Made by a program: the position numbers and the translations under genes
The notes under the pieces: generated by a model
Told to the model about the DNA's origin: nothing
The model's database searches: none
What the model saw: only the letters and a program-made list of their open reading frames with translations
Origin: Escherichia phage Ecwhy_1
Reading direction: 5' to 3' (one strand)
Sequence record: MH791411.1
Length of the DNA stretch: 64,000 nucleotides
Shown: positions 1 through 64,000 of the stretch, in pieces
Layout of the letters: every line of letters starts with the position of its first letter
Numbering within the stretch: position 1 is the stretch's first letter

Positions 1-495
1 TTCTGAATCTATTTTACTATACAAATCGAACATGTCAAGTAGATATTGATATGTATATGACTCCGATGACACACATGATTCTTGAAATAGACGTTCTTCC
101 ATATCATTTACTACTTCATCATTTGCGTCTCGAATCACACCATCTTTGTATGTGTAGTAAATCTCATCCCATTCATCTGATAAGCGGAATAGTAAAGGTT
201 TACCATTAAACATCTCAAGGTCATATGCATTGACTTCACTCAATAACATATCATCAGGATCAGGTGTGAAATCGAATTGAGCGAGTGAAGAACCATCATA
301 ATCCTTAAGGAATACACCAATAGCATTCAATTTAACTTCGCCATAATTGCCATTCTTGAACTTTACACGAATATTAATATCAATGTTTTGAACAGTATCA
401 TCATCTTGGAATTGATAATCAATTTTATACTTTTCCCAAAGTTTTTTAATATCTTTAAAGTACTTAATTTTACTTTCTATTTCTTTAAAGTTCAT
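1..495 (-). CDS. Fam-A paralog, partial (3' end beyond window)
   Basis: ATG at 495-493 on minus strand, open to position 1; contains EERLFQES core. Confidence 0.5.
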   Translation of the reverse strand, partial: MNFKEIESKIKYFKDIKKLWEKYKIDYQFQDDDTVQNIDINIRVKFKNGNYGEVKLNAIGVFLKDYDGSSLAQFDFTPDPDDMLLSEVNAYDLEMFNGKPLLFRLSDEWDEIYYTYKDGVIRDANDEVVNDMEERLFQESCVSSESYTYQYLLDMFDLYSKIDSE

Positions 496-1087
496 CTGGA
501 ACCGCCATCTCTTGTATGTTCTTGCATTTTATCATTGCACAATTAGTATGTAAAATGATAGCGTACTTGTGTAATGATTTAATTTTATAACACTCATTAA
601 GTACTGAAATGATGCCCCATAACTCTTCTACATCAATAGTGATAGGTTCACTAGTACTAAGTTGCATTAGTGCTGCTTCCACATCATCTTTGTTATTGAT
701 TTTGAACTGCATACCACGTTTCAGTATTTTGGTTTTTGGGTTATACTCTGCCATTACATCACCTTCAGGGTAACCCTCGTGTAATAATAATGTAGTCTCA
801 TAATCTCCACAATTGAAATTAATTTCATCATAGTCAGGAACACAAATCATTCCTTCACCATATTGATTATCTACTGATTCGATTGTTAAAATACGCTGAT
901 GTTCATTACTCAGGATAATAGAATCATGCCAGTACTGCGTAGTGAATTTACTACGTTTCTTTTGACAGCACATACTTGACATGGGACCATACTTTTTATA
1001 TAGGGACTTCTTGAATGCTATCGCATCAGGAGCCACCTTAATAACTTCTCGAATTAGGTCAATAGCTTCTTGATAACTTTTTCTCAT
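485..1087 (-). CDS. hypothetical protein, divergent Fam-A
   Basis: track ORF 485..1123 trimmed to internal ATG overlapping upstream stop (ATGA); C-terminal LMQLSTSEP resembles Fam-A core. Confidence 0.5.
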   Translation of the reverse strand: MRKSYQEAIDLIREVIKVAPDAIAFKKSLYKKYGPMSSMCCQKKRSKFTTQYWHDSIILSNEHQRILTIESVDNQYGEGMICVPDYDEINFNCGDYETTLLLHEGYPEGDVMAEYNPKTKILKRGMQFKINNKDDVEAALMQLSTSEPITIDVEELWGIISVLNECYKIKSLHKYAIILHTNCAMIKCKNIQEMAVPDEL

Positions 1088-1635
1088 TTGTCGTACCCAT
1101 ATAAAATATGATCTAGTGTGCATTGTACTTCTTCATGGAAGAACAGTGGGTAAATTTGTATCAATTTTTCTTTAAGTTCAAGTGAATGGCATAATTCTAA
1201 TGCTTTGATACAATCTTCATATTGAACTAAGCTATGTATTGTACTTAACTGGAAATGTTGTTCTTCAGAGTAAGCTAAATCATATACCAAATTATCATCT
1301 AAAAGGTTTGATTTCTTTGAAGGATCAAGTACTGTGTTGCTATGACCTACCCAGAAAAAAGCATTGGTGTTCATATTATTACAACCCCAACCTGCCCCCA
1401 TTTTCTGGTGAATAGCAAAGACACAACTATCATAGAGATTAATACCAAGACGTTCTTCGTTGACATAAATCGTAACACCATCGATTGTCATGGTTATTTG
1501 GAAACGCATTGAACCTTCACTTCGTGAACGTGCACAGAAGCCAAGATAACGGTTAATAATTGTATTGATTTTATCTGCCCATCCTTCCACATCTTTGGAT
1601 GCACATAATTTAAAAAGATCATGACTTTGATTCAT
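1084..1635 (-). CDS. Fam-A paralog
   Basis: core EEQHFQLSTIH; tightly coupled to neighbours. Confidence 0.6.
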   Translation of the reverse strand: MNQSHDLFKLCASKDVEGWADKINTIINRYLGFCARSRSEGSMRFQITMTIDGVTIYVNEERLGINLYDSCVFAIHQKMGAGWGCNNMNTNAFFWVGHSNTVLDPSKKSNLLDDNLVYDLAYSEEQHFQLSTIHSLVQYEDCIKALELCHSLELKEKLIQIYPLFFHEEVQCTLDHILYGYDK

Positions 1636-1646
1636 GTAGTTCTCCG

Positions 1647-2228
1647 TTAATCAAGCATAAGTGGCATCATCGCCCATATCTTTTTCATAATCATATCTTC
1701 AGTAAAAACAAACGTTTTAGGTGCAGTATATGATATTGACAACCCAAATGGAAGTACGATTGCATCATCAATTATATTATGAATATCAAACCATGTTTTT
1801 ACACAATCATATGGTGGAAGTTCATGTATTGTACTTAACTGAAAGTATTGTTCTTCACCAAATGTACTGCAATCAATATCACAAATTTTAGTGAATTGAT
1901 GATTCCATTTAGATATAATACTGTTTTTATTATTGAACATATTAGTTCTATGCATGAAACCATTTCTGCTAATATGATTTGATATTGCGTTTTCTTCAAT
2001 ATCATTGCTTATTTTAAAATTCATGTCAAAGTTGTAGTGCGAACTCGACGATTCTTTGAATTTTAAATGAAAATAACGATTGTTATTAATTTCCATTTCA
2101 ATACAAAACACATCCGAATCAAAACGATTAAACTTGTAATCGTTGTCTTCAGGTAGAGTCTGTAGTTTTTTCATAACACCAAGCATAGGGTGCACTAAGC
2201 TTCTAATAAAATCATTAGTTATTTTCAT
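1647..2228 (-). CDS. Fam-A paralog
   Basis: core EEQYFQLSTIH. Confidence 0.6.
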   Translation of the reverse strand: MKITNDFIRSLVHPMLGVMKKLQTLPEDNDYKFNRFDSDVFCIEMEINNNRYFHLKFKESSSSHYNFDMNFKISNDIEENAISNHISRNGFMHRTNMFNNKNSIISKWNHQFTKICDIDCSTFGEEQYFQLSTIHELPPYDCVKTWFDIHNIIDDAIVLPFGLSISYTAPKTFVFTEDMIMKKIWAMMPLMLD

Positions 2229-2721
2229 AGTATTCCTTTAGAACTTTAAATGATTCAACAATACAATCTTGTGTGTAATTAGAACTATATACAATTGCAT
2301 TTGATTTGATTGACCACAGATATGACATAAAGGTTATAACACTACTACATGAACTTAATGTATTGTTTTGGAATTCATTTTCTTCAATGTTATCAGTACT
2401 GGTATTGATGAATTGGATAGTATCTTGTTTCTGATTAGACATTGAAACTAAAGTACAATCAGTATAAGGAGTGTACAAAAACGTCTCATTACTAATTGAA
2501 CTATCATTAGTATATGATGGTTTGGTAATATAAATCAAACGCATGATATCACGCTCAATACCCGATTTACGACTTTCCACTAAAGAAATCATATCTATAT
2601 TTTTCATATGATCAACATTGACATGGAACTTTTTGTTTAGAATTACATCTTTTGGGGAATTTTTATATGAAGATAAGATCTCATACATCTCAACTAATTC
2701 TCGTGCATTTAATAAACTCAT
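2215..2721 (-). CDS. hypothetical protein, divergent Fam-A
   Basis: EENEFQNN motif; start uncertain. Confidence 0.45.
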   Translation of the reverse strand: MSLLNARELVEMYEILSSYKNSPKDVILNKKFHVNVDHMKNIDMISLVESRKSGIERDIMRLIYITKPSYTNDSSISNETFLYTPYTDCTLVSMSNQKQDTIQFINTSTDNIEENEFQNNTLSSCSSVITFMSYLWSIKSNAIVYSSNYTQDCIVESFKVLKEYYENN

Positions 2722-3146
2722 GTTTTGTCTCTTAATGAAAGAATATCCTTAGTATAAACTGAAACTGAAATATGATTATATTTCATCATTAATTTATACA
2801 CATAAGAAGCTAGTACTAAATCGTAAATTAATTTAGTATCATACAGTACTCCGTATTGTAAAGCAAGTGAATCAATATCATCTTTACTTTCAATATCCAG
2901 AAATGTGCCGAAATATGTAGTACCGTAGAGATGAAAATTGGAATTAATGCAATCAATGCATTCATTGTCCAACAGAGTAGATGATGATGCCCTCGGTGAA
3001 TCCCAAATAGTCACTGCGTGTATGCCCTCAACGAACAAATCTATCCATATTTTGTGTCGTTGTCTTTTTTTTGTTTTATAATTTTCTGGATTTGAAAGTG
3101 TAGTTTCAATTATATCCCATATGTATAAGCATTCATCTCTTGTCAT
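2718..3146 (-). CDS. hypothetical protein
   Basis: long ORF in co-oriented gene train; no clear family motif. Confidence 0.4.
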   Translation of the reverse strand: MTRDECLYIWDIIETTLSNPENYKTKKRQRHKIWIDLFVEGIHAVTIWDSPRASSSTLLDNECIDCINSNFHLYGTTYFGTFLDIESKDDIDSLALQYGVLYDTKLIYDLVLASYVYKLMMKYNHISVSVYTKDILSLRDKT

Positions 3147-3724
3147 TATAGCACCTTATCCATTGCTGCATTTAATGCTTTTAAACGATCAACATTCAAA
3201 GTATTGAAGATGTACGTTCCTAAAATGTGGAAATCGAACTGGTACTTTTTGTATGTGTGATAAATTAAACTACAAAAAATAACAGTACTAAGAACCTCTT
3301 CAGGTATAACGGTGCTCATCTGAAACAGTTCTTCATCAACTGTACTTGATTCTGGATTGATAGCTTTTAACTCATACTCTTTATCACCGAATAGTACTTT
3401 AATATTATATAAAACACCAACAGTACTAATATGAAATGGATGGTGTGAAAAACTTCCATCATCATTAATTTGGATATCGGATCTAATCTCGCACTCTTCA
3501 TTACTTTTACTATTATTTTTTACAATACAAATATTCCTGGCACCAGAAATAGTAAGAATACCGTGATCGTAATATTCTTTGGACATACATTTAGATGAAA
3601 ATGACACATCACGAATGAGGTAATGTTTGTTAATTTCTTTGGCACTACCAACAATGTGTAGCATCTTTGTACTGATATCATATAGCTGTTGGTGTCGGGC
3701 TGTCATATAACTATAAGCGTTCAT
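3146..3724 (-). CDS. Fam-A paralog
   Basis: core EELFQMSTV. Confidence 0.55.
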   Translation of the reverse strand: MNAYSYMTARHQQLYDISTKMLHIVGSAKEINKHYLIRDVSFSSKCMSKEYYDHGILTISGARNICIVKNNSKSNEECEIRSDIQINDDGSFSHHPFHISTVGVLYNIKVLFGDKEYELKAINPESSTVDEELFQMSTVIPEEVLSTVIFCSLIYHTYKKYQFDFHILGTYIFNTLNVDRLKALNAAMDKVL

Positions 3725-4295
3725 ATGTATCCTTGATGTTTTTGATTGCCGTGTGTAGCTCTTTTAATGTATCGGATTCACAGTTAATGAACTTACTATA
3801 CATTACCAATTCACCAGTGTCAATAGCTTTTGCAGTTTCATAGCAAAGCATCATGTACTCAAACTCCTTGAAGTTGTCAAGTACTGATCTCTGGAAAATG
3901 TATGCTTCACGAATGTCTTCACTTTGATCTAGTTCTGGTGGAATTTCCAAATATGTATCATTCTCTACGTCATCAAAATTAGATTCAACAATTCGATTAA
4001 TATCTTCGTGTAAAGCATTGACAAATATCATGTTTGGAGTAATGGAACCAATTCGCTCACTATGCCTTGATGTACGGATATACATTGCCATAGTATCCCA
4101 TGAACCTTTTTTTGTCGTTCCATAATCGTAAACTTTATAAGACTCCAGTACTACTGAACCAAAACGATATGGTGATTTGCATTCAACTTTAAGACGATAA
4201 TTTCCAATAGGCTCATGTTCAGTAATGTTGTGCTTTTCAGATAGTTCTGCAATGTCATGCATCAATTTCATAATTTGAATGTGTTCAGCTTGCAT
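3711..4295 (-). CDS. Fam-A paralog
   Basis: core EAYIFQRSVL. Confidence 0.55.
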   Translation of the reverse strand: MQAEHIQIMKLMHDIAELSEKHNITEHEPIGNYRLKVECKSPYRFGSVVLESYKVYDYGTTKKGSWDTMAMYIRTSRHSERIGSITPNMIFVNALHEDINRIVESNFDDVENDTYLEIPPELDQSEDIREAYIFQRSVLDNFKEFEYMMLCYETAKAIDTGELVMYSKFINCESDTLKELHTAIKNIKDTYERL

Positions 4296-4858
4296 TATAA
4301 GTCCTCTAATTTAACAGGTACATGTTCATTGATGAACGTCTTAAGAGCCAGTACTAGATCTTCTAATTCTTCTGTACTGAATTTTAATATAGTTTTAAAG
4401 ATTATCAATTCATTTCTTTCTATAATCTTTGGAATTTCATATGCTAACATAAGATTGCGAACAGTACCAGCGTTGTGTATGAGGTTCGCATTGAATAAAA
4501 GTACATCGTACTCGTCTTTTTTAATTTTATAATTGTACTCTTCAATTACTTCATGTGTGTATGTATTCTTATAAGCAATTTTATTTTTATGAAATTTATA
4601 ACCAACAGTAACACTATCATCATAAAATGTAGAACGATAATCTTGTTTTCTATCGCCGGACGAAATGATGTGTAATGCGGTGTATTTGTCCTCAACATCT
4701 AACTCAATGTTTGCATAACTGTTAACAGTTTCATTCTTTAGGACATTAATGTTATATTTCTCATTAACTTTAATGTACTGGCGTGCACCATTATCATCAA
4801 TGAACTTAAAACAATGCTTTATCAACAATGTGATTTCTTTAATTAATTCAGTGCTCAT
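4295..4858 (-). CDS. hypothetical protein, possible divergent Fam-A
   Basis: ORF preceded by TTTACA-N17-TATAAT promoter (4886-4914) and AGGAGA SD. Confidence 0.5.
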   Translation of the reverse strand: MSTELIKEITLLIKHCFKFIDDNGARQYIKVNEKYNINVLKNETVNSYANIELDVEDKYTALHIISSGDRKQDYRSTFYDDSVTVGYKFHKNKIAYKNTYTHEVIEEYNYKIKKDEYDVLLFNANLIHNAGTVRNLMLAYEIPKIIERNELIIFKTILKFSTEELEDLVLALKTFINEHVPVKLEDL

Positions 4859-4945
4859 ATCTTCTCCTGTACTCTGTTAAAAGCGATTATAACACACCTG
4901 AATGCTCATGTAAAGCACTAAACACAAAAAGACCCATAAGGGTCT

Positions 4946-5464
4946 TTATTTTGGTAAAACGCTGTCAATGTACGCTAGAGCCTCATCTCGGAGGTACGTT
5001 CCATCTATTGTTATGTAATAATTCTTAGGGATATCACTCCCAATCTTCTCGTAAATTTTCATACATGATATCACATCTTCATCACAAATGGTACTCAATT
5101 GAAACTGTACTTCATCAGTTAAAGGTACGATATCATGTTTAGATGGGGGGTTGGTATTTTCATTCAAAACAATATCAAACAAATTAGGAGTATTCTTTGA
5201 CGAAATGTAACGATGTTTACTACGAATTACCATTCTCGACAGAGAAATACTGGAACTCCATCTTTGGTCCACATCTTCGTATGTTAACGCAATTAACATT
5301 TCATAATAATCTTGGAATTTCATTGATGCATAATATGTTTTGTCCTCACCGTACATTCCAAATGATTTGAATTCAATGTCACCTACATTGTGTGTATCGC
5401 TATCACTATTCACGAATTTTAAAAGACTGTTGATTAGTCTGATTAGAATATCATCTTTATTCAT
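4946..5464 (-). CDS. Fam-A paralog
   Basis: core EVQFQLSTI; start trimmed to ATG 5464-5462 just after upstream stop; terminator hairpin directly downstream. Confidence 0.55.
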   Translation of the reverse strand: MNKDDILIRLINSLLKFVNSDSDTHNVGDIEFKSFGMYGEDKTYYASMKFQDYYEMLIALTYEDVDQRWSSSISLSRMVIRSKHRYISSKNTPNLFDIVLNENTNPPSKHDIVPLTDEVQFQLSTICDEDVISCMKIYEKIGSDIPKNYYITIDGTYLRDEALAYIDSVLPK

Positions 5465-6023
5465 TATCAGATAACTCCCTGTGCATGTTGTATAAATCTC
5501 TAAAGTCCTGATAGAAATCTTTTTCTTCAAGAATATCTTTTAAACTAGGAATCTCATCCATAATCTCATCGATATCAGTTTCAATAGTAAAACCTGATTT
5601 ATAATTTTGTAAGAGATAACTAAAAGCAACAAGATAAAGAATTTCATTTGGTTTATGAATTAACATGTGTTGGAACATAACTGATTCTAAATCAGATTCA
5701 GTACTAAGGTCAGCATAACATGTATCGTTGGTGTCAATTCGTACTGTACTTGAATTTGGATTCCATGTAAAGCAATGTGTTCCAACTGTTCCCAAACATC
5801 CTACTCTTGTACTATCATTTGTTCCCAAAAAGATATAAAAATACGTTTCATCTGTATAATCGTATTTTTGTACTTTACCTTTTTTAAGGCATAAATCATT
5901 ATCCTTTCGAAAAGTTTTAGATGATAGTGTATCAATGATGCACATTAATGTTTTTGCAAATGCAATACAATGACGTAATTCAAGTCTATGGAAATTATAA
6001 TTAGTAAAATTCATAAAATTCAT
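5457..6023 (-). CDS. hypothetical protein, divergent Fam-A
   Basis: motif ESVMFQHML; ATGA overlap with upstream gene. Confidence 0.5.
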   Translation of the reverse strand: MNFMNFTNYNFHRLELRHCIAFAKTLMCIIDTLSSKTFRKDNDLCLKKGKVQKYDYTDETYFYIFLGTNDSTRVGCLGTVGTHCFTWNPNSSTVRIDTNDTCYADLSTESDLESVMFQHMLIHKPNEILYLVAFSYLLQNYKSGFTIETDIDEIMDEIPSLKDILEEKDFYQDFRDLYNMHRELSDNE

Positions 6024-6562
6024 AATTGTACCTTCAATATTTTATCAGCAATTGATATAACCTTATCACTGAATACATTACCAATCTCAATTCTTATATA
6101 CATCGCAGGTGGAATCTTTCCCTGAAGTGCATAATATGTTTGTATACCTAAGTACTCATTATTTGATAATGAAAATTTGATTCTCTCCATATCTATGTCT
6201 GATGTTGGTAAATCTAGTAGTTCATGGTTGTAGTCAACATTTTCAGTGTATATCTGTTCGACGTAATTTGAATGATCACTACTAATGTAGATACTATCAT
6301 CACGAATAATTACTTTATAATCAGAAGGTTCAAACTTATCTTTAGGAGAAAAGAAGACATCATCTATCTTCTCTTCTCGGACACCGAATAACAATTTACC
6401 ATCGTACTTTACATCAAGCATACTACCTAGAATAGTAATTACACAATGATCATCAATATTATGACGTAAAGAACGAGTCTTGTATTTTGGGTTAATGAAA
6501 ATTTTCATTAATTTTATACAAATGTCGGCAATGCATTTTACATTATCATTTTCTATGTACAT
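6020..6562 (-). CDS. hypothetical protein
   Basis: ORF in coupled gene train; start uncertain. Confidence 0.45.
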   Translation of the reverse strand: MYIENDNVKCIADICIKLMKIFINPKYKTRSLRHNIDDHCVITILGSMLDVKYDGKLLFGVREEKIDDVFFSPKDKFEPSDYKVIIRDDSIYISSDHSNYVEQIYTENVDYNHELLDLPTSDIDMERIKFSLSNNEYLGIQTYYALQGKIPPAMYIRIEIGNVFSDKVISIADKILKVQL

Positions 6563-7040
6563 CGTAAATCCTCTTTAATTCTTTTACATTTTTAATGAAT
6601 ACTTTCATTGCAGAGATCTCAAAAGCTAATGATTTAAATTTGCAGTACTTTTTAAAGTACGACATAATGAATAGCATTTTGAGTTCTTTTTCTGTGTAAA
6701 TTAAACTATTTTGAAAGTAACTTTCTTCTGATAAATCATCAAGAAAAGGATATACAACTCCATTTGGAGTCAAGAACATGACACGTTCACTCCAAGATCT
6801 AAATGAAATGTAATCAGTCTTACCACATTCATATAAGGAGTTTATCATGCCATCAATCATTAAGGAGAACTCAATACTGTATCCTAATCGTTGACACTTG
6901 TATCTCTTATCTTCTTTCTTTGTAATTACAAAGTGACGACCCAATGCGTCTTTGTTATCGAAAATGAAATCAACTGTCTCTAAACACTCCTTAGCGAACT
7001 TCATAGTTTCTCTGTACTTTCGGTTCATTAGTCTCTCCAA
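6546..7040 (-). CDS. Fam-A paralog
   Basis: core EESYFQNSLIY. Confidence 0.6.
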   Translation of the reverse strand: MERLMNRKYRETMKFAKECLETVDFIFDNKDALGRHFVITKKEDKRYKCQRLGYSIEFSLMIDGMINSLYECGKTDYISFRSWSERVMFLTPNGVVYPFLDDLSEESYFQNSLIYTEKELKMLFIMSYFKKYCKFKSLAFEISAMKVFIKNVKELKRIYDVHRK

Positions 7041-7441
7041 ACTTTACCAGGGAAGTGTTTCTCGTAGAACTCATCATCACTTAACATATAATCAGGTGTT
7101 TCTACTTCTATGGGTTTGTAGAATGTTTCTGGAATGTGTGTAATTTTATTGGGTAGTACTTTATGTTCGCGTAAAACCTTCTGTATAGCTCCTAGACGTT
7201 GTAAATCAATACAGCCCGGCAGAACTAAGCTGTACTGAAATAGCTCATCAGGGGTCATTATAGATACATCCTTGGCTTGTTTGATTTTATTGTTGGCATC
7301 AATGAATATATCAAATCCAAGTACTGCATTATAGCTTACATATGTTGTTTTGTTTTTGTCAATAGCTGCACTTAAACTATATCCATATATTCCATGTTGG
7401 TCAACAATGCATCGTTGCATAATTTTAATCATTTCGAACAT
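7028..7441 (-). CDS. Fam-A paralog
   Basis: core DELFQYSLVL. Confidence 0.55.
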   Translation of the reverse strand: MFEMIKIMQRCIVDQHGIYGYSLSAAIDKNKTTYVSYNAVLGFDIFIDANNKIKQAKDVSIMTPDELFQYSLVLPGCIDLQRLGAIQKVLREHKVLPNKITHIPETFYKPIEVETPDYMLSDDEFYEKHFPGKVWRD

Positions 7442-7784
7442 AATTTACCTCGTATGTGTTATAATTCCACGTTTTAACACTATCCATTTGTATATCCTGA
7501 ACTTCATGGAAATATTTAAGTACCTTCTGGTATTCCATTAGTTCGTACACATCTTCAGTATTGACAGTGCTCTCCTGAAACAATTCCTCTTCTGATAAAG
7601 TACTATAATCAGGGATTTTTATTTCAGAATATATCTCATTCATATATGAATCATTTTGGTAAATCTGTAGATAAAACTGATTATATTCAGGGATATAGGT
7701 TACGAAATGGTTCTTGATGAATTCATATCTTGAAGCAAAGCAATCATTGCCATCCGTCATGTACTGAATTGTTGTATTATGCAT
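7425..7784 (-). CDS. Fam-A paralog
   Basis: core EEELFQESTV. Confidence 0.6.
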   Translation of the reverse strand: MHNTTIQYMTDGNDCFASRYEFIKNHFVTYIPEYNQFYLQIYQNDSYMNEIYSEIKIPDYSTLSEEELFQESTVNTEDVYELMEYQKVLKYFHEVQDIQMDSVKTWNYNTYEVNYVRND

Positions 7785-8259
7785 TCAAATAATCCACACA
7801 TTTATAGTATACTGCTAAATCTAAAAAGAATCGTTGTTTGTATTTGTAATGATGAAGTAGTGCACCATAAAGTAATATAGCATTAAGTACTTTTGCATCA
7901 TGAATACAAGACCCTTGGAAGTACATTTCTTCTGTCATGAAAACTAACTCATTGTACGGGATAAGCACTGAATCTCTAAATGTATCAATGTTAATCTTCA
8001 AATCGGACCCTTGGCAATATGAAATATATTCACCTCGGTAATGAAAGTCATTATCGTCAAAGTACTCAGCATATACTTGATTGTCCCTATTATTTTTAAA
8101 GGCAAGTCTTCCTTTGGTTGAACTGAATTGGTCATATTGGAACATTCCACCAAAAGGCATTCCACCGAAAGGTTGGGGACTTCTGAACTCCTTTGCAATG
8201 CGATGAATGTTAGATGCAAATTCTAAAACACCATCGTAATCATATTCTGTTGTAATCAT
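7777..8259 (-). CDS. Fam-A paralog
   Basis: core EEMYFQGSCI. Confidence 0.6.
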   Translation of the reverse strand: MITTEYDYDGVLEFASNIHRIAKEFRSPQPFGGMPFGGMFQYDQFSSTKGRLAFKNNRDNQVYAEYFDDNDFHYRGEYISYCQGSDLKINIDTFRDSVLIPYNELVFMTEEMYFQGSCIHDAKVLNAILLYGALLHHYKYKQRFFLDLAVYYKCVDYLNA

Positions 8260-8738
8260 AGACCATTTTTCTCCATGTACTCAATGATTTCATCTACGAA
8301 GTTTAAATCCATATAGAATCTATCATCTGCGTCATTGAGTTCATCTTTAAGTACTGTAAAAATTGTAGAACTAAACACGATTCTCTCATTGTACAAAGTA
8401 CTGTACTGGAAGAATTCTTCTTCTGATCTAACATTAAATGTGTCATATTCATATTCATCATCATTAAATCTAGGATGATAGTACTTAAAACTATCAGATG
8501 TATGGAAACAATATGAGATAAAATCCCCTGATGGTGCATCGTCAAGTACACGAATACCACAGAAATTCTCATCTGTAGTATGCAACAAATTGCTATTCAT
8601 TGACAAATAATTTTTGTACGCATAAAGTGTGCATCGTGGGAGAATTATATTCTCTTTAACTGTTACAAAGAACTTATGAAGTTTAATGATATTTTGTGCG
8701 ATTTTTTGTGCATTGCTAAATGATAGGTCTTTGGACAT
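8256..8738 (-). CDS. Fam-A paralog
   Basis: core EEEFFQYSTLY; own promoter TTGACA-N18-TGaTATAAT upstream. Confidence 0.6.
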   Translation of the reverse strand: MSKDLSFSNAQKIAQNIIKLHKFFVTVKENIILPRCTLYAYKNYLSMNSNLLHTTDENFCGIRVLDDAPSGDFISYCFHTSDSFKYYHPRFNDDEYEYDTFNVRSEEEFFQYSTLYNERIVFSSTIFTVLKDELNDADDRFYMDLNFVDEIIEYMEKNGL

Positions 8739-8771
8739 TGTGATATAACCCTTTACAATTAATATAAAGAG

Positions 8772-8801
8772 ATTATATCACAAAGATTTGGAGGGTGTCA
8801 A
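8772..8801 (-). promoter_or_regulatory. sigma70-type promoter with extended -10 (TTGACA ... TGaTATAAT)
   Basis: read on minus strand; 10-bp inverted repeat TGTGATATAA/TTATATCACA (8739-8782) spans -10 and leader. Confidence 0.5.
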
Positions 8802-9331
8802 GAGTTCTCACGAAGTTCTACCATTTCTTTCCATACTAAATGGTAATCTTCTAAGTCCAGATAGAAGTCTTCATTTAAGTGCTCATATAAGTACTTGTAC
8901 ATGAATAGTACACCTAAATTGTATTCAGTATTAAGTAATGATTGTTGGAAGTAGTTTTCTTCATTTAGTTCTATATCCATGAACTCAAATCTACCTAGAC
9001 CTTTTAATGTACGTATCTCAACATGTGAAGTATCTGTTTTACTGAAGCACATGAATCCACCTCTAAATTCGGGATCATATTCACATTCATACTGTCCACT
9101 GTTATTATAGAAATCTCTATTACCATCCTTATCTTTTGGCTTAACAACTGATACGTGAAGGTCGTCATCTTTGTACATTGTACGTTCTGGCGTTTTCACA
9201 CATTTTAACTTATTTTCTTTAATGTACTTGATAATATCAATTATATCTTGTGCAGTACTGATTGCTGCCTCGAACGTATCCAACTTAAGATGATTGTATT
9301 GTGTACCCTTGTTCTTTATTTTATCTAACAT
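8798..9331 (-). CDS. Fam-A paralog
   Basis: core EENYFQQSLL; track start is GTG at 9388, trimmed to ATG 9331-9329 with GAGG SD 8 nt after upstream stop. Confidence 0.55.
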   Translation of the reverse strand: MLDKIKNKGTQYNHLKLDTFEAAISTAQDIIDIIKYIKENKLKCVKTPERTMYKDDDLHVSVVKPKDKDGNRDFYNNSGQYECEYDPEFRGGFMCFSKTDTSHVEIRTLKGLGRFEFMDIELNEENYFQQSLLNTEYNLGVLFMYKYLYEHLNEDFYLDLEDYHLVWKEMVELRENS

Positions 9332-9338
9332 ACTAACC

Positions 9339-9677
9339 TCATAATTCATACATCTTTGATTTGAATTGCATTGGTCCACCAACTTCACATGGATAATTTT
9401 CCATAATACGATTCAAAAGTATCTGGTACTGTTGTAGTACTTCAATTTCCAAATGTATACTACTATCCAGTACTAATGACTCCTGGAACAATTCACCTGT
9501 ATCTAAACATGAAAAATCATTTATAGTTAGCATTGGCTTATCATTGGTACGCAATGTAAATGATTCCTCATTTCGGATTAATGTACAGAATTCATTATGT
9601 TTTCTGTTATAATCCATTTTAACCAATAATAACTTAGTGTGAGTTGCGTACATTATTTTTACTAATTCAGTCTTCAT
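9339..9677 (-). CDS. Fam-A paralog
   Basis: core GELFQESLVL. Confidence 0.6.
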   Translation of the reverse strand: MKTELVKIMYATHTKLLLVKMDYNRKHNEFCTLIRNEESFTLRTNDKPMLTINDFSCLDTGELFQESLVLDSSIHLEIEVLQQYQILLNRIMENYPCEVGGPMQFKSKMYEL

Positions 9678-10026
9678 AACGGAATAAAATTCTCCTGTAC
9701 TGCTCCGGCTTAGTACTCAATCTCTTCACCGGATAATTGTCGAAGATCCTTTTCATTTCTTTCTGGATTAAACAAAGAAAATCAAAATCACAATAGTATT
9801 TTTTATCCCATACTAAACTTTCTTGAAATAACTCATCTTCTTGCATTAGCGTAGTATCAATTGTATCTTCACGTGTATTTGAGTACGCTTCATGACATTG
9901 AAAACCATCTTCTGATAATTCTAATGTATATGCCGCCATTTCAAACATATCATCATTTGTCTTTAACGAAAGTAAACAACAAACGTATTTTTTCGTTGTG
10001 TAGTACGTAATACTAATGGTATTCAT
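9667..10026 (-). CDS. Fam-A paralog
   Basis: core EDELFQESLVW. Confidence 0.6.
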   Translation of the reverse strand: MNTISITYYTTKKYVCCLLSLKTNDDMFEMAAYTLELSEDGFQCHEAYSNTREDTIDTTLMQEDELFQESLVWDKKYYCDFDFLCLIQKEMKRIFDNYPVKRLSTKPEQYRRILFRYED

Positions 10027-10031
10027 GGCAT

Positions 10032-10634
10032 TTAAACCTCAGTATAAAGCTTACAATAGCTTTCATCGAAATCAAAAATACTTCTCAAGAACTGACAAAG
10101 GTCAGTAAAAATATTTACATTTGCTATATACACATTATCAAATTCTGTTCTTTCGAAGAATGTATGCATAGAATTTGTAATATATCTCATTGCAGATTCA
10201 CGCTGCATTGTTATATCATTTGTGAACATTGCATCTTCATCAGTACTGACTAATTCAATATCAAATGATTGCATATATGGGATACTCTTCCCTAGTGCAA
10301 AGCTATCACCGTATGATGCTTCAACTGCACCTTTAGAATACACCAATTGATATAAGTCCGAAATAGGGTTATAAAAAGTACGACATATTGATGAACATAA
10401 TTTATTATCTATCCAAAAGAAAACCCTATTTGTATTACCGTCAAATGCTATACGCAATCCATCACCATCTAACGATATATCACCATCGAGATTAAAAGAG
10501 AACTGAACTAATGCTTTTTCTAAGTCCATTCTTTTGTGATAAATGATTTCTTGCATATAGATAATATCATTTACTAATTTCTTAAAATACAAATGAACCT
10601 CAGTACTACAACATTTATTTGCATTTAATAACAT
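10032..10634 (-). CDS. hypothetical protein, degenerate Fam-A
   Basis: ORF in gene train; motif degenerate (DEDAMFTND). Confidence 0.45.
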   Translation of the reverse strand: MLLNANKCCSTEVHLYFKKLVNDIIYMQEIIYHKRMDLEKALVQFSFNLDGDISLDGDGLRIAFDGNTNRVFFWIDNKLCSSICRTFYNPISDLYQLVYSKGAVEASYGDSFALGKSIPYMQSFDIELVSTDEDAMFTNDITMQRESAMRYITNSMHTFFERTEFDNVYIANVNIFTDLCQFLRSIFDFDESYCKLYTEV

Positions 10635-11221
10635 AGTAGATCCTTATACATTGCATGTATTCTTACAATGTCTCTGTAATAACTCATATCTTCACGATTA
10701 TCATTAAAAACAGTAACACTGAATACAGCAGTACTAATTGAACTATCAACAATGTACTCTTTTAATTTATTATAAAGATATATGCACTTAGTAGATGTAT
10801 CATCCCACATAAGACTATTTTGAAAGATGTTTTCTTCTGTGTTAGGATATAAGTACTGCTCAATCTTGTACTCCAATGAACTATCACAGTTTTTATATAC
10901 AGAAATAGATGGGACATTCATATTGCACATAATACTAATAACATTATCATTGTATGTAGAAATTAAACTGGTACTGGATGCTACACTTTCATCATAATTC
11001 AGTACTGAAATTCTTGCATTATCTGTGCAGTACAGATGTTTCATTCCACCTCTCATAGCCATAGTAAGAAATTTATCAGTGAACCATATTCCTTTTGTTT
11101 TCAGTATAGTTTCATGCATAAGATAAGTTTCAATGAAGATTTTTACACGCTCAAATGCCAAGTCAAGTTCATTGTACATAACGGATATCCTTCTGTAAAG
11201 AATCAATATATTCTTTAACAA
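10625..11221 (-). CDS. Fam-A paralog
   Basis: core EENIFQNSLMW. Confidence 0.6.
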   Translation of the reverse strand: MLKNILILYRRISVMYNELDLAFERVKIFIETYLMHETILKTKGIWFTDKFLTMAMRGGMKHLYCTDNARISVLNYDESVASSTSLISTYNDNVISIMCNMNVPSISVYKNCDSSLEYKIEQYLYPNTEENIFQNSLMWDDTSTKCIYLYNKLKEYIVDSSISTAVFSVTVFNDNREDMSYYRDIVRIHAMYKDLLCY

Positions 11222-11360
11222 CTTGTTCCTGATACTGTGTGCCCAAATACATCAGTACTTTTAATTCTTTGAATTCAGTACTATATGAGTCAATTTGCAT
11301 CATTTTAGAAGAATATATATTGAATAGTTTAGCAATATCATCTTGGTCTATTATTTTCAT
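11169..11360 (-). CDS. Fam-B minigene (outlier copy)
   Basis: LGTQYQEQ core. Confidence 0.5.
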   Translation of the reverse strand: MKIIDQDDIAKLFNIYSSKMMQIDSYSTEFKELKVLMYLGTQYQEQVVKEYIDSLQKDIRYVQ

Positions 11361-11556
11361 ATATTCTCTTCTGGATTAGTTCCTGTAAGTGCTGAATATA
11401 ACCCTTCATTGCAACATCCTGTTTGTTAGAGCCAACGAAGAACAATAGCTTAAAGTCATGGTAATCCATTTTTGGTTTAGTAGTGAACCATATGTCCCAC
11501 ACTGCACTCACAGTTCTCATGTATTCAATTCGATTAAATGTTTTTGAATACTTCAT
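11338..11556 (-). CDS. Fam-B minigene (divergent outlier)
   Basis: VGSNKQDV core with conserved C-terminal helix pattern. Confidence 0.45.
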   Translation of the reverse strand: MKYSKTFNRIEYMRTVSAVWDIWFTTKPKMDYHDFKLLFFVGSNKQDVAMKGYIQHLQELIQKRIYENNRPR

Positions 11557-12070
11557 CGATGTTCATCGCCAATAAGTTAATATACAAATTACTGTTAAAT
11601 GCAATCTGCAATTCCATATAGAACTGAATGATAGCATAGTCAGGGTCAGTACACGATAGTTGAAAACACTGTTCGTCAAATGCATTGTAACTGTACTTAG
11701 GGATGTGAATTTCACGCTTCAAATCAGGTTGACCCCACTTCATCGCATACACACCAATGTTATTGTTCTTTTTCCTTTTCTTAAATGTTAATTGTTGAAT
11801 ATTTCCAGCGTTGTCTAGGAAAATAGTATTATTCGACACAGGTGCACCAATAGAAAACAATGATGTATCAATGACGTGTTTCTCACGTATCTCACACTTC
11901 TGGAATGCACCATTCCCTTGTAACAGTTTATGGAAATCGTACTTCTCATTAACAACAGTACTAGGATCAATTAATCCAGTACTGCATTTTTTCAGTACTG
12001 GTACGATAGTGCGAATCTTTTTTGATAAATCTTGTAATGCATCATAATCATTAATGTTAATTTTTCTCAA
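11534..12070 (-). CDS. Fam-A paralog
   Basis: core DEQCFQLSCT. Confidence 0.55.
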   Translation of the reverse strand: MRKININDYDALQDLSKKIRTIVPVLKKCSTGLIDPSTVVNEKYDFHKLLQGNGAFQKCEIREKHVIDTSLFSIGAPVSNNTIFLDNAGNIQQLTFKKRKKNNNIGVYAMKWGQPDLKREIHIPKYSYNAFDEQCFQLSCTDPDYAIIQFYMELQIAFNSNLYINLLAMNIDEVFKNI

Positions 12071-12513
12071 AAGGATGCCTCTTCTATAGTAACGAAATCA
12101 ACTAACCTATCAAGTTTTTCAGTGTCTAGATAAAATATATCCAGTACTGACTTCTGATATAGTACACTAAATGTACATAGATTGTCAAGTGTTCCTTCAT
12201 TATAAACAGTACTTCCCTGGAAGTACCCTTCTTCTGTACTCAGAGATAAAATATCAGAAATTTTAAAAGATTCTTCATTCTCATGACGCTCTATCGTAAC
12301 TTCATCATATTTTCTGTTCAATGAAATATAATCGTATGCTAATTCAATAGTACTACAGTTGTTGTTGCTAGTGTCAAATAAAGAATCAATTGTAATCTTC
12401 GTACCATTAGAAACTTCTCTGCGTTCATCATCTACGTATTCAGGATTTTCTTTGAAGAACTTAACAACTTTTAGAATATCATTTGCTTTCTTGATTGCAC
12501 TTTCATAACTCAT
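12067..12513 (-). CDS. Fam-A paralog (MSxxSA subfamily)
   Basis: core EEGYFQGSTVY. Confidence 0.65.
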   Translation of the reverse strand: MSYESAIKKANDILKVVKFFKENPEYVDDERREVSNGTKITIDSLFDTSNNNCSTIELAYDYISLNRKYDEVTIERHENEESFKISDILSLSTEEGYFQGSTVYNEGTLDNLCTFSVLYQKSVLDIFYLDTEKLDRLVDFVTIEEASF

Positions 12514-12952
12514 TTTTTCTGGACTCCATATATATCACCTGATTTAGTTCATATACATAATCTAAATCAATGAATATAGAATTATTAAAGTTCTCTTTCA
12601 GGAATGCATTAAAAACTACTAAAGCTCTTAACGCCCCATTTGGGTATATAGTACTGTACTGGAAGTAAGCATCTTCTGAATTTAAAAATAGTACTTCTTC
12701 TTCTGTGAATTCAAAATATTTGCCATCTTCCTCTATAGAATAGAAAGTTCCAGAATCCCATACGAAGTACTTGAATTCCAAATCATAATCATGGGACTCG
12801 TACTTATATTCATTACCTAATCCTAGTATATCTGTACCAACACTTATAGTACTAATATATGCCCCTTTATAGTCTAAGTACTTTACATTATTTTGAAAGA
12901 ACTTTACTATATTAACTAATTCTTCAGCGTGCTTAAGATCACTTTCGTACAT
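12503..12952 (-). CDS. Fam-A paralog
   Basis: core EDAYFQYSTIY. Confidence 0.65.
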   Translation of the reverse strand: MYESDLKHAEELVNIVKFFQNNVKYLDYKGAYISTISVGTDILGLGNEYKYESHDYDLEFKYFVWDSGTFYSIEEDGKYFEFTEEEVLFLNSEDAYFQYSTIYPNGALRALVVFNAFLKENFNNSIFIDLDYVYELNQVIYMESRKNEL

Positions 12953-13266
12953 TATATTTCAATCTCTATATATTTTTGGGTAATTAAGTAATCCCAGTAG
13001 TACTTCACTTGTTTTTGTATCTCAAGTAAAGCATAAAAATTAATTCTCTTATCCCATACAAGTGATTCCTGAAAAAGAAATGTTTCATGATCATCTCTGT
13101 AATCACATTCAAGGAAGTCAGGAATATAATCACAATCGTGAAGATATTCAATCATTAAAGATTCATTACATCTTCTAACGGCAAGGTGCTGGAAATTATC
13201 ATGATCGAAGAAATACATTAAACTAATTGTACCTGGAATGTACTGAATACTGTATAATAATTTCAT
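12952..13266 (-). CDS. Fam-A paralog
   Basis: core ETFLFQESLVW. Confidence 0.6.
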   Translation of the reverse strand: MKLLYSIQYIPGTISLMYFFDHDNFQHLAVRRCNESLMIEYLHDCDYIPDFLECDYRDDHETFLFQESLVWDKRINFYALLEIQKQVKYYWDYLITQKYIEIEI

Positions 13267-13706
13267 CGTTTACCCTTATGTGCTGCACGTACATATTCAT
13301 AATCCAAATAAAATCTTGTGCTATCAATACTTTTAAAGTACCACATAATAACTAAAGTATCTAGTACTTCATCATCATACAAAGTACTATTCTGAAAGTA
13401 ATACTCTTCACTATCCCACGGACCTTTCAGTACTTCAAAGTTCAATTTTAAAGGTCTGCTGCGATTATAAAAACGGATTTCACCACCATAAGCATAACTG
13501 ATAAATTCTGCATCTGGATTGTATTGTGAAAAATCTGCGGGACTTTTGGAATTCAGCCCAAGAATAACTGTAGTTGTGGTAAAATCACTATCCTTGTAGT
13601 AGTTACCATTCTCGGCTTTGTATACTTCTTCGAACTTCCCAGCCTTGATATCTTCAATATATACCTGTAGTTCTTTTGCTTTATCCAGAGCACTTTGTAA
13701 TGACAT
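13263..13706 (-). CDS. Fam-A paralog (MSLxSAL subfamily)
   Basis: GPWDSEEYYFQNSTLY ... WYFK; near-identical module in next four genes. Confidence 0.7.
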   Translation of the reverse strand: MSLQSALDKAKELQVYIEDIKAGKFEEVYKAENGNYYKDSDFTTTTVILGLNSKSPADFSQYNPDAEFISYAYGGEIRFYNRSRPLKLNFEVLKGPWDSEEYYFQNSTLYDDEVLDTLVIMWYFKSIDSTRFYLDYEYVRAAHKGKR

Positions 13707-14172
13707 TATCTTCCCCTACAGTATTCTCTACGTATTCATAATCGAAATAGAAACTATCAGAACCAATACTTTTAAAGTACCACATAATTACAATAACATC
13801 TAATTCTTCTTCATTGTACACAGTACTGTTCTGGAAGTAATATTCTTCACTATCCCACGGACCTTCCAGTACTGAATACGGAATGATTGTGTCATAATCA
13901 TCGTAATCAGGACTGTAAATTATAATATCTTCATCTCTACAATAACTAATGTACTGATTGTACATATGATATTCACAGTCATCAGTATCACCCGTATCAG
14001 TGTGTAGTACTAACGTTTCTGCACATATCTCTGACTCATCATAATCGTCGCGGTCTTTTACAAAAAATTCAGTATCAGATGTTTTATACACACCAGGCAC
14101 TGAACCTTCTTGTACCATAATCATGTACTCATGAATCTTCTTTGCTTCTTTCAATGCACTTTCTAATGACAT
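13681..14172 (-). CDS. Fam-A paralog (MSLxSAL subfamily)
   Basis: GPWDSEEYYFQNSTVY ... WYFK. Confidence 0.7.
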   Translation of the reverse strand: MSLESALKEAKKIHEYMIMVQEGSVPGVYKTSDTEFFVKDRDDYDESEICAETLVLHTDTGDTDDCEYHMYNQYISYCRDEDIIIYSPDYDDYDTIIPYSVLEGPWDSEEYYFQNSTVYNEEELDVIVIMWYFKSIGSDSFYFDYEYVENTVGEDNVITKCSG

Positions 14173-14174
14173 TA

Positions 14175-14615
14175 CTAATCCCCTGTACTTAAATATTCAC
14201 ATGCTCCCCAGTCAAGGAAGAAGGGTTCAAAATTCAATTCCTTAAAGTACCACAAAACAACCAAGGAATCAAGCATTTCTTGGTTAAAAATAAGACTCTG
14301 TTGGAAGTAATACTCTTCAGTACCCCACGGCCCATCAAGTACCCCGAAGTCAACAGGTGTATTTGATGTGTCAAAAGTAATCTTAGTACCTGGAATATAT
14401 ACAAAAAAACTAGTATATTGACTACATGAAGAGTACTGTATAGTATTGTCTTTATCATGGCCCATAAGTAAAATATCATCAGAGTATGTCTTTATACCTG
14501 ATAGATAATACTCATTACCAAATGCACTTACTTTATCACCATAGAAACCACTTTTTATGTTATCGTGGAAGTGATGTATTTTGTGTGCCAGTTTAAGTGC
14601 ACTTGCTAAACTCAT
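14175..14615 (-). CDS. Fam-A paralog (MSLxSAL subfamily)
   Basis: GPWGTEEYYFQQSLIF ... WYFK. Confidence 0.7.
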   Translation of the reverse strand: MSLASALKLAHKIHHFHDNIKSGFYGDKVSAFGNEYYLSGIKTYSDDILLMGHDKDNTIQYSSCSQYTSFFVYIPGTKITFDTSNTPVDFGVLDGPWGTEEYYFQQSLIFNQEMLDSLVVLWYFKELNFEPFFLDWGACEYLSTGD

Positions 14616-15082
14616 ATATCCTCTTTAATAACTCGTAGTAGATCCAAGTCCAAATAGAAGCTAGGACAATCTGTATTATTAAAGTACCACAGAATGACAA
14701 GCTTGTCAAGCACATATTCCTCGTAGATAGTATTCTGCTGGAAGTAGAACTCTTCACTTCCCCAGTCATTATCCAGTACTGAATACGGAAGATGTTTCTC
14801 TGCTGCACCAGTTATAATGTCAGTATATTGTATTAAAATATCAGCATCACGACAGAAGTACATGTAATTATCTTCCAGATTAACATCACACCCAGTGAGT
14901 GTTGTTTCAGAAGAATCTAAGTTTTCTTCGTACATGTGAATGTACTCACTACTGTCATCGTATATCATTCGACAATAAGCTTTACCTTCCTTGAATAGAT
15001 ACCCATTGAGTTGATTGAGTACTATTTCCTTTTTACATAAATCAATTAACTTAGCAATTTCTAATGCTCTTTCTAAACTCAT
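14612..15082 (-). CDS. Fam-A paralog (MSLxSAL subfamily)
   Basis: DWGSEEFYFQQNTIY ... WYF. Confidence 0.7.
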   Translation of the reverse strand: MSLERALEIAKLIDLCKKEIVLNQLNGYLFKEGKAYCRMIYDDSSEYIHMYEENLDSSETTLTGCDVNLEDNYMYFCRDADILIQYTDIITGAAEKHLPYSVLDNDWGSEEFYFQQNTIYEEYVLDKLVILWYFNNTDCPSFYLDLDLLRVIKEDI

Positions 15083-15083
15083 T

Positions 15084-15575
15084 TTAACCCCTGTTAATAC
15101 CGTTATCTACAGTTTTCTTTACGTATTTGTAATCGAAATAGAAGTTCCCAGAACCAATACTTTTAAAGTACCACATAATTATAATAACATCAAGTACTTC
15201 ATCATCGTAAACAGTACTTTGTTGGAAGTAATACTCTTCACTATCCCACGGACCTTCCAGTACTTCACTCGGAATTATAATGTCATCGGAATCGCTATCA
15301 GTACTGTAGATGGTATCTGTATCATTAATATAGACCATGTACTCATTATGCATATTAATGAAGCATTCATAATCATTAGGGTCGGTATCCAGTACACACG
15401 TTTCTGTATCCAGTACGCACGTTTCTGTATCTGAGTCGTCATTATTAAGGAGGTTATCCGGTACATAATATTGAGTACTTGTGTCTTTGAAAACACCGTA
15501 AACTGAACCTTCTTTTGCCATATTCATGTACTCATGAATCTTCTTTGCTTTTTCCAATGAACTCTGTAATGTCAT
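15084..15575 (-). CDS. Fam-A paralog (MSLxSAL subfamily)
   Basis: GPWDSEEYYFQQSTVY ... WYFK. Confidence 0.7.
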   Translation of the reverse strand: MTLQSSLEKAKKIHEYMNMAKEGSVYGVFKDTSTQYYVPDNLLNNDDSDTETCVLDTETCVLDTDPNDYECFINMHNEYMVYINDTDTIYSTDSDSDDIIIPSEVLEGPWDSEEYYFQQSTVYDDEVLDVIIIMWYFKSIGSGNFYFDYKYVKKTVDNGINRG

Positions 15576-15584
15576 TTTATAATC

Positions 15585-15944
15585 TCATATATTGAAATAA
15601 TAATTACTTGTTGTTGGTGTAGATGTATCAAAGGTGTTTTCTTTAACATATCTCTTCATTTCATTTTGTATAAAAATCATATCTTCTATTGTACATGAGT
15701 ACTTATTCTTGTCAAACACCAAAGAAGCTTGAAATAGTTCAACATCATCCAGTACTGTATAATCTGTAATACTTTCAGAGTTATAGTCGAAGTCATCATG
15801 CAATACATCAATGAAATTAAAACACAAATCCGAGTACTGAATATATAAACTCAACTCATGTTCCGAGTCACCCTTGACAAGATTACAGCACAAATCCCAC
15901 CCCGTTCTGGACTTGCAAACGTACATCGAATAATCAAATGTCAT
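15585..15944 (-). CDS. Fam-A paralog (DYTVLD-ELFQ subfamily)
   Basis: DYTVLDDVELFQASLVFDK. Confidence 0.65.
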   Translation of the reverse strand: MTFDYSMYVCKSRTGWDLCCNLVKGDSEHELSLYIQYSDLCFNFIDVLHDDFDYNSESITDYTVLDDVELFQASLVFDKNKYSCTIEDMIFIQNEMKRYVKENTFDTSTPTTSNYYFNI

Positions 15945-16300
15945 TCTGGAATTCCTATATTGAATTTGTATTCTTGATTAATACTGACATTGCCTTTATT
16001 CAAAGCAGCATACTCTTTCATTTCATTTTGTATTGCAATAACTTCTTCAAATGTACACAAGTACTTCTTATCAAATACTAATGACTCCTGAAATAGTTCA
16101 GCCTCATCAAGTACTGTATAATCCGGCATATCCTGATGCGGATACTGTAATGAATTGTAATCAATGAATGTAAATTTACCCTGAGTGAAATGAATATACT
16201 CATTTGCACTGTGCATTAAATCACCTTTGTTTAAATTACAAAAGTACTGAAAACTGTTCTTAAAAGAATGTACTGATATTACAAAATCAAATTCCATCAC
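15941..16300 (-). CDS. Fam-A paralog (DYTVLD-ELFQ subfamily)
   Basis: DYTVLDEAELFQESLVFDKKY. Confidence 0.65.
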   Translation of the reverse strand: MMEFDFVISVHSFKNSFQYFCNLNKGDLMHSANEYIHFTQGKFTFIDYNSLQYPHQDMPDYTVLDEAELFQESLVFDKKYLCTFEEVIAIQNEMKEYAALNKGNVSINQEYKFNIGIPE

Positions 16301-16710
16301 TCTTCCCCTAGATTGAAATGATTACAAAAATCAACTTCACCAGTACTGCACCAGATATCTATACATTCCCTGTGAATACATTTAATTCTACGCTGTAATT
16401 CAATCATCTCTTCTAATGTACAGATGTACTTCTTATCAAATACTAATGCCTCCTGAAACAGTGCAGCATCATCAAGTACTGTATAGTCCAACATCTCGGT
16501 TGCTTTACCCCTAAACCCAGTATTAAAATCCATCAAATAAAAGTCAGCATTTTCGTATTTTATAAGCTTGTCCCTTGTGTAGTTTAAATCACCCTTGTAT
16601 AAGTTAGAGTGCGTAACTAACTCACCAGTGTACATCCATGTCCTTGCACAAAATTCATTATATTTTATTTCCATCTTAATCTCTACTATAATTAATAAGG
16701 TAAACTCCAA
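16297..16710 (-). CDS. Fam-A paralog (DYTVLD-ELFQ subfamily)
   Basis: DYTVLDDAALFQEALVFDKKY. Confidence 0.65.
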   Translation of the reverse strand: MEFTLLIIVEIKMEIKYNEFCARTWMYTGELVTHSNLYKGDLNYTRDKLIKYENADFYLMDFNTGFRGKATEMLDYTVLDDAALFQEALVFDKKYICTLEEMIELQRRIKCIHRECIDIWCSTGEVDFCNHFNLGEE

Positions 16711-16868
16711 TATAAGGAGAACGTTCGCGGCGGGGTATTTTTTGTTTCAGGAAACATGAACTGTACTCTGAAAACACATTTTAAAACTTTATATTAAACA
16801 TATACCTTAACATGTTTTTCAGCGAAAATTTTTTTGACCCCCCAGCGGCCTGTGAAAATGAAACGTCT

Positions 16869-17084
16869 CTATTTATTCAGCCTAGAAAGCTTGATTTCTT
16901 CAATCCTTTTCATCGCACAAAGCCTTCGACTCGTCTTCTCGTATATATTCAATACTCGTTGTACTGCATCATCTGCAACTGCAATCTGAACCAAATATGT
17001 ATCCTTCAAAATCGAATCCATCATGTATTCAAAACCTTTCACACTATAACAATATACCACTTCCGGCTCTTCAAACGTAATCAT
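16869..17084 (-). CDS. hypothetical protein
   Basis: co-oriented ORF overlapping next gene start; preferred over plus-strand ORF 16812..17117. Confidence 0.4.
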   Translation of the reverse strand: MITFEEPEVVYCYSVKGFEYMMDSILKDTYLVQIAVADDAVQRVLNIYEKTSRRLCAMKRIEEIKLSRLNK

Positions 17085-17274
17085 AACTCCAATCCCCTAT
17101 TCCATCTAACCTTCTAAGATATCTTGCGTAAATTATTTCGAAATATCTGTGCAACGAAATTACGGATTGCTCATAATCATCATTCCTGTACATTGTGCAT
17201 GTAAGAAAATCATTTAAACCGTAATCTAAACTGCACTTGAACTTCTCCTTTGCAACATCTCTAAAATTATCCAT
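17071..17274 (-). CDS. hypothetical protein
   Basis: co-oriented ORF, ATG start. Confidence 0.4.
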   Translation of the reverse strand: MDNFRDVAKEKFKCSLDYGLNDFLTCTMYRNDDYEQSVISLHRYFEIIYARYLRRLDGIGDWSYDYV

Positions 17275-17428
17275 AATATGTCCTCTGCACAGCGTAGGTG
17301 TACTGTGAACTCAGCACCGTTAATAGGTAATCTATGTTGTAAGCACGATTTCCTCGTTGACTAGCACGACTAGAATAAAGAATATTATCCACATATGTAT
17401 CGAACTGTTCTTCAAATAACTCTTTCAT
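17267..17428 (-). CDS. hypothetical small protein (53 aa)
   Basis: hand-translated ATG..TAA ORF not in track (<60 aa); overlaps downstream start by 8 nt. Confidence 0.3.
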   Translation of the reverse strand: MKELFEEQFDTYVDNILYSSRASQRGNRAYNIDYLLTVLSSQYTYAVQRTYYG

Positions 17429-17437
17429 CAGCACCCT

Positions 17438-18064
17438 TTAGCACCCTTTAACAACTTTTGAAATGTAATCTTCTAATGCACCAATGTTCTTTGTATTCGT
17501 TCGAACTAAAAGATAACTTAAATTCTCGAACTCCTGAACATAATGCTTAACAGCGTACATGCATCGTAATTCAAAATCTGTATGAACCGTTTTGTACTGA
17601 AATAACATCTCTTCTGAAGCCTCTAAAAGCTCTGTAGCTTGTTCTGTACTGAACTTAAAGGGATTCTGTACTCCTGAACTAAAACACTTTTGTTCGTTCG
17701 TCTGGACACCCTGTGATAGATATAATCCTGTACTACCATCTTGTGTTGATATCGAATTGAAACCATTACTTGCAACCATTAAATCTGAACTCAATACAAA
17801 TAATAATTTATCTTCCTTATGAATTAATAAATCTGACTTCAGGGATTTTATTCCTGTACTGGTTATATCACCTATACTAAGATTGTCACTGAACTTCTCA
17901 GCGTTGTTCGCAATGCTCTGGACAAGATTTTTTAATCTCTTAATGGCACTTCTGTCTTTTTCTAATGTATCTAATAAACTCATTGAACTCATTGTACTTT
18001 CCTTACATATTTGTACCGAACAAAACGGAACTTTGAATGCCATTAATCGACACTTCATGTACAT
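17438..18064 (-). CDS. Fam-A paralog
   Basis: core EEMLFQYKTV; start uncertain. Confidence 0.55.
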   Translation of the reverse strand: MYMKCRLMAFKVPFCSVQICKESTMSSMSLLDTLEKDRSAIKRLKNLVQSIANNAEKFSDNLSIGDITSTGIKSLKSDLLIHKEDKLLFVLSSDLMVASNGFNSISTQDGSTGLYLSQGVQTNEQKCFSSGVQNPFKFSTEQATELLEASEEMLFQYKTVHTDFELRCMYAVKHYVQEFENLSYLLVRTNTKNIGALEDYISKVVKGC

Positions 18065-18347
18065 ATATATTTTGTCTGAATACCTGAAGCAATTGAACTA
18101 AACTCTGTTGCATAATAATATGCATCGCTAAATTATCAAAGGCCGTTTCGTGTTGGAATCGTGCAGCTTCATCTTCTATGAAATTCGGAACTTGGACTGG
18201 ATTCTCAAAATTTGTCCTTGTACTGAACTGTACATCATTGTCCTGTACCTTAATACCATATGAATTATCATTGTTATCAACTACATCAAATTCAATTAAA
18301 CTACCATCTTTACTGACGTTTACTATATAAACTGAAAATCTACTCAT
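18003..18347 (-). CDS. hypothetical protein, divergent Fam-A
   Basis: DEAARFQHE motif. Confidence 0.5.
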   Translation of the reverse strand: MSRFSVYIVNVSKDGSLIEFDVVDNNDNSYGIKVQDNDVQFSTRTNFENPVQVPNFIEDEAARFQHETAFDNLAMHIIMQQSLVQLLQVFRQNIYVHEVSINGIQSSVLFGTNM

Positions 18348-18982
18348 AATCCTATTTCCTTTAAATCTTCCAAAAATGTTTCATAATCACTTAAGGAAAA
18401 AAAGATATCCGTATCGATGTTCGCATCTAATACATTATACAAATTCTGCATCTGTAACACATCAGGAGCATCAATCAATGATTGCTGGAAATATGCAGCT
18501 TCATCTTCTAAAATATCCCTGAATGTTCTCTCTCGTACTCTGTGGTGTACTGAATTGAATATTGATTTCTCATCCTTAAGCATTGGTAGGTATCGAATGT
18601 ACATGTGTTCTCTTAGCTCAGGACTGATGGAACCCCTGAACTGTAACACGTATTCGAAGCACATAGCAACATCCTGAAGGTAATTGGCACTGTAATTATT
18701 GCTGTAAACAATCTTATGACTTCTGAACTCATCATCATTTCTGAACCAATTGTCACCTACTTTGGTGTACTTATGACTAAGCAATCCACCCTCTAACGCT
18801 TTGATGATCTTCAAAATGTTGTGTGCAAATGCATATGATGTATTGTACTTGGCCTGATACATGTGTGCCTCAACCTTATCTTGTGTTAAAATATTCACTG
18901 AAATGATTATAACACAAAAGCACCACGATGTTAAGCACTCTGTTGTCAAAATCATCTTGTGATGTAGGATGCAATGACGCAT
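18344..18982 (-). CDS. Fam-A paralog
   Basis: core DEAAYFQQSLI; true start may be internal (about 18862). Confidence 0.55.
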   Translation of the reverse strand: MRHCILHHKMILTTECLTSWCFCVIIISVNILTQDKVEAHMYQAKYNTSYAFAHNILKIIKALEGGLLSHKYTKVGDNWFRNDDEFRSHKIVYSNNYSANYLQDVAMCFEYVLQFRGSISPELREHMYIRYLPMLKDEKSIFNSVHHRVRERTFRDILEDEAAYFQQSLIDAPDVLQMQNLYNVLDANIDTDIFFSLSDYETFLEDLKEIGL

Positions 18983-19070
18983 TGATGTTAAAATTCACTA
19001 TATCATTGTGGAATTGGTATGTGAACAAATCAAACTTCGTATGCCTTTGTTTGATATCATAGGCGGTCAT
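18876..19070 (-). CDS. hypothetical small protein
   Basis: 64-aa ORF between two Fam-A genes; real only if 18344..18982 starts at internal Met. Confidence 0.3.
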   Translation of the reverse strand: MTAYDIKQRHTKFDLFTYQFHNDIVNFNINASLHPTSQDDFDNRVLNIVVLLCYNHFSEYFNTR

Positions 19071-19071
19071 A

Positions 19072-19680
19072 TTATATATTCAACCCTTTAACAATGGAAA
19101 TAAATTCTTTGTAAACATTTTCAGGTAAAGCTCTACTACCATAAAGAACACTAAATTCAGGTAACATATCCGAAATCTCTTTCGCTAAATTTATTTCATC
19201 CCTGAACATTTGCACAGGCATGATATCCTGTACCAATGATAACTGAAAGAAAAATGATTCAATATCTTCATGCACCTCTGAATTTAAATAAATCTCTTCT
19301 GGAAACTGGGCTGTACTGTAATAATAAAATACGTCAATTCTTTTTTCATTATTTTGTACAAGAGGTAAATTTCTTTCGTCTCTCTTATTAATATTTGTTT
19401 TCCATGACTCAATGTTATTCGGAACCCAAAACTCATAAGGTGTCTTCTCTCCTGAAATATTATCCAGCTTCAATCCATAATATTCACTTTCGCCGTACTT
19501 TTGCTTCAAAACAATACCTGTACTACTAATGTTTACAATGTACGTATCAACAATCCCTTCTGTGGTAAAAGGAATATTTAACTCTGAACCTTCAGGGTAC
19601 TTAGCATTGAATGCATCTAATGCTTTACTTAGCACTGGAATTGCACTTGCACTGTACTTCATTAATTGGTCTATGTTCAT
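19072..19680 (-). CDS. Fam-A paralog
   Basis: core ESFFFQLSLV. Confidence 0.55.
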   Translation of the reverse strand: MNIDQLMKYSASAIPVLSKALDAFNAKYPEGSELNIPFTTEGIVDTYIVNISSTGIVLKQKYGESEYYGLKLDNISGEKTPYEFWVPNNIESWKTNINKRDERNLPLVQNNEKRIDVFYYYSTAQFPEEIYLNSEVHEDIESFFFQLSLVQDIMPVQMFRDEINLAKEISDMLPEFSVLYGSRALPENVYKEFISIVKGLNI

Positions 19681-20321
19681 TTTAATTCCCCTGTAATCAC
19701 TGCATTTACTGCACTTGATGCAAATAAACTGATATTTGAACGATACATATCGTACACTGTACTTTCTTTCTTGTGCACAATGAAATCATAAAGATCAACA
19801 AATGCAGGAATAATAATCTTGAATGATTTATTTGGGTACGTCCCAAAATCAACTGTACTCAATTTTGCAACGAGCATAACAACAAAGATTTCTTCTGGAC
19901 TATACACTGTACTGTACTGAAAATAATCCTCTGCACTCATGGCACTCATTGCATTTATATCTTGTGTTTGTAATGTAATATTAAGACAATCAAAAATATA
20001 ATAAAACTCTGATTTGTTTTGTATTTTGTATTTGTCAATTGGGGTATCTCTCATGAACCATAAACGATCTTGTCCATAAAAAGGAATGATTGAATTTGGG
20101 GAAGCCAGAAATACTTCTTCTCTATCAATATCCTTTAACTCAATTTGCATACCGGATGAATTGGCAATAATTAATTCATTAAAAATATAATGAACCTTGT
20201 GTACAATCTCTTGTACTGAATTGAAATCATCTGGTATTTTAAAATTTTCCATAGGTATCTCCTTAAAATGATTACACATTGTACCATGCATTTGTACTCG
20301 TGTCAAACAAAAAAAGCCCAT
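19677..20321 (-). CDS. Fam-A paralog
   Basis: core AEDYFQYSTVY. Confidence 0.6.
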   Translation of the reverse strand: MGFFCLTRVQMHGTMCNHFKEIPMENFKIPDDFNSVQEIVHKVHYIFNELIIANSSGMQIELKDIDREEVFLASPNSIIPFYGQDRLWFMRDTPIDKYKIQNKSEFYYIFDCLNITLQTQDINAMSAMSAEDYFQYSTVYSPEEIFVVMLVAKLSTVDFGTYPNKSFKIIIPAFVDLYDFIVHKKESTVYDMYRSNISLFASSAVNAVITGELK

Positions 20322-20324
20322 ATC

Positions 20325-20822
20325 TTACGATACAGGCATGTTTATTTGAATTTCATTGTACAAATCATCAATATATAGACATGAAAACGATAAACTTTCT
20401 TTAACTATATTGTTGTGATAAAGCATTTTAAATGCAATATAGAAAAATAAATCAATATCATCATGTACTAAATTCTGCTGGAACCACCACTCTTCTGTTA
20501 AATCTTGTGCATTAAAATCATCAGGAACTACAATTGACGACATATCAGCATCTTCTTTGTACTCAAACCACATGTCGTCATTTGGATAACGTTCATGCTT
20601 CTCTGGGTAACAATTGCTGGGATTAAATGCTAAAATATAAAATGCCGTCGCAGAATGTTCTTTATTATAAAATGAATTATTCCACACCTGATACCTTTCA
20701 CCAACATCAAACTCTTTTGATACTGATGTTATTGCACATAATGTACGATATATTGTTTCTATTTTGTGAACAAATTTAAAGGCTGCATCTAAACTGAACT
20801 CTAAATCAGACATGCGGTGCAT
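20325..20822 (-). CDS. Fam-A paralog
   Basis: core EEWWFQQNLV. Confidence 0.55.
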   Translation of the reverse strand: MHRMSDLEFSLDAAFKFVHKIETIYRTLCAITSVSKEFDVGERYQVWNNSFYNKEHSATAFYILAFNPSNCYPEKHERYPNDDMWFEYKEDADMSSIVVPDDFNAQDLTEEWWFQQNLVHDDIDLFFYIAFKMLYHNNIVKESLSFSCLYIDDLYNEIQINMPVS

Positions 20823-21142
20823 AAAATTACCTCAACTAAAATAAGAACGGTATTGAATTCGATGCAACCTTTGATACCTTGATTGTACATGTACTTTGCT
20901 ACTACATATTTCTGTACTAAATTATAATTATTAAATTCCTCAAAATTGTAATTTAGAATGAAATTTGTACTCAAAAATAACTTATGCATCTCTAATGCAC
21001 TCTGATAATATTTGTACAACTCTCTGATATCAATACTTTGTAAATCACTTTGTTCATATCTATGATAAGGAATGGCTTCAATTTCAATACTATAAAACCA
21101 TTCTCTTAACTTCTTAATATCAAATGTATTATTCAGCTTCAT
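20801..21142 (-). CDS. hypothetical protein
   Basis: ORF in gene train, no family motif. Confidence 0.4.
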   Translation of the reverse strand: MKLNNTFDIKKLREWFYSIEIEAIPYHRYEQSDLQSIDIRELYKYYQSALEMHKLFLSTNFILNYNFEEFNNYNLVQKYVVAKYMYNQGIKGCIEFNTVLILVEVILCTACLI

Positions 21143-21698
21143 AACTCAATACCTCCATTAAGCACTCATAAACACCATCAATCGCATAAGCACAAAAACT
21201 GAAATTAATTTTGTTATTCTTGTGTAATGGACTATTGTATACTGTACTCAACATAACACTATAAAACAAAGAACGTTCATGTGTAAATAATGATTCCTGA
21301 AAAAATGCTTCCTCTGATTTAATTTTATTATATTCAATCGATTGATCATTAGAATAAAATGAATCTTGATTTGAATTGTACCATGTGTAATCCAAATCAT
21401 TCTTTGATATAACTGGTGTTGGATTAAACTGTAAAAGACTAATAACACTACGGGCATTTGGGGTATCAGGTGTATTGAATCGTTTGTCAAAATAACTTGT
21501 GCACGCAATATGTGAATCAAAATCAGATGGTTTAAACCCCATGAATGCGTTAATGATTCTTGTATATGGTTTTTTATTATGTGCTGCTTTCTGTACATTA
21601 TATAAGGCTGCAACAATACAAGCTAACTTTTGTCCCATTAGGATTGCATTAGCGTAGGTGTACTGAATTTCATTGCTGGTACGGTACTTCGAGATCAT
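21129..21698 (-). CDS. Fam-A paralog
   Basis: core EEAFFQESLF. Confidence 0.6.
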   Translation of the reverse strand: MISKYRTSNEIQYTYANAILMGQKLACIVAALYNVQKAAHNKKPYTRIINAFMGFKPSDFDSHIACTSYFDKRFNTPDTPNARSVISLLQFNPTPVISKNDLDYTWYNSNQDSFYSNDQSIEYNKIKSEEAFFQESLFTHERSLFYSVMLSTVYNSPLHKNNKINFSFCAYAIDGVYECLMEVLSYEAE

Positions 21699-22020
21699 GG
21701 AACAGCCTCACTTTGCCTAACTCGTCATTGGATATTAATTCGTTAACAGCTTTCTGTATATTCTTTAATAATAGCACATCAAATCCTTTTGTGTCAAGCA
21801 CACATTGCATTTGGAAGAATTCTTCTTCTGATAATGTATTAAAATCCACAAAATTGTCTAATATTACGTCATTATCCAAATGTGCCATGTACCATGTATT
21901 TCTTTCGGAGCGTTTGATAAAATTCCATCCATCTGGATAATCGGGTTCTAATTCTACATATATCCCTGATAATGTATAAAGCATTTTATACTTCATAACT
22001 ATTGTACTCATTGCTTTCAC
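21670..22020 (-). CDS. Fam-A paralog
   Basis: core EEEFFQMQCV; close paralog of next gene. Confidence 0.65.
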   Translation of the reverse strand: MKAMSTIVMKYKMLYTLSGIYVELEPDYPDGWNFIKRSERNTWYMAHLDNDVILDNFVDFNTLSEEEFFQMQCVLDTKGFDVLLLKNIQKAVNELISNDELGKVRLFHDLEVPYQQ

Positions 22021-22328
22021 TGTACGTCGATGTCATAATACGCTCCTACCTCATAATCTTTCTTGCTTTGGAATTCATTAACGGCTTTCTGTATATTTCT
22101 TAATGTTACCATGTCATGTCCGTACATGTCAACCACCAATTGCATTTGGAAAAATTCTTCTTCAGATAATGTATTAAAATCTATAAAATAATCCGTAACA
22201 ACCTGTGCGTCTAAATTTGCCATGTACCATTGATTGGTATCGACCTCTTTAACCAAATTCCATGCATCTGAATCGGATTCTAATTCTACATATATTAATG
22301 TTAATGTATACAGCATTTTATACTTCAT
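22017..22328 (-). CDS. Fam-A paralog
   Basis: core EEEFFQMQLV. Confidence 0.65.
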   Translation of the reverse strand: MKYKMLYTLTLIYVELESDSDAWNLVKEVDTNQWYMANLDAQVVTDYFIDFNTLSEEEFFQMQLVVDMYGHDMVTLRNIQKAVNEFQSKKDYEVGAYYDIDVQ

Positions 22329-22878
22329 AACTATATCCTTGCATTAAAAGATCATAAGCAATATCAACTAATTCTAAACGAATGAAAAATTTTAAATTAT
22401 CTTTCAATGGATTCAAATGCATTGTACTAAACAACATAAGATACTTCATTTGATTTGTATTGTATATTAGGGATGTCTGAAATACTTCTGCTTCATTGTA
22501 AGGATCAATGAATTTTATACCTTCTTCACTATAATCCGTTTTGGAATTCTGATATATAAAATAATCATCACCATAATTGTACCACAAATAACCTTCAAAA
22601 CTGGAATCAAATTCTGAATTTTCATTTCGCATTAAAGGTGATACTGAAATTGGATTTGAACCAACTGTTGCACAAACCTCAATGAAAGCATCTTCATTTC
22701 CCTTAACTTCTTCTTTGATTTTATCATTGTACTGTCCTGCAAAACCAGCTTTTACTTCCAAATATAAACTACTCCCAACTTTATTAATTCTTAAAAGGGA
22801 ACTCTGTACTGTATTCGCATTGTCCAGCACTAACGATATTGTGCAAATCTTATGTACCAATAACTCAATATCATTCAT
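22318..22878 (-). CDS. Fam-A paralog
   Basis: core EAEVFQTSLIY. Confidence 0.55.
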   Translation of the reverse strand: MNDIELLVHKICTISLVLDNANTVQSSLLRINKVGSSLYLEVKAGFAGQYNDKIKEEVKGNEDAFIEVCATVGSNPISVSPLMRNENSEFDSSFEGYLWYNYGDDYFIYQNSKTDYSEEGIKFIDPYNEAEVFQTSLIYNTNQMKYLMLFSTMHLNPLKDNLKFFIRLELVDIAYDLLMQGYSYEV

Positions 22879-22889
22879 ATTGGTATTCC

Positions 22890-23072
22890 TTAATTTGGTG
22901 GATTTGGATGTAATAACTGATCTATATAATTTAAATGTTCTATTGTAACTAATGAAAGATAATAATTGTAATTATCTATACCACCCTTTAAATGTATATT
23001 GTAATACATCTTGATACTTACTAATAAAGAATCATTTAAATCATTTATTGCTTTTGTATTAACGGTTTTCAT
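22890..23072 (-). CDS. hypothetical small protein
   Basis: 60-aa co-oriented ORF. Confidence 0.3.
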   Translation of the reverse strand: MKTVNTKAINDLNDSLLVSIKMYYNIHLKGGIDNYNYYLSLVTIEHLNYIDQLLHPNPPN

Positions 23073-23211
23073 TAATGTTCTTCTCTTAAAAAACGCTTAA
23101 TGGCACAATCTAAATAAAAATCATAATACATCATATCTCTATTCTTAACCCATACACAATAATCTGCATTAATATTTCTTAATAATATATTCATATTATA
23201 ATCTTCACACC

Positions 23212-23622
23212 CTAATCGTGCCATTTAATAGGATACTCCGTTCCATTTATTGTATAAGATATAATCCATCCGTAATGAATAGGATGATTTTTGTCTGAAA
23301 CAGGAATAAAATATAAAGATGTACTGGGGTTATAACTGAATAAATCGTTGTTACCAATTGTAAAATGTGATAACTCAATCTTCCTTGTACCTGTACTTGG
23401 ACGAAGAACATTCTTAACACCGAAGACTGTACCTTGATATTTCTCGGAAAATTCAAACAATGCATCTGCAATTAAATCACGAAACTCCGCATGTATGGTT
23501 TCAAAAAAATCTATATTACACGATGTTTTAATATCCTTGAACTCCTTATATAAAGAGCTTCTTGTATTCAAAAGAAATATTACTTTTTTAAGATCCTGAA
23601 CTATTTCTGGATTCATATTCAT
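23212..23622 (-). CDS. hypothetical protein
   Basis: 136-aa ORF, no family motif. Confidence 0.45.
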   Translation of the reverse strand: MNMNPEIVQDLKKVIFLLNTRSSLYKEFKDIKTSCNIDFFETIHAEFRDLIADALFEFSEKYQGTVFGVKNVLRPSTGTRKIELSHFTIGNNDLFSYNPSTSLYFIPVSDKNHPIHYGWIISYTINGTEYPIKWHD

Positions 23623-23872
23623 TTATCTCATTCTGTAACTTAAGCATCAAAATTTGCATATTAATTTTTTGTACAAGATGATTGAGAAATTTCTGTACTG
23701 TATCTTCTTGTTCTTTTGTACCAAGATAAAATAACATATTAAATTCAGATAATCTCAGAGCGAAATCTTCCTCTCCCCCTCGTAAACAAAAATCCCTGTA
23801 CTTTGAAGCATACAAATAAGCATCTATCTTTTTATACCTTTGGGTCTGCATTGTATCTCCTTTTTCATGCAC
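23588..23872 (-). CDS. Fam-B minigene (outlier)
   Basis: LGTKEQED core. Confidence 0.45.
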   Translation of the reverse strand: MHEKGDTMQTQRYKKIDAYLYASKYRDFCLRGGEEDFALRLSEFNMLFYLGTKEQEDTVQKFLNHLVQKINMQILMLKLQNEINEYESRNSSGS

Positions 23873-24036
23873 CTTATTAGATTATCAACGTATTGATCCT
23901 GTACTATTGTCCCTAGATAAAATGATACTTCGAACTCTGATAATTTTATATTGAAAGGATCTACATATACATCTTTAATAAACTCTTTGTACTTCAACAT
24001 ATATGCATTAGGTATATTCTTATATATCGATTTCAA
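23824..24036 (-). CDS. Fam-B minigene (outlier)
   Basis: LGTIVQDQ core. Confidence 0.45.
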   Translation of the reverse strand: MKSIYKNIPNAYMLKYKEFIKDVYVDPFNIKLSEFEVSFYLGTIVQDQYVDNLIRCMKKEIQCRPKGIKR

Positions 24037-24331
24037 TGATCCTCCCTGACATACCTTGTATTAGCTTATCATACATATCGAGCATCACTTTTTGAATACT
24101 AATTAATACTGGCATCGTGCAAATATCAATGTCGTATATTAAGCTGTACTGGAATAATTCCTCTTCCTGCATGTGTACTAAATTAGGTAAAAGATAATTG
24201 TCTGCCTCTTCATCCTGGTACTTGAAATGCATAACACCATCCTTTTTGTACAAAAGAATGTCAATATCACCTAACTCTTCTGCATAACCAAAAATACATA
24301 TACTCGATGTTTTTGCTATATTAAATTTCAT
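24020..24331 (-). CDS. Fam-A paralog
   Basis: core EEELFQYSLIY. Confidence 0.6.
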   Translation of the reverse strand: MKFNIAKTSSICIFGYAEELGDIDILLYKKDGVMHFKYQDEEADNYLLPNLVHMQEEELFQYSLIYDIDICTMPVLISIQKVMLDMYDKLIQGMSGRIIEIDI

Positions 24332-24340
24332 ATTCTTCTC

Positions 24341-24691
24341 TTATATGTAGAATTCACATACGCGTTGAACAAAATTCTTTGGAAGATGACAATGTGCAAT
24401 CATCTGCTTTTGTACTTCCTTCATGTCTTCGAATGTAAATCCTAAAGAATCATCATGTACTAACAAGTACTGAAACTCTTCTTCTTCAGAGATAGAACAT
24501 AAATTCGGTACTGAAATTGTTTTTGCTTTTCTTGCACCCAATTTCCAATGAAAAGAATTATTGCATTTTCTGTACTCAAATATCTTCAACCCAGAACCTG
24601 TATTAAAATCAGCTACTACAATGTAACATGAATTCTTACGTACAATACAATTGAACTTACGCATTATCTCCACCTCTCTCCGTCTGTACAA
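24341..24691 (-). CDS. Fam-A paralog
   Basis: core EEEEFQYLLV; likely starts at MRKFN (about 24664). Confidence 0.55.
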   Translation of the reverse strand: MYRRREVEIMRKFNCIVRKNSCYIVVADFNTGSGLKIFEYRKCNNSFHWKLGARKAKTISVPNLCSISEEEEFQYLLVHDDSLGFTFEDMKEVQKQMIAHCHLPKNFVQRVCEFYI

Positions 24692-24909
24692 GAGTACTGG
24701 TACGTTGTCGTTAGGGTAGGGACCATGTTGGTAATGGGCATATTATTAACAATAACGGTAACAGGCATAAGTATCGTCTCTACTCTACTCTGTCCTGTCC
24801 TTGTGCAATTCATCTTTTGCATTTCATCGGACTCCATGAAATACAATACAAATGGTGCAATCCCAAGAACAATACACAAGACGATAAGGAAATTTAAAAA
24901 ATTCAACAT
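24664..24909 (-). CDS. small membrane protein (N-terminal TM helix)
   Basis: hydrophobic MLNFLNFLIVLCIVLGIAPFVLYF; TTGACA-N17-TATAGT promoter upstream; stop overlaps downstream ATG. Confidence 0.45.
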   Translation of the reverse strand: MLNFLNFLIVLCIVLGIAPFVLYFMESDEMQKMNCTRTGQSRVETILMPVTVIVNNMPITNMVPTLTTTYQYSCTDGERWR

Positions 24910-24970
24910 AATTTTCTACCCTAATGATTAACGTACAGGTACTATATCAGTAATGAAAAGTACTGTCAAG

Positions 24971-25345
24971 CTAGTATTGCACTGTTCTAATGAAAGTACC
25001 TTTACTCATGGATTTAAGCTTATGAACCTCTTCCTGTATACCCTTGATTAACCCTAAAGGTATAGGTACATCATGTACTAAGCTGTACTGAAAGTATTCT
25101 TCTTCAGATAAAGTACTAACATCTGGAATACCAATTTTAGTTATATAATCTTGATGTGTTGACCAATAAATTATATCTTCAGTACTATTGTACTCCCCAT
25201 ATACTGAACAATATTGATGAATATCTTTCATGTATCCTTGAGCAATAAAGAACTTATCTACTGCATTACCAGCATTAATAGAATTCACTTCGATTGTCAC
25301 AGTACTTGAGCTTGTTTTTCCTTTACTATGCATATTAATCCCCAA
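24971..25345 (-). CDS. Fam-A paralog
   Basis: core EEEYFQYSLV. Confidence 0.6.
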   Translation of the reverse strand: MGINMHSKGKTSSSTVTIEVNSINAGNAVDKFFIAQGYMKDIHQYCSVYGEYNSTEDIIYWSTHQDYITKIGIPDVSTLSEEEYFQYSLVHDVPIPLGLIKGIQEEVHKLKSMSKGTFIRTVQY

Positions 25346-25521
25346 ATTAGATATCGAACACTATCAGCTTGATAGTTAGTTCCTACTGTGTGTTTTAATA
25401 TTAACTCATCTTTCAGTACTGAACATTCTGCATTAGATATAGGAAGAGAATTAATTCTTTGAATTTCTGGTCGCAAAATACCGCGAAGCTTGCGGTAATC
25501 TTCGTATGATAATATTTTCAT
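25297..25521 (-). CDS. Fam-B minigene
   Basis: VGTNYQAD core. Confidence 0.5.
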   Translation of the reverse strand: MKILSYEDYRKLRGILRPEIQRINSLPISNAECSVLKDELILKHTVGTNYQADSVRYLIWGLICIVKEKQAQVL

Positions 25522-25524
25522 TGT

Positions 25525-25866
25525 TTAGTACTCAACGATGTGTTCTTCATAACCATTAAACTCCGGTTTAGTTTCTTTCATTAGGACTACCATTTTATGT
25601 ACTAATGGCATAGGAAATTCTAAATCCCATACTAATGATTCTTGAAAGTATTCTTCTTCAGATAAAGTACTTAAATCTTTAATATCAACGTGCTTGTATA
25701 TTTTATTTTCGTAATTAAGAAATGATATATATAAATCATTAACATCAGAATCATAAGTAATTGTGAATGGCTTACCCTTGTAGTCCATTACATCTTTACA
25801 TAGACTGCATTTGATATATGTATGTTCTTCTGAACTGTATACATTGAGTTGTATATTAGTTTTCAT
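25525..25866 (-). CDS. Fam-A paralog
   Basis: core EEEYFQESLVW. Confidence 0.6.
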   Translation of the reverse strand: MKTNIQLNVYSSEEHTYIKCSLCKDVMDYKGKPFTITYDSDVNDLYISFLNYENKIYKHVDIKDLSTLSEEEYFQESLVWDLEFPMPLVHKMVVLMKETKPEFNGYEEHIVEY

Positions 25867-26140
25867 ATTTCTCTTTATTAGCTTGTTTAGATTGTGTGGT
25901 TTTATAGTGAATTAAATCTATTAATGTAATCAAGTACAACGTCAAATAGTACTCTTGTTGATCTGTACCTAATGATACAAAGAACTTGTGCTCATAGATT
26001 AAAACCTGTTTCTCATAACAAGAACACTTAATCCTATGTATAGGTTTCAGTAAATGTGAGTACTTATTAAATCTCATACCCATTTCTATTTCAGATAGTA
26101 CTTTCATATTAAACATGTACTCCATTAGCTGTAGCATCAC
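25856..26140 (-). CDS. Fam-B minigene
   Basis: array member, LGTDQQEY. Confidence 0.5.
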   Translation of the reverse strand: MMLQLMEYMFNMKVLSEIEMGMRFNKYSHLLKPIHRIKCSCYEKQVLIYEHKFFVSLGTDQQEYYLTLYLITLIDLIHYKTTQSKQANKEKYEN

Positions 26141-26330
26141 GTAAAGCTCTCAAATACTTCTGTACTGCTTGCTCTTGATGATCTGTACCTAAAAGTATAT
26201 ACATCCATAATTCACTGTAATGTACATCTTGTGTATAAGGGTTGTTGTAACTTTTTGATAATATAGCATCAAATTCAGATGCATGAACCCTTGCGAACTT
26301 AAGCATATCTTGTTGTGTTATGATTCTCAT
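26109..26330 (-). CDS. Fam-B minigene
   Basis: array member, LGTDHQEQ. Confidence 0.55.
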   Translation of the reverse strand: MRIITQQDMLKFARVHASEFDAILSKSYNNPYTQDVHYSELWMYILLGTDHQEQAVQKYLRALRDATANGVHV

Positions 26331-26542
26331 ATCTTTTCCTGTACTATCTGCATAAGAATCTCTATGTGTGAATTAACAGTTCTCTCTTGATGCTGTGTTC
26401 CTAAGAGTGTCAGTACTATCATATCTGAACGCAAAAGATTTTTTTCAAGTTCACTTATATCAGTTCTTGAATCAAGTGCCATATATTTGTGATTATTCTT
26501 CCTGAATAGTGCCAAGTACTCTTGATTTGATATTTCCTTCAT
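26327..26542 (-). CDS. Fam-B minigene
   Basis: array member, LGTQHQER. Confidence 0.55.
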   Translation of the reverse strand: MKEISNQEYLALFRKNNHKYMALDSRTDISELEKNLLRSDMIVLTLLGTQHQERTVNSHIEILMQIVQEKI

Positions 26543-26778
26543 AGTTTATCCCTGATGCCATTTAAAAGTGCTCTAATATGCTCCTGTACGAATTTGTACT
26601 GACTGTCTGTTCCTAGAGTGAGTAGTAATCTTAAATCTGAACTTTTGATATGATATTCTAAATCATTATTTGATTCTTGCATCAGTTTCTTAAAGGATGA
26701 GAAGTTTGCAGCCATTAGTTCAATGTATTCTGCTGTTCCTAGGGGTTTGTGTATTGGCTGTTTGTGCTGTCTGTGCAT
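26539..26778 (-). CDS. Fam-B minigene
   Basis: array member, LGTDSQYK. Confidence 0.55.
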   Translation of the reverse strand: MHRQHKQPIHKPLGTAEYIELMAANFSSFKKLMQESNNDLEYHIKSSDLRLLLTLGTDSQYKFVQEHIRALLNGIRDKL

Positions 26779-26990
26779 TTTAATTTTATTACCCTTTTGA
26801 GTGTATTAATGTAATTATACACATTGGCTTCTTGATAGTTTGTTCCTAGAGTAGCTTGAACGTAGATTTCATTTAACTTAATAATTTTATCAGTATCTGG
26901 AAGTTTTGATGTGTTAATGGCAAATAACTTCGAAAACAGTCCATTTATGATTGTTAGGTATTCTTCGTCGGTAATGATTCGCATTTGCAT
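26739..26990 (-). CDS. Fam-B minigene
   Basis: array member, LGTNYQEA; start likely internal. Confidence 0.55.
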   Translation of the reverse strand: MQMRIITDEEYLTIINGLFSKLFAINTSKLPDTDKIIKLNEIYVQATLGTNYQEANVYNYINTLKRVIKLKCTDSTNSQYTNP

Positions 26991-27196
26991 TGGATAAACC
27001 TTTTTAGTTCTTTGATGTAATCATTAATATTACATTCTTGATAGTTAGTCCCTAGGGTAGAATTAACATAGATTTCACTCATTAGAATATTTTTTTCTTC
27101 ATCAGGTAAATCTGTGGTCTTTGCTATATACAATTTTAGAATTAAACTACTTAATAGTTCGTGGTATTCACTTGGTGAAAGGATTTTCATTTGCAT
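26954..27196 (-). CDS. Fam-B minigene
   Basis: array member, LGTNYQEC. Confidence 0.55.
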   Translation of the reverse strand: MQMKILSPSEYHELLSSLILKLYIAKTTDLPDEEKNILMSEIYVNSTLGTNYQECNINDYIKELKRFIQCKCESLPTKNT

Positions 27197-27402
27197 GTTC
27201 TCAGTACAGATTCTTTAAGTTCATCGATGTAGTCCTCAACGAATTGCTCTTGGAAGTTAGTTCCAACATATAAAAGAACTCTTAAATCTGCTCTAAGTAA
27301 CTCTTTTTCATCCTCATCTATATCAGACAATGTTATGTTTAAGAATTTACTTGTATTAAAGATTAACAATTCTGTTTGTTCACTGTGGCTTAAAATTTTC
27401 AT
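27187..27402 (-). CDS. Fam-B minigene
   Basis: array member, VGTNFQEQ. Confidence 0.55.
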   Translation of the reverse strand: MKILSHSEQTELLIFNTSKFLNITLSDIDEDEKELLRADLRVLLYVGTNFQEQFVEDYIDELKESVLRTCK

Positions 27403-27610
27403 AATCTCTTTTTGCTTTCCTCGACAGTAGGTACAAATACGATTCTTCGTATTGTGCTTGGAAGTTTGTGTTTAAGAGTCGAAACAACTTCTGTTCTGCT
27501 AGAACGAGTTGCTTATCTTCATAACAACGGTAGCGTATCAACTTTTTGTATTCGATGTTGATTACATCCATTACTATAAGCCCATGTTCATCATCTGTCA
27601 AGTGCTTCAT
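27380..27610 (-). CDS. Fam-B minigene
   Basis: array member, LNTNFQAQ. Confidence 0.5.
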   Translation of the reverse strand: MKHLTDDEHGLIVMDVINIEYKKLIRYRCYEDKQLVLAEQKLFRLLNTNFQAQYEESYLYLLSRKAKRDYENFKPQ

Positions 27611-27848
27611 GCTTTTTTCTTTTCCTGATGTGTTTAGTTAAAAGGTATATTAGTTTTCTGATGTATTCTTCTTGATAGTTTGTTCCTAGGAGTGCCAGAA
27701 GTTTTGCTTCAACTAAAGCTAATTGACGTTCTTCAAATGTGTGTTCCAGTATGTACTTTGGGTTTGATTTTTTAGATATTGCACTATTAGTTTTCATTAC
27801 AATCTTATGATATTCATTAACTGTTAGGATTTTTAAATTCTTGAGCAT
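27591..27848 (-). CDS. Fam-B minigene
   Basis: array member, LGTNYQEE. Confidence 0.55.
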   Translation of the reverse strand: MLKNLKILTVNEYHKIVMKTNSAISKKSNPKYILEHTFEERQLALVEAKLLALLGTNYQEEYIRKLIYLLTKHIRKRKKHEALDR

Positions 27849-28074
27849 GTACCTTTTCCTTTATAGAGAATTTAAGATATCGAAGCATACTTTCAATGTA
27901 ATACTCTTGTCTGTCAGTGCCAAGAAAGTACATGAGTTGAATGTATAAAACTTCTGCACTCCTTTCGGCATGTGACTTGTTTGTGTCGTTTGGAAGTTGA
28001 TTTGTAAGTTTTCTGGATTTAATTAGTCGTTCTTTTAACTCATCGTCTGTTAAGTATTTCATTTCATTTTGCAT
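27817..28074 (-). CDS. Fam-B minigene
   Basis: array member, LGTDRQEY. Confidence 0.55.
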   Translation of the reverse strand: MQNEMKYLTDDELKERLIKSRKLTNQLPNDTNKSHAERSAEVLYIQLMYFLGTDRQEYYIESMLRYLKFSIKEKVHAQEFKNPNS

Positions 28075-28294
28075 TTACTTTTTCCTTAATACTCATTACA
28101 AGATGTTCAATCATATTTTGAACCATAAATTCTTGTTTATCAGTTCCAAGAACGTATGGTAGCTTCTGAAACAATACATTCGCAGACATTTCATATATTG
28201 ATTGATTTGGAACGAACTTAAGAGTAATGTTATTGGCTTTTAACATCTTCTCTTGAAATTCTTCATTCGTTAAGTATATCATTTCACTTTGCAT
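28064..28294 (-). CDS. Fam-B minigene
   Basis: array member, LGTDKQEF. Confidence 0.55.
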   Translation of the reverse strand: MQSEMIYLTNEEFQEKMLKANNITLKFVPNQSIYEMSANVLFQKLPYVLGTDKQEFMVQNMIEHLVMSIKEKVNAK

Positions 28295-28520
28295 TTACTT
28301 TTTCCATAATAGTAATTTTGAGATATTTAATTATACGTTCAATGTGATACTCTTGCCTATCAGTTCCAAGAATGTATGGTAATCTTTGGAATAAAACTTC
28401 TGCACTCCTTTCCGCTGGGGTTTGGTTTGGGTTGTGTGGAAGATATTTTGTAAGTTTTTTGGATTTATCTAGTCTTTCTGTTAACTCATCATGTGTTAAG
28501 TATATCATTTCATTTTGCAT
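28284..28520 (-). CDS. Fam-B minigene
   Basis: array member, LGTDRQEY. Confidence 0.55.
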   Translation of the reverse strand: MQNEMIYLTHDELTERLDKSKKLTKYLPHNPNQTPAERSAEVLFQRLPYILGTDRQEYHIERIIKYLKITIMEKVNAK

Positions 28521-28756
28521 TTAATGTTCCTTACGTAAATTGTCTGGATTAAACAATCAATCCAAGTTTGAATATATTGGTTTTGATACTGTGTGCCTAA
28601 GAGACTCTGCATTTTAAACTCTGCTTCAAGTTCATATCTCTTTTCTATAGAAAAGCTCAAATGACCATATTCTTTATCGTATCTTCTCAGTGCTTCCCCA
28701 ATTCTATCAAATCTTTCTGCTAATCTGATGTTATTCACAATATTCATCGCATTCAT
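28505..28756 (-). CDS. Fam-B minigene
   Basis: array member, LGTQYQNQ. Confidence 0.55.
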   Translation of the reverse strand: MNAMNIVNNIRLAERFDRIGEALRRYDKEYGHLSFSIEKRYELEAEFKMQSLLGTQYQNQYIQTWIDCLIQTIYVRNIKCKMK

Positions 28757-29031
28757 CGATCAGTACACCTCAGTGGTTGGGTCATTTGATGAAAGTACAG
28801 CTTACCTCTGATTTCCAGTAGTAACTCAGCAATTAAGCGATTTACTTCTGGCTCTTGATAGTTTGTTCCTAAGAATACACCCATCTTTAACTCACGCATC
28901 ATAATCATTTTCTTACTGTGTTGAATTTCTGGGTTGTGATAGATTGTATTACGTTTGTGCGTAATTTTTGTCATACGCTCGGTATATTCATCTTTACTTA
29001 AATTGATCATTTGCATGTTCATCAACCTCAC
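28753..29031 (-). CDS. Fam-B minigene
   Basis: array member, LGTNYQEP. Confidence 0.55.
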   Translation of the reverse strand: MRLMNMQMINLSKDEYTERMTKITHKRNTIYHNPEIQHSKKMIMMRELKMGVFLGTNYQEPEVNRLIAELLLEIRGKLYFHQMTQPLRCTDR

Positions 29032-29242
29032 ATTTATTTTCGATACAAATCATGAGTTCTCTAAGATAGTTTTTTACCTTACCTGCCTGATAGTTCGTCC
29101 CCAGGAAGTTGCATAACTCTGCTTCTATCATTTTGATTCTTCTGTTATCAGGTTTCAATTTTTTGTTATTGAAGATTTGAATCCTTATATCCCTTGATGC
29201 ATTTAAACGTTTTTGATATTCATGGAAAGATAAATTAATCAT
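28994..29242 (-). CDS. Fam-B minigene
   Basis: array member, LGTNYQAG. Confidence 0.55.
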   Translation of the reverse strand: MINLSFHEYQKRLNASRDIRIQIFNNKKLKPDNRRIKMIEAELCNFLGTNYQAGKVKNYLRELMICIENKCEVDEHANDQFK

Positions 29243-29457
29243 TTACTTTGTATCTCTCTCTTGAGGGCATCAATTAACAACAGTACAGCATTCTCTTGAT
29301 AGTTTGTTCCTAAGACTGAAAGCATCTTAATCTCATTTACTACGATCAACTTCTTTGAGCGTTCAATAATGTTACTATTATAAACGGCGTTACGTGCTGG
29401 ATAAGTTTTTGCAAGACGTTCATAATATTCATCTTTACTTAAATTAATCATTTGCAT
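29239..29457 (-). CDS. Fam-B minigene
   Basis: array member, LGTNYQEN. Confidence 0.55.
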   Translation of the reverse strand: MQMINLSKDEYYERLAKTYPARNAVYNSNIIERSKKLIVVNEIKMLSVLGTNYQENAVLLLIDALKREIQSK

Positions 29458-29666
29458 TTACTTTTGACCTCCTTGACTAATGCATCAACCCACATGTCTA
29501 TATACATTTGTTGATAGTTTGTCCCTATGAGTGCCCCTGCATAGAGTTCAGCTATCAATGCATGTTTTAGGTTGGCAGGGATGCTCTTATCAGATTGAAT
29601 CTTTACTCTTCTGTTGGCACATGTTTTCAGGAGTCTGATGTATTCAAAGCCTTGTAATTTTCTCAT
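29448..29666 (-). CDS. Fam-B minigene
   Basis: array member, IGTNYQQM. Confidence 0.55.
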   Translation of the reverse strand: MRKLQGFEYIRLLKTCANRRVKIQSDKSIPANLKHALIAELYAGALIGTNYQQMYIDMWVDALVKEVKSKCK

Positions 29667-29878
29667 TCTTTTGATATCACCTTGTTACGTAAGGCACTTA
29701 ACAATACGTCAGTGTAGATGTTTTGATAGTTTGTTCCTACGAATACACCCAACTTCATTTCAGCTATTATAACACATTTGTCCTCTTGTGCAATAGACTT
29801 GTCTAAAGAAATACTAACAACTTTCCTTCTTATAGCTTGTAACCTCCAATGATACTGAAACTCATTTAGGGTTATCAT
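29663..29878 (-). CDS. Fam-B minigene
   Basis: array member, VGTNYQNI. Confidence 0.55.
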   Translation of the reverse strand: MITLNEFQYHWRLQAIRRKVVSISLDKSIAQEDKCVIIAEMKLGVFVGTNYQNIYTDVLLSALRNKVISKE

Positions 29879-30113
29879 TCTCTCGCCTCCATATCTCGGT
29901 TCTAATGTGTTGACATTGTGCTTCGATGAACATATCTATTGATTTGGCAATTGCTTTTTTATCAGTGCCTGTCATCAGTACAAGCATCTCGGCCTCACAG
30001 TGAAGTAAACGCATGATATCATAGGGTAATATTCCAGATACCGTGTCATAGTGTTTCTGTGCCAGTGTCTGTAATAGTTTACAATACATTTTGTGATTTA
30101 GTCTTTGTCGCAT
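29862..30113 (-). CDS. Fam-B minigene (divergent)
   Basis: array member, TGTDKKAI. Confidence 0.45.
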   Translation of the reverse strand: MRQRLNHKMYCKLLQTLAQKHYDTVSGILPYDIMRLLHCEAEMLVLMTGTDKKAIAKSIDMFIEAQCQHIRTEIWRRENDNPK

Positions 30114-30370
30114 TGTCTATTCCATTCTTTTTTGGCCTTGATGGTTTTATATTGGATTTGGTTTCTTAATGCTGATAAGTATCGTTGAATGAACAGATCT
30201 TGATAGTTTGTTCCAATGAATTTCATAAGATAAAGTTCACCGTTGATAACATCCACTTCAGGTGCACCATATAAGGCATTGTTTTTTCTAAGGGCATGGA
30301 TTAAAGAGAATAGGGCAGTTTGATACTCAACTCCTGATAAAGTCTTCATGTTTTGTGAGCCAATAATCAT
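30098..30370 (-). CDS. Fam-B minigene
   Basis: array member, IGTNYQDL. Confidence 0.55.
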   Translation of the reverse strand: MIIGSQNMKTLSGVEYQTALFSLIHALRKNNALYGAPEVDVINGELYLMKFIGTNYQDLFIQRYLSALRNQIQYKTIKAKKEWNRQCDKD

Positions 30371-30590
30371 CTAGTTTATCCTGTATAACATTCATTAATT
30401 GTTCGACATATTCTGTGCAAAACTTATCTTGATATTGAGTCCCCATAAAGTACAGCAACCATAGCTCATTAACTTTAGCTCGCATTTGGTTCCATGTAAG
30501 GCTGGGGTCATCGTAGACTATCCTTGCTATAGGGGTTAGTTTACGGACTATAGTTTCATATTCATCTAGTGTTAAGTGTTTCATTTGCAT
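30327..30590 (-). CDS. Fam-B minigene
   Basis: array member, MGTQYQDK. Confidence 0.55.
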   Translation of the reverse strand: MQMKHLTLDEYETIVRKLTPIARIVYDDPSLTWNQMRAKVNELWLLYFMGTQYQDKFCTEYVEQLMNVIQDKLDDYWLTKHEDFIRS

Positions 30591-30799
30591 TTGTCCCTTA
30601 TTAAATCAGTGAGGGCAACTATGTGTGCAACAACATACTCTTCCTGAAAGTTCGTCCCCAGTACAGCCATCATGCGTATATCGGTGGTGTTTATTCTGTG
30701 TTCCCTTACACATAAACCTTCTGTGTGAGGAAGTGTAAAATATTTGTTTATTGCAGCAACGATAATTTTATTCTTCTCGTAATTACTTAAATGTTTCAT
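30581..30799 (-). CDS. Fam-B minigene
   Basis: array member, LGTNFQEE. Confidence 0.55.
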   Translation of the reverse strand: MKHLSNYEKNKIIVAAINKYFTLPHTEGLCVREHRINTTDIRMMAVLGTNFQEEYVVAHIVALTDLIRDKCK

Positions 30800-31008
30800 A
30801 GTTTGCTCTTAATGTATTTCTGGAGTGCAATTATATACTCATTCAAGAAGTGCTCCTGATAATCTGTGCCGAGGAATGCACCCAATAGTATATCATTTTC
30901 CAATACTAATGCTAAGTTTAAATCATCAGTCTCTTCATATACTATGAGAATTTCAAGTTGTCTGGCAGCGACGCGTTCGGTATATAGATTTGAGTTAATG
31001 CTATTCAT
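30796..31008 (-). CDS. Fam-B minigene
   Basis: array member, LGTDYQEH; near-duplicate of next gene. Confidence 0.6.
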   Translation of the reverse strand: MNSINSNLYTERVAARQLEILIVYEETDDLNLALVLENDILLGAFLGTDYQEHFLNEYIIALQKYIKSKL

Positions 31009-31217
31009 AGTTTACTCTTAATGTAATTCTGGAGTGCAATTAAGTATTCCCCTACATAATACACCTGAAAGTCTGTATCCAAAAATGCACCCATAAGTAA
31101 ATCTTTTTCTAATACCCTTGATAAGTTAAGGTCTGCATTTGAATTGTATATAATTAAGATTTTATTCTGGACAGAAACAAAACGTATCTTATATTCTTCT
31201 GGTGTTAAAAAAATCAT
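31005..31217 (-). CDS. Fam-B minigene
   Basis: array member, LDTDFQVY. Confidence 0.55.
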   Translation of the reverse strand: MIFLTPEEYKIRFVSVQNKILIIYNSNADLNLSRVLEKDLLMGAFLDTDFQVYYVGEYLIALQNYIKSKL

Positions 31218-31423
31218 AGTTTACTCTTAATATCTTCTATTAAAAAATGAATCCAATCATCAACATACTCTTCCTGATGGTTTGTGTTCAGTACAGCCAA
31301 CATGCGGATCTCTGCTCTTGCAACTTGGATTTCAGTTTTAGAAAGGTCTTTGCTGATATCAAACATTAAGTCCATGTATTTCAAGATAAGACCGAATGAT
31401 TGGGTTCGTGTTATAGTTTTCAT
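31214..31423 (-). CDS. Fam-B minigene
   Basis: array member, LNTNHQEE. Confidence 0.55.
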   Translation of the reverse strand: MKTITRTQSFGLILKYMDLMFDISKDLSKTEIQVARAEIRMLAVLNTNHQEEYVDDWIHFLIEDIKSKL

Positions 31424-31620
31424 TGTTTCCTCGTGGACAATATTTCATTTTTCAATGCATCCATATATTGAATCACCCATCTTCCCTGATAGCTTGTACC
31501 CAATGTAATCAAAAGGTATAACTCAATTCGTTCTAAGTTTGTGTCTGTGTTATAAATCTTTACCATGTTTTTACGTAACAGTTCTTGATAATCTTCTTTA
31601 TTTAAAATACGCATTTTCAT
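31420..31620 (-). CDS. Fam-B minigene
   Basis: array member, LGTSYQGR. Confidence 0.55.
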   Translation of the reverse strand: MKMRILNKEDYQELLRKNMVKIYNTDTNLERIELYLLITLGTSYQGRWVIQYMDALKNEILSTRKQ

Positions 31621-31814
31621 AGTCTACCTTTTATGTCCCTTCGTAATTCTTGTAAGTATAGTTCGATATACTTTTCTTGATAGTTAGTTCCTATGAAAAG
31701 TTTCATAACCAATTCACGCTTATATGCAATACCACGGATATGTGACATATGTAAGATATATGCCATGTTGGATATGAGTGTGTGGTTGTGCTCTTCTTGA
31801 GTTAAAATACGCAT
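31617..31814 (-). CDS. Fam-B minigene (first of array)
   Basis: IGTNYQEK; TTGACT ... TATTAT promoter about 31840-31875 upstream. Confidence 0.55.
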   Translation of the reverse strand: MRILTQEEHNHTLISNMAYILHMSHIRGIAYKRELVMKLFIGTNYQEKYIELYLQELRRDIKGRL

Positions 31815-32063
31815 AGGGACTCCATTAAAAATAATATCAATCCAATAATATACGATTCATATAAAAAGTCAATAACATTTTATAAGTAATACCCCTTTAT
31901 CGAAGTCGCTAAGGTTACCCGCCCTTTAGCCCCCTACGCATTTTGCCATAGTCCAATCCCTTTTTATTCATAAAAGTCAAGGGATTACCTATGCATTTTT
32001 TTAACGCTGAAGTTTAAAAATGCCTTGACTTTTTTATGATTCAGTACTAAATCCTTTTACGCA

Positions 32064-32273
32064 TTAATCCTTCGTTACGCTTACGATTATCTGTGTATCC
32101 CCATAGTCCTGCCATACTTCCACGCCAGCCGTCGCCTTGGTTAGTCGTGCTGTCATCTGCTTAATGGTCTTAGGCTTTAGTGGAACCTGTTGCAGTACTG
32201 TACGCATAGCACTATCGACGTTATCATGTACGCCTGCAATAGTGCCTAGAACGCTATATACTGTATAGATCAT
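32064..32273 (-). CDS. hypothetical small protein
   Basis: 69-aa ORF at start of cassette region. Confidence 0.4.
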   Translation of the reverse strand: MIYTVYSVLGTIAGVHDNVDSAMRTVLQQVPLKPKTIKQMTARLTKATAGVEVWQDYGDTQIIVSVTKD

Positions 32274-32341
32274 GTGTATGTACTCCTGATATAGTTAAGG
32301 CCGCTAGAGAGCGGCCTATGATGTTTGATGATGTGTAACGC

Positions 32342-32743
32342 TTACAGTCCTAAGATAGTGCGTGCTTCGTTACGTTCCGTACACAGCTGCATGATGTGAG
32401 CAAGTAAGTCCTTGCTAATGTATCCGGTGTTCATAGCTTCACGAATAGATACATCATAAGCACCGAACCCAGTGCGAACGATACGCACATCATTCAGGTT
32501 AGTATTATAGATACCGCCGAGATCAACGGCTTCGAATACTACATCAACAGAATATTCATTGTTGCCATCGTGGAAGTTTTCCAGTGCAATAGTATTGGAA
32601 ACCGCCCAACGTTTGCAGTTTCCAATGATGCGGCACTGTTCCGGTTGGATAGTGCCATTACTTACAGCGTACTCCAGTGCATCTTTACCAAAAGTCCGAG
32701 CCAGTACTAAAACGTCAGCGAAGGAAGTGATTGAGAAGGTCAT
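32342..32743 (-). CDS. hypothetical protein
   Basis: track ORF trimmed to ATG after TAAGGAG SD; N-terminal extension MYNVLHREGE is translated promoter/hairpin. Confidence 0.5.
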   Translation of the reverse strand: MTFSITSFADVLVLARTFGKDALEYAVSNGTIQPEQCRIIGNCKRWAVSNTIALENFHDGNNEYSVDVVFEAVDLGGIYNTNLNDVRIVRTGFGAYDVSIREAMNTGYISKDLLAHIMQLCTERNEARTILGL

Positions 32744-32828
32744 GATAAAACTCCTTAATTTAGGAGGGAGAACCATTTCCCCCTCTCTATGTAAAACATT
32801 ATACATGAATCTAAGTACTATGCAAGTA

Positions 32829-33164
32829 CTATTTCATTTTAATACCTGGATTCAGGTAGCGGTGAGATCCATATTCTGGATCGGTTTCGGTCCAGTACTG
32901 TAAATCTATAGTACCTTTAGCGTTAATCTTATCTACCAGCTTATTCATCTTAGCGTATACTACATCAGCATCGATGCGTTTAAAGCCAGTGGCTTTAGTG
33001 AAGTAGTAGTGATTTGCTTCACTATCATTCAGGATGTACCGAGAACCGTCAGCCGTTTGTGCGACAATGAATGAGAATGATACTTTACGATCAAGGCCGT
33101 CGCAGTATACAGATGAATCATTGGTACGGATGAAAGCTTTAACGATAGCGATTGAAGTAGTCAT
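32829..33164 (-). CDS. hypothetical protein
   Basis: 111-aa ORF with promoter cassette upstream. Confidence 0.5.
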   Translation of the reverse strand: MTTSIAIVKAFIRTNDSSVYCDGLDRKVSFSFIVAQTADGSRYILNDSEANHYYFTKATGFKRIDADVVYAKMNKLVDKINAKGTIDLQYWTETDPEYGSHRYLNPGIKMK

Positions 33165-33409
33165 TTTGAATCTCCTAACTTTGTGGGCCGTCGCACCATT
33201 GCCGCCCTACGAGATACATTATTGCAGTACTGATATACTTTGTCAATACTTTTTTATTAATAGTTTTAGTTCCACCAGCAGATAGTTACTCACCGTTATT
33301 AACTATATATTTTGGATACACTTATGCACCCTGTGGGCTAGTTTTTGTCTATGCGTATATAATAGCAAAGGGACTGACCTGAGTCAATCCCTTTTTTTAT
33401 TCTTTTTTG

Positions 33410-33610
33410 TTAGATGATTCTCCAATCATCAACGATCATGGTAAGATACCGAACCAGTGATTCGAGTGATTCGTGTTCTCGATAGTCTGACGCACCGCCA
33501 GCGGTACAAGTACAGCCGATTAAGCCGTTTTGCAATTCCTTAATCTGTACATCGATAAGGTTGGCTTTAGCTTCTTTCAGTACTTCAACCAGGGCGATAG
33601 CGATAGACAT
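33410..33610 (-). CDS. hypothetical small protein
   Basis: 66-aa ORF, cassette upstream. Confidence 0.45.
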   Translation of the reverse strand: MSIAIALVEVLKEAKANLIDVQIKELQNGLIGCTCTAGGASDYREHESLESLVRYLTMIVDDWRII

Positions 33611-33700
33611 AATGTTTTACTCCAAACTATTGGCGGGAGAACTATTCCCCCGCTCTATGTAAAACATTATACATTACTGGTTAGTACTGTCAAATAGTTT

Positions 33701-33958
33701 TTATGAAATATCTTCGATGTAGTCGGCCCATTTCATTTTTTCAGTACTGTCAATGGCTACCGGATTATTTGGATCAAACCATTCACCATTACCGCAATAC
33801 ATACCAACGGCTACGGTTTTATAGCCATCCTGGGCCGTACACCACGACATTGCACGATAGATATGGCCTTTAACTGGTTGTAGTACTGGTAACGTTTTAT
33901 GGTCTTCTACGTAGGCCATCGCTTGATGATTTACCCGATATTGTGTGAACTGTTCCAT
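33701..33958 (-). CDS. hypothetical protein
   Basis: 85-aa ORF, cassette upstream. Confidence 0.45.
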   Translation of the reverse strand: MEQFTQYRVNHQAMAYVEDHKTLPVLQPVKGHIYRAMSWCTAQDGYKTVAVGMYCGNGEWFDPNNPVAIDSTEKMKWADYIEDIS

Positions 33959-34034
33959 TATGTTTCCCCTTGTAGTTAGTAAAGTTATTACATCAGTACT
34001 ATCAAGCTATGTCAATAGTACTGAAATAAAACTT

Positions 34035-34259
34035 TTAGATTAGATTATTGAGGCCGTCAATGGTAGACTCACTTTCTTCTTTCTCCCATTGTCGGTAGTA
34101 CTTCCATGCTTCATGATAGGTGGCGATTAGTTCATCTTTTTGATCCTGGTTACATGCCAGTACTGAATCACGGTGAGCGGTGTTATAGATAGAATCGAAT
34201 GATTTCTTCTCTTCTGCCAGGTTAGCTACTTCCCGCATCAGTTCATCAAAGTTAGCCAT
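34035..34259 (-). CDS. hypothetical small protein
   Basis: 74-aa ORF; AAAGGAG SD 7 nt before ATG; promoter plus hairpin upstream. Confidence 0.5.
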   Translation of the reverse strand: MANFDELMREVANLAEEKKSFDSIYNTAHRDSVLACNQDQKDELIATYHEAWKYYRQWEKEESESTIDGLNNLI

Positions 34260-34326
34260 TTTATTACTCCTTTTAGTGGGGGAGGATATCTCCCCCTATG
34301 CAAAACATTATACTTTGTTTTAGTTA

Positions 34327-34590
34327 TTATGCAAGTACTTTTTTCATATAAACATTAAATTCTACACCGCCGTAACCTTCCACGATGATATGTTTTGCGT
34401 TATCACGTTTGCACATAGTGAAACCATCGTTTACGTGTTTTGCATTTTCCAGGGCGACATCACCGATAGCGGCACATACGGCACTAATAACAGTATTCCG
34501 CAAAGTACTGGTATCATTGGCGGTCATAGTAGTTTGCAGTACTACGTTGTCGTATACGTGTGCATTGATAGTGATTTCGATAGTGTTCAT
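34327..34590 (-). CDS. hypothetical protein
   Basis: trimmed to MNTIEITINAHV; track N-terminus MFYIERGKWF is translated leader. Confidence 0.45.
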   Translation of the reverse strand: MNTIEITINAHVYDNVVLQTTMTANDTSTLRNTVISAVCAAIGDVALENAKHVNDGFTMCKRDNAKHIIVEGYGGVEFNVYMKKVLA

Positions 34591-34677
34591 GGTGTATCTC
34601 CTGGACTTGAGGGGAAACCATTTCCCCCTCTCGATATAAAACATTATACGTTAATCTAACTACAATGCAAGTACTTT

Positions 34678-34869
34678 TTAAATTTTATTTCCGATATAGT
34701 CCGGCATGTTCTTTTCAGTCATACGCTTTGCTAATGTCTGCATATGGCTTATAGCGTTCAAGGTGTCTTCCTCCAGGGATGAATCGAGATAATCAGGATC
34801 ATTCTTCACCTTGCAATGATTATGATAGCGTAGTACTGCCAGTACTTTTTTAACTTCTTCTACTGTCAT
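34678..34869 (-). CDS. hypothetical small protein
   Basis: 63-aa ORF coupled to upstream gene. Confidence 0.4.
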   Translation of the reverse strand: MTVEEVKKVLAVLRYHNHCKVKNDPDYLDSSLEEDTLNAISHMQTLAKRMTEKNMPDYIGNKI

Positions 34870-35138
34870 AATAAGTACCCCACTTCGTTAGCTTTCAGGT
34901 TAGTATCAATCATCAGTGGATTTTTGTAGTTCACAAAACGAGTAGTTTTCTCGATAGCGAATCCCATATAATCCAGCTTACTAACAGTACATTCATTCTT
35001 AAAAACTTCTTTCGCTGCATCGATGGCTGATTGCATGGATAACCGACCATCTAAATTAATGTTTCCAAATGATCCACCAGCAGAAGTAGGATTACCGTTC
35101 ATATCTTTAATGATCATAGTAGCGGAGTAGCTGGACAT
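34866..35138 (-). CDS. hypothetical protein
   Basis: 90-aa ORF, cassette upstream. Confidence 0.45.
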   Translation of the reverse strand: MSSYSATMIIKDMNGNPTSAGGSFGNINLDGRLSMQSAIDAAKEVFKNECTVSKLDYMGFAIEKTTRFVNYKNPLMIDTNLKANEVGYLL

Positions 35139-35227
35139 AATTTTGTTTCCTTTTATTGGTGTGGGGAGAACTATTCTCCCCTTGATGTAAACTATTATAC
35201 AGTACTAAAATACTTTGTCAAATACTT

Positions 35228-35635
35228 TTATTCGCCCATATAGATTAGATTATCATCGCCTACATAGGGATCGCAAACGTTGATTTCTTCACAGTACTTC
35301 GTGAATACATCGCCATAGTGACCTAAACCACGATCCCAAAAACCAGTTCCGTGACCTTCGCGGGTAAGGAACAGATCATGACCAGCTTGCTCATAACCGT
35401 AATCAATAAACATACCGCGAACTACTTCCAGATCATTACCGTGTTTCTCAATGAAGCGAGAACATGCAATCACCGCCGCTTGACGTGCTTCATCAGATAA
35501 CTCATAATCTTCCAGGTAATCGCCGTTATCATTATGTACAGTACTGAATTGCATAGCTTCAATGTAAGCTACAACCATTGCAGCATGATTTTTATCGTTA
35601 GTGATGTTCCGAGCGAGATTAGTAGTAGTAGACAT
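35228..35635 (-). CDS. hypothetical protein
   Basis: 135-aa ORF; promoter (35688-35715), leader hairpin (35657-35675) and AAGGAA SD upstream. Confidence 0.55.
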   Translation of the reverse strand: MSTTTNLARNITNDKNHAAMVVAYIEAMQFSTVHNDNGDYLEDYELSDEARQAAVIACSRFIEKHGNDLEVVRGMFIDYGYEQAGHDLFLTREGHGTGFWDRGLGHYGDVFTKYCEEINVCDPYVGDDNLIYMGE

Positions 35636-35656
35636 GATTTTATTCCTTATTGTATT

Positions 35657-35675
35657 GGGGAGAACTATTCTCCCC
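35657..35675 (-). promoter_or_regulatory. 5' leader stem-loop GGGGAGAAtagTTCTCCCC (representative)
   Basis: perfect GC-rich palindrome between promoter and SD; same design upstream of most cassette genes. Confidence 0.6.
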
Positions 35676-35687
35676 TTGATGTAAACT

Positions 35688-35715
35688 ATTATACAGTACT
35701 GATATACTTTGTCAA
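35688..35715 (-). promoter_or_regulatory. sigma70-type promoter TTGACA-N16-TATAAT with CAGTACTG in spacer (representative)
   Basis: read on minus strand: TTGACAaagtatatcagtactgTATAAT. Confidence 0.65.
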
Positions 35716-35718
35716 TAC

Positions 35719-35940
35719 TTAATTACGTTTAAAATGATATGTGCCTTTATCATCCTGTACGCCCCATACTGATTTACCATCAACACCAGTGAAGCCGGAT
35801 TGTAATTCAATATGGAAACCATTATTATCAACTACAAAAACTTTTTTATTTTCATCCCGATAACATTGATATTCTGAATCAACATTAAAGGCCGCATCAT
35901 TCAGACGATTGGAAGCGTAAATGCAAGTCATTGTAGTCAT
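35719..35940 (-). CDS. hypothetical small protein
   Basis: trimmed to MTTMTCIYAS after leader. Confidence 0.4.
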   Translation of the reverse strand: MTTMTCIYASNRLNDAAFNVDSEYQCYRDENKKVFVVDNNGFHIELQSGFTGVDGKSVWGVQDDKGTYHFKRN

Positions 35941-36164
35941 GATTTTATTCCTTAATATACCAGGGAGAACCATTCCCCCTCTCGATATAAAACATTATAC
36001 TTGATTCTAAGTACAATGCAAGTACTTTTTTAAAAATAGTTTTCAGTACTGAATACTTATATAATAGATACACTTCCGCACCCTATGGGTCAGTGAGTTA
36101 TCTCTCAATGGATATATAATAGCAAAGGGACTGACCGGAGTCAATCCCTTTTTTTAATCTTTTT

Positions 36165-36749
36165 TTATCGTGTTACCTTACTTGCTGCCACATCACGCTT
36201 TTTATAGTACTGATTCCAGATATTGCTGGTTAAACCGTAATCAAGTACTTTAATAAGTCCATTACGATCCTGGCCGATATTCTGTTTTCTGATATCTCTT
36301 ATCGTTAGTGTTGATAATGTATCATCAACGTGTTGTAGTGCATCAGCAAAGCGGTGCTGGCGTTCGATTGCATTACGTTTAATATTGTACTTTAATTCAT
36401 TGCACGCGTTTACGTGCTTCACACTGCCTTTGCTTGCAGTACTCAACCGATCCATAACGATAAACATATTATCAGGATCGCATAAATGCATATGCACCTT
36501 TGCAAAGTACTGTTTCAATTGAGGGCGGTCATAGTCTAAAAAATTCCATACCTTACATTCAGTTTCATTTTGTTCTACACCCGCATCACAATTCGCGACC
36601 TTAATCACTAACCGATCATTTAAAGCGAAAACTATACGGGAAGAACCAGCACCGATGATCTCCAGGCCAGCTAACCGACAAGCTGAAAGGATCTCTTTGT
36701 TGGTTTCCATTTCTGACAGTGTACGGATGAATTTAGTATAATTACGCAT
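36165..36749 (-). CDS. protein-kinase-like protein (putative Ser/Thr kinase)
   Basis: G-loop IGAGSSRIVF, VIKV lysine, catalytic-loop-like IRDIRKQN, DFG-like LDYG; trimmed to ATG after AAGGAG SD. Confidence 0.55.
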   Translation of the reverse strand: MRNYTKFIRTLSEMETNKEILSACRLAGLEIIGAGSSRIVFALNDRLVIKVANCDAGVEQNETECKVWNFLDYDRPQLKQYFAKVHMHLCDPDNMFIVMDRLSTASKGSVKHVNACNELKYNIKRNAIERQHRFADALQHVDDTLSTLTIRDIRKQNIGQDRNGLIKVLDYGLTSNIWNQYYKKRDVAASKVTR

Positions 36750-36780
36750 TGCATGTTCTCCTTGAGTTAATGAAACTATA

Positions 36781-37023
36781 TTACAGTACTTTACTATCAA
36801 TGGCAACTACTTTTTTAACATTAACGGCGTGGATCACTTCCTTCGTGTTTTTAGTACTGAATACTTTCGCCGCTCCTTGTTCGACCGTGATACGATAGCG
36901 ACCATTAACATCAACCATATTAATAAAGTCCGGCGTGCTGAATGGTGTTGTTTTACATTTGAGTACTGTTAACAGTTCCACCAGCGATGTAGTTTCTTTG
37001 ATACGTTTTTCTAAAGTAATCAT
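36781..37023 (-). CDS. hypothetical protein
   Basis: trimmed to MITLEKRIKE; track N-terminus is translated leader. Confidence 0.45.
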   Translation of the reverse strand: MITLEKRIKETTSLVELLTVLKCKTTPFSTPDFINMVDVNGRYRITVEQGAAKVFSTKNTKEVIHAVNVKKVVAIDSKVL

Positions 37024-37080
37024 TTTGTTTCCCCCGTGTTGGTATGTACATATAGTACTAAAACATTTGAGTACTGTCAA

Positions 37081-37299
37081 TTAGATAATATTATATTTCT
37101 TAAAATAAAATGCGTCCTGTGTTGGTTGATACTCGATACCGTTACCGTTATTGACTTCAACTAATAAACCTTTGTCAATTAGTTTTTTAATAGTACGATA
37201 CCCTTGTTGAAAATTGGTAAAATGTGAATCATTACGAAAGGTATAACCGTGCTTAACTGCTTCATCAATAGTTTTCTTTTCGATTTTAGATAATTTCAT
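37081..37299 (-). CDS. hypothetical protein
   Basis: trimmed to MKLSKIEKK; same leader as previous gene. Confidence 0.45.
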   Translation of the reverse strand: MKLSKIEKKTIDEAVKHGYTFRNDSHFTNFQQGYRTIKKLIDKGLLVEVNNGNGIEYQPTQDAFYFKKYNII

Positions 37300-37352
37300 T
37301 TTGTTTCTCCCGTGTTGGTATGTGTACATAGTACTAAAACAATTGAGTACTG

Positions 37353-37607
37353 TCAACGTGATATTAGTTTTATTTTCTTATTGTATTGTTGATGCTCATA
37401 AAGGTTTATCTTTCCTGTGTTCTCGATTACTATCCTGTTGTTAGTGTCCACGTCGATTACACGCAGTTTCCCGTTGCTTAACTTCCTAGGTAATAGGTTA
37501 CCATTAATAAACTCATTAGCAAGCTGTACGGCCTTTGTGATGATTCTCTGAGGTGCTTTATAGTGTACCCGTAAGATGTTATCTTTATATAGTTGAACCT
37601 TAATCAT
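37353..37607 (-). CDS. hypothetical protein
   Basis: 84-aa ORF. Confidence 0.4.
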   Translation of the reverse strand: MIKVQLYKDNILRVHYKAPQRIITKAVQLANEFINGNLLPRKLSNGKLRVIDVDTNNRIVIENTGKINLYEHQQYNKKIKLISR

Positions 37608-37625
37608 TTTGTTTGTCCTATAAAA

Positions 37626-37648
37626 AAGGCGGGAACTGATCCCGCCGT
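37626..37648 (-). terminator. rho-independent terminator
   Basis: minus-strand hairpin GGCGGGAtcagtTCCCGCC followed by T-run. Confidence 0.6.
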
Positions 37649-37668
37649 GTTGTTAGTACTGCAAGTTA

Positions 37669-38073
37669 TTAGATAACCTGGCGGCGTTTACTGTATACTG
37701 TTACACGATTACCCTTACGATCATGTCGGATCTCTTTCTGGTTGCGAATCAGTTCACTTGGACGCTTAAGGTTTGCCAGGTGATCCGCGTGAGTCCATGC
37801 GGTGTGGTTTACCTGTACTTTGATATCAGAATCAGCGATAAACTCATCTTGTGCGTCAAGTATTGCCGCCAGCATATCCGCTCGTTTTAGTTCTGCTGCT
37901 GTCAGTACTGGCTCAGGTGAATTCACAATATCAGAGATTTCTTTGAACTGTACGGCCCAGCGTTGACCTTTCGTTGCATCTTTGCCCATGTCTTTAAATG
38001 CTGCTCCTTCCTCGCGTGCAACAATACGGGCAGCTTCACGGGTAGCGTAGAATTTAGTAATCATGGTATACAT
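37669..38073 (-). CDS. hypothetical protein (paralog of 51079..51342)
   Basis: shared KFYATREAARI ... FKDMG ... RWA ... DRKGNRVTVY; start may be M4. Confidence 0.55.
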   Translation of the reverse strand: MYTMITKFYATREAARIVAREEGAAFKDMGKDATKGQRWAVQFKEISDIVNSPEPVLTAAELKRADMLAAILDAQDEFIADSDIKVQVNHTAWTHADHLANLKRPSELIRNQKEIRHDRKGNRVTVYSKRRQVI

Positions 38074-38159
38074 CCTATTAGTTGAGTTAGTACTACAAGT
38101 TAGAGTCTATTATAAAGTACTATCTGGGCAATGTCAAATAGTACTTTAAATGGATTCTA

Positions 38160-38483
38160 TTACATGTCTTTCTTACGTTTTACATCGTGGTAGCGAACTG
38201 TTATTTCTTTGTTGATCTCTTCCTCGATGCGATGAATAACTTTTTCTTTCGGGTTGAAACCTATAACGGTTTCTTTAATGATCTCCAAGCCCGTGTATTC
38301 GCCTTGTGTACCGTAACCGTATGTAAAGGTTTCGTGTCCCAGGTCTTCCCAGCGGTCGCCAATTAACGCAGACACGTAGCAAGAGTGGTAAGTATTGCCG
38401 TGTGAATCAGTCCACCGATTAACGTTAATGTCAAAGGAGGTTACAATTTTCAATTCTACTTTCTGGGCAAGGATCATAGCCAT
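38160..38483 (-). CDS. hypothetical protein (paralog of 45003..45326)
   Basis: shared RWTDSxGNTYHSC ... FTYGY ... VKRKKD. Confidence 0.55.
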   Translation of the reverse strand: MAMILAQKVELKIVTSFDINVNRWTDSHGNTYHSCYVSALIGDRWEDLGHETFTYGYGTQGEYTGLEIIKETVIGFNPKEKVIHRIEEEINKEITVRYHDVKRKKDM

Positions 38484-38570
38484 TTTTATTTCTCTCTCTT
38501 TGTTAGGAGGGGAACCATTCCCCTCGCTTGATGTAAACTATTATACAGTACTAAGATACTTTGTCAATAC

Positions 38571-38753
38571 TTATTTTTTGGAAAGTTTACGCATTAATTC
38601 TACGCTTTCTTGTGAACGTTTTGCTACCTGGCAAGCTGTATGGGCAGTAAACATTTTTGTATAGTCTGACGCTTTGCCACCGAACCGAGCGGCACGTTCA
38701 CGGGCACTTGGAACTAATACTATTTCTTTATTACAGATAGTGCACTTAGCCAT
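38571..38753 (-). CDS. small Cys-rich protein (possible zinc ribbon)
   Basis: trimmed to MAKCTICNK; CxxC ... HTAC spacing. Confidence 0.4.
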   Translation of the reverse strand: MAKCTICNKEIVLVPSARERAARFGGKASDYTKMFTAHTACQVAKRSQESVELMRKLSKK

Positions 38754-38841
38754 TTTTATTTCTCTCTCTTTGTTAGGAGGGGAACCGTTTCCCCTCACTT
38801 GATGTAAACTATTATACAGTACTAAGATACTTTGTCAATAC

Positions 38842-39117
38842 TTAAGTATTGTAAATGTCGTGAATAGTGATAAAGTTTTTACGACCGTAAACATGTAAAT
38901 CAGTATCAATGTAGTGCTTATCAAGTACATCCTCGACGCTTAAAGACGTGTCGTGAATATCTTCATAAAATTGTGGATCAACAATCGTGCTTAAGTCATC
39001 TGGCGTTAACTTATCGTTAAGGCATTGAACCGCCTGGATATCTGCTTCACGTTTCCATTGTTCCAGATTAGTAGTCAGTACTTGCTCGATTTCGTTAGCT
39101 GTAAGTAAAGTCCGCAT
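38842..39117 (-). CDS. hypothetical protein
   Basis: 91-aa ORF preceded by duplicated tandem-promoter leader. Confidence 0.45.
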   Translation of the reverse strand: MRTLLTANEIEQVLTTNLEQWKREADIQAVQCLNDKLTPDDLSTIVDPQFYEDIHDTSLSVEDVLDKHYIDTDLHVYGRKNFITIHDIYNT

Positions 39118-39578
39118 TTTAATGTTTCCTTATCAGTGGTTGATGTAAGTATTATACTCGTTTACTTTCTATTGTCAAACTATTTTATCAGGGGAGTTTT
39201 TCGTATGTCTTACTCCTGGACTACTTAACGGGGTTACTTATTTCGTTCCCCGTCCTGATGTAAAACATTATACTTGATTCTAAGTACAATGCAAGTACTT
39301 TTTTAAAAATAGTTTTCAGTACTAGCCACCAGCAAACAATAGATACATTTATGCACCCTGTGGGCTAATTTGTTTCTATGCGTATATAATAGCAAAGGGA
39401 CTGACCGGAGTCAATCCCTTTTTCAAATATTTTTAAACTTCTTTCGGGTTGCGATATGTGATAGCGTTCGGGTACATTTGTTTAATGTTATTCCATGCCT
39501 GGTTAACATTATAACCACTTGATCGAATCAGTTGGTTATTACCGACACCTTGAAACACTACTTCAAATAAGAATTCTT

Positions 39579-39752
39579 TCATGCTTTCACCTCTCGATCT
39601 GCTTTGCCTTTACGCCAGGCCGTTGCTAATTGTTCGCGTTGCCATAAGTCGAGTGATACGTAAAGTTTTGCATTATCACCCTTCGGATATTCGCCAGTAG
39701 TACCAATCCGATAAAACAGATCTTTCAGTACTGTTAATTCTACCTGGACCAT
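39579..39752 (-). CDS. hypothetical small protein
   Basis: trimmed to MVQVELTVLK. Confidence 0.4.
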   Translation of the reverse strand: MVQVELTVLKDLFYRIGTTGEYPKGDNAKLYVSLDLWQREQLATAWRKGKADREVKA

Positions 39753-39839
39753 TATACTTTCCTCTTTGTTAGGAGGGGAACTATTCCCCTTCCGATATAA
39801 AACATTATACACTTTATTCAGTACTGTGCAAGTACTTTT

Positions 39840-40052
39840 TTAATCTTTCAGCCAATGATCCTGAATGAATTTTTCACCGGAACCTTGCTGCATTGATTGT
39901 AACAGACGTTCGCGATGAGCGGCGGCGAATTGCTCAGTACTATGCGTTACACCTGGTTGATATCTGGATTCACCATTTGGGGCGATGTATTGTACATCCC
40001 ACGGTTTTTCGTTAGTATCAGACCATTTACGAACGATTAGTTGACCTTGCAT
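39840..40052 (-). CDS. hypothetical small protein
   Basis: 70-aa ORF, cassette upstream. Confidence 0.45.
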   Translation of the reverse strand: MQGQLIVRKWSDTNEKPWDVQYIAPNGESRYQPGVTHSTEQFAAAHRERLLQSMQQGSGEKFIQDHWLKD

Positions 40053-40135
40053 TTTTCTTTCCTCTTAGTGGGGAGAATCATTTCTCCCCTTCATGTAAAC
40101 TATTATACAGTACTGGATTGCATTGTCAATAGTTT

Positions 40136-40459
40136 TTATTCACCTTGTTTGAATATAGTTTTCTCCATTGATTCCATGATTGCAACCAATACAGCATGGA
40201 TCTCACTTAACGCGGCATCACTAAAAGCATTAATGAATAGGCAATCATTCTCGCGAATATTTTTAATGTACTTATCAGCAGTGGTTGCGAATTCATTCAA
40301 CGGCAGATCAAATGCTTTATCCCATAATGGATGGCGTAACTGTAACAGTACTGGATTATCACGATCACCAGGGGAAAACGTACCAGTGATGAAACATACG
40401 CCCGGAATACTTTCGAACTGGCAACGGACTTCCTTTGTGATAGTAGTATGAATGTACAT
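40136..40459 (-). CDS. hypothetical protein
   Basis: 107-aa ORF. Confidence 0.45.
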   Translation of the reverse strand: MYIHTTITKEVRCQFESIPGVCFITGTFSPGDRDNPVLLQLRHPLWDKAFDLPLNEFATTADKYIKNIRENDCLFINAFSDAALSEIHAVLVAIMESMEKTIFKQGE

Positions 40460-40486
40460 TTATTGTTATCCTCTATTAAATTAATA

Positions 40487-40675
40487 TTACAGTTTATGAA
40501 TTAATTCTTTATCTAAGCGATAGCGTACATTATTAATGGTAACAGCATTATTTTTAATGCTACGCTGTACGGGTCCACCAGCAATAACAAACGTTGCTTT
40601 ATTGCCCCGAACAATGATAGCACTTCCAGGATTACCGAAATCATCTTGTACTAAAATACTTGATAAGTTTTCCAT
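40487..40675 (-). CDS. hypothetical small protein
   Basis: 62-aa ORF, cassette upstream. Confidence 0.4.
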   Translation of the reverse strand: MENLSSILVQDDFGNPGSAIIVRGNKATFVIAGGPVQRSIKNNAVTINNVRYRLDKELIHKL

Positions 40676-40753
40676 TTTTATTTCCTCTTAGTAGGGGAAG
40701 ATGTTTCCCCTTGATGCAAGTACTATAACAGTACTGAAAACTAAATGCAAGTA

Positions 40754-41110
40754 CTATGATAAAATCATGATAGGATATTCACTATCTATCAATACCTCGA
40801 ATCCGAAACCTTCGTACCATTCTTTAAGATTAAAGGCGTTATCTTCTCCCGTATCGCATTCTAAGATGATACAATCTGAATCATCGGCGGCATCAATAAA
40901 GGCATTCATTAATTCGTTACCTTCACCATTGCCCCGACTATCAGGATCAACATAAAGAGAATCAATAAACGCTACACGGTCATAATCAAGATCCGGTGCA
41001 ATGATTCCACGTTTAACAAACCAGTACTGCAATTGTGCTACTTTGCCCTGTACTTGATAGCCAGTGATCTCGCCATTGTCAGTAGTACGCGTGATATGTT
41101 GTATTCCCAT
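40754..41110 (-). CDS. GNAT-family N-acetyltransferase-like protein
   Basis: motif-A-like VDPDSRGNGEGNELM and motif-B-like WYEGFGFE; short (118 aa). Confidence 0.45.
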   Translation of the reverse strand: MGIQHITRTTDNGEITGYQVQGKVAQLQYWFVKRGIIAPDLDYDRVAFIDSLYVDPDSRGNGEGNELMNAFIDAADDSDCIILECDTGEDNAFNLKEWYEGFGFEVLIDSEYPIMILS

Positions 41111-41173
41111 GATTACTATCCTCAGTTAAGATATAAAACATTATACACTATCTTTCAGTACTGTCAATACTTT

Positions 41174-41431
41174 TTATCTCATAGATCTATGCCAACAATT
41201 ACGCGGATCTCTTTTAAAAGTACTATCATGATCCTCCTGGCAAGTAATACAATACATGCACCCTATAACGGCCTGGCGTCGATTCTCAGGGATTTTATCG
41301 CCGCAGTCGAGGCAATGTACAAGTGATTCTCTTTGTGCGTTAATTTGCTTTCTAGCGTGGTTAACGGCGGCCTGAATCACTGCATGAATCTCGTCTTGTT
41401 CGGCCCCGTCTTTCGCGTATCCTACTGCCAT
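41174..41431 (-). CDS. TraR/DksA-family C4 zinc-finger protein
   Basis: CLDCGDKIPENRRQAV ... CITCQ matches CxxC ... IP..RR ... CxxC signature. Confidence 0.6.
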   Translation of the reverse strand: MAVGYAKDGAEQDEIHAVIQAAVNHARKQINAQRESLVHCLDCGDKIPENRRQAVIGCMYCITCQEDHDSTFKRDPRNCWHRSMR

Positions 41432-41594
41432 TATTTTAACCTCATTATAAAAATACTATAGTACTGTAATGCTACAATAATACTACTAGTGTTTATCTTA
41501 TTCAAACCATATGATACTACATATCCACCAGCATTACCACGAATAGTAACGCCTTTGTACTGTCTATATAAATTCAACTGCGTATATTGCCTTT

Positions 41595-41665
41595 GATCAA
41601 GAATTGATCAGAATTATACGCCTTATGCTAAATTGATCCAGTACTTTTTTGATCATTTATTGATC
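41595..41665. repeat. cluster of five TTGATC(A) repeats (5 GATC sites in 71 bp)
   Basis: GATC at 41595, 41606, 41635, 41651, 41662; in long leader upstream of TraR-like gene. Confidence 0.5.
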
Positions 41666-41760
41666 GATATTATATAGTTACATTTGTGCACCCTATGGGT
41701 TAGTGACGTTCTCGTCTTGATGTAAGTATTATGCCAGTACTGGAGGATATTGTCAATAGA

Positions 41761-41964
41761 TTATTTTAATTTTTTTCTGTCATTGATTAATGCTTTCAGT
41801 ACTATACTAATAACTTGCAATGATTCATCAATGACAATGAAATTATTCTCTTTCATTAGATGATAGTTACCATTGATTGTATATTCTAACGAGTACTGTT
41901 TACGTTTAATTTTTGATAATGTTTCTATTTGTTTTTGTACTGATTTCATGCTAATCATTGTCAA
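41761..41964 (-). CDS. hypothetical small protein
   Basis: 67-aa ORF. Confidence 0.4.
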   Translation of the reverse strand: MTMISMKSVQKQIETLSKIKRKQYSLEYTINGNYHLMKENNFIVIDESLQVISIVLKALINDRKKLK

Positions 41965-42063
41965 ACGTCCTGTAACGCATTCTAACGAGATAAACGGTTT
42001 AGTACTGGCATTGTATAGGGTAAATGATTAAAGCCCACCAGCGTTAACCAGTGGGCTATAATA

Positions 42064-42207
42064 TTACATCTTGCGGATAATCTTAACAGTATCTTTCACC
42101 GATTTACCGTTTTGCTGACATTGCTCGATCATCGCGTATTGTTCTGCGGTCAGATCCTCGCCAGTTTTTGCCAGTACTGCGTCGATGAATGAATCCAGTG
42201 CGATCAT
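42064..42207 (-). CDS. hypothetical small protein (47 aa)
   Basis: hand-translated ATG..TAA ORF; GCCCAC/GTGGGC terminator hairpin directly downstream. Confidence 0.35.
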   Translation of the reverse strand: MIALDSFIDAVLAKTGEDLTAEQYAMIEQCQQNGKSVKDTVKIIRKM

Positions 42208-42297
42208 TTTATTTCTCTCTTAGGTTAAGTTAACTACTGTTTATAAAACTTATTATACAGTACTATCAATCTATGTCAATAGTACTGGTAATATATT

Positions 42298-42477
42298 TTA
42301 GCGGTAGTCGTCGTATGCTTTATTCACCTGGCGAATATAACTTTCAAAGGCTTCGTCTACCGTTTCATACTCCCGAACATAATCACCATATGAAACTACA
42401 TACATACCTTTTTGATCTTCAAACGTCATGATGATAGAATCCAGACCAACGATTTCAGTTTTTGCGATGATAGCCAT
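42298..42477 (-). CDS. hypothetical small protein (59 aa)
   Basis: hand-translated ATG..TAA ORF in cassette-like spacing. Confidence 0.35.
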   Translation of the reverse strand: MAIIAKTEIVGLDSIIMTFEDQKGMYVVSYGDYVREYETVDEAFESYIRQVNKAYDDYR

Positions 42478-42560
42478 TTTTTAATTCCTTAGTAGTGTAG
42501 TTGATAAAAGTTATTATGTCAGTACTATCAAACTATGTCAATAGTACTGTGATAATATTT

Positions 42561-42773
42561 TTAGTTAATGATAGTCAGTGTAAAATTGTAATCACCGCAG
42601 CGATATAGCACGTTATTCCCAAATGTCCCAACTAATCGCACATCACACAAAACGCCGGTTTTTTCTTTTACTTCCTTGATACTTGTAACTCCTGTAATAT
42701 CTTTATTAAAGTATTCATGATCTGAAAATAAAACTTGTTTTGCATTTTTTAATTTCGACCGGATATTAGCCAT
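42561..42773 (-). CDS. hypothetical small protein
   Basis: 70-aa ORF with hairpin leader. Confidence 0.45.
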   Translation of the reverse strand: MANIRSKLKNAKQVLFSDHEYFNKDITGVTSIKEVKEKTGVLCDVRLVGTFGNNVLYRCGDYNFTLTIIN

Positions 42774-42869
42774 TTTGTTTTCTCTCTCTGTTAGTGGGGA
42801 GAAGTTTTTCTCCCCTTGATGTAAACTATTATACAGTACTATAATCTATTGTCAAACTATTTTTTTATA

Positions 42870-43211
42870 TTATTCGAAATCTTCTGGACCGGACTGATAA
42901 TCATCTTCACCGTATGCACTTTCTAACCGCTCGCCAGTGTGATCATCAGTTAGTGAGTCATCCTCATAGTTCACGTCTACGCCAGTGATGTAAAACTGGC
43001 TATCGTCTGGATCATTGAAATTAATTTTCTGTATGTTTACAATAACTGTATTGATGCCCAGGACACCGCCATCAGCCGTTACAAAGTACTGATAGTTTTC
43101 GCAACCGCCTGAATTGAAACCGTAATTAATTTCGGCCCGACCATCATTTAAACGCAGTGCCTGGGCGATGATTTCGTTTTCAAAGTTAGATTGAGCAATT
43201 GAGATAGTCAT
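42870..43211 (-). CDS. hypothetical acidic protein
   Basis: trimmed to MTISIAQSNF; acidic C-terminus. Confidence 0.45.
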   Translation of the reverse strand: MTISIAQSNFENEIIAQALRLNDGRAEINYGFNSGGCENYQYFVTADGGVLGINTVIVNIQKINFNDPDDSQFYITGVDVNYEDDSLTDDHTGERLESAYGEDDYQSGPEDFE

Positions 43212-43420
43212 GATTTGTTTCCTTATTACCAGGGGAAACCGTTTCCCCCTCTCGATGTAAAACATTATACGCTTATTGAGATAGTTTGCAAGTACTTTCT
43301 ACAAATACTTTTAAAATAGTTTTCAGTACTCAATACTCATATAATAGATACACTTATGCACCCTGTGGGCTAGTGAGCTATCTCTCAATGAATATATAAT
43401 AGCAAAATGGCTGACCGGAG

Positions 43421-43576
43421 TCAACCACTTTTTTCATTTATTTTTAGCTTTTAGAATCGCCGCCTTTCGCGTCATGCCTTGCTTGATGTATTCTTGTACT
43501 TTCGCTTTACGTGCATTCGCTTTATTTGCTTTCGTAAATGCCGAACAACTTTTATAGTTTAAACCTGTTGGATTCA
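43421..43576 (-). CDS. small basic protein (about 51 aa)
   Basis: hand-translated; Lys/Arg-rich; directly follows TM-peptide ORF; coordinates +/-1. Confidence 0.3.
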
Positions 43577-43667
43577 TTTAAATCACCATAAAGAATAGAT
43601 AGGTTACTAACAACGCCGCGATCAATGCACCGACCAGGGCCGAACTATAGTAAGCTAATGTTTTCAT
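43577..43667 (-). CDS. small hydrophobic peptide (about 29 aa, single TM helix)
   Basis: MKTLAYYSSALVGALIAALLVTYLFFMVI; ATGA overlap with upstream stop; coordinates +/-1. Confidence 0.3.
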
Positions 43668-43816
43668 TTTTTAGCCTGAAAGTAATGTTTAATTTGAGCG
43701 GCGGTCAGTGCACAATTACGCAGGAAGTTTTCTGTATAACTGCGGCGAGTACTGAAAGAGAATTGACCTTTGCCGTTACCGATAGTAACATCAAACCGAG
43801 CGTTGTATTGTTTCAT
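43664..43816 (-). CDS. hypothetical small protein
   Basis: trimmed to MKQYNARFDV after hairpin leader. Confidence 0.4.
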   Translation of the reverse strand: MKQYNARFDVTIGNGKGQFSFSTRRSYTENFLRNCALTAAQIKHYFQAKK

Positions 43817-43897
43817 TTTGATTCTCCTGTTATTGGGGAGAATCATTTCTCCCCTTCATGTAAAACATTATACAGTACTAAAAACTAATTGCAAGTA

Positions 43898-44044
43898 CTA
43901 TTTTTTAGATTTACGCAAACTTTCTACCATCTCAGGAGTAAGGCCCGGCGGGTAGGAAACTACTTCATCAACGAAACGTAAAGGGAATACCCCAGCGAAA
44001 GGTGAACGTGCTTTCTTAGTATTACTCTTTTTTGATGCTTTCAT
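43898..44044 (-). CDS. small basic protein (47 aa)
   Basis: hand-translated ATG..TAG ORF with promoter and hairpin upstream. Confidence 0.35.
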   Translation of the reverse strand: MKASKKSNTKKARSPFAGVFPLRFVDEVVSYPPGLTPEMVESLRKSKK

Positions 44045-44113
44045 TTCATATTCCTTAATTAGTGGGGAGAATCATTTCTCCCCTTCATGTAAAACATTAT
44101 ACGCGTTTAAAAA

Positions 44114-44323
44114 CTAATTGCAAGTACTATTTGAAAGTAAATGCTCATACGCTGCATTAACTACGTTTTCAATAACCGACTGTACAGAAAGATCCCCCAC
44201 GTCCTGGCTATAGTAGAAATCGCTTACAGTGGTGTCATCGTATGCAAATACTTTACCAGGTACTGCATCAATCACATACATATTAACCTTTAAGATGTCG
44301 ATCTTATCCTGTACAGTAAGCAT
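44114..44323 (-). CDS. hypothetical small protein
   Basis: 69-aa ORF. Confidence 0.45.
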   Translation of the reverse strand: MLTVQDKIDILKVNMYVIDAVPGKVFAYDDTTVSDFYYSQDVGDLSVQSVIENVVNAAYEHLLSNSTCN

Positions 44324-44328
44324 ATTAA

Positions 44329-44601
44329 TTAACCTTTTAAGTACTGGCTTAAGTAGTCTTGTTGATCTTCGGTGATTGCAGCCATCTTCCCTAGTACTGG
44401 ATTAATGATATAATCCCCTGTAACGTCCTGTAACGCATTCTCAGGCGGTTTAACGGCTGGGGTAGCCATAGCCATCGCCTGGACTTGTTCGACGCTATAA
44501 CGCTCATATAGGCGGCATTCTTCCGGTGTTAACATAGCATCAATGCGTTTCATTGGTTTAATGATGCTTTCAACTTCATTCAGTACTTGATTAACGTTCA
44601 T
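44329..44601 (-). CDS. hypothetical protein
   Basis: 90-aa ORF. Confidence 0.45.
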   Translation of the reverse strand: MNVNQVLNEVESIIKPMKRIDAMLTPEECRLYERYSVEQVQAMAMATPAVKPPENALQDVTGDYIINPVLGKMAAITEDQQDYLSQYLKG

Positions 44602-44652
44602 GGTATAATCCCCAATATAAGCGGCCTGAATCGACCGCTAACGATGTTTTGA

Positions 44653-44922
44653 TTAATAGGTGTATGGTTGACGTTCAAACAATGATTGCACGTTGTACGC
44701 CCCACTAATGGGCTTTGCTGGTAAATCAATTTTATATTGCTCACGCTTAAAGATAATAAAACGGCAATTGTTTTTAACATCAAAATTGATTGAACGTTCC
44801 AGTAGTTTACCATCGTGCACAAATACAAGATAACCGCTCGCTACTTGTTTTGTAGTACTGGTTGCAACCATAGACCGCCGAACATGTGTACCTGCGTCGA
44901 TTAAAGTACTGATATTTTTCAT
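44653..44922 (-). CDS. hypothetical protein
   Basis: 89-aa ORF. Confidence 0.45.
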   Translation of the reverse strand: MKNISTLIDAGTHVRRSMVATSTTKQVASGYLVFVHDGKLLERSINFDVKNNCRFIIFKREQYKIDLPAKPISGAYNVQSLFERQPYTY

Positions 44923-45002
44923 TATACGTTCCTCTTAAGTTAATTTAATTTCTTTCCCCTATGCAGACACTATATCAAAGTATCTGCATAAAGTAAAGCT
45001 AA

Positions 45003-45326
45003 TTAAAGATCTTTTTTGCGTTTAACATTCTGTACAGTACAATGCAACGGGATATTAAGATCATTGCACAAACGAGTAAGGGAGGTTTCATCAGTATTAA
45101 GCCCGTCTACTGATTCCTTTAATAGATCTAACGCCGTTTGTTGATATGCATCTTCATAGCCATAAGTAAATGATTCAACCGCCAGATCATTCAAACCGTT
45201 ATCCAGTTCGACGCTTACATGACAAGAATGATAAGTATTGCCATATGAATCAGTCCAACGTTTACCGTCAACATTGATTGCACGGATTGCAGCCAGGGAA
45301 ACGGTGTTAATGATAGTTTTAGCCAT
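45003..45326 (-). CDS. hypothetical protein (paralog of 38160..38483)
   Basis: shared RWTDSYGNTYHSCHV ... FTYGY ... VKRKKD. Confidence 0.55.
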   Translation of the reverse strand: MAKTIINTVSLAAIRAINVDGKRWTDSYGNTYHSCHVSVELDNGLNDLAVESFTYGYEDAYQQTALDLLKESVDGLNTDETSLTRLCNDLNIPLHCTVQNVKRKKDL

Positions 45327-45415
45327 TTTTGTATTCCTTAAATTAATATGTTGTCTTGATAAAATCTATTATGCCAGTACTATCAAACTATGTCAATAGT
45401 ACTGTGATAATATTT

Positions 45416-45628
45416 TTACTTACTTTCTTTCGCTGCTTTGTGCGTTGCCACTGCCATAACCACATCAGCACGAACAAAGTTTTTAACCGTGTCGCTGTAA
45501 TAATTGATCGCTTCATCAATATCTGCGAACATCCGATACATACCGCACCACGATACTTTATAACCTGCTTTCACTTCTTCCAGCTTAACCAGTGATTTGT
45601 TAACTTTGATTTTAGTAATGATAGCCAT
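45416..45628 (-). CDS. hypothetical small protein
   Basis: 70-aa ORF. Confidence 0.45.
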   Translation of the reverse strand: MAIITKIKVNKSLVKLEEVKAGYKVSWCGMYRMFADIDEAINYYSDTVKNFVRADVVMAVATHKAAKESK

Positions 45629-45707
45629 TTTATTTTCCTCAGTTGTCTTGATAAAATCTATTATGCCAGTACTATCAAACTATGTCAATAGCACTGTGAT
45701 AATATTT

Positions 45708-45851
45708 TTACTTACTTTTTGCTTTCTTGATTGCTTCCACCTGGTCGGCCCATTCTTTACCCCATACTTGTAAATTATAATGGTACTGGCAAAGAGCAAC
45801 GCCCCGCTTTAAACCCGTAATAGATTTCTGACCACATTGACAAGTTTTCAT
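45708..45851 (-). CDS. small Cys/His-containing protein (47 aa)
   Basis: hand-translated ATG..TAA ORF; CQCG ... CQYH spacing; hairpin leader upstream. Confidence 0.35.
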   Translation of the reverse strand: MKTCQCGQKSITGLKRGVALCQYHYNLQVWGKEWADQVEAIKKAKSK

Positions 45852-45937
45852 TTTAGTTTCCTTGTAGTGGGGAGAACCATTTTCTCCCCTTGATGTAATG
45901 TATTATACTTTATTCGATTTACTTTGCAAGTACTTTT

Positions 45938-46165
45938 TTAATTTAATTCATCAAGGCAAAGGATACGCTCAACGCCCAAATCAGTTAAACTAATCGACGG
46001 CACTTGATAGGTTTCAATGTATGCTACACTTGCCCACTGACCGAACTCATTAACGGCCCAGGTATTCATTGCATTTTGCAATTCCGCACCTTCCTTGTTG
46101 GTAATGACTGCAACTACTTGTTCGTTGCCAGTAGTACCAGATACGCGAGTAATGATAATAGCCAT
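45938..46165 (-). CDS. hypothetical small protein
   Basis: trimmed to MAIIITRVSG. Confidence 0.4.
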   Translation of the reverse strand: MAIIITRVSGTTGNEQVVAVITNKEGAELQNAMNTWAVNEFGQWASVAYIETYQVPSISLTDLGVERILCLDELN

Positions 46166-46406
46166 TGTTTTGATTCCTTTGATTTGGAAGGAGAACCGTT
46201 TCCCCCTCTCGATGTAAAACATTATACGCTAATCTCTTAATCGTGCAAGTACTTTTTATTACTTTTTGCAAAATACTTTAAACGCTCTCAATCGCGTTCT
46301 TACAGCCTTAACGCCACCAGCTAGGGCAATGCATCAGATAATCAGTTTAATGCGTTAGAATCGTTTCTAGGCGGTGCTGGTGGCATGGTAAACGATAAAC
46401 ACAAAA

Positions 46407-46430
46407 AAGCCCACCGTTTAAGGTGGGCTA
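46407..46430 (-). terminator. rho-independent terminator
   Basis: GCCCACC ... GGTGGGC hairpin followed by T6 on minus strand. Confidence 0.65.
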
Positions 46431-46450
46431 GTGATTCAGTACTTTAATTG

Positions 46451-46933
46451 TTATGCTTCAACTTTGCGATGAGATTCGATCCATTCCTCGCGAGTCATAC
46501 CGCTGGCGTTAATCGCGTCCAGTACTACCGCAATGCAGTTACCACGCACCGGAATCAGATATTCTTCCCCGTTGTCCAGTACTACCGCTACGCGTTCCTG
46601 AATCCATTTTTTGGCTTTTACTTCTGGCTTGTCTTCCCCATACTTAACCGCCAGGGCTTTTTGTGCCATCTCTGTAACTACTTCCAGATCCAATCCAACT
46701 ACTGCCGCCTGAATACTTTCGATTGTTGCTTGTAGTTCTGCTTCACGGGCCGCCTTTGCCGCTTCAATTTCTGCCGCTTTATTTGCTTGTAGTTCTTTCG
46801 CAGTACTGTACGCGATGTTAAAATTATTGCGTACCGCTTTCATGGTATCGTTATCCAGTTCAGCCAGGATCTCAGCCGCGACGTTAGTTTCATTTGCTAC
46901 CAGTGCTTTGATGAATGATTTTACATTAGCCAT
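46451..46933 (-). CDS. hypothetical protein with Ala/Glu-rich helical segment
   Basis: trimmed to MANVKSFIK; terminator directly downstream. Confidence 0.5.
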   Translation of the reverse strand: MANVKSFIKALVANETNVAAEILAELDNDTMKAVRNNFNIAYSTAKELQANKAAEIEAAKAAREAELQATIESIQAAVVGLDLEVVTEMAQKALAVKYGEDKPEVKAKKWIQERVAVVLDNGEEYLIPVRGNCIAVVLDAINASGMTREEWIESHRKVEA

Positions 46934-47142
46934 TTTATAAATCCTCAATTAAAGTTTAGTTTACGTTTATTAGTGTATCAAAGTTTTCTCGACGTGTCCA
47001 GTTTTTCGTTCGACTTACTGGCGGTCTACTTAGTGCTCCCCGTCTTGATGTAATACATTCTACGCTTTTCTGCGGTAATGTCAACTACTTTCTTAAAACT
47101 ATTTTCAAAGTATCTCAGTACTACGATACTACAAAAACAAAA

Positions 47143-47160
47143 AAGCCCACCAGGTGGGCT
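47143..47160 (-). terminator. rho-independent terminator
   Basis: GCCCACC/GGTGGGC hairpin plus T-run on minus strand. Confidence 0.6.
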
Positions 47161-47166
47161 ATGTAC

Positions 47167-47397
47167 TTAATCAGTGAGTAAAATATTAAACACTTTACCA
47201 TTTAACGTTATTGGTGCACTGCTACCAGGCACAAGATCCGTTAGTATACCTGCAATCGCTTTATCATTGGCTACCTTTCCAGTGTCCAACAGTACTACAG
47301 TACTGATAAGATTAACGCTCGTTTCAATATCATAATGCACGGCGTTAAGTAGTTGTGTAGTACTGCTTTCGTTAAGTAAAACAATTCGCTTAGTCAT
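47167..47397 (-). CDS. hypothetical small protein
   Basis: 76-aa ORF with terminator downstream. Confidence 0.45.
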   Translation of the reverse strand: MTKRIVLLNESSTTQLLNAVHYDIETSVNLISTVVLLDTGKVANDKAIAGILTDLVPGSSAPITLNGKVFNILLTD

Positions 47398-47418
47398 GAT
47401 GTTACCCCGTAGTATCTA

Positions 47419-47718
47419 TCAACGGCAATTAATAACGCCGGTATGAGTTACTTTCTCGGTATCCATTACAGTGACCGAACCGCGTTTAGCACTGGCATCA
47501 TAATAAATTGTCGTGCTACCGTTTTCGTCTTCTTCATGGAACGGGCCGTTTTTAAATGCTTCCGGCTGGATCTCTAAATCCTTTAATACAATCTCGCCAG
47601 TTCTTTCATCGGTCATTGCAACAGTGCACTGAATGAATTTTTCACTACTTACATCTAATGACGCATTAACAGCGAAAGAGGAAACAGATAAAGCCAGGGC
47701 GATGATTGCAATTTTCAT
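47419..47718 (-). CDS. secreted/periplasmic small protein (signal peptide)
   Basis: N-terminus MKIAIIALALSVSSFAVNA: charged-hydrophobic-AxA pattern. Confidence 0.5.
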   Translation of the reverse strand: MKIAIIALALSVSSFAVNASLDVSSEKFIQCTVAMTDERTGEIVLKDLEIQPEAFKNGPFHEEDENGSTTIYYDASAKRGSVTVMDTEKVTHTGVINCR

Positions 47719-47802
47719 TTGATTATCCTTAGTTACCAGGGGAAACCGTTTCCCCTTGCGATGTAAAATATTATACAGTACTAAAAACTAATTGCAAGTA
47801 CT

Positions 47803-48039
47803 TTATGATTTTTTATAAAACATTTCAGCAGTGATATTTTTACCCGTTGGCTGTACTTTATCCAGAATTTTTTGATGCCCTGGTCGTCCAAAGGAATATG
47901 ATCCGTAAACAGTAAACCAGTAGTTACCCTCAGTGTTTACATGTACAGCACAATAAGGAACACCACGCGATTCATCACTAGTAAAGTGTGATACCGTTCC
48001 CGTTACATTCGCAGACGTTGATTTGATTTGTTCGACCAT
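47803..48039 (-). CDS. hypothetical small protein
   Basis: 78-aa ORF, cassette upstream. Confidence 0.45.
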   Translation of the reverse strand: MVEQIKSTSANVTGTVSHFTSDESRGVPYCAVHVNTEGNYWFTVYGSYSFGRPGHQKILDKVQPTGKNITAEMFYKKS

Positions 48040-48147
48040 TTTCTTATTCCTTAGTTACCAGGGGAACCGCTCCCCCTATGCAAAACATTATACGCGTTTA
48101 AAAACTAATTGCAAGTATTTTAATAAAAAGTATTTGAAAAATAGTTG

Positions 48148-48290
48148 TTGACAAGTGCATCCAGTACTGGCATAATTACTACATCAAGACGAAACAGTCA
48201 CTAACCCACCGGGTGCCGAGATCCGTCTATTAAATGATTCAGTACTGAAAAAGTAACGGGGAGTTATTATCTCCCCGTGTTGTTATTTTG
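48148..48290 (+). ncRNA. candidate small RNA / orphan plus-strand transcription unit
   Basis: TTGACA-N17-CATAAT promoter (48148-48176), no ORF, ends at bidirectional terminator hairpin CGGGGAGttattatCTCCCCG plus T-run. Confidence 0.3.
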
Positions 48291-48504
48291 TAAGGTATAA
48301 ACAGAAGTCGCCTTTATTTGCTACGCCGCCAGTGTAACGCGAGGAATAGTTAGAAACGTCCTGGACTTCTGCTATTACCAGGGTATCATCATTCAATTCG
48401 TCGCAGAAGCAAACGGCTGGATCTTGTACGCCGATTTTGTCGGCATGTTCCCGCATAGATTTAACCAGTGCTTCCAGTTGGGAAAGAGTAGTGATATTAG
48501 CCAT
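48283..48504 (-). CDS. hypothetical small protein
   Basis: trimmed to MANITTLSQL. Confidence 0.45.
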   Translation of the reverse strand: MANITTLSQLEALVKSMREHADKIGVQDPAVCFCDELNDDTLVIAEVQDVSNYSSRYTGGVANKGDFCLYLTK

Positions 48505-48588
48505 TTTATTTTCCTCATTACCAGGGAGAACCATTTCTCCCTTTGATGTAAACCATTATACAGTACTGAAAACTAATTGCAAGTACTT

Positions 48589-48777
48589 TTAATTAAATTC
48601 CATAAAATCATTTTCAACGTGCACAACAATCTGATTATTTTTAAAGGACGCAGAAAACTCTATACAATCATAAACCGCTTTTTCTGTTACCAGACTATGA
48701 GCACCAATCGGATTAATTGGGGATTGAATTGTTTCAATCTCGTTACCTTGTTCATTAACGATTAAAATATTAAACAT
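48589..48777 (-). CDS. hypothetical small protein
   Basis: 62-aa ORF, ATG verified. Confidence 0.45.
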   Translation of the reverse strand: MFNILIVNEQGNEIETIQSPINPIGAHSLVTEKAVYDCIEFSASFKNNQIVVHVENDFMEFN

Positions 48778-48816
48778 TGCCGTTACTCCTGGATAGTGTT
48801 AACTCGATATAAAGTA

Positions 48817-48999
48817 TTATACGCCTTTATTGCTTAGTGTCCAGTGATCACGCATCATACGCCCCGCACGATCCCAGCTAGTAGGCATGGGTATGCCTTG
48901 CAATTCGTTAGGGGAGATCTCGACCTCGATCCCTACATCAATAACAGTCATTCCAGCTTTCGCAGCTTGCTCGCGGATAACCTCAGATAATGTTGTCAT
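48817..48999 (-). CDS. hypothetical small protein
   Basis: 60-aa ORF. Confidence 0.4.
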   Translation of the reverse strand: MTTLSEVIREQAAKAGMTVIDVGIEVEISPNELQGIPMPTSWDRAGRMMRDHWTLSNKGV

Positions 49000-49073
49000 G
49001 ATTAAAGCTCCTGGATAGTGTTAACTCGATATAAAGTATTATACAGTACTGAAAACTAATTGCAAGTACTTTT

Positions 49074-49334
49074 TTAATATTGTTTGTCGTCGTCTTCCTC
49101 GATGAATTGACCGACGAAATGATCTACTTTCGCTTTGAGGCTTTTATAATCTTCTTCTACTTCCGTTAAACGTTCCTGGTAGTATTCCAATGCTTCAAGA
49201 TACGCCGCCTCAGCAGTTTTTGCACGCATAGCTAAATTCATTCCACGCGTTTCATCAAATAGCCAATAACCATCGGTGCACTGGCTAATAGATAATGACT
49301 TGCTTAGTACTGTATAGCTAATTACTTTACTCAT
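49074..49334 (-). CDS. hypothetical protein
   Basis: 86-aa ORF with terminator-like hairpin downstream. Confidence 0.45.
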   Translation of the reverse strand: MSKVISYTVLSKSLSISQCTDGYWLFDETRGMNLAMRAKTAEAAYLEALEYYQERLTEVEEDYKSLKAKVDHFVGQFIEEDDDKQY

Positions 49335-49391
49335 TAGATAACCCTCAGTAAAGGCGGGAACTATTACCCGCCATTATCTCAGTACTGAATA

Positions 49392-49631
49392 TTACATTCC
49401 AACCATTGCAGCACGGATCGCAGTAGTGCTATACTTAAAGCCGTCCGGCGTTGTAGTAGTACCGTTGGCTTTTAATCTGCGGTACATACATTCCGCAGCA
49501 ATATCTTTAGTTCTACTTTGTGCGATGCAACTTTGAGCAAGCCGATACAATGACTCACCGTTATTAATCCAAAGGCTTACATTCCAATGAGTTTTGTTTT
49601 TGTGTCCGTTGTAAGTTTTAGTACTAGCCAT
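49392..49631 (-). CDS. hypothetical protein (paralog of 51432..51671)
   Basis: shared GHKNKTHWNVSLWINN ... TPDGFKYSTTAIRAAMVGM. Confidence 0.55.
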   Translation of the reverse strand: MASTKTYNGHKNKTHWNVSLWINNGESLYRLAQSCIAQSRTKDIAAECMYRRLKANGTTTTPDGFKYSTTAIRAAMVGM

Positions 49632-49721
49632 TTTTAAATCCTCGTTTGAGCGGGGAACCACTCCCCGCCTCGATATAAAGTATTATACGCTTTTAAACTT
49701 AGTTTGCAAGTACTTTTTAAA

Positions 49722-50333
49722 TTAATATTCGATTGATTCCACTACGCCATCAATAACATTGAATTGATACTCGTTACCCTCAATCAGTGCCGTAATGTTT
49801 TCAGTAGTGAATTGATCCTCATATGCATTCTCTAAATCACGGTACAACTTGCGGGACAATTCACGAATAGTTTCAGTGAGTAGTTCCTCAAGCTCATTAA
49901 CTAACGTTTCTTGTTTTGCGGTTAAATCAGTGTAAGCCGATTCAATGTACCCGCTTACAGTATTCTCATGCGAGTAGTGGGAGTGCGAACGTTTTACACT
50001 CATCGCCAAATCATCTTCATTCAGCAAGTGACGGATTGAGCGATACTTAGTTAATGCTCTTACCTTGCGTAAAAACTTCACTGCGTCAACGTGGTCAGTA
50101 CTGATTGATGCACCGTCACCCTGGGACCAAAAACCACTGAATTGTATTTCAGCGTCATTAATGCCATATTCCGGTAGTACTGTTTCTTTATAGTATTCAA
50201 TTTCACTTTCAGAAAAATAATTGTCGTTTGAGTTTTTTTCACGTTCCCGAACCAGTTCGATAGCTGACGTTTGTTGTTCTGCGTTCAATTCAGAAAAAGC
50301 CATAACATAAGTAGTAGTAGTGATAGTTTTCAT
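49722..50333 (-). CDS. hypothetical protein
   Basis: 203-aa ORF; FSGFWSQGDGASI motif of unknown affiliation; tandem promoters upstream. Confidence 0.5.
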   Translation of the reverse strand: MKTITTTTYVMAFSELNAEQQTSAIELVREREKNSNDNYFSESEIEYYKETVLPEYGINDAEIQFSGFWSQGDGASISTDHVDAVKFLRKVRALTKYRSIRHLLNEDDLAMSVKRSHSHYSHENTVSGYIESAYTDLTAKQETLVNELEELLTETIRELSRKLYRDLENAYEDQFTTENITALIEGNEYQFNVIDGVVESIEY

Positions 50334-50557
50334 TTTGTAACCCTCATTCAGTAGTTGATGTAAGTATTATACGCTTTTAAAAACATTTGTCAAACTATTT
50401 TATCAGGGGAGTTTTTCGTGTGCCTTACTCCTGGGCTACTTAACGGGAAGTTACTTATTTCGTTCCCCGTCCTGATGTAAAACATTATACGCCTTTAAAC
50501 ATAGTTTGCAAGTACTTTTTAAAAATAGTTTTCAGTACTGAATAGTAAAAAAAAGTA

Positions 50558-50586
50558 TTGACAGCATTATCAAGTACTGGTATAAT
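50558..50586 (+). promoter_or_regulatory. orphan sigma70-type promoter TTGACA-N17-TATAAT
   Basis: plus strand, no ORF downstream; faces minus-strand promoter at 50702-50730. Confidence 0.5.
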
Positions 50587-50701
50587 ATACCCCATGACAA
50601 CAGCTAACCCACCGGGTGCACAATTGTAACTATACTAAACTAATTTTTCTATAGATACACTCCCGCACCCTATGGGCTACGGCTTATCTGCCAATGAATA
50701 C

Positions 50702-50730
50702 ATTATGCCAGTACTGACAAAATAAGTCAA
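50702..50730 (-). promoter_or_regulatory. sigma70-type promoter TTGACT-N17-CATAAT (convergent partner)
   Basis: read on minus strand; leader contains AGCCCATAGGGTGC. Confidence 0.5.
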
Positions 50731-50760
50731 TACCGGCAATTGTAAAGATTTGTAAACTGC

Positions 50761-50997
50761 TTATACTGCAATCGCGTCCAGGCTATAATAATAATAAGTG
50801 CCGTATTGGTGTACTTTATTACCTTTTATTTCAGTACTGAATGAATCCGAACGGTTTGCATATGATGTTAATTTAAAGTACTTTGATTTGCTGATACGTT
50901 GCCATACACCACAGATCCGCTGTAAGTAAGTAGTTTTATTCGTGGTAGTATCTTTTACGGTTTTAACTTCAGTCATATACATATTAGTCATTTTCAT
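50761..50997 (-). CDS. hypothetical small protein
   Basis: 78-aa ORF. Confidence 0.4.
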   Translation of the reverse strand: MKMTNMYMTEVKTVKDTTTNKTTYLQRICGVWQRISKSKYFKLTSYANRSDSFSTEIKGNKVHQYGTYYYYSLDAIAV

Positions 50998-51078
50998 TAC
51001 TCCAGGTTATAGGCGGGAAGAGTTCCCGCTCTCGATGTAAAACATTATACGCCATTAAACATAGTTTGCAAGTACTTT

Positions 51079-51342
51079 TTATTCAAGTACTGCAATCTTT
51101 TTAGTACGGTACACGGTCACGCGGTTGCCCTTTCGGTCGAGCTTTATTTCTACCACTCGACGCGATACACTATCGGGACTTTTTAAGGCCGCTAACCAGT
51201 ACTGTAATGATCTGGCGGTACTACGCTTTACAATGGCCCAACGTTTACCACGTTCCGATTGTACGCCCATATCTTTAAACGTTGCCCCGTCCTGGCGTGC
51301 GGCGATCCGAGCTTGTTCACGCGTCGCAAAATACTTAATTTT
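51079..51342 (-). CDS. hypothetical protein (paralog of 37669..38073)
   Basis: trimmed to MKIKYFATREQ; shared motifs with 37669..38073. Confidence 0.5.
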   Translation of the reverse strand, partial: KIKYFATREQARIAARQDGATFKDMGVQSERGKRWAIVKRSTARSLQYWLAALKSPDSVSRRVVEIKLDRKGNRVTVYRTKKIAVLE

Positions 51343-51431
51343 CATGCTGTTGCCCTTATCGTTGGTGTATGAATAAAACACTATTATAAAGTACTATCGC
51401 AAAAAAATGATAGTACTTTAAATAAATTCTA

Positions 51432-51671
51432 TTACATTCCAACCATCGCCGCACGGATCGCAGTAGTGCTATATTTGAATCCGTCCGGTGTTTTATCTTG
51501 TCCAGTCTGTTCTAAAAATAACATCATATGACGGGCCGCATCATTGCGATTAGTGCTATCGTTAATAAAGTCCTGGGCCAACCGATACAATCCCTCATCG
51601 TTATTAATCCAAAGGCTTACATTCCAATGAGTTTTGTTTTTGTGACCTAAGAACATTTTTGATTTAGCCAT
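51432..51671 (-). CDS. hypothetical protein (paralog of 49392..49631)
   Basis: trimmed to MAKSKMF; C-terminus identical to paralog. Confidence 0.55.
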   Translation of the reverse strand: MAKSKMFLGHKNKTHWNVSLWINNDEGLYRLAQDFINDSTNRNDAARHMMLFLEQTGQDKTPDGFKYSTTAIRAAMVGM

Positions 51672-51764
51672 TTTTTTAATCCTCTTATATAGTGGGGAAC
51701 TATTCCCCACCTGATGTAAAACATTATACGCCATTAAACATAGTTTGCAAGTACTTTATTAAAC

Positions 51765-52127
51765 TTATTTGTAAATTTTGCCACTGTCAGCCCATACCAG
51801 GAAACGAGGCATATTATCCCATGCATCTTGTTTTAAGTTTAAGCCGTGCAATTCCTCAGTTGTTGCCATCCCTGGTACTGGCTTACTACACACCGCGAAA
51901 TTTTCGCCCATATACTGATAAACCATCGTCAAATCATTTGAGATCATTATATGGATCATTGAATCCAGCATCAAAGTAGCGGCGTATTGTTCACGCTTAA
52001 GCGGCAACATTGCAATAAGTTCCCGATAAGCTGCAATGTGAATTTTTACAGTTTCAGCCGGAAGACCTTTCATCTCATCGCGGAAGTTTACCAGGTTAAG
52101 CATGATTTTATTGATTTGAGTCGCCAT
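51765..52127 (-). CDS. hypothetical protein
   Basis: trimmed to MATQINKIML. Confidence 0.45.
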   Translation of the reverse strand: MATQINKIMLNLVNFRDEMKGLPAETVKIHIAAYRELIAMLPLKREQYAATLMLDSMIHIMISNDLTMVYQYMGENFAVCSKPVPGMATTEELHGLNLKQDAWDNMPRFLVWADSGKIYK

Positions 52128-52490
52128 CGTTTTAATCTCTCTTAATGTGTAGCGGGAAGTGTTCCCGCTCTCGATGTAAAACATTATACGCTTTTATCAG
52201 TACGGTGCAAGTACTTTCTACAAATACTTTTAAAATAGTTTTCTTTCTATATAGGAGTACTATTATTCAGTACTGCAATCATCCAGGGGAACTATCTTTC
52301 TATATAGGAGTACTATTATTCAGTACTGAATCAATCCACTAAATCATCCCTATACCCCGTAAAACGTCCTCAGACGCATTCTAACGCATTAATACACATA
52401 AGCTATACATTTGCACCATTCCAATCATTCCAGGGCTTTACAGGCCGTTTAAACGCGTTAAATTATTTTCAATTATTTTGTTTTTAGGTA

Positions 52491-52518
52491 TTGACTTGAT
52501 CCTGAAAAAGCGTATAAT
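52491..52518 (+). promoter_or_regulatory. orphan sigma70-type promoter TTGACT-N16-TATAAT
   Basis: plus strand in ORF-poor region. Confidence 0.45.
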
Positions 52519-52716
52519 TACTACATAGACGCGAGAAAGCGGATACCCCAGGGGGTGGGAAGATCCGTCCAAAATTCAAGATATAAAAAAAGGATACACT
52601 CCCGCACCCTAGCAGGTAAACGCACTTTCTCAGTACTGAAATATAGTACCATAGTCCGGCCCAGGATAGCAAGCAAATTAATTAAAACTTTTTTGCTTCC
52701 AGGGTATTGCTTTATT

Positions 52717-52744
52717 TTTCCAGTACTGTATAATAGTTCCATCA
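52717..52744 (+). promoter_or_regulatory. orphan promoter (TTGCTT ... CAGTACTG-TATAAT)
   Basis: plus strand; leader contains AGCCCACCGGGTGC. Confidence 0.4.
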
Positions 52745-52956
52745 AGTCGAGAAAGACTCAAGCCCACCGGGTGCATAGTTACGCCCAAAATTCAGTACTG
52801 AAAAAATTTTTAAAAATATCCGGCCAGGCCGTTGACATTGCCCCCAGTTTATAAGATAATGATTCCAGATTCAGAAAAATCTAACACCAGATACTGCGGG
52901 GAAACTATCCCCACGCGGTAGGGGAACTATTGGAAAAAACAAAATAAAATTTTGAT

Positions 52957-53100
52957 TTAGCCGTCTATACTTCCAGACGTGTAACCATCTAGCCGTTTAG
53001 CCGTCCAAACGTCTAGCCATCCAGCCATCCAGAAATCTAGCCGTTTAGCCGTCTAGATGGATAGCCATCTTTACTTCCAGACTTCTGGAGGGCTAGACAT
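52957..53100. repeat. 8-bp periodic tandem repeat array (about 18 units, consensus TAGCCGTC)
   Basis: in-register 8-mers tagccgtc/tagccgtt/tagccatc/cagccatc ...; flanked by TACTTCCAGAC repeats and CCAGAcTTCTGG palindrome. Confidence 0.7.
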
Positions 53101-54166
53101 ATCTACGCCCAAAATCCATCCAGGGTAACTACGCCCAAAATCCGTCAGTACTATACCATAGATCTATCTTTTGAAAGGGAGTATTCAGTACTGCCATCAT
53201 AGCCCTCACTATGTTACCCTAGGAGGATGAAGACCATCATGTAGTACTGAATACTGTTAGAGGGAATCCACCAGCTTGTGCTGGTGGCATAATGCTTTAG
53301 ATTAAAATCAGTACTGACACCATTCTGTTAATATCAGTACTGTTATTACGATTTTCATATGAGGTTCAAAAAGATGTACCACCACAGGAGGAACTATCTT
53401 TTCTGTACTGTCTCACGACAGGAGGTAGAGTAAATGAATTGTTCGCAGCAACTCATCACCCTATGTAGAACATTATACAGTACTGAATCATAAAGTCAAT
53501 AACTTTCTTTCATCTTTCAGTACTGATATTCTTGAGAACTACCCGACTACAAACATCATTATATCCCACAAATCATAAACGTCCCAACGTAAATTTCAAC
53601 TTTCGAAGATCCAACTTTTATTTCATAGGTACTCCAAAATTTTTAGGATCGAGATTTAGGATGGAGTACTAACCAACTTTTTGCTGGAGCCTCAAGGGGT
53701 AATGGAATTTTACCCCGAAGGGTAAAGGGGTAATTGAAATTAAGGTGAAAGTAATAATTCAGTACTAATCATTGCGTGATTACTTTTGATTACATTTGAT
53801 GTAATTTGCAAAATGGAAAAGGAGCTTGGAAACTACAAAGTACGGCAGACTTCCTCTGCCTACTTAGTGGGATATCGCCACCTTCAGTACTGAATACTTT
53901 TAGGGCAGTACTGAATCCTTCCCTAGCATTCTTGAGTAATCTTGTCTATAATAATCAGTACTGAATCATATATAATCATTCTGTGATTCTACGGTGCTCA
54001 TATAAATGTTTATATATGATTACTTATGACTACATATGATTACGGGGTTTAGCCTGGGGAGAATCCTAGTGATCGCATTTGTCCAGGCTGAATTTTAACA
54101 ATTCTTCTAATTGTTAAAGCCTGTCCAATGCTTTCCCTGCGGAGCTTCCCCTGTCTATATGTTGAA

Positions 54167-54373
54167 TTACTTCCTATATATAAGCATTAACATATAGTAG
54201 TACTGATTATGCTGTACATTCTCTTTAATATTATAAGGGTCTATAGCAATCTCGGTACATCTGTTAAATGCATATCTATTAAATGCCAGTACTATTATAG
54301 ATCTAATCCATGCTTGGTCAGTCGGTGGTAGTTTACTTATATAGTACTCTTTATAGTTTTTTATGTTCTGCAT
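54167..54373 (-). CDS. Fam-C minigene
   Basis: KEYY N-terminus, LIYRK C-terminus. Confidence 0.5.
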   Translation of the reverse strand: MQNIKNYKEYYISKLPPTDQAWIRSIIVLAFNRYAFNRCTEIAIDPYNIKENVQHNQYYYMLMLIYRK

Positions 54374-54384
54374 AGTATACCTTA

Positions 54385-54576
54385 TTATTTCAAAGTACCA
54401 TATAGTACTCTTAATAGGAAGTAGTACGTATTAGAGATATCATTAGTAGTTAAAACAATCTTTGTACACATATTAAATTCGTATTGAGTCATTGCCAGGG
54501 GGATTAAATTGTTAACCCATGCTTGTTCGTTTTCTTTTAGTTTACTTATATAGAAATCTTTATGTTCTTTATTCAT
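54385..54576 (-). CDS. Fam-C minigene
   Basis: MNKEHKDFY ... LRVLYG. Confidence 0.5.
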   Translation of the reverse strand: MNKEHKDFYISKLKENEQAWVNNLIPLAMTQYEFNMCTKIVLTTNDISNTYYFLLRVLYGTLK

Positions 54577-54778
54577 ATAGGAATAGTATACCTATGATGC
54601 CGGAGTACATATTAGTACTGTTATTATTGTCGTTTGCGTTTAAAGTCATTTGAATACAATTATTGTAGCATACTCTGCCGAAATAAGTATCAGTACTTAA
54701 AGGTGCTGTAGTCCTTAGAAACATTTGTTCTGTGGGGCTGAGGTGTTTGGAGTAGAATTCTTTATGTTCTTTATTCAT
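54569..54778 (-). CDS. Fam-C minigene
   Basis: MNKEHKEFY; near-duplicate of 55152..55358. Confidence 0.55.
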   Translation of the reverse strand: MNKEHKEFYSKHLSPTEQMFLRTTAPLSTDTYFGRVCYNNCIQMTLNANDNNNSTNMYSGIIGILFLYE

Positions 54779-54783
54779 ATTAG

Positions 54784-54969
54784 TTAGTGTCTGTATATAA
54801 GTAATAGTAAGAATACGTACTGCACCTGTTCATCTTTAGTATTGAGTACTGTACGTATTGCGTCATGGAACAAGAATATAGTACTTGGGTCATTAGAATT
54901 TAAGGGGTTTACGGGGACGGCGTGTTTGTAGTTCCCTTTAACAAATTGTGTGTAGTATTCTCTATGCAT
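54784..54969 (-). CDS. Fam-C minigene
   Basis: MHREYY ... LLLIYRH. Confidence 0.5.
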   Translation of the reverse strand: MHREYYTQFVKGNYKHAVPVNPLNSNDPSTIFLFHDAIRTVLNTKDEQVQYVFLLLLIYRH

Positions 54970-54970
54970 A

Positions 54971-55159
54971 TCAGTACCTATATATTAGGGCGAGAATGTA
55001 GTACAGTTTATATGTATTATAATCTGGGTTGATAGCACATAGTGTGTGGTAGTGGAATTGTTTGGTATTTTTCTTATCCTTGATATCTATTGGGTTTAGT
55101 GGTATAAGCATTTGGGAGTTTAGTTCCAGATGGTTTAAGTAGAATTCTTTGTTATTCAT
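54971..55159 (-). CDS. Fam-C minigene
   Basis: MNNKEFY ... LALIYRY. Confidence 0.5.
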   Translation of the reverse strand: MNNKEFYLNHLELNSQMLIPLNPIDIKDKKNTKQFHYHTLCAINPDYNTYKLYYILALIYRY

Positions 55160-55358
55160 AGAAGAATATTAGTCCCATTACGCCTGAGTACTGAATATTT
55201 TTGTTATTGTTTTCTAAAGCTTCTAGAGTAATACGTATACAATTATTAAAGCAATCTCTGGCGTGTGGTGTATCTAAACTTAAAGGTGATACACTCCTTA
55301 GAAACATTTGTTCTGATGCACTGAGGTGTTTGGTGTAAAATTCTTTCTGTTCGTTCAT
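55152..55358 (-). CDS. Fam-C minigene
   Basis: MNEQKEFYTKHLSASEQMFLR. Confidence 0.55.
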   Translation of the reverse strand: MNEQKEFYTKHLSASEQMFLRSVSPLSLDTPHARDCFNNCIRITLEALENNNKNIQYSGVMGLIFFYE

Positions 55359-55368
55359 ATTGGCCTCT

Positions 55369-55557
55369 TTAGTACACGAAAGCTAGGTACAGGGTATGAT
55401 ACAGTACTCGATGATAGCTATCAAAATCTAGTATACATGCTTTAGTGCACATAGTAAAGTACACTTTATCGTTTTGAGCATTGATACCGCGAGGTTTATC
55501 TAATAGATTAGTACTGAGGTACATTGGGAAATATTTTGTGTAGTATTCTTTATGCAT
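55369..55557 (-). CDS. Fam-C minigene
   Basis: trimmed to MHKEYYTKYF. Confidence 0.45.
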   Translation of the reverse strand: MHKEYYTKYFPMYLSTNLLDKPRGINAQNDKVYFTMCTKACILDFDSYHRVLYHTLYLAFVY

Positions 55558-55558
55558 A

Positions 55559-55747
55559 TTAGTACCTGAATATAAGTAGGATAGTGTTATATAATTGGTC
55601 ATAGCTACTACTATTTTCTATACTGCGTTCTATGCAATTATTGAATCCCAGTACTGCCAAATCGTTATCCAGGGGGACTTTATATCTGGCGTAGTGTTCA
55701 AAAATACTGGGGAGAAATTGTGTGTAGTATTCTTTGTGGTTGTTCAT
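55559..55747 (-). CDS. Fam-C minigene
   Basis: MNNHKEYY ... LLIFRY. Confidence 0.5.
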   Translation of the reverse strand: MNNHKEYYTQFLPSIFEHYARYKVPLDNDLAVLGFNNCIERSIENSSSYDQLYNTILLIFRY

Positions 55748-55748
55748 A

Positions 55749-55940
55749 TTAGTACTTATATATTAGTAAAAGGATGTGATACAGTACTCTATTATAGTCC
55801 TCAATATCTATCGAGGATTTAGTGCACTTAATGAAATAGTCTTTTTCGTAGTCTTTTTCTATACTCAATTGTTTTGTTGGTACAAGGTGTTGGAGATACA
55901 TTGGGAGTTTCTCTATGTAGTATTCTTTGTGGTTATTCAT
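55749..55940 (-). CDS. Fam-C minigene
   Basis: MNNHKEYY ... LLLIYKY. Confidence 0.5.
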   Translation of the reverse strand: MNNHKEYYIEKLPMYLQHLVPTKQLSIEKDYEKDYFIKCTKSSIDIEDYNRVLYHILLLIYKY

Positions 55941-55948
55941 ATTATGTG

Positions 55949-56122
55949 TTATTTCGTGAAAACAAGGGTTAGTACTGCATAGTACAAGTCATACGTATCT
56001 TTAGGGTTAATAGCACCTTTAATACATTCTTTCATTACTTCATTATAGATAATTTTAGTACTGAATGTATTGGATGTTACTATATCGGAATTAAGGTACG
56101 AGAGGTAGAATTCTTTATACAT
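55949..56122 (-). CDS. Fam-C minigene
   Basis: trimmed to MYKEFYLSYL. Confidence 0.45.
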   Translation of the reverse strand: MYKEFYLSYLNSDIVTSNTFSTKIIYNEVMKECIKGAINPKDTYDLYYAVLTLVFTK

Positions 56123-56774
56123 AGTTTGTAATATACGTAATGAGGTGATGAAATTTCTTATCAGTACTGATAAGTTCCTGTACATGTTTTGTTAGTTTGT
56201 ACGCGTTTTTATAGAGTCCTGGATTATCGATTACAGTACTGTACATGAATTCTTCTTCCTCGGATAATTCTTTGTGTTCTAGTTCTTTGAGGAATTGCAG
56301 TACTGTATCAGTTTCGTTAGTACGTTGCTTTTGGAAGAAGTGCATGTTATCGTGTATTTTTTCTGAACCCATGCAGTACATATCGCCGATTTGGAATTGT
56401 GCAGTACTGATATCATGGGTGCTATTACAATTCCCGAAGAAGTATACATTCCCGAAAGATAGAATTATAGTGCACGGGATATTATCCATGTGTATATAGA
56501 TAGATGCATTCTTTAGTGCTTTTGTGCTGGTATTAGTACTCAATACTTTTAAATCAGTATTATAGATATTAATAAAAGCAAGAGCTATATTATTTTTCTT
56601 CAAGTACGATTTGAGGTTCTTAGATACGAGAACATTTCTGGATTTTTTCTTTTTATTTCGTTTCTTTAGTACATTTGGGTCGTAAGTATATACTGGTGTA
56701 AAAGATTCTGCTTGAATACTGTTGAGGTATTTAAAGTGCTTAAGGTATTGTTTACTGTGTGCATTAAGTTTCAT
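56115..56774 (-). CDS. Fam-A-like protein (outlying copy)
   Basis: core SEEEEFMYSTV near C-terminus. Confidence 0.5.
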   Translation of the reverse strand: MKLNAHSKQYLKHFKYLNSIQAESFTPVYTYDPNVLKKRNKKKKSRNVLVSKNLKSYLKKNNIALAFINIYNTDLKVLSTNTSTKALKNASIYIHMDNIPCTIILSFGNVYFFGNCNSTHDISTAQFQIGDMYCMGSEKIHDNMHFFQKQRTNETDTVLQFLKELEHKELSEEEEFMYSTVIDNPGLYKNAYKLTKHVQELISTDKKFHHLITYITNYV

Positions 56775-56785
56775 TTGGTTTTCCT

Positions 56786-56965
56786 TTATACAGATGCGAG
56801 AGCGAGGATTTCCCTGAAGGGATTATCTTTTGTTAGTGCGTGATGAATGCAGCTATTGAGATTAATATTTTTAGTACTGTTAGTTGCCAGGTTGTAGTAC
56901 TTCACGAAGGTGTCGTACATGAAACGGTCTTTAATGCTTATGTGTTCTATATAGTATTCTTGCAT
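56786..56965 (-). CDS. Fam-C minigene (59 aa)
   Basis: hand-translated MQEYYIEHI ... ILALASV; below track size cutoff. Confidence 0.4.
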   Translation of the reverse strand: MQEYYIEHISIKDRFMYDTFVKYYNLATNSTKNINLNSCIHHALTKDNPFREILALASV

Positions 56966-56973
56966 ATTATTCC

Positions 56974-57162
56974 TTACATAGAGATGAGTTTCAGTACATC
57001 AATATACATATAACGTTCAGATGACATTACACGGGTAGTGATAATCTCAATCGATATATTTTTAATTCCATGTGCAGATGATTGATGGTGCTGAATAAAT
57101 GAGTTGTGCATACTTTGTTCTATGTGGTTTAGTTTATTGAAGTAGTACTCAAAAGTGTTCAT
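56974..57162 (-). CDS. Fam-C minigene
   Basis: MNTFEYYFNKL ... VLKLISM. Confidence 0.5.
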   Translation of the reverse strand: MNTFEYYFNKLNHIEQSMHNSFIQHHQSSAHGIKNISIEIITTRVMSSERYMYIDVLKLISM

Positions 57163-57168
57163 GTCTAC

Positions 57169-57348
57169 CTTAGATTGAGATTAGTTTAAGTACTTCTCTG
57201 TACGTGTACTTTTCGTTTTGTGCTTCTACTGTACATGATAGTAGGTATCGTTTTTTATCTCTTTTGTTCCCGACTGTGTAGTACCTTTGGAATTTATTAT
57301 AGTTGTATCTATCTTTGTGCTGGAGGTTATAGATATAGAATTCTTGCA
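57169..57348 (-). CDS. Fam-C minigene (59 aa)
   Basis: hand-translated MQEFYIYNL ... YTYREVLKLISI; coordinates approximate. Confidence 0.4.
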
Positions 57349-57357
57349 TAGAGTACC

Positions 57358-57543
57358 TTATATTGCTATCAGTTTGAGTACTTCAATATATGTGCGGTAC
57401 TCTGCTTTAATTAAATTTGTACACACTGTAAGGGAATTTCTTTGTATAAGTTTATTGCCGCTTTTATACGCATTTCTCCACACATAGAGATGAGATCTTT
57501 CAGGCATAGATAGTTTATTTGTATAGTACTCAAATGTATTCAT
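57358..57543 (-). CDS. Fam-C minigene
   Basis: MNTFEYYTNKL ... VLKLIAI. Confidence 0.5.
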   Translation of the reverse strand: MNTFEYYTNKLSMPERSHLYVWRNAYKSGNKLIQRNSLTVCTNLIKAEYRTYIEVLKLIAI

Positions 57544-57551
57544 ATATTACC

Positions 57552-57734
57552 TCAAATAGAGATTAGTTTAAGTACTTCTCTGTATGTGTACTTTTCGTTT
57601 TGTGCATCTCTTGTGCTTGTATATAGGTATCCTCGACGATATTTGTTGCTCCCGTTCTTGTAGTTGAATTCGAACTTATTGTAGATGAATCTATCGCCAG
57701 GCTGTAATTTACTTAAGTACAATTCAATGCTCAT
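57552..57734 (-). CDS. Fam-C minigene
   Basis: trimmed to MSIELYLSKL; C-terminus YTYREVLKLISI. Confidence 0.5.
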   Translation of the reverse strand: MSIELYLSKLQPGDRFIYNKFEFNYKNGSNKYRRGYLYTSTRDAQNEKYTYREVLKLISI

Positions 57735-57744
57735 AGTATTCTCT

Positions 57745-57930
57745 TTACATATCAATAAGTTTCAGTACTGCTCTGTACGTGTACTTAGTTGTTAGTGCTT
57801 CTTTTATAGCAATACAGAAGTAATGTTGTTTGTCTCTTATACTACCGCGTTTGTAGTACCATACATTGGAGTTGTGGGTGTACTTGTCCCTGTCGGATAG
57901 ATTTAGGTAATAGTATAATATATGATTCAT
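57745..57930 (-). CDS. Fam-C minigene
   Basis: MNHILYYYLNL ... VLKLIDM. Confidence 0.5.
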   Translation of the reverse strand: MNHILYYYLNLSDRDKYTHNSNVWYYKRGSIRDKQHYFCIAIKEALTTKYTYRAVLKLIDM

Positions 57931-58139
57931 GGTAATGTAATTAGCCTTATTATGTTAAAGTACTCGGTCCCTGGTACACCTTGTAGAATATTATCAACTA
58001 CATTTTCTTGGTGCAGGATTAATACATTCGGTGCGGTTCTTTTAAGGTTTTTTAAAGTACTGTATTCTTGTTTAAGGATGAACTGTACATCTTTAGGGAG
58101 AATATCTAAGTAGTACTGGTGTATGTTCATAGTTTTCAT
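57927..58139 (-). CDS. Fam-C minigene
   Basis: QYYLDILP ... IIRLITLP. Confidence 0.5.
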   Translation of the reverse strand: MKTMNIHQYYLDILPKDVQFILKQEYSTLKNLKRTAPNVLILHQENVVDNILQGVPGTEYFNIIRLITLP

Positions 58140-58150
58140 ATAGTACTCTT

Positions 58151-58336
58151 TTAGAACTTAAAGATGAGGTTCATGATAGATAAGTACTTAGTTTCAGGAA
58201 ATTGATGTTCTATTGCATAACGTGTCTCCAGTCTGAAGTCAAATTTATAAAAGGGACTATTCATATCCATAGGTTCATTGGGAAATGAATCTCTGTATTG
58301 TTTGTGCAGCTTACTACAGTAGAATTCTTTATACAT
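58151..58336 (-). CDS. Fam-C minigene
   Basis: MYKEFYCSKL ... MNLIFKF. Confidence 0.5.
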   Translation of the reverse strand: MYKEFYCSKLHKQYRDSFPNEPMDMNSPFYKFDFRLETRYAIEHQFPETKYLSIMNLIFKF

Positions 58337-58337
58337 A

Positions 58338-58550
58338 TTAGTGCTCGATTAAAAGGGTTAGGATGTAATAGTATTGCATACTTTCTACCCCTTGTACAGC
58401 ATTTCTTATTTTATTATTCCTGTACGAGTTCAAGAGTTTAGGACAATGTTTGAAGTTTATATAATTATTTTGTGTATACAGTAGGCTTTCTCGTAGACCT
58501 TTTGTTGGTAGTGCATCGATGTAGTACTGTTCAATGTTCATAGTGTTCAT
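58338..58550 (-). CDS. Fam-C minigene
   Basis: EQYYIDALP ... LTLLIEH. Confidence 0.5.
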   Translation of the reverse strand: MNTMNIEQYYIDALPTKGLRESLLYTQNNYINFKHCPKLLNSYRNNKIRNAVQGVESMQYYYILTLLIEH

Positions 58551-58774
58551 AGAGCTACCAGTACTAAGATTTTTGATAATTGTTTGTTTCTATCCCCGCA
58601 GATGTTGTTGTGTAAAATGCTCACTACAAGGGTATCAAGTGCATTGTTCAGCATAAGGTTACATCCAGTACTGTTATATTTTTTTAGCTCAATTAGCCAC
58701 GAACAATCCGCGAGAAATTTCCCGTACTCTAGTTCATTTAGCGTATTAATGTAGTACTTAAGTGTAGTTGTCAT
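58547..58774 (-). CDS. Fam-C-like minigene (first of minus-strand block)
   Basis: LKYYINTL ... ILVLVAL; upstream region is divergent with plus-strand block. Confidence 0.45.
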   Translation of the reverse strand: MTTTLKYYINTLNELEYGKFLADCSWLIELKKYNSTGCNLMLNNALDTLVVSILHNNICGDRNKQLSKILVLVAL

Positions 58775-58845
58775 GTGTAGTTCTCCTTATATTCCTTCTA
58801 TAGTACACCAGTACTGAAAGGATGTCAAGGGTTTTGTTTATGGGG

Positions 58846-58853
58846 TATAAATA
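58846..58853 (+). promoter_or_regulatory. TATAAATA box (T4-late-promoter-like) upstream of first RCC1-like gene
   Basis: TATAAATA about 28 nt before ATG, followed by AAAGGAG SD; no -35 hexamer. Confidence 0.35.
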
Positions 58854-58880
58854 TGATATAATGAATAAAGGAGAAGAAAT

Positions 58881-60029
58881 ATGTTACCTTTTGTTAGAAT
58901 GTTTGATTATGGGAATGAAGCACCTACCAACTCTGGGCGTTTTAAAATATATTCCAGTGATTCTATGTATCTTCATGATACTTATACTGACAAGTTGTAT
59001 GCATCTTCTGCGACGAATTGGGGTACTGGTACAGGTGTAGCATCGAGTAAATTTATTCTTTGTGCGGAGAATGTTAAACGAGTTCTATTGGAAGATAACA
59101 GTAGTGATTGTCAATTGTATGAAGAGAAAGGTACTGGAAAAGTTTTTATCACTGGTAACACGAAGGCATTCACTGGTGTAACTGATAGAAAAACTTTGTG
59201 GACGGACTGTACTACGTGGATAACATCAAGTGGTATTAATGTTTCTGATATAAAATACATGAGTAGTTTTTATGATATGAAGGTGAATTTGATAACAAAC
59301 GATGGTACATTGTATTGTTGTGGAGCTAACAATATATCGAACATATCATCATTTGGTGATGGCACAAACATTAATTCTTTTAACACATTCAAAAGAGTAG
59401 ATACTATAACTTCGGTTAAAAAGGCAGTTGGTAACATTTATTTGCGAGAAGATAATACTTTATGGGGTTGTGGTTTTAACTATTACTACCAGTTGGGCAC
59501 GGGTAATCAAACTTCTATTACTGGGGTGACGATGATTTCTTCGGATGTTATAGATTTTAATGTAAGTTATCAGAGTACATTTTTTATCAAATCGGATAAT
59601 AATTTGTACGCTTGTGGTAAACAGTTCGGTGCACAATATGGGAACGAATTTGGTACAGGTGGTACTTCTACATCTACAGATATACAATATAAAACTCCCA
59701 CATTATTGAGTGCAGGTGTTTATAGTTTATATACTTGTGTTGGTAACATGGCATCACATATAGTTAAAGGTGATGAAGTACTTTATGCATCTGGAAGCAA
59801 CTCGTCTGGTCAATTAGGTGTTGGTAATAATAATAATCAGTACTCCTATACTCCTTCATATACTTCGTTTAATACCTCTTGTAATTTGGTACGCACCCCA
59901 TCTGGTTCACTTATACTTACTGATACTGGAAAATTATATTATTGTGGCCTTGCAATAGTAGTAATGGGTGGTATTTCTGGACAGAACGTTCTTAATTATA
60001 CAGAAGTCGATATGTCATTTTTGCAGTAA
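58881..60029 (+). CDS. RCC1-like repeat (beta-propeller) protein
   Basis: seven or so GxNxxGQLGxG-type repeats; N-terminus MLPFVRMFDYGN shared with downstream paralogs. Confidence 0.7.
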   Translation: MLPFVRMFDYGNEAPTNSGRFKIYSSDSMYLHDTYTDKLYASSATNWGTGTGVASSKFILCAENVKRVLLEDNSSDCQLYEEKGTGKVFITGNTKAFTGVTDRKTLWTDCTTWITSSGINVSDIKYMSSFYDMKVNLITNDGTLYCCGANNISNISSFGDGTNINSFNTFKRVDTITSVKKAVGNIYLREDNTLWGCGFNYYYQLGTGNQTSITGVTMISSDVIDFNVSYQSTFFIKSDNNLYACGKQFGAQYGNEFGTGGTSTSTDIQYKTPTLLSAGVYSLYTCVGNMASHIVKGDEVLYASGSNSSGQLGVGNNNNQYSYTPSYTSFNTSCNLVRTPSGSLILTDTGKLYYCGLAIVVMGGISGQNVLNYTEVDMSFLQ

Positions 60030-60037
60030 ATTAATAT

Positions 60038-60062
60038 GCCAGTACTTGATACTGGCTTTTTT
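60038..60062 (+). terminator. rho-independent terminator
   Basis: GCCAGTActtgaTACTGGC hairpin plus T6. Confidence 0.65.
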
Positions 60063-60096
60063 GATTAAATATAGTATAATGAATAAAGGAGGAAAT

Positions 60097-61206
60097 ATGT
60101 TACCTTTTGTAAGAATGGTTAAGTACGGGAATATTGCACCAGTACCGAAAAAAATAAAGAAAGTTATAGCAGGATATGATAATTTATATGTACTATATGG
60201 TGATGGTTCGCTATATGGTTGTGGAATCAATAACTATCAACAGTTAAATATTGATGGAACTGCTACACAAAATAATTGGGTACTAATTACCAATGGTGTT
60301 AGTAATGCATGGGCTGGTGGATACAATATTTTATATTTGAAAGAAGATAAATTTATAATGCACGGAACTAATGTCTCATTAGGTTTAGGAAATACTACAA
60401 TTCCATTAGGTGGAGTAGATGTAACTTCTTCATTCCCAGATATCTCTAATATTAAAATGATATCCATTGGTTTTGATTCAATGCACTATGTTAGTGCTGA
60501 TGGTACAACTGTATATGGAAGAGGTATGAACACAAATGGTTCTGTTGGTTCAGGTAGTACTTACTCACAGAGTACTTTCACTTCAGTACTGAATAATGGA
60601 ACTAATCAGGTTATTGATATATTTGGTAACGTTAATAATACAGTGCTTCTAACATCGAATGGTGAGCTTCGAGCATGTGGGACAAGTGCTTATGGTTCTA
60701 TAGGAAATGAAACTGGTAAGTGGACATCGTTTGGTTTAAAATTATCTGGCACTAAAATAATGGGTGGTAATGGGTATAGTACGCTTGCATATACAAATTC
60801 GGGAATGTACCACTCAGGGTGGCAGTTAAATGGGGAACTAGGAAATGGTTTAGATACTAACGTACAGGTATATCCATTTCAATTTAACTCTAAAACGATA
60901 GATAGCAAGATAGATAAAATTGCCAAATCATCATCTGGGTCATATGTTAACATGTACTCAACAACAGAAGGAAAGATATATACGACAGGTTCGTTTGGTA
61001 AAAACGGGTCAACTACTGCATTGAATTTGTTCACCAATACATTAACACTTATAAATTACAATCCAGATACCGCCTCGTTGTATACGTGCACAAACTTCAG
61101 TGTTGTGTATGATGGTAATGAAACTATTGCTGTAAGTGGTAGTCCTACATATGTACCAGGGGGCGTTGCCGCTAATAGATGGACTACAATTCCATTACCC
61201 AAGTAA
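60097..61206 (+). CDS. RCC1-like repeat protein
   Basis: track ORF 59968..61206 trimmed to ATG after AAAGGAGG SD; N-terminus MLPFVRMVKYGN. Confidence 0.7.
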   Translation: MLPFVRMVKYGNIAPVPKKIKKVIAGYDNLYVLYGDGSLYGCGINNYQQLNIDGTATQNNWVLITNGVSNAWAGGYNILYLKEDKFIMHGTNVSLGLGNTTIPLGGVDVTSSFPDISNIKMISIGFDSMHYVSADGTTVYGRGMNTNGSVGSGSTYSQSTFTSVLNNGTNQVIDIFGNVNNTVLLTSNGELRACGTSAYGSIGNETGKWTSFGLKLSGTKIMGGNGYSTLAYTNSGMYHSGWQLNGELGNGLDTNVQVYPFQFNSKTIDSKIDKIAKSSSGSYVNMYSTTEGKIYTTGSFGKNGSTTALNLFTNTLTLINYNPDTASLYTCTNFSVVYDGNETIAVSGSPTYVPGGVAANRWTTIPLPK

Positions 61207-61212
61207 TACTAT

Positions 61213-61245
61213 GCCAGTACTTGAGTACTGGCTTTTCTTTTTGAT
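61213..61245 (+). terminator. rho-independent terminator
   Basis: GCCAGTACttgaGTACTGGC hairpin plus T-run. Confidence 0.65.
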
Positions 61246-61277
61246 TAAATATAGTATAATGAATAAAGGAGGGAAAT

Positions 61278-62459
61278 ATGTTACCTTTTGTTAGAATGTT
61301 TGATTATGGGAACGTCGTTGAGCCACCTGTGGGTACACGTTATACCTGTAGTGACTATAGTGCGACTTATAGTTTAATAAAGGATGGTGTGTTATATGTA
61401 TCTGGGATGAATAACTATTATCAGTTAGGTAATAACACTAACGTAACACGTTACAACGAGTGGTTAAAAGTTCCAGAGACTGATAGTGTTAAGTTTTGTA
61501 GTACTGGTTATAGTCAGACAATGTATCTGACTAACAATGGTAGGATAATGATAGCAGGTGAAGATCCTACTTCCAGTGCGACGGCGGTAAGTGTAAAGGT
61601 TTGGACGGATATAACTTCTAGATTTAGTGCAGTTGATACTAAAAAGATTGTTTATATTTCAATAGAACGTTATGGTGTAATGATGATCATGGAAGATGGT
61701 TCAGTATGGGCGTGTGGTGTTGATAATACTGGTTGGAGTGGACAAGGGAGTAAGACTGTTGGTTTCTTTACTTTCAGACAAATATACACCGGAAGTGCAG
61801 GAAGTGCAGTTGCTTGTACTGCTGGTACTGGCACTTCGAGGATTCTATTAGTTGATGGTACAATATTGTCCTCTGGTACTAATACATATCATCAATGTAA
61901 TGCTAGTACTGATCTGGCTGTTCTAACATACACTGAATCATTCCCTGGGGTTGATCCTTCATTGATATATCAAGTCAAGATGTGTAATAACAACTGTATT
62001 ATATTCTTGAGTGATAAGAGATATTATGGTACTGGTTGGGGGAGTTTTGGTGCTTTGGGTGATGGTGATATTTCGGGTTCGAATAATAAATTCTATGCTG
62101 GTACATTGTCAGTTGCTCCTAAAAACATGCGTGCTTATATGTCGTATCTATGTAGTTCTGCTGGGGATTCTAGTATGTACATAGGCGATGATAATTTCAT
62201 ATACACCTGCGGTTATCGTGGGAGGAACTTAATAAATGCCACTACAGATATTGGGACGTTCACGAAATGCATTCAAAGTGCACAAGGATACAAGAATGGA
62301 CTTATATATAGTGGGAATTATTGTGCTGTAGTTTTTGATCCAGATTTGGGTTCAGGAATGACATATGCGGTTTCATCACCAAAAGTGAATGCACCAGCAC
62401 CACAGGCGAGTGTTCCAACATTGGGTATGAGTTCGTTACAAGCTATTATTTTACCATAA
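61278..62459 (+). CDS. RCC1-like repeat protein
   Basis: N-terminus MLPFVRMFDYGN; RCC1-type Gly-rich repeats; AAAGGAGGG SD. Confidence 0.7.
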   Translation: MLPFVRMFDYGNVVEPPVGTRYTCSDYSATYSLIKDGVLYVSGMNNYYQLGNNTNVTRYNEWLKVPETDSVKFCSTGYSQTMYLTNNGRIMIAGEDPTSSATAVSVKVWTDITSRFSAVDTKKIVYISIERYGVMMIMEDGSVWACGVDNTGWSGQGSKTVGFFTFRQIYTGSAGSAVACTAGTGTSRILLVDGTILSSGTNTYHQCNASTDLAVLTYTESFPGVDPSLIYQVKMCNNNCIIFLSDKRYYGTGWGSFGALGDGDISGSNNKFYAGTLSVAPKNMRAYMSYLCSSAGDSSMYIGDDNFIYTCGYRGRNLINATTDIGTFTKCIQSAQGYKNGLIYSGNYCAVVFDPDLGSGMTYAVSSPKVNAPAPQASVPTLGMSSLQAIILP

Positions 62460-62466
62460 CATTATA

Positions 62467-62500
62467 CCAGTACTGAAATACGTACTGGTATTTTTTTTGT
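62467..62500 (+). terminator. rho-independent terminator
   Basis: CCAGTACtgaaatacGTACTGG hairpin plus T8. Confidence 0.6.
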
Positions 62501-62535
62501 AAATACATTATAATTATTATATGGAGATTTTAGTT

Positions 62536-63729
62536 ATGTTACCTTTTGCAAGAATGGTTAAGTACGGGAATAAACTGCCTATTCCTGAACCAGTTGAGTT
62601 CACTGATGTTTTACAGCAACATTATACTAATGCTATGTATCTACATAAGCCCACGAATACACTATACGGTTATGGTGGTAATAACTTGAGCCAATTAGGT
62701 CTAGGGAATCAATCGGCAGTTTCAACTTTTACAGTACTGGCAACGCACTGTGCAGCCTTTTGGTTAGGCGTTCATGGATCATTGATGATTGACTTGGATA
62801 ATAGAATATATTTCACAGGGAATACAGTAGCATTCCCCGATTATGGAGATGCAACTCCAGTTAATGGTTATTTTAGAACATGGACTGATGTTACTGCCGC
62901 ATTTAACAAAATAAATATACACGCTAATTTAATCAAGAGTGTACATATAGGTGAAAGTACTAGAATATTACTACACGATGGAAGAGTCGTTGTTTGTGGT
63001 AAAAATGCAAATGCCGAATGTGGAACAGGTAACCAAAATCCCATTCCAGTACTAACAGTTGTTACTGGTATGGGTGAAGTTTCTCAATTGGCGTGTTCAT
63101 TACAGGGTACGCACTATCTCAAAACAAATAAAGAAGCATGGTTTTGTGGTAAGGATAACTTTGGTGAAAGTGGTGGTGGGACTAGCTCATACGTTTTTAC
63201 TAATAAATTAATACGAACCAACGTCGATTATATAAGTACTACTTATGATGTTACCTGGTGGTTTACTGCCGGTAGGGTGTACTGGAGTGGTAGAAACAAT
63301 TCTGGACAAGCTGGGAATGGTACTACTTCAACTACAAACCAATTAACTACAGTTCAGAATTCACAGGTTATAGTGAATATTAGTGATGGTTTCCTGTGTC
63401 CTAGTAATATGGGTAACTCAACAATTGGTGCACCTATGGCTCAATACCCATCATATGTCAGGAGTGCAGGCATCAATACATATGGTCAAGAAGGGACGGG
63501 AAATACAACAATAATTACTTCGTGGGGGGCGTTTTCTTTAAGTGCGATACAGGGTGGATATGACAATGTTCTTATGGCATCCAAAGACTGGTCCAGAACA
63601 ATAATTATAACTAAAGATTATAAATTATATGCATGTGGGGGCTTTAACGGTTCAGGTAGTAAATTACCGGATGGTACTTACTTAATTAAAACATTAACAT
63701 TAATGCCAACGCAGTTATGGCAACAATAG
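62536..63729 (+). CDS. RCC1-like repeat protein
   Basis: track ORF 62521..63729 trimmed to MLPFARMVKYGN; RCC1-type repeats. Confidence 0.65.
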   Translation: MLPFARMVKYGNKLPIPEPVEFTDVLQQHYTNAMYLHKPTNTLYGYGGNNLSQLGLGNQSAVSTFTVLATHCAAFWLGVHGSLMIDLDNRIYFTGNTVAFPDYGDATPVNGYFRTWTDVTAAFNKINIHANLIKSVHIGESTRILLHDGRVVVCGKNANAECGTGNQNPIPVLTVVTGMGEVSQLACSLQGTHYLKTNKEAWFCGKDNFGESGGGTSSYVFTNKLIRTNVDYISTTYDVTWWFTAGRVYWSGRNNSGQAGNGTTSTTNQLTTVQNSQVIVNISDGFLCPSNMGNSTIGAPMAQYPSYVRSAGINTYGQEGTGNTTIITSWGAFSLSAIQGGYDNVLMASKDWSRTIIITKDYKLYACGGFNGSGSKLPDGTYLIKTLTLMPTQLWQQ

Positions 63730-63737
63730 GAGGAATT

Positions 63738-64000
63738 ATGTTACCTTTTGTAAGACTATTTGATTATGGGAATATTACACCTGGTCCTAAAAATATAATA
63801 AAAGTTGGTGCTTCTACACAAGGTCAATTCGTATTGACTGATTCACATGAATTATATTACATAGGCAGAAATCAAGGTGGTGAATCTGGAAATGGTAATA
63901 AAAACACGGTATCTTCTTGGACATTAGTAAGTGCAGATGTTTCTAATTTTTTCACTGGAGGACGAACACTTGTTATTATTAAAAATGACAATACGATATG
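63738..64000 (+). CDS. RCC1-like repeat protein, partial (continues past window end)
   Basis: AGGAGG SD then ATG; N-terminus MLPFVRLFDYGN; coupled to previous gene. Confidence 0.6.
   Translation, partial: MLPFVRLFDYGNITPGPKNIIKVGASTQGQFVLTDSHELYYIGRNQGGESGNGNKNTVSSWTLVSADVSNFFTGGRTLVIIKNDNTI

What the first reader, a model, noticed from the sequence alone, without database searches (positions are those of the whole stretch)
37669..51671. Dispersed paralog pairs in the cassette region indicate cassette duplication and shuffling
Three pairs lie 7-13 kb apart with different neighbours: 38160..38483 and 45003..45326; 49392..49631 and 51432..51671 (identical C-terminal 19 residues); 37669..38073 and 51079..51342. 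Together with the repeated promoter/hairpin modules this suggests genes move as promoter-plus-ORF cassettes.
Basis: seen in the sequence. Interest (0 to 1): 0.35.

Follow-up and report, generated by a model that had tools for sequence, protein, structure and literature searches.

The report
Shuffled early-gene cassettes in phage terminal repeat
The three gene pairs are real but old relatives sitting in the 22-kb terminal repeat of a jumbo E. coli phage, where about 55 tiny early genes are gained, lost and swapped by recombination between repeated promoter-hairpin units, a variant of a mechanism already described in T4-like phages.

Summary
All three paralog pairs are real (BLASTP E 7e-30, 1e-37, 8e-19). 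They are the only paralogs inside 32-54 kb. They are old (36-66% aa identity), and five of the six genes occur in all nine relatives compared.

The region is the direct terminal repeat (window 31912-53864) of an Asteriusvirus (PBECO4/121Q-type, Rak2-like) jumbo coliphage. It holds about 55 small minus-strand ORFs. About 37 of them carry a near-consensus sigma-70 promoter, and about 23 of those have an 8-9 bp G/C hairpin 12 nt after the -10 and 18-25 nt before the ATG.

Comparison with nine relatives gives about 20 insertion, deletion or replacement events. Their junctions lie at cassette edges, and seven are flanked by 46-99 bp repeats that are the modules themselves. So cassette shuffling is supported.

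"Duplication of promoter-plus-ORF units" is only partly supported:
- Pairs 2 and 3 share their upstream module subtype; pair 1 does not.
- Replacements are often ORF-only between fixed modules.
- Copy 2b is 93% nt identical to a Phapecoctavirus gene but 69% to its partner 2a.
- No recent duplicate was found.

The closest known system is the PeSL of T4-like phages. Here the hairpin is in the 5'UTR, not upstream of the promoter. Interest is moderate to low.

The parts
31912..53864 (-). Direct terminal repeat (DTR) of the phage genome. It is the early-gene cassette region: about 55 small ORFs, all on the minus strand.
   Evidence: vB_Ec-M-J annotates 1-21525 as Direct Terminal Repeats. Its ends map to window 53864 and 31912, and the JP4 record joins 53864 directly to 31912. 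All strong promoter-module hits (nhmmer E<1e-3) lie at 32787-53509 on the minus strand, with none elsewhere in the window.
38160..38483 (-). Paralog 1a (107 aa, phrog_6246).
   Evidence: Present at 94-100% identity in all 9 relatives.
38498..38577 (-). Module of 1a: TTGACA-N16-TATAAT (38540-38567), hairpin GAGGGGAA-TGG-TTCCCCTC (38507-38525), then SD.
   Evidence: Nearly identical to the module of the neighbouring gene 38571-38753, not to that of 1b.
45003..45326 (-). Paralog 1b (107 aa, phrog_6246).
   Evidence: In E9.1, SP27 and phAPEC6 this slot holds a third, about 33% identical 114-aa allele.
45350..45426 (-). Module of 1b: TTGACA-N17-CATAAT (45368-45396), no hairpin. A 99% identical copy lies at 45642-45718.
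   Evidence: (family D12). The two copies flank a 292-bp cassette (gene 45416-45628) that is missing in four relatives.
49392..49631 (-). Paralog 2a (79 aa, DUF7249 / phrog_871). A variable cassette.
   Evidence: Present (100% identity) in only 4 of 9 relatives. In CMSTMSU it is lost with a hairpin-to-hairpin junction. In E9.1, fEgEco12, JP4 and G17 it is replaced.
49632..49720 (-). Module of 2a: TTGCAA-N16-TATAAT (49682-49709), hairpin GGCGGGGAG-TGG-TTCCCCGCT (49649-49669), then SD.
49353..49372 (-). Promoter-less hairpin GGCGGGTAATAGTTCCCGCC just downstream of 2a. It is the other arm of the 2a deletion junction.
51432..51671 (-). Paralog 2b (79 aa, DUF7249 / phrog_871).
   Evidence: Present in all 9 relatives. 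Its ORF is 93% nt identical to the Phapecoctavirus phiWec188 gene but 69% to 2a.
51672..51760 (-). Module of 2b: TTGCAA-N16-TATAAT (51723-51750), hairpin GGTGGGGAA-TAG-TTCCCCACT (51691-51711), then SD.
   Evidence: Reciprocal best match to the module of 2a, but only narrowly ahead of the module of 50761.
37669..38064 (-). Paralog 3a (131 aa, phrog_8127).
   Evidence: In all 9 relatives. The single RaK2 homologue resembles 3a.
38065..38165 (-). Module of 3a: shared leader ATGTAATAGAATyyATTTAAAGTACTAT (38138-38165) plus TTGACA-N17-TATAAT (38109-38137). No hairpin.
51079..51345 (-). Paralog 3b (88 aa, phrog_8127), a shortened copy lacking about 45 central residues.
51346..51437 (-). Module of 3b: the same leader (51410-51437) and GATAGTACTTTATAAT -10 block (51383-51398), with a degenerate -35. 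No hairpin.
   Evidence: Reciprocal best match to the upstream region of 3a.
35163..35722 (-). Example of a module-flanked cassette. Gene 35228-35635 lies between two about 99-bp near-identical promoter-hairpin-SD modules. The 495-bp unit is absent from JP4, SP27 and phAPEC6.
48544..49076 (-). Example of a promoter-flanked two-gene cassette. The identical promoters TTGCAATTAGTTTTCAGTACTGTATAAT at 48555-48582 and 49038-49065 flank it. The 483-bp unit is absent from four relatives, with a 46-48 bp overlap at the junction.

Best explanation
Where it is. Window 31912-53864 is the long direct terminal repeat of an Asteriusvirus (Rak2-like) jumbo coliphage and carries its host-RNA-polymerase-dependent early genes. 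It is built of about 55 very small genes. Most are preceded by a stereotyped unit on the minus strand: an AT-rich/AGTACT stretch, TTGACA or TTGCAA, 16 nt, TATAAT, RTTTTACATC, an 8-9 bp G-rich/C-rich hairpin, a Shine-Dalgarno sequence and the ATG.

How it changes. These 45-100 bp units recur about 37 times in one orientation. They therefore act as portable homology. Recombination between two of them, within one genome, between the two terminal-repeat copies or concatemers, or between co-infecting phages, deletes, inserts or replaces the ORF or ORFs that lie between them. The crossover can fall in the promoter, the hairpin or the SD/ATG. Sometimes an ORF travels with 'its' promoter and sometimes it is swapped under a resident one.

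The three pairs. They are old members of three small phage protein families of unknown function (phrog_6246, DUF7249/phrog_871, phrog_8127) that this process placed at separate sites. Pair 3 most likely arose by duplication of a promoter-plus-ORF unit within the Asteriusvirus lineage. Pair 2 is a mosaic, in which 2b has been exchanged recently with Phapecoctavirus-type phages and 2a is a dispensable cassette. The origin of pair 1 (duplication or separate acquisition) cannot be resolved.

The hairpin. It has no U-tail and lies inside the predicted transcript. It is therefore inferred to be a 5'-terminal mRNA stem-loop (stabiliser or regulator site) rather than a terminator.

Shown: the anatomy, the DTR location, the paralogy and the junction structure. 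Inferred: early timing, the recombination route and the hairpin function.
For: Identity and location. Megablast gives 94-98% identity to Asteriusvirus genomes. The DTR annotation and a JP4 junction map to window 31912 and 53864. In the related phage PA5oct the DTR genes are highly transcribed early (PMC7318152). In phage CBB, RpoD-like promoters mark the early region and the DTR (PMC5259590).

Modules. There are 11 perfect 12/12 sigma-70 consensus sites on the minus strand. About 37 nhmmer hits with E<1e-3 all lie in 32787-53509 on the minus strand. About 23 hairpins of -12 to -16 kcal/mol start 12 nt after the -10 and lie 18-25 nt from the ATG; they have no T-tail and none lies in a CDS. Across the window and related loci there are 187 such hairpins with 37 different fully paired stems.

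Shuffling. Nine relatives give about 20 events. 28 of 38 breakpoints lie at cassette edges (p=2e-5). Junction repeats of 99, 85, 77-95, 46-48, 80 and 92 bp are the modules themselves. The 2a deletion joins two hairpins. Inserted DNA matches the window only at its module ends. A promoter identical to window 34643-34670 sits at a different locus in G17.

Paralogs. E-values are, families, and presence in relatives. Upstream regions are reciprocal best for pairs 2 and 3. Family 3 has two copies in Asteriusvirus and one in Klebsiella RaK2/K64-1. The ORF of 2b is 93% nt identical to phiWec188, against 71-73% for three other shared genes.

No recombinase. The larger DTR proteins give only a GNAT, a DksA/TraR zinc finger and a weak kinase-like match.
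Against: Breakpoints at gene edges are also what purifying selection on random deletions would leave. Several events show only 1-17 bp of junction homology. Pair 1 gives no support for co-movement of promoter and ORF. For pair 2 the module match is only marginally better than to a third module (56.5 vs 54.5). All modules resemble one another, so shared 5' flanks are weak evidence of co-duplication. No recent duplicate cassette was seen in any of nine relatives. No transcript data were available, so early timing, the transcription start and the hairpin role are inferred. One relative, CMSTMSU, which supplies the hairpin-hairpin junction, is an UNVERIFIED low-quality record.
Confidence: 0.7

Rival explanations
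1. The pairs are not duplicates made in this genome. They are homologous genes acquired separately from other phages (xenologs) and slotted between resident modules.
For: 2b is 91-94% aa and 93% nt identical to genes of Phapecoctavirus phages but 66% aa and 69% nt identical to 2a. The best match of 2a outside Asteriusvirus (about 71% aa) exceeds its identity to 2b. The 1b slot holds a third, about 33% identical allele in three relatives. Families 1 and 2 are widespread in unrelated phages. Pair 1 copies have unrelated module subtypes.
Against: Family 3 is confined to Rak2-like phages, with two copies only in Asteriusvirus. Its copies share a peculiar hairpin-less leader that begins at the preceding stop codon. 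2a and 2b share a 46-nt identical block with 21 consecutive identical third codon positions (permutation P about 9e-5). In that block they are closer to each other than 2b is to phiWec188, which points to exchange between the two copies within the genome.
Confidence: 0.35
2. The cassette-edge breakpoints are just the survivors of random illegitimate recombination filtered by selection. The repeated modules are ordinary promoters with no role in recombination.
For: Some junctions have 1, 11, 14 or 17 bp of homology only. The intergenic enrichment is expected under selection alone. Breakpoints are no closer to the abundant AGTACT motif than random intergenic sites.
Against: Seven events have 46-99 bp junction repeats that coincide with the modules. 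Each event removes or adds exactly one repeat unit plus the intervening ORF(s), which is the signature of homologous unequal exchange. The same junctions recur in several relatives.
Confidence: 0.15
3. The apparent duplicates are an assembly artefact of a collapsed or mis-joined terminal repeat.
For: The region is a terminal repeat. Several database records carry it once, twice or permuted.
Against: The copies are only 36-66% identical in protein. They lie inside one repeat copy and sit at the same positions in nine independent genomes.
Confidence: 0.01

Closest known systems
PeSLs (promoter-early stem-loop regulatory cassettes) of T4-like phages RB49/phi1, PST/T4 and nt-1/KVP40 (Arbiol et al. 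2010, PMC2839356; Comeau et al. 2014, PMC4122927)
   Same: Strong sigma-70-type early promoters joined to a GGGG...CCCC-type stem-loop, an SD and an ATG. They are repeated between small ORFans in a hyperplastic region. Insertions, deletions and replacements between close relatives have their junctions in these units, with crossovers in the promoter, the loop or between the -10 and the ATG.
   Different: In PeSLs the stem-loop lies upstream of the promoter and was shown to terminate transcription. Here it lies 12 nt downstream of the -10, inside the 5'UTR, and has no U-run. The host phage is a Rak2-like jumbo phage, not a T4-like one. The array fills a 22-kb terminal repeat. Mini-circles were not tested.
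Terminal-repeat early regions of Rak2-like jumbo phages (CBB, PMC5259590; PA5oct, PMC7318152)
   Same: A long DTR (22-39 kb) packed with small hypothetical genes, RpoD-like promoters and early transcription. Paralogous ORFs have been reported (22 in CBB).
   Different: Those papers, as far as I read them, do not describe the promoter-5'UTR-hairpin unit or its role at indel junctions.
Early region of Phapecoctavirus (Stephanstirmvirinae), e.g. phiWec188 LC739537
   Same: The same layout, TTGACA-N17-TAAACT/TAAGAT, then GTATyACrTAGGG, hairpin, SD, ATG, precedes small genes. It shares families 1 and 2 and three other genes with the window.
   Different: A different virus family. The promoter and stem sequences are lineage-specific. 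AGTACT is not enriched (0.4 per kb against 6 per kb).
Integron gene cassettes
   Same: An array of small, individually mobile genes in one orientation.
   Different: Integron cassettes lack promoters, carry attC sites and need an IntI integrase. Here each unit carries its own promoter. I did not search the DNA for attC sites. Pfam scans of the ten larger DTR proteins and the six paralogs gave no integrase or recombinase match.

Membership tests
PeSL regulatory cassettes (T4-like phages) | Near-consensus sigma-70 early promoter in front of small ORFs | tested here: met
   11 perfect TTGACA-N16/17-TATAAT sites plus many TTGCAA variants on the minus strand. About 37 profile hits.
PeSL regulatory cassettes (T4-like phages) | Stable G-run/C-run stem-loop forming part of the repeated unit | tested here: met
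   About 23 hairpins of -12 to -16 kcal/mol with stems such as GGGGAGAA/TTCTCCCC. 37 stem variants, all paired.
PeSL regulatory cassettes (T4-like phages) | Stem-loop placed upstream of the promoter and acting as terminator or attenuator of upstream transcription | tested here: not met
   The hairpin starts 12 nt after the -10 hexamer and lies 18-25 nt before the ATG. It has no T-run and is not called terminator-like on the minus strand. Terminator activity itself was not assayed.
PeSL regulatory cassettes (T4-like phages) | Concentration in a hyperplastic region of small non-essential ORFs | tested here: met
   All modules lie in 32787-53509. About 20 gene-content differences over about 17 kb among nine relatives of 91-99% identity.
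PeSL regulatory cassettes (T4-like phages) | Indel and replacement junctions between close relatives fall within the units | tested here: met
   Junction overlaps of 46-99 bp equal the modules. Hairpin-hairpin and SD/ATG junctions also occur. 28 of 38 breakpoints lie at cassette edges.
PeSL regulatory cassettes (T4-like phages) | Formation of excised mini-circles during infection | not testable with these tools
   Needs inverse PCR or long-read sequencing of infected cells.
Direct terminal repeat early region of Rak2-like jumbo phages | Sequence lies within the terminally repeated segment of the genome | tested here: met
   The DTR annotation of vB_Ec-M-J and a JP4 junction both map to 31912 and 53864. 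This rests on relatives, not on reads of the source phage.
Direct terminal repeat early region of Rak2-like jumbo phages | Transcribed early by host RNA polymerase | not testable with these tools
   Inferred from the sigma-70 consensus and from PA5oct RNA-seq (PMC7318152).
DUF7249 (PF23907) / phrog_871 | Profile match above the curated threshold | tested here: met
   2a scores 50.7 bits and 2b 47.4 bits against a cut-off of 27. phrog_871 E about 1e-29.
phrog_6246 (pair 1) and phrog_8127 (pair 3) | Profile match over the full length | tested here: met
   E 8e-36 and 7e-41 for pair 1; 3e-34 and 3e-26 for pair 3. No Pfam or PDB relative.
Rho-independent terminators | G/C hairpin followed by a U-run | tested here: not met
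   Not met for the promoter-proximal hairpins. Met only by separate elements at 47144-47160, 46408-46429 and 37628-37646.
Integron cassettes | attC recombination site and IntI integrase | tested here: inconclusive
   The ten larger DTR proteins and the six paralogs gave no integrase or recombinase Pfam match. Each unit has its own promoter. The remaining small ORFs were not scanned, and the DNA was not searched for attC sites.

The most novel reading that the evidence does not exclude
The promoter-5'UTR-hairpin units may be a clade-wide linker system in the terminal repeats of Rak2-like jumbo phages (Escherichia, Salmonella, Klebsiella, Erwinia, Serratia, Yersinia). Such a system would allow ORF-precise exchange of host-takeover genes within the clade and also with unrelated coliphages such as Phapecoctavirus, which use the same layout. 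The conserved hairpin, and perhaps the 13-fold over-represented AGTACT palindrome of this clade, would be recognised by a phage factor that regulates early mRNAs or promotes the exchange.
Probability: 0.15. Interest if true: 0.6.

Novelty: new variant of a known kind. Interest (0 to 1): 0.35.

Why it matters
The result extends module-mediated gene shuffling, described so far only for T4-like phages, to the terminal-repeat early region of Rak2-like jumbo phages. The unit is arranged differently here, with the hairpin inside the 5'UTR. The result also points to ORF-precise traffic of early genes between jumbo phages and 150-kb coliphages.

There are practical consequences. The region is the most variable part of therapeutic Asteriusvirus genomes and probably holds host-takeover and anti-defence genes. 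The modules are ready-made strong early promoter/5'UTR parts and natural insertion sites for engineering.

The paralog pairs themselves are ordinary.

Tried and rejected
- **AGTACT/CAGTACTG as the crossover site.** Breakpoints are no closer to it than random intergenic positions (median 33.5 vs 30.7 nt, P=0.69). Rejected.
- **Formal covariation on a MAFFT alignment of 21 hairpins.** The alignment was out of structural register and gave only a 6-pair consensus. I replaced it with a loop-anchored tally. That tally is ascertainment-biased and is not a statistical test.
- **G17_00048 as a dispersed paralog of window gene 34327-34590.** This gene replaces 2a in phage G17, and its locus carries a promoter identical to the one at window 34643-34670. 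The proteins are unrelated (E 7.6). Only the promoter is shared.
- **Inserted or replacing DNA of relatives as copies of other window cassettes.** Only the module ends match.
- **Function of the three families.** No PDB sequence relative. Pfam gives only DUF7249.
- **Known RNA families and tRNAs in the window.** None found.
- **Literature on these modules in Asteriusvirus, rV5 or Phapecoctavirus.** Nothing found.
- **Not used.** I did not run the large protein-database, structure-prediction or metagenome searches, because protein function was not decisive for the question.

Full report
**1. The observation**

- Pair 1, 38160-38483 vs 45003-45326: 39% identity over the full 107 aa, E 7e-30.
- Pair 2, 49392-49631 vs 51432-51671: 66% identity over 79 aa, E 1e-37. 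The last 19 residues are identical.
- Pair 3, 37669-38073 vs 51079-51342: 36% identity with one 45-residue gap, E 8e-19.

An all-against-all BLASTP of 154 ORFs that I called in the window finds exactly these three pairs between 32 and 54 kb. Outside that interval the window holds large tandem paralog arrays: one family of 27 and one of 26 members between 1 and 32 kb, and smaller arrays after 54 kb.

Small corrections are needed.
- Pair 2 copies are only 2.0 kb apart, not 7-13 kb.
- The probable starts are 38064 for 3a and 51345 for 3b.
- The neighbours are not wholly different. 3a follows 1a directly and 3b follows 2b directly.

**2. What the region is**

Megablast places the window in the Asteriusvirus group of about 350-kb jumbo coliphages (PBECO4, 121Q, phAPEC6, G17, fEgEco12, E9.1 and others; 94-98% identity).

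Phage vB_Ec-M-J annotates its first 21,525 bp as Direct Terminal Repeats. The two ends of that repeat map to window 53864 and 31912. The JP4 record independently joins 53864 directly to 31912. The 'cassette region' is therefore the terminal repeat, window 31912-53864.

A profile built from the promoter units finds about 37 strong hits. All are on the minus strand and all lie between 32787 and 53509. None lies elsewhere in the 64 kb.

In related jumbo phages the terminal repeat is known to carry RpoD-type promoters (CBB, PMC5259590). It is also known to be highly transcribed early (PA5oct, PMC7318152).

The few recognisable proteins are a GNAT acetyltransferase, a DksA/TraR zinc finger and a weak kinase-like protein. 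None of the proteins scanned is a recombinase.

**3. Anatomy of the repeated unit**

Read on the minus strand, the unit runs in this order:
- an AT-rich stretch, often AAAGTACT;
- TTGACA or TTGCAA;
- 16 nt, often ending AGTACTG, which gives an extended -10;
- TATAAT;
- RTTTTACATC;
- a hairpin;
- a Shine-Dalgarno sequence;
- the ATG.

Eleven sites match the sigma-70 consensus at 12 of 12 positions.

About 23 units carry an 8-9 bp hairpin of -12 to -16 kcal/mol. It begins 12 nt after the -10 hexamer and ends 18-25 nt before the start codon. None lies in a coding sequence and none has a T-run. The consensus scan does not call them terminator-like on the transcribed strand. It does call a few separate elements that way: 47144-47160, 46408-46429 and 37628-37646.

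Across the window and eleven related loci I counted 187 such hairpins with 37 different stems, all fully paired. This tally was selected for pairing, so it is descriptive only. With a start about 7 nt after the -10, the hairpin would sit at the 5' end of each mRNA. That placement is an inference.

Some units have a promoter but no hairpin (3a, 3b, 1b). A few have a hairpin but no promoter (49353-49372, 37628-37646).

**4. Duplication boundaries**

*Pair 2.* DNA similarity runs from just upstream of the -35, through the hairpin, SD and ORF, to two bases past the stop codon. It ends sharply on both sides.

*Pair 3.* Similarity begins at the stop codon of the preceding gene, with the shared leader ATGTAATAGAATyyATTTAAAGTACTAT followed by GATAGTACTTTATAATAG. 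Both copies lack a hairpin.

*Pair 1.* Only the coding core is alike. 1a has a hairpin unit, while 1b has a TTGACA-N17-CATAAT unit without a hairpin.

I compared the 100 nt upstream of all 54 genes. Pairs 2 and 3 are reciprocal best matches, though for pair 2 the margin is narrow (56.5 against 54.5). Pair 1 ranks 34th and 25th, and each of its units matches that of the physically adjacent gene instead. Even so, promoter and ORF are not always inherited together.

**5. Evidence from relatives**

I fetched the homologous region of nine Asteriusvirus genomes and chained their alignments to the window. About 20 insertion, deletion or replacement events appear in about 17 kb.

Of 38 distinct breakpoints, 28 are intergenic or within 10 nt of a CDS end, against 40% expected (binomial p = 2e-5). 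All but two are within 31 nt of a CDS end. Selection alone could produce this pattern.

The junction structure is more telling.
- The 495-bp unit 35228-35722 is flanked by 99-bp near-identical promoter-hairpin-SD units.
- 37103-37380 is flanked by 85 bp of a second promoter type.
- 45427-45718 is flanked by a 77-95 bp promoter repeat.
- 48590-49072 is flanked by the identical promoters at 48555 and 49038, with a 46-48 bp overlap.
- Two cassettes present only in relatives are flanked by 80 and 92 bp repeats.
- The 2a cassette is absent from CMSTMSU with a junction inside the two flanking hairpins (17 bp). That record is marked UNVERIFIED.

Other events are ORF-only replacements between conserved units. 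For example, window 48596-49628 (four genes, including 2a) is replaced by 159 bp in E9.1, fEgEco12 and JP4, and the right boundary falls exactly at the ATG.

DNA inserted in relatives matches the window only at its module ends. In G17, a promoter identical to window 34643-34670 sits at a different locus next to an unrelated ORF. Promoters, hairpins and ORFs can therefore each be recombined separately.

**6. History of the pairs**

1a, 2b, 3a and 3b are present in all nine relatives. 2a is present in four of them, at 100% identity. The 1b slot holds a third, about 33% identical allele in three relatives.

All three families are of unknown function: phrog_6246, DUF7249/phrog_871 and phrog_8127. 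None has a PDB relative by sequence.

*Family 3* is confined to Rak2-like phages. It has two copies in Escherichia and Salmonella Asteriusvirus and one in Klebsiella RaK2/K64-1, and that single copy resembles 3a. This fits a duplication within the Asteriusvirus lineage.

*Family 2* is widespread. 2b is 91-94% aa identical to genes of Phapecoctavirus phages, and 93% nt identical over the ORF to phiWec188. It is only 66% aa and 69% nt identical to 2a. Three other genes shared with phiWec188 are 71-73% nt identical. The high identity covers the ORF only, and the promoter in each phage is of the resident type.

2a and 2b form a mosaic.
- Nucleotides 31-81 are 94% identical, including a 46-nt identical run and 21 consecutive identical third codon positions (permutation P about 9e-5).
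- Nucleotides 82-177 are 45% identical.
- Nucleotides 178-240 are 89% identical.

This indicates sub-genic exchange between the two copies or nucleotide-level constraint. It is not simple divergence after duplication.

*Family 1* is also widespread, at 35-39% identity. Its history here is unresolved.

**7. Mechanism and comparison with what is known**

The behaviour matches the PeSL model of Arbiol et al. 2010 and Comeau et al. 2014. In that model, repeated early-promoter/stem-loop units between ORFans of hyperplastic regions serve as crossover sites for deletion, insertion and replacement.

One defining anatomical feature differs. In PeSLs the stem-loop lies upstream of the promoter and terminates incoming transcription. 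Here it lies downstream of the -10, in the 5'UTR, and has no U-run.

Two further differences are the host phage group (Rak2-like jumbo phages) and the location (the terminal repeat).

The same unit is detectable by blastn in Rak2-like phages of Salmonella, Klebsiella, Erwinia, Serratia and Yersinia, and in some 145-kb coliphages. In Klebsiella phage Muenster it lies inside the PhageTerm-predicted terminal repeat. RaK2 and phiWec188 show the same layout directly. I found no paper describing these units in Asteriusvirus, rV5-like or Phapecoctavirus phages.

**8. Verdict**

- Cassette shuffling at the repeated regulatory units is well supported.
- Duplication of promoter-plus-ORF units is plausible for pair 3, doubtful for pair 2 and untestable for pair 1.

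The phenomenon is a variant of a known kind. The paralogs themselves are ordinary, so interest is moderate to low.

Noticed in passing
whole window; densest in 31912-64000: The palindrome AGTACT is the most over-represented hexamer: 282 copies against about 21 expected. CAGTACTG occurs 69 times against 0.6 expected from shuffles. 166 of the 282 copies lie inside coding sequence. The enrichment is shared by nine Asteriusvirus relatives and RaK2 (6-7 per kb) but not by Phapecoctavirus phiWec188 (0.4 per kb). It is not the recombination breakpoint. Its function is unknown.
   Followed up: partly
window 31912 and 53864: These are the terminal-repeat boundaries inferred from two relatives. The window runs past both of them, so the source assembly is collapsed or permuted with a single repeat copy.
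   Followed up: yes
window 33307-33407, 35934-36165, 39246-39435, 43205-43446, 50348-50547: A dispersed non-coding unit of about 100-240 bp (74-88% identity). It contains a promoter unit and the 12-bp-stem hairpin AAAGGGATTGAC-TCCG-GTCAGTCCCTTT, which has its T-run on the plus strand. Promoters at 39267-39294, 50484-50511 and 47057-47084 are followed by no ORF, so they are possible small RNAs. There is no Rfam match.
   Followed up: partly
window 50558-50586, 52491-52518, 52707-52734 (+ strand): Near-consensus sigma-70 promoters pointing against the direction of all the genes, in the gene-poor stretch near the left end of the repeat. They are possible antisense or small-RNA transcripts.
   Followed up: no
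window 52962-53113: An array with an 8-nt period (units like CGTCTAGC/CATCCAGC), about 800 bp from the terminal-repeat end. It is a candidate binding-site array, for example for packaging or replication.
   Followed up: no
window 1084-25866 and 11169-31814: Two very large tandem paralog families on the minus strand, immediately inside the terminal repeat: 27 members of about 110-190 aa and 26 members of about 65-90 aa. Smaller arrays lie at 56786-57734 (5 members) and 58881-63729 (four genes of about 380 aa on the plus strand).
   Followed up: partly
window 36781-37023 and 37081-37299: Two adjacent genes share a second promoter type, TTGACAGTACTCAAnTGTTTTAGTACTAT...ACCAACACGGGnGAAACAAAATG. One of the two cassettes is missing from SP27 and E9.1, with an 85-bp junction overlap.
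   Followed up: partly
L010 (Phapecoctavirus phiWec188) 1400-5200: The early region of this unrelated 150-kb coliphage uses the same promoter, ACAT/ACGT-AGGG, hairpin, SD layout. It shares at least five small genes with the window. A family-1 gene lies directly upstream of the 2b homologue.
   Followed up: partly

What the first reader, a model, noticed from the sequence alone, without database searches (positions are those of the whole stretch)
39135..39300. Duplicated about 170-bp tandem-promoter leader element (second copy 50350-50520)
Two about 90 percent identical copies lie upstream of unrelated genes (38842..39117 and 49722..50333). Each carries two promoters in tandem on the minus strand, separated by an about 85-nt segment with no ORF that can fold into nested hairpins (AUCAGG ... 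CCUGAU; ACGGGGAA ... UUCCCGU). Conservation of a non-coding leader across unrelated genes suggests a functional RNA element or a mobile regulatory module.
Basis: seen in the sequence. Interest (0 to 1): 0.45.

Follow-up and report, generated by a model that had tools for sequence, protein, structure and literature searches.

The report
T7-type tandem-promoter leader with RNA pseudoknot
The duplicated element is real: it is a jumbo-phage version of the tandem early-promoter region of phage T7, and the untranslated RNA between the two promoters carries a roughly 40-base hairpin and probable pseudoknot that is conserved, with compensatory base changes, across several unrelated families of enterobacterial phages and matches no Rfam family.

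Summary
Two minus-strand copies (39136-39317 and 50351-50533) are 86% identical overall. Identity is 93-100% in the UP element, the -10 boxes, the P2 -35 box and the transcribed core, 83% in the P1 -35 box, and only 38-50% in the promoter spacers. The downstream genes are unrelated.

The window comes from a 121Q/PBECO4-type jumbo coliphage. About 31 host-type early promoters lie on the minus strand, and most are followed by a simple 5' hairpin. In the two copies, P1 is instead followed by a 73-75-nt leader. It is predicted to fold into a three-way junction starting at +1, and a perfect consensus promoter P2 follows.

The core of this leader is a roughly 40-nt module: UAAGUAG-NC, a 4-5 bp stem, and a loop UAAG-NC-NN-ACGAAAA. 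A third, divergent copy lies at 46995-47034. The same module sits between T7 promoters A1 and A2 and occurs in hundreds of T7-like phages, other jumbo phages, Vequintavirinae and Justusliebigvirus.

Across 31 distinct versions the stem covaries, and one further pair indicates an H-type pseudoknot. G.U pairs place the structure on the transcribed strand. Rfam has no match and bacterial genomes lack the module.

The function is unknown. I favour a cis-acting early leader RNA.

The parts
39295..39317 (-). Copy A: UP-like A/T block (GAAAACTATTTTTAAAAAAGTAC) upstream of P1
   Evidence: One search gives the coordinates. It is 96% identical to copy B. The same block precedes many early promoters of the window.
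39267..39294 (-). Copy A: promoter P1 (TTGCAT-16-TATAAT). The predicted +1 is the A at 39259.
   Evidence: The +1 is inferred from the same spacing as T7 A1 (-10 box, 7 nt, ATCGAG...), whose start is annotated at T7 nt 498.
39187..39259 (-). Copy A: 73-nt structured leader. Closing stem AUCAGG (39254-39259) pairs with CCUGAU (39187-39192). Hairpin H2 is ACGGGG..CCCCGU (39228-39253).
   Evidence: Minimum-free-energy fold. No pair is broken in 14 distinct A/B-type versions, and two C-to-U changes give G.U pairs.
39190..39229 (-). Copy A: conserved module. It comprises UAAGUAG, the S1 5' arm GUC (39219-39221), stem S2 GGAGU (39212-39216) with ACUCC (39193-39197), the loop UAAGACAUACGAAAA, and the S1 3' arm GAC (39207-39209).
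   Evidence: Covariance model R1 scores 55.7 bits, E 2.5e-13.
39151..39178 (-). Copy A: promoter P2 (TTGACA-16-TATAAT, 12 of 12). The predicted +1 is at 39144, giving a 27-nt leader with AAGGA as Shine-Dalgarno sequence.
38842..39117 (-). Gene A: 91 aa, acidic (pI 4.4), PHROG 14947, function unknown
   Evidence: A homologue follows the same cassette in Justusliebigvirus muut.
50512..50533 (-). Copy B: UP-like block upstream of P1
50484..50511 (-). Copy B: promoter P1 (TTGCAA-16-TATAAT). The predicted +1 is at 50476.
50402..50476 (-). Copy B: 75-nt structured leader. Closing stem is AUCAGG with CCUGAU. H2 is ACGGGGA with UUCCCGU and includes one G.U pair.
50405..50444 (-). Copy B: conserved module. 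The S1 arms are GCC and GGC, which is compensatory relative to copy A.
   Evidence: R1 scores 54.2 bits, E 6.4e-13.
50366..50393 (-). Copy B: promoter P2 (TTGACA-16-TATAAT, 12 of 12). The predicted +1 is at 50359.
49722..50333 (-). Gene B: 203 aa, acidic (pI 4.6), PHROG 5162, function unknown. It is unrelated to gene A.
47057..47084 (-). Copy C: single promoter (TTGACA-16-TAGAAT). The predicted +1 is at 47049.
46977..47049 (-). Copy C: leader with closing helices AUCAAG with UUUGAU and GACG with CGUC around the module. It has no H2 and no second promoter. The Shine-Dalgarno sequence and ATG (46933) follow.
46995..47034 (-). Copy C: conserved module. S2 is CCAGU with ACUGG, and the S1 arms are GAC and GUC, as in T7-type versions.
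   Evidence: R1 scores 55.7 bits, E 2.5e-13. blastn links it to T7-group phages.
46451..46933 (-). Gene C: 160 aa, PHROG 27871, function unknown
39386..39414 (-). P0 upstream of copy A (TTGACT-17-TATTAT). It starts a separate ORF-less unit and makes three promoters in series, about 119 and 115 nt apart.
   Evidence: This unit belongs to a different family; see the noticed-in-passing list.
50702..50730 (-). P0 upstream of copy B (TTGACT-17-CATAAT), the same unit type as upstream of copy A
   Evidence: (family D15).

Best explanation
The element is a horizontally shared early-transcription cassette for the host RNA polymerase. It is homologous to the A1-to-A2 interval of phage T7.

Layout: a UP-element promoter P1, then a non-coding leader RNA of 73-75 nt, then a perfect consensus promoter P2, then a short unstructured leader and the gene.

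The leader is predicted to fold from its first nucleotide. A 6-bp closing stem encloses a variable hairpin and a roughly 40-nt module. The module consists of:
- an unpaired UAAGUAG;
- a 4-5 bp stem;
- a conserved A-rich loop;
- a 3-bp pairing between the linker (G-N-C) and the loop (G-N'-C), which makes an H-type pseudoknot.

Proposed mechanism, which is inferred and not shown: the module works as RNA, in cis, on transcripts started at P1.
- The closing helix hides the 5' end from 5'-end-dependent decay, as the simple 5' hairpins of the other early promoters would.
- The invariant unpaired bases of the pseudoknot are a docking site for a host component present at time zero, such as RNA polymerase or its elongation factors, the ribosome, or an RNase.
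- P1 and P2 therefore yield two classes of early message for the same gene. P1 gives a long, structured, privileged message and P2 a short, plain one.

Shown here: the homology, the modularity, the stem, the covariation and the strand.
Inferred: the transcription start sites, the three-dimensional fold, and any effect on stability or elongation.
For: Identity and context:
- The window is 99.8% identical to Escherichia phage fEgEco12, of the 121Q/PBECO4 group.
- 32 promoter matches were found on the minus strand. 22 of them carry a canonical 5' hairpin a few nt after the predicted start.
- The first ten transcribed bases, ATCGAGAGGG, equal T7 A1 +1 to +10.

Homology with T7:
- blastn of copy C hits T7-group phages at the A1-A2 interval.
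- In T7 the module is nt 549-589, between annotated promoters A1 (498) and A2 (626), and it abuts the A2 -35 box.
- 489 phage records match the T7 A1-A2 query. The most distant ones retain only the module.

Structure:
- In alignment A6 (31 distinct modules) the stem pair types are CG25/GC6, CG23/GC6/UA2 and UA18/AU12/UG1.
- The pseudoknot pair is AU22/CG5/UA3 with 1 mismatch.
- 96% of cells are paired against 77% in shuffles, with 0 of 500 shuffles as high. Slid controls give 14-38%.
- An unbiased scan of all column pairs ranks exactly these four pairs highest.
- The U-A and C-G variants of the pseudoknot pair each occur with two different stems.
- G.U pairs occur in the stem and in H2. On the other strand they would be mismatches.

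Closing helix:
- It is present in the minimum-free-energy fold of every myophage version, each with a different sequence.

Modularity:
- The same core occurs with at least 6 upstream and at least 5 downstream contexts.
- Mosaic conservation between the two window copies: promoter spacers 38-50%, functional parts 93-100%.

Specificity:
- There are exactly three copies in the window; the next hit has E above 2.
- The module is absent from 596 Gb of bacterial genomes apart from one phage contig.
Against: - No transcript data were available, so the starts at P1 and P2 rest on consensus and on analogy with T7 A1.
- Within the A/B type the closing stem and H2 never vary, so they have no covariation support of their own.
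- Folding energy is only modestly better than shuffles for copy B (z -1.2) and not better for copy C (z about 0).
- The pseudoknot helix has only 3 bp and one variable pair.
- In T7 the 5' end is closed by a separate hairpin, and the module lies 50-90 nt downstream. 5' protection therefore cannot be the module's own role.
- From memory, the T7 deletion D111, which removes A2/A3 and probably part of the module, is viable. The element would then be dispensable in the laboratory.
- The A-rich 3' half of the module coincides with the UP-element position of T7 A2, so part of the conservation may act at DNA level.
Confidence: 0.5

Rival explanations
1. Processive antitermination or anti-Rho signal, working like HK022 put RNA or the boxB-boxA sites of lambda nut and rrn operons. 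The nascent pseudoknot would bind the polymerase that made it, alone or with Nus factors. Polymerases started at P1 would then read through terminators and long untranslated stretches, while those started at P2 would not.
For: - The module is always promoter-proximal and in sense orientation.
- Most T7-like leaders carry an rrn-type boxA (GCTCTTTAACAATC) 120-380 nt downstream. In LIMEzero-like contigs boxA lies only 21-27 nt after the module.
- A compact fold with invariant unpaired bases suits direct recognition by a protein.
Against: - No boxA lies within 450 nt of any myophage copy, and none is in the window above chance.
- Early genes here are each preceded by their own promoter, and few terminators were found. 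The need for read-through is therefore unclear.
- In T7, transcripts from A2 and A3 lack the module yet serve the same genes.
- No sequence comparison with put RNA was possible.
Confidence: 0.15
2. Trans-acting small RNA or decoy. The strongly transcribed leader would be released by processing and would titrate or mimic a host RNA-binding factor or a defence sensor.
For: - The invariant bases lie in unpaired regions while the stems vary.
- The core behaves as an independent unit placed between two promoters, where a gene would sit.
- From established T7 biology (from memory), the A1 leader is cut from the 0.3 mRNA by RNase III at R0.3.
Against: - No terminator or U-tract follows the module.
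- In copy C, EJP2 and the 121Q C-type copy, the module is simply part of the 5' UTR of an mRNA.
- No RNase III-type long duplex is seen next to it in the window.
Confidence: 0.15
3. The conservation is at DNA level. The segment would be promoter architecture, that is, an UP or spacing element for P2, or part of a T7-like cluster of strong promoters that helps pull the genome into the cell. The RNA fold would be incidental.
For: - In T7-likes the module ends at the first base of the A2 -35 box, and its A-tract lies at about -52 to -45.
- The T7 A1-A3 cluster is described as a non-coding internalisation signal (PMC11863960).
- The window's early promoters all point the same way and lie in the terminal repeat.
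Against: - Several copies have no promoter behind the module: copy C, EJP2, 121Q-C, L062 and L067.
- The distance from module to the -35 box varies from 2 to more than 40 nt.
- Compensatory changes and strand-specific G.U pairs are not explained by binding of double-stranded DNA.
Confidence: 0.12
4. Ligand-sensing riboswitch aptamer in an early leader.
For: It is a small H-type pseudoknot with an A-rich third loop and invariant unpaired bases, as in several small riboswitch classes.
Against: - No expression platform follows it. There is no terminator and no helix sequestering the Shine-Dalgarno sequence, and in A and B a promoter follows.
- It is absent from bacterial genomes.
- It matches no Rfam family.
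Confidence: 0.04
5. Neutral by-product. A recent segmental duplication or a recombination scar between similar promoters, with no function of its own.
For: - Promoter consensus sequences flank the core and are obvious recombination points.
- The copies within Asteriusvirus are very similar to one another.
Against: - The module is retained across phage families that share no other nucleotide similarity.
- Covariation, and mosaic conservation with divergent promoter spacers.
- Indels are confined to loops.
Confidence: 0.04

Closest known systems
Early promoter cluster A1/A2/A3 of phage T7 and its untranslated leader (the 'internalisation signal')
   Same: - Tandem strong sigma-70 promoters about 115-130 nt apart with no ORF between them.
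- The same first ten transcribed bases, with a hairpin at the 5' end.
- The same roughly 40-nt module (T7 nt 549-589) just upstream of the second promoter.
- A location in the first DNA of the genome, in or near the terminal repeat.
   Different: - Here the module sits inside a closing helix that starts at +1, forming a three-way junction.
- There are three copies per genome, in front of three unrelated small genes rather than one copy before ocr.
- P1 uses TTGCA(A/T) plus a UP element.
- No boxA and no obvious RNase III site follow.
- The host genome is a roughly 350-kb myovirus.
5'-terminal stabiliser hairpins of E. coli mRNAs (for example the ompA 5' UTR; from memory, Emory, Bouvet and Belasco 1992)
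   Same: A helix begins within 0-5 nt of the predicted 5' end, both in the element and in 22 other early leaders of the window.
   Different: Stabiliser hairpins need no conserved loop sequence. Here the unpaired bases are the most conserved part, so something more specific is implied. No half-life data exist.
HK022 put RNA, lambda nut and rrn boxB-boxA antitermination sites
   Same: A promoter-proximal, sense-strand structured RNA. boxA lies close to the module in some Autographiviridae.
   Different: The window has no boxA. The loop is far larger than that of boxB. Similarity to put could not be tested.
Small H-type pseudoknot regulators (T4 gene 32 leader pseudoknot, preQ1-type riboswitches)
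   Same: The size, the proposed topology and the A-rich third loop.
   Different: There is no sequence or Rfam match, no adjacent operator or expression platform, and the pseudoknot rests on a single covarying pair.

Membership tests
T7-group A1-A2 leader module | Sequence motif UAAGUAG-NC ... UAAG-NC-NN-A(C)GAAA | tested here: met
   All three window copies score 54-56 bits with the covariance model built from 24 versions that include T7. blastn from copy C reaches T7-group phages. The window copies were part of the model.
T7-group A1-A2 leader module | A 4-5 bp stem enclosing the conserved loop, maintained by compensatory changes | tested here: met
   The four core stem pairs are 100% paired in 31 versions, and three of them have 2-3 pair types.
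T7-group A1-A2 leader module | Lies 30-90 nt downstream of a sigma-70-type early promoter, on the sense strand | tested here: met
   Promoter consensus lies upstream of every copy inspected. In T7 the promoters are annotated. No transcript evidence exists for the window.
T7-group A1-A2 leader module | Followed by a second host promoter (tandem arrangement) | tested here: met
   Met for copies A and B but not for copy C. The feature is frequent but not universal in the family.
Any Rfam 15 family | A match at gathering score, or any match with E up to 10 | tested here: not met
   No gathering hit in the whole window. Only chance-level hits over 39080-39360. Nothing over the module in the T7, phiA1122, L067 or Munch loci.
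tRNA, tmRNA or tRNA-like gene | Cloverleaf detected by ARAGORN | tested here: not met
   No genes in the window.
Intrinsic terminator or attenuator | G+C-rich hairpin followed by a U-tract | tested here: not met
   No terminator-like site lies inside either copy. The closing stem is followed by AAAAUAG.
nut-type or rrn-type antitermination site | boxA (GCTCTT(T)A) next to the hairpin | tested here: not met
   The window has no boxA above chance, and none lies within 450 nt of any myophage copy. boxA is present in T7-like leaders.
Riboswitch | An aptamer plus an expression platform (terminator or Shine-Dalgarno sequestration), with bacterial homologues | tested here: not met
   No platform is present, and the module is absent from bacterial genomes. 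Ligand binding cannot be tested with these tools.
Miniature transposable element | Terminal inverted repeats with target-site duplication and many dispersed copies | tested here: not met
   The only inverted repeat is the 6-bp closing stem. The flanks, TAC and AAA, are not duplicated. There are two or three copies per genome, always inside promoter contexts.
Small protein gene | A conserved reading frame | tested here: not met
   The frames differ between the copies and are broken by indels of 1, 2 and 4 nt in homologues. The only ATG lies in the -10 box, upstream of the predicted start.
HK022 put RNA | Two-hairpin RNA that makes its own polymerase resistant to termination | not testable with these tools
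   No put sequence or model was at hand, and the activity needs an experiment.

The most novel reading that the evidence does not exclude
The roughly 40-nt module is an unrecognised class of phage RNA pseudoknot. It is present in the much-used T7 A1 transcript and in at least four other groups of virulent enterobacterial phages. In the very first transcripts of infection it would bind a host component, such as RNA polymerase or its elongation factors, the ribosome, an RNase or a defence sensor. It would thereby set apart a privileged class of immediate-early RNA. Because it is in T7, the hypothesis is directly testable with standard tools.
Probability: 0.35. Interest if true: 0.75.

Novelty: new variant of a known kind. 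Interest (0 to 1): 0.55.

Why it matters
Tandem early promoters are textbook T7 biology, but the untranslated RNA between them has been treated as a spacer or as a convenient in vitro template.

This analysis shows that about 40 nt of that RNA are conserved with compensatory changes from T7-like podoviruses to 350-kb jumbo myoviruses. These phage groups share almost nothing else at nucleotide level.

That points to a common requirement of phages that rely on the host polymerase in the first minute of infection. It also gives a defined, small and mutable target in a model phage.

For annotation, about 30 promoters, their 5' hairpins and at least two families of ORF-less transcription units in the terminal repeat of 121Q-type phages are currently unannotated ('none' under the matches).

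Tried and rejected
- Rfam at gathering and at permissive thresholds, on the window and on T7-type loci: nothing.
- ARAGORN: no tRNA or tmRNA.
- Coding potential of the segment: rejected, because the frames are not conserved.
- Exact-pattern scans of IMG/VR and of metagenomes with the A/B-type centre gave only 121Q-type contigs. A looser pattern was needed. About 40 of its 82 loci were chance matches or an unrelated repeated sequence (AAAGTAGACCATTGCCTAAGGC...) that the covariance model rejects.
- Bacterial genome scan: no genuine bacterial copy.
- boxA in the window: none.
- Covariation within the A/B type alone: uninformative, because the copies are too similar.
- An early idea that GUAGUC pairs with GAC(A)UAC as a local hairpin was dropped, because the third linked substitution would break it. 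The 3-bp linker-loop pairing fits all versions.
- A resemblance of the T7 loop to a stretch of the rrn leader was dismissed, because it depends on bases that vary within the family.
- Families and structures for genes A, B and C (PHROGs, Pfam, NCBIfam, PDB sequences): function unknown.
- Literature searches by name and by sequence string found the motif only as part of T7 A1 templates or reporter fragments. The library lacks the classic T7 sequence papers, so an older description cannot be excluded.
- The large protein searches and structure prediction were not used, because they would not bear on the RNA element.

Full report
**What is in the sequence**

On the minus strand both copies have the same order of parts:
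- a UP-like A/T block;
- promoter P1 (TTGCAT or TTGCAA, 16 nt, TATAAT);
- GTTTTAC;
- a 73- or 75-nt segment from ATCAGG to CCTGAT;
- AAAATAGT;
- promoter P2 (TTGACA, 16 nt, TATAAT, 12 of 12 to consensus);
- ACTTAC, then a 26-27-nt leader with a Shine-Dalgarno sequence, then the ATG.

The copies span 39136-39317 and 50351-50533. They are 86% identical, but unevenly so. The two promoter spacers are 38% and 50% identical. The -10 boxes, the P2 -35 box and the short linker are 100% identical, the UP block 96%, the transcribed core 93% and the P1 -35 box 83%.

Two 29-31-nt stretches of the core each occur exactly twice in the window, with none expected by chance. No reading frame is conserved. The two downstream proteins are unrelated.

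**Context**

The window is 99.8% identical to Escherichia phage fEgEco12, a jumbo myovirus of the 121Q/PBECO4 group.

- Records that include both terminal repeats hold every copy twice.
- In vB_Ec-M-J the matches lie under the feature 'Direct Terminal Repeats'.
- Between about 32.8 and 53.5 kb the minus strand carries about 31 promoters of one design, upstream of small ORFs.
- In 22 of them the start region ACATC is followed at once by a G/C hairpin of the type GAGAGGGGGAA-NNNN-TTCCCCCTC, and then by a Shine-Dalgarno sequence and an ATG about 50 nt from the -10 box.

The finding is therefore a special case within a large family of promoter-plus-5'-hairpin modules. In it, the simple hairpin is replaced by something larger, and a second promoter follows.

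**The fold**

RNAfold gives a three-way junction for both copies:
- closing stem AUCAGG with CCUGAU;
- hairpin H2, ACGGGG with CCCCGU in copy A and ACGGGGA with UUCCCGU in copy B;
- an unpaired UAAGUAG(U/C)CCA;
- hairpin H3, GGAGU with ACUCC, enclosing a 14-nt loop.

Energies are -21 kcal/mol (z -2.75) and -19.4 kcal/mol (z -1.2).

The spacing from the -10 box is the same as in T7 A1, whose start is annotated. By that analogy the transcript would begin at the A of AUCAGG, so the closing stem would include the first nucleotide. This start site is an inference.

**Distribution**

The 93-nt core is 90-100% identical in 44 phage records. They include all 121Q-type phages. They also include phages of about 145 kb from other lineages: Vequintavirinae (A73, W70, A7_1) and Justusliebigvirus (muut, outra, EmilieFrey).

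An alignment of 19 copies shows the core joined to at least six different versions of the P1 -35 box and spacer. It is also joined to at least five different P2 spacers and downstream genes. In two lineages the canonical 5' hairpin follows P2. The core thus behaves as a unit bounded by promoter consensus sequences.

**A third copy and the link to T7**

The promoter census revealed a leader at 47049-46977 that shares short blocks with the core: ACATCA-GACGGGGA, TAAGTAG, AGTAAG and ACGAAAAACT. Its H3 stem is different (CCAGU with ACUGG), it has no H2, and no second promoter follows.

blastn with this copy reached T7-group Yersinia phages at nt 553-587. It also reached other jumbo phages (Hallingskeid, Munch, 7t3, fENko-Kae01) and a Vequintavirinae phage.

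In T7 the matching stretch is nt 549-589, GATAAGTAGACAGCCTGATAAGTCGCACGAAAAACAGGTAT. It lies between the annotated E. coli promoters A1 (498) and A2 (626), and its last base is the first T of the A2 -35 box.

A search with the T7 A1-A2 interval found 489 phage records from many enterobacterial hosts. The more distant ones retain only the module.

Pattern scans of IMG/VR gave 28 and then 82 loci. Filtered with a covariance model, they added T7-like and LIMEzero-like versions.

A scan of 596 Gb of bacterial genomes gave three hits. One was a T7-like contig and two had no stem. The module is therefore a phage feature.

**Covariation**

In 31 distinct modules (alignment A6) the pair types are as follows:

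| Helix | Pair | Pair types |
|---|---|---|
| Stem | 1 | CG25 / GC6 |
| Stem | 2 | CG23 / GC6 / UA2 |
| Stem | 3 | UA18 / AU12 / UG1 |
| Stem | 4 | GC31 |
| Stem | outer, fifth | often G.U or unpaired |
| Linker-loop | flank | G-C, invariant |
| Linker-loop | middle | AU22 / CG5 / UA3, one mismatch |
| Linker-loop | flank | C-G, invariant |

The three bases G-N-C of the linker can pair with G-N'-C in the loop. Overall 96% of cells are paired against 77% in shuffles, with 0 of 500 shuffles as high. Sliding the partners gives 14-38%.

The U-A and C-G variants of the middle pair each occur with two different stems. L061 has U-A with a CCUG stem, and L062 and L067 have C-G with a CCAG stem. The window's A and B types have the same variants with a GGAG stem. 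That implies at least four independent double changes.

A scan of all column pairs by mutual information ranks exactly the three variable stem pairs and this linker-loop pair at the top.

Since the linker triplet lies 5' of the stem and its partner lies inside the loop, the topology is an H-type pseudoknot. The connecting loops are 1 nt, 3-4 nt (UAA) and 10 nt (A-rich). This topology is an inference from one covarying pair flanked by two invariant ones.

G.U pairs in the stem and in H2 would be mismatches on the other strand. The pairing strand is therefore the promoter-sense strand, which is most simply RNA.

Within the A/B type alone no pair is broken, but none covaries either.

**Architecture across lineages**

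In every myophage version the minimum-free-energy fold joins the first few transcribed bases to the stretch just 3' of the module, each time with a different sequence:

| Version | Closing helix |
|---|---|
| Copies A, B | AUCAGG with CCUGAU |
| Copy C | AUCAAG with UUUGAU, and GACG with CGUC |
| LTH01 | GACGG with CCGUC |
| Munch | CGGC with GCCG |
| Hallingskeid | AUC with GAU, and CGG with CCG |

The UAAGUAG is left unpaired in all of them.

In T7 the 5' end is closed by its own hairpin (AUCGAGAGGGA..UCCCAAUCGA), and the module follows a second small hairpin.

What follows the module varies:
- a second promoter in copies A and B, T7-likes, LTH01, Hallingskeid and Munch;
- the Shine-Dalgarno sequence and gene directly in copy C, EJP2 and the 121Q C-type copy;
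- an rrn-type boxA 21-27 nt later in LIMEzero-like contigs.

Most T7-likes have boxA 120-380 nt downstream. No myophage copy has it, and neither does the window.

**What it most likely does**

Shown:
- the elements are homologous;
- the core is modular;
- the stem is real;
- the pairing strand is the sense strand.

Inferred: the module acts as RNA on transcripts from the upstream promoter.

The pattern of variable stems with invariant unpaired bases points to specific recognition or a specific tertiary fold, not just a stabilising hairpin. The closing helix from +1, like the canonical hairpins of the other 22 promoters, fits protection of the 5' end.

The element sits in the very first transcripts, made by the host polymerase, in phage groups that share almost no nucleotide similarity. 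A host partner is therefore more likely than a phage partner.

I favour a cis-acting leader. It would give the gene two message classes: long and structured from P1, short and plain from P2. My confidence in this reading is 0.5.

The rivals are a put- or nut-like elongation signal, a released decoy RNA, a purely DNA-level promoter architecture, a riboswitch and a neutral scar. The evidence for and against each is given in the structured fields.

**Known or new**

The tandem A1/A2/A3 promoters of T7 are classic, and a recent paper calls the region the non-coding internalisation signal (PMC11863960).

I found no description of the conserved module:
- Rfam 15 has no match.
- In the paper library its sequence occurs only inside T7 A1 templates.
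- The classic T7 papers are not in that library, so an older remark on this conservation cannot be excluded.

I rate the finding a new variant of a known kind. Its interest lies in the undescribed, covarying RNA module that it shares with T7.

Noticed in passing
window minus strand 41728-41756, 39386-39414 and 50702-50730; plus strand 48148-48176 and 52491-52518; related repeats at 33213, 33982, 42246, 42508, 45363 and 45655: A second family of ORF-less promoter units. The promoter is TTGAC(A/T)-17-(C/T)ATAAT. The leader that follows is ACATCAAGACG-loop-CGTC-AC-TAACCCA(YN)GGGTGC..AATGTA(A/T)CTAT. The units occur in both orientations, and one lies directly upstream of P1 in both copies of the finding. 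blastn finds 245 places in 54 records, all Rak2-like jumbo phages (RaK2, K64-1, GAP32, CBB, Munch, Hallingskeid), and none in T7-likes.
   Followed up: partly
window 32800-53500, minus strand: About 31 unannotated early promoters share one design: a full UP-like block, TTGCAA or TTGACA-16-TATAAT, and GTTTTAC. 22 of them have a G/C hairpin starting a few nt after the predicted start. The first ten transcribed bases, ATCGAGAGGG, are identical to T7 A1 +1 to +10.
   Followed up: partly
window, many promoters, for example 50535-50540, 39319-39324 and 43870-43880: The palindrome AGTACT sits immediately upstream of the -35 box and, in many promoters, immediately upstream of the -10 box (AGTACTTGCA; CAGTACTGTATAAT). 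It could be a recognition site for a regulator or a modification enzyme.
   Followed up: no
window 52962-53113: An array of 8-bp periodic repeats (CGTCTAGC, CATCCAGC and similar). By extrapolation from the fEgEco12 coordinates it lies near the start of that record, that is, near the physical genome end or the terminal-repeat boundary. From memory, T7 also has short repeat arrays beside its terminal repeat.
   Followed up: no
window 50558-50586, plus strand: A perfect consensus promoter with an extended -10 box (TTGACA-17-TATAAT, TG) points away from the early genes. It lies between P0 and P1 of copy B and is followed by GCACCCGGTGGGT, an inverted version of the AGCCCAYAGGGTGC motif.
   Followed up: no
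window 46934-46965, minus strand (leader of gene C); also Munch L019 about 525-557: The sequence AAACTTTAATTGAGGATTTATAAAATG closely resembles the T7 gene 10 translational enhancer and Shine-Dalgarno region (AACTTTAAGAAGGAGATATACATATG, from memory). This is another regulatory motif shared between these myophages and T7.
   Followed up: no
window 38842-39117 and 49722-50333: The two genes served by the tandem promoters encode acidic proteins (pI 4.4 and 4.6) with no family assignment. In T7-like phages the gene behind the homologous promoter cluster is an anti-restriction function (ocr). An anti-defence role for these genes is a guess worth testing.
   Followed up: partly
window 13277-15311 and 9751-16497: Several families of 120-205-nt direct repeats are spaced about 440 or 365 nt apart (D5, D9, D16, D18). 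They look like tandem paralogous small genes.
   Followed up: no
L062 5386-5470 and L067 4111-4190 (IMG/VR contigs, LIMEzero-like): In these podovirus contigs the module is followed within 21-27 nt by an rrn-type boxA (GCTCTTTAA). The order of hairpin then boxA is that of rrn leaders.
   Followed up: partly

What the first reader, a model, noticed from the sequence alone, without database searches (positions are those of the whole stretch)
40754..41760. GNAT-like acetyltransferase next to a TraR/DksA-type zinc finger with a GATC-rich leader
Adjacent genes encode a 118-aa protein with GNAT motif A/B-like segments and an 85-aa protein with the CxxC..IP..RR..CxxC TraR/DksA signature. DksA/TraR-like proteins bind the RNA polymerase secondary channel, so a phage copy could reprogram host transcription. 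The TraR-like gene has an unusually long leader containing five TTGATC(A) repeats within 71 bp (41595-41665), a possible Dam/SeqA-sensitive or regulator-bound switch.
Basis: partly seen in the sequence, partly recalled or inferred. Interest (0 to 1): 0.45.

Follow-up and report, generated by a model that had tools for sequence, protein, structure and literature searches.

The report
Jumbo-phage early genes with GATC-rich cassette
This is an ordinary stretch of early "host-takeover" genes in the terminal repeat of a known giant E. coli phage (a small acetyltransferase and a YbiI/TraR-type zinc-finger protein, both already annotated), but the GATC cluster is real, the only one in a 352-kb relative's genome, and sits in an optional 329-bp promoter-plus-small-gene cassette rather than in a plain leader.

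Summary
The window is an Asteriusvirus jumbo coliphage (99.9% identical to fEgEco12 here). The locus lies mid-way in the ~21-kb direct terminal repeat, an array of small early genes that each have a consensus sigma-70 promoter.

Both protein calls hold and are already annotated in GenBank. The 118-aa protein is a complete mini-GNAT. The 85-aa protein is a DksA/TraR zinc ribbon, closest to E. coli YbiI. It lacks TraR's DxxDxA motif.

The two genes are not an obligate pair. The GNAT gene is missing in BF17, PBECO4 and SD-2_S15, with breakpoints inside repeated promoter modules.

The "long leader" is not a plain leader. It holds:
- a strong promoter, P1;
- a recurrent RNA hairpin plus box element;
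- a second promoter, P2, embedded in the GATC repeats;
- a conserved 48-aa ORF translationally coupled to the zinc-finger gene.

The GATC cluster is real. It is the only site with at least 4 GATC in 75 bp in the 352-kb genome of relative TH47, where GATC is depleted overall. It persists in two diverged alleles.

The whole 329-bp cassette is absent in phage ph0011, and no such cluster precedes homologues elsewhere. A Dam/SeqA- or protein-controlled P2 is plausible but unproven. Interest is modest.

The parts
40754..41110 (-). 118-aa mini-GNAT acetyltransferase gene (fEgEco12 g031, 121Q gp295); optional cassette
   Evidence: ORF. Pfam Acetyltransf_1/7/10 above cutoff. Motif A is R59-G-N-G62-E-G64; R59 and G62 are nearly invariant and G64 invariant in a family of ~115-140-aa proteins. 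AF2 pLDDT 93.6. Foldseek returns GNATs, including AcrVA5 at TMt 0.77. Absent in BF17, PBECO4 and SD-2_S15, with breakpoints inside promoter modules.
41140..41167 (-). Sigma-70 consensus promoter of the GNAT gene (TTGACA-16-TATAAT)
   Evidence: 12/12 consensus match; member of the repeated early-promoter family.
41174..41431 (-). 85-aa YbiI-like DksA/TraR C4 zinc-ribbon protein gene (fEgEco12 g030, 121Q gp294)
   Evidence: PF01258 above cutoff. Best PDB sequence hit is E. coli YbiI 2KGO (E 2.4e-11), then TraR (5e-6). NCBIfam PRK11019 (YbiI) scores 78.6 bits. The AF2 model matches TraR in RNAP complexes. PHROG 54. Homologues occur in 953 phage records.
41431..41577 (-). 48-aa ORF (TTG start), translationally coupled to the zinc-finger gene (TAATG overlap); fEgEco12 g029, 121Q gp293, PHROG 38664
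   Evidence: Two alleles differ strongly at DNA level but keep the frame. Variable columns by codon position are 12/9/26 and dN/dS is 0.15-0.35. Only Asteriusvirus homologues were found.
41613..41640 (-). Internal promoter P2: -35 TGGATC (41640-41635; TTGATC in allele 2), 16-nt spacer, -10 TATAAT (41618-41613)
   Evidence: Aligns base for base with the aaaaAGTAC-TTGCAA-N16(..GGCG)-TATAAT promoter family of the repeat. The -10 is invariant in 12 genomes and a GATC lies in the -35 in both alleles.
41593..41665 (.). Cluster of five TTGATC (GATCAA on the transcribed strand), arranged as two GATC pairs 11 bp apart plus one GATC in the P2 -35
   Evidence: Positions; statistics; unique in a whole genome. 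GATC cores are invariant while flanks vary between alleles; allele 2 has four GATC in two 11-bp pairs.
41592..41674 (.). Two 27-bp direct repeats (41592-41618 and 41648-41674, 78% identical), each TATAAT + GATCAA-N5-GATCAA on the minus strand. Inverted repeats: TGATCAA-N3-TTGATCA (41594-41610) and GATCA-N5-TGATC (41651-41665)
   Evidence: the repeat finder D1 and I13, plus reading of the sequence. Allele 2 keeps both inverted repeats, but TGATCAA-TAC-TTGATCA lies over the P2 -35 instead of downstream of the -10.
41680..41716 (-). Promoter-proximal RNA element: hairpin GACG-AGAA-CGTC (41716-41705), then box CCCATAGGGTG (41699-41689) and GC..ATGTAAC
   Evidence: Nine exact box copies in the window against 0.76 expected, all downstream of promoters. 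Eight copies in TH47, confined to the 30 kb containing the repeat, and seven in the Muenster repeat. The hairpin stem covaries: 12/16 copies and 9 different stems, against shuffles with mean 4.5 and maximum 11. No Rfam match.
41728..41756 (-). Promoter P1 (TTGACA-17-CATAAT, TG-extended)
   Evidence: 11/12 consensus match; hexamers invariant in 12 genomes.
41432..41760 (-). The 329-bp cassette as a whole (P1, RNA box, GATC repeats/P2, 48-aa ORF), flanked by direct repeat TTAAAATAAT
   Evidence: Absent in ph0011, where the zinc-finger ATG overlaps the stop of the upstream 65-aa gene. Present as two alleles in 26 of 40 records that matched the leader query.
41761..41964 (-). Upstream small gene (65-67 aa, PHROG 36844) whose last codons (..KLK*) are repeated at the end of the 48-aa ORF

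Best explanation
The region is part of the early gene array in the ~21-kb direct terminal repeat of an Asteriusvirus jumbo coliphage (121Q/PBECO4/fEgEco12 group). Small genes sit head to tail on one strand, most with their own consensus sigma-70 promoter, and are gained and lost as cassettes by recombination between repeated promoter sequences.

The 118-aa gene encodes a complete minimal GNAT. Inferred: an acetyl-CoA-dependent protein acetyltransferase acting on a host protein.

The 85-aa gene encodes a YbiI-type member of the DksA/TraR zinc-ribbon family. Inferred: it inserts its N-terminal helix into the secondary channel of host RNA polymerase. That would depress promoters with short-lived open complexes, while the phage's consensus promoters with A+T-rich discriminators stay active.

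The two genes are independent cassettes.

The 'leader' is a third, optional 329-bp cassette bounded by TTAAAATAAT repeats. It carries strong promoter P1, a structured RNA element found downstream of several promoters of the repeat, a weaker internal promoter P2, and a 48-aa ORF translationally coupled to the zinc-finger gene.

The five GATC surround and invade P2: one lies in its -35, a pair lies upstream, and a pair lies in its initial transcribed sequence. The most likely role (inferred, roughly 0.35) is to make P2, or passage of P1 transcripts through it, depend on adenine methylation state and SeqA, or on a protein that reads GATCAA repeats one helical turn apart. It would tune expression of the 48-aa ORF and the zinc-finger gene. 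It is not an essential cis site of the genome.
For: - Identity and location: 99.9% identity to fEgEco12. The vB_Ec-M-J record annotates a direct terminal repeat at positions 1-21525. The fEgEco12 repeat is 20,993 bp and confirmed by restriction digestion (PMC13070987).
- Promoter array.
- GNAT. The domain is also fused to polyvalent-type partners, Amidoligase_2 and PARP+ParB_N. A review predicts that jumbo-phage GNATs modify host proteins such as RNAP (PMC7824862).
- Zinc finger. TraR homologues from phages bind RNAP and inhibit rRNA promoters (PMC9239242). YbiI was reported to rescue dksA auxotrophy when overexpressed, as data not shown (PMC2613031).
- Cassette nature: GNAT indel; leader indel.
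- 48-aa ORF under purifying selection.
- P2 is homologous to the promoter family.
- GATC cluster: significant, unique genome-wide against an O/E of 0.47, and kept in two alleles while flanks diverge.
- Relative TH47 encodes a PF05869 Dam-family methyltransferase.
Against: - No functional data exist for any part.
- The zinc-finger family lacks DxxDxA and scores below the NCBIfam cutoffs for TraR and YbiI. Its model is of medium confidence (pLDDT 70).
- Inside the terminal repeat GATC is not depleted (O/E 0.94), so the local background is higher than the genome average.
- All five sites share GATCAA, which is more than Dam or SeqA need. That fits a sequence-specific reader or simple duplication history; the two 27-bp units are 78% identical.
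- The cluster is absent from the Muenster terminal repeat, from ph0011, and from all other homologue loci examined.
- The specificity of the PF05869 enzyme was not determined.
Confidence: 0.55

Rival explanations
1. First reader's model. GNAT and the TraR-like protein form a functional pair, and the GATC-rich stretch is the 5' leader of the TraR-like mRNA, acting as a Dam/SeqA switch dedicated to that gene.
For: The genes are adjacent in the window and in about half of the relatives. The GATC cluster is real.
Against: GNAT is absent in BF17, PBECO4 and SD-2_S15. ph0011 has both genes but no leader at all. A 48-aa ORF and a second promoter lie between the cluster and the gene. No cluster lies upstream of homologues elsewhere.
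Confidence: 0.1
2. The repeats are binding sites (operator or iteron-like) for a sequence-specific DNA-binding protein, phage or host. It would read GATCAA direct repeats spaced 11 bp or the palindromes TGATCAA-N3-TTGATCA and GATCA-N5-TGATC, and repress P2. Methylation would be irrelevant or secondary.
For: All five sites extend to GATCAA in one orientation. Both inverted repeats are kept in the two alleles, but the 17-bp one has moved from +2..+18 to over the -35, as operators can. The 11-bp periodicity equals one helical turn.
Against: No candidate binding protein was identified. TTGATCA occurs only twice elsewhere in the window, at isolated sites. The shared flanks may reflect duplication.
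Confidence: 0.2
3. The repeats act at RNA level. GAUCAA-containing hairpins in the 5' untranslated region stabilise the transcript or control translation of the 48-aa ORF, replacing the GGGGAGAA..UUCUCCCC hairpin that follows paralogous promoters.
For: The inverted repeat at 41594-41610 sits exactly where paralogous promoters carry a 5' hairpin. The leader folds better than shuffles (z -2.76). The motif is strand-asymmetric.
Against: In allele 2 the same hairpin lies upstream of the P2 start and the position after the -10 has no clear hairpin. There is no covariation, because GATC is self-complementary. A z-score of -2.76 is modest.
Confidence: 0.12
4. The cluster is a neutral by-product of a local 27-bp duplication in a fast-evolving optional cassette and has no function of its own.
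For: The two 27-bp units are 78% identical. The cassette is dispensable and genus-specific. GATC is not counter-selected in the repeat (O/E 0.94).
Against: Both alleles keep 4-5 GATC in 11-bp pairs although the adjacent 130 bp have diverged strongly. The GATC cores are invariant in 12 genomes while neighbouring bases vary. It is the only such cluster in 352 kb.
Confidence: 0.18
5. The cluster is a genome-level cis site, such as a P1-pac-like terminase recognition site made of TGATCA/G hexamers gated by Dam, or a SeqA-sequestered replication origin.
For: Four of five hexamers are TGATCA/G, as in the seven-hexamer P1 pac site (PMC10028697). The cluster is unique in the genome and lies next to a strong promoter.
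Against: By coordinate mapping it lies about 11 kb from the physical end, near the middle of the repeat. It is absent in ph0011 and from the Muenster repeat. The region is not an outstanding low-stability DNA stretch (86th-88th percentile). It is not in or near a terminase gene.
Confidence: 0.04

Closest known systems
E. coli YbiI (PDB 2KGO; NCBIfam PRK11019), an uncharacterised DksA/TraR-family zinc-finger protein
   Same: Best sequence match from residue 1 to 69 (E 2.4e-11). Same length class, same N-terminal MA.G(F/W)A.D.A motif, same C4 finger. Best fold match.
   Different: Scores 78.6 bits, below the family cutoff of 96. The phage clade has its own invariant C-terminal tail FKRxPRNCWHRSMR in place of the bacterial ..NRRGSKDSQLR. 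YbiI's own function is not established.
F-plasmid TraR and phage homologues such as lambda Orf73 (RNA polymerase secondary-channel regulators)
   Same: C4 zinc ribbon with IP..RR, a long N-terminal helix and a C-terminal helix. The model superposes on TraR bound to RNAP (TM 0.64, rmsd 3.2-3.8 A). Early expression in a phage, as for Orf73.
   Different: No DxxDxA motif; the conserved N-terminus is AKDGA(E/V)Q. Below the TIGR02419 and PRK13715 cutoffs. RNAP binding is untested.
Minimal GNATs of mobile elements (AcrVA5, PDB 6IUF) and phage GNATs that modify host proteins (phiKMV Rac)
   Same: Short GNAT core with intact R-x-x-G-x-G acetyl-CoA motif. Structural match to AcrVA5 (TMt 0.77, rmsd 2.8 A). 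Encoded among early genes. Related domains occur in polyvalent-type proteins.
   Different: Only 17-18% identity to AcrVA5. Target unknown. No evidence of anti-CRISPR or RNAP-directed activity.
PeSL mobile regulatory cassettes of T4-type phages (PMC2839356, PMC4122927)
   Same: Repeated early promoter plus stem-loop modules flank small variable genes. The GNAT indel breakpoints lie inside such modules, so gene gain and loss occurs module by module.
   Different: Here the stem-loop follows the promoter as a 5' hairpin, rather than being described as a terminator before it. The promoters carry AGTACT palindromes. The leader cassette is bounded by a 10-bp coding repeat instead.
Dam-methylation-sensitive sites with clustered GATC (P1 pac hexamers TGATCA/G; from my own knowledge: IS10 transposase promoter, Mu mom upstream region, oriC/dnaA SeqA sequestration)
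   Same: Several GATC within about 70 bp, pairs one helical turn apart, one GATC inside a -35 hexamer, hexamers of TGATCA/G type.
   Different: Methylation dependence was not tested. The element is dispensable and genus-specific. It is not at a packaging or replication locus.

Membership tests
DksA/TraR C4 zinc-finger family (Pfam PF01258) | CxxC-N17-CxxC zinc ribbon with a profile score above the Pfam gathering threshold | tested here: met
   36.9 bits against 24.9. C40, C43, C61 and C64 are invariant across 31 homologues.
TraR proper (F TraR, lambda Orf73; NCBIfam PRK13715 / TIGR02419) | Score above the curated family cutoffs | tested here: not met
   PRK13715 scores 31.6 against 108; TIGR02419 scores 49.1 against 59.7.
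TraR proper | N-terminal DxxDxA motif (D3, D6, A8), required for regulation of transcription (PMC9239242) | tested here: not met
   The N-terminus is MAVGYAKDGAEQDE. The family consensus is MAxGFAKDGA(E/V)Q, with a single conserved Asp/Glu at position 8 and no DxxDxA.
TraR proper | Fold: N-terminal helix, zinc ribbon, C-terminal helix, as in the RNAP-bound structure | tested here: met
   AF2 helices at 6-31 and 62-74 (pLDDT 70). Foldseek matches 6N57_M and 5W1S_M with TMt 0.64.
TraR proper | Binds the RNA polymerase secondary channel and changes initiation at rRNA and amino-acid promoters | not testable with these tools
   Needs in vitro transcription or binding assays.
YbiI (NCBIfam PRK11019 equivalog) | Score above the curated cutoff | tested here: not met
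   78.6 bits against 96. It is the best family and covers residues 1-73.
GNAT acetyltransferases (Pfam PF00583 and relatives) | Profile score above the gathering threshold | tested here: met
   Acetyltransf_1 scores 37.2 against 20.7; Acetyltransf_7 33.5 against 27; Acetyltransf_10 26.3 against 23.6.
GNAT acetyltransferases | Motif A, R/Q-x-x-G-x-G/A (acetyl-CoA pyrophosphate binding) | tested here: met
   R59-G-N-G62-E-G64. G64 is invariant and R59 and G62 nearly invariant in 34 family members.
GNAT acetyltransferases | GNAT alpha/beta fold | tested here: met
   AF2 pLDDT 93.6 and pTM 0.86. 19 PDB GNAT chains match at E<=1e-3 with probability 1.0.
GNAT acetyltransferases | Acetyl transfer to a defined substrate | not testable with these tools
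   No substrate can be inferred from sequence.
Dam/SeqA-controlled GATC cluster | Two or more GATC within about three helical turns on the same face, overlapping a promoter or other functional site | tested here: met
   Two pairs at 11-bp spacing, plus a GATC in the -35 of P2 in both alleles.
Dam/SeqA-controlled GATC cluster | Methylation-state-dependent activity or SeqA binding | not testable with these tools
   The only indirect support is a PF05869 Dam-family methyltransferase in relative TH47. Its specificity is unknown.
P1-type pac site | Two groups of TGATCA/G hexamers flanking a cleavage site, at the packaging start within pacA | tested here: not met
   Hexamers are partly similar (4 of 5). 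But by coordinate mapping the site is about 11 kb from the genome end in an early-gene array, and it is absent in ph0011.
PeSL-type mobile regulatory cassettes | Repeated early promoter plus stem-loop modules at the borders of insertions and deletions between close relatives | tested here: met
   The BF17/PBECO4 intergenic region is a chimera of the two promoter modules that flank the GNAT gene in the window. Promoter-hairpin family.

The most novel reading that the evidence does not exclude
The GATC cluster, the only one in a relative's GATC-depleted 352-kb genome, could be an epigenetic timer carried by a mobile promoter cassette. The incoming terminal repeat, methylated by host or phage Dam, would fire P2 or let P1 transcripts through. 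Hemimethylated DNA after replication would be bound by SeqA or a GATCAA-reading protein, shutting off the 48-aa ORF and the RNA-polymerase-binding zinc-finger protein. That would link the early-to-middle switch of a jumbo phage to replication through adenine methylation.
Probability: 0.12. Interest if true: 0.55.

Novelty: new member of a known kind. Interest (0 to 1): 0.3.

Why it matters
The main value is corrective. The two proteins are routine and already annotated. They are not a pair, and the 'leader' is a composite, optional cassette.

If the YbiI-type protein does bind RNA polymerase without the DxxDxA motif, it would define a second way for this fold to act in the secondary channel. 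That would apply to a clade spread over many T4-like and jumbo phages among the 953 phage records with a family match.

The GATC cluster offers a compact, testable case of possible methylation-dependent promoter control in a lytic jumbo phage. Natural with- and without-cassette variants are available as controls.

The side observations may be of wider interest than the finding itself. They are the total absence of GCGC, the 13-fold excess of AGTACT, and a covarying promoter-proximal RNA element confined to the terminal repeats of two genera.

Tried and rejected
- Rfam scan of 40000-43000 at E<=5 found nothing in the leader.
- Replication-origin/DUE idea: nearest-neighbour stability and A+T content of the cluster are only at the 77th-88th percentile of the window.
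- Conservation with the gene: in 30 IMG/VR loci encoding homologues, only 121Q has the cluster. A different jumbo phage (L011) has a terminator and no small ORF upstream.
- Conservation with the terminal repeat: the Muenster repeat has no site with 4 or more GATC in 100 bp.
- An exact-pattern scan of IMG/VR for the leader box found only 121Q.
- tblastn with E. coli Dam (sequence recalled from memory) against TH47 gave no hit (best E 0.12). A motif scan then found the PF05869 enzyme.
- Plus-strand (antisense) promoter TTGATC-18-TATAGT scores only 9/12. By inspection of the alleles its -10 is weakened in allele 2, so I did not pursue it.
- Eyeballed IHF, FNR, DnaA and oriC 13-mer consensus sequences against the repeats. 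None was a convincing match. This was inspection only, not a test.
- Literature search for YbiI function returned mostly ytterbium chemistry. The only relevant statement is in PMC2613031.
- The word-index homology search for the GNAT found only Asteriusvirus copies. The exhaustive search was needed.
- The EC.P1 record ends 9 bp from the cluster, but the record is circular, so I treated the break as arbitrary.
- Similarity of the 48-aa ORF to the 59-aa ORF at 42298-42477 is limited to a 15-residue stretch.
Full report
**What the window is.** The 1.8 kb around the finding is 99.9% identical to Escherichia phage fEgEco12. It is 92-99% identical to some forty other Asteriusvirus jumbo phages (121Q, PBECO4, CMSTMSU and others). 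In vB_Ec-M-J the region is annotated inside the 21,525-bp direct terminal repeat. In fEgEco12 it lies at 10.7-12.5 kb of a 20,993-bp repeat whose ends were confirmed by restriction digestion (PMC13070987). By coordinate mapping to fEgEco12, the repeat should span roughly window positions 31.9-52.9 kb; this is inferred, not checked for collinearity. All genes here are on the minus strand. They are short and mostly hypothetical.

**Checking the observation.** Both ORFs exist as given.
- The 118-aa protein passes three Pfam GNAT models, and the 85-aa protein passes PF01258.
- GenBank already calls them 'GNAT family N-acetyltransferase' and 'DksA-like zinc-finger protein'.
- Five TTGATC lie at 41593-41665.
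- GATC is under-represented in the window: 143 against 204-232 expected. This is the densest cluster in the window.
- Random placement gives P=0.003. None of 300 order-3 Markov simulations reached five in 75 bp. Five TTGATC in 75 bp never arose in 200,000 trials.
- I assembled a complete relative, TH47 (352,450 bp), which carries the same leader allele. It has 581 GATC against 1,243 expected, and this is the only place with at least 4 GATC in 75 bp.
- One caveat: inside the terminal repeat GATC is not depleted (O/E 0.94 in the window, about 1.0 in TH47 and Muenster). The local background is therefore higher than the genome average.

**The zinc-finger protein.**
- Its best solved relative is E. 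coli YbiI (2KGO, E 2.4e-11, aligned from residue 1 to 69). TraR follows at 5e-6.
- NCBIfam ranks YbiI (PRK11019) first at 78.6 bits, below the 96 cutoff. The TraR subfamily and equivalog models are also below cutoff.
- An AlphaFold model built on 31 homologues has medium confidence (pLDDT 70). It shows an N-terminal helix (6-31), a zinc ribbon and a C-terminal helix. It matches YbiI, TraR in two RNA polymerase complexes (TM 0.64) and DksA. The fold claim therefore stands.
- The family alignment shows a conserved N-terminus, MAxGFAKDGA(E/V)Q. The phage clade also has an invariant C-terminal tail, FKRxPRNCWHRSMR.
- The DxxDxA motif is absent. Substitutions at its aspartates D3 and D6 reduce the activity of TraR and lambda Orf73 (PMC9239242).
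- YbiI was reported, as data not shown, to rescue dksA auxotrophy when overproduced (PMC2613031).
- Relatives occur in 953 phage records, including many T4-like phages at 65-72% identity.
- 'Works like TraR' is therefore a fair inference. 'Is a TraR' fails two membership tests.
- The surrounding promoters have consensus hexamers followed by A+T-rich sequence. From general knowledge of DksA/TraR action, such promoters should resist this kind of inhibitor.

**The GNAT.**
- The word-index search found only Asteriusvirus copies. The exhaustive search found 290 representatives at E<=1e-3. Most are 115-140 aa and aligned end to end.
- Motif A (R59-x-x-G62-x-G64) and a WY..GF motif are nearly invariant.
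- The model is confident (pLDDT 93.6). It matches many GNAT structures, including the 92-aa anti-CRISPR acetyltransferase AcrVA5 (TMt 0.77).
- The same domain occurs at the C-terminus of large proteins with Amidoligase_2, or with PARP plus ParB_N domains. That suits a conflict or take-over role, as a jumbo-phage review predicts for phage GNATs (PMC7824862). The substrate is unknown.

**The two genes are not a unit.** BF17, PBECO4 and SD-2_S15 lack the GNAT gene. Their intergenic region is a chimera. Its first half is the promoter upstream of the GNAT gene, and its second half is the promoter and hairpin upstream of the next gene. This is the pattern described for PeSL cassettes in T4-type phages (PMC2839356, PMC4122927).

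**Anatomy of the 'leader' (41432-41760), read on the minus strand.**
1. Promoter P1: TTGACA-17-CATAAT, at 41756-41728.
2. A short hairpin, GACG-AGAA-CGTC, followed by the box CCCATAGGGTGC....ATGTAAC.
   - The box occurs nine times in the window against 0.76 expected, always 21-28 nt after a -10 hexamer.
   - TH47 has eight copies, confined to the 30 kb containing the repeat. The Muenster repeat has seven.
   - In 12 of 16 copies the hairpin is present, with nine different stem sequences. Shuffled controls give a mean of 4.5 and a maximum of 11.
   - RNAalifold adds a G-U-rich stem, GGGUGCA/UGUAUCU, kept through one-sided changes.
   - Rfam has no match.
3. Two 27-bp direct repeats, each TATAAT followed by GATCAA-N5-GATCAA.
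4. Promoter P2 lies between and within those repeats. The sequence aaaaaAGTAC-TGGATC-N16(..AAGGCG)-TATAAT aligns with the aaaaAGTAC-TTGCAA-N16-TATAAT family of the repeat. Its -35 contains a GATC. In place of the usual GGGGAGAA..TTCTCCCC 5' hairpin it has TGATCAA-TTC-TTGATCA.
5. AAAGG, then 12 nt, then a TTG start opening a 48-aa ORF. Its stop overlaps the zinc-finger ATG.

**Alleles and absence of the cassette.** Twelve genomes fall into two alleles.
- They are identical through P1 and the box, and differ at scattered positions in the GATC region.
- They diverge strongly from the P2 -10 to codon 33 of the ORF (dS about 0.8 to 0.9 in the ORF), then are identical again.
- The ORF keeps its frame and start position (TTG or GVG-type GTG). 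Variable columns by codon position are 12/9/26 and dN/dS is 0.15-0.35. It is most likely a real gene (PHROG 38664), although the unverified TH47 record has a stop in it.
- Allele 2 has four GATC, also as two 11-bp pairs. It keeps GATCA-N5-TGATC in place, and it has TGATCAA-TAC-TTGATCA over the P2 -35 instead of after the -10.
- In ph0011 the entire 329 bp is missing. The zinc-finger ATG overlaps the stop of the upstream 65-aa gene. The sequence TTAAAATAAT that ends that gene is the same one that ends the 48-aa ORF in the window.
- The leader is therefore a third optional cassette. It is present in 26 of the 40 records that matched the leader query.

**What the GATC cluster does.**
- A genome-level role (a P1-pac-like site or an origin) is very unlikely. 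The site is about 11 kb from the genome end by coordinate mapping, is missing in ph0011 and Muenster, and is not an unusually unstable stretch of DNA.
- A role specific to the zinc-finger gene is also unlikely.
- What remains is local control of P2 and of read-through from P1. Points in favour: uniqueness of the cluster, retention of 11-bp GATC pairs across alleles, a GATC in the -35, host Dam, and a PF05869 Dam-family methyltransferase in relative TH47.
- The uniform GATCAA extension and the relocated 17-bp palindrome fit a sequence-specific protein as well as they fit Dam/SeqA. The strand asymmetry and hairpin position fit an RNA role. The 27-bp duplication allows a neutral origin.
- I rank methylation- or protein-dependent control of P2 first (about 0.35 within the overall model). 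It is inference.

**Verdict.** The proteins are known kinds and already annotated. The pairing is accidental. The leader is misread. The GATC cluster is genuine and unexplained, but it sits in a dispensable, genus-specific cassette. Interest is modest (0.3). The side observations listed separately may merit their own follow-up.

Noticed in passing
whole window; TH47 whole genome (L046-L053); Muenster L054 1-30000: The tetranucleotide GCGC is completely absent. It occurs 0 times in the 64-kb window (54 expected), 0 in the 352-kb TH47 genome (172 expected), and 0 in 30 kb of Klebsiella phage Muenster. No listed paper from the literature search combined GCGC with these phages..
   Followed up: partly
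whole window, e.g. 41640, 41736, 41157, 40719-40750; densest at about 32-53 kb: AGTACT occurs 282 times against 21 expected. It often appears as CAGTACTG just before the -10 hexamer, or as AGTAC abutting the -35 of the early promoters. There is none at 16475-24466 or 26515-32043. TH47 has 917 copies and the Muenster repeat 157 in 20 kb..
   Followed up: partly
window minus strand 33337, 36089, 39364, 41699, 43369, 50676; plus strand 48205, 50608, 52763: A promoter-proximal RNA element recurs: a covarying hairpin followed by the box CCCAYMGGGUGC..GUAUCU. In TH47 its eight copies lie within the 30 kb containing the repeat, and Muenster has seven in its repeat. It is not in Rfam. Several copies have their own distinct promoter (TTGACTccggtcagtccctttgcTATTAT) and sit about 45 nt upstream of another promoter..
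   Followed up: partly
window 50558-50730: Two box-bearing promoters face each other, plus strand at 50558 and minus strand at 50730. Each transcript would be antisense to the other's box element..
   Followed up: no
window about 31917-52909 against the rest; TH47 80-110 kb; Muenster 1-20030: GATC is strongly depleted outside the terminal repeat (O/E 0.40 in the window, 0.23-0.7 per 10 kb in TH47, 0.5 in Muenster). It is not depleted inside the repeat (0.94-1.0)..
   Followed up: partly
window 39118-39432: A 315-bp stretch has no annotated gene in fEgEco12. It contains a box element with its own promoter (39414) and a second consensus promoter (39178)..
   Followed up: no
window 41506-41523 and 42385-42402: The 48-aa ORF and the 59-aa ORF at 42298-42477 share the peptide G.YVVSYG and 17 of 18 bases. 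Similarity does not extend further..
   Followed up: yes
L043 (TH47), small ORF codon 39: The unverified TH47 record has TAA in place of TAC in the 48-aa ORF. This is either a sequencing error or a natural knockout..
   Followed up: no
phage A4 ON286972.1 326986-327201; K64-1 NC_027399.1 198200-198415: Large relatives (A4 at 355 kb, K64-1 at 347 kb) carry a distant C4 zinc-finger gene of the same family (34-36% identity) elsewhere in the genome. The group may therefore encode two DksA/TraR-like proteins..
   Followed up: no
TH47 record, minus-strand ORF starting near 48753 (L046): A 174-aa PF05869 'Dam' family N6-adenine methyltransferase with an NPPY motif (E 3.5e-33). No E. coli-type Dam was detected by tblastn..
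   Followed up: partly
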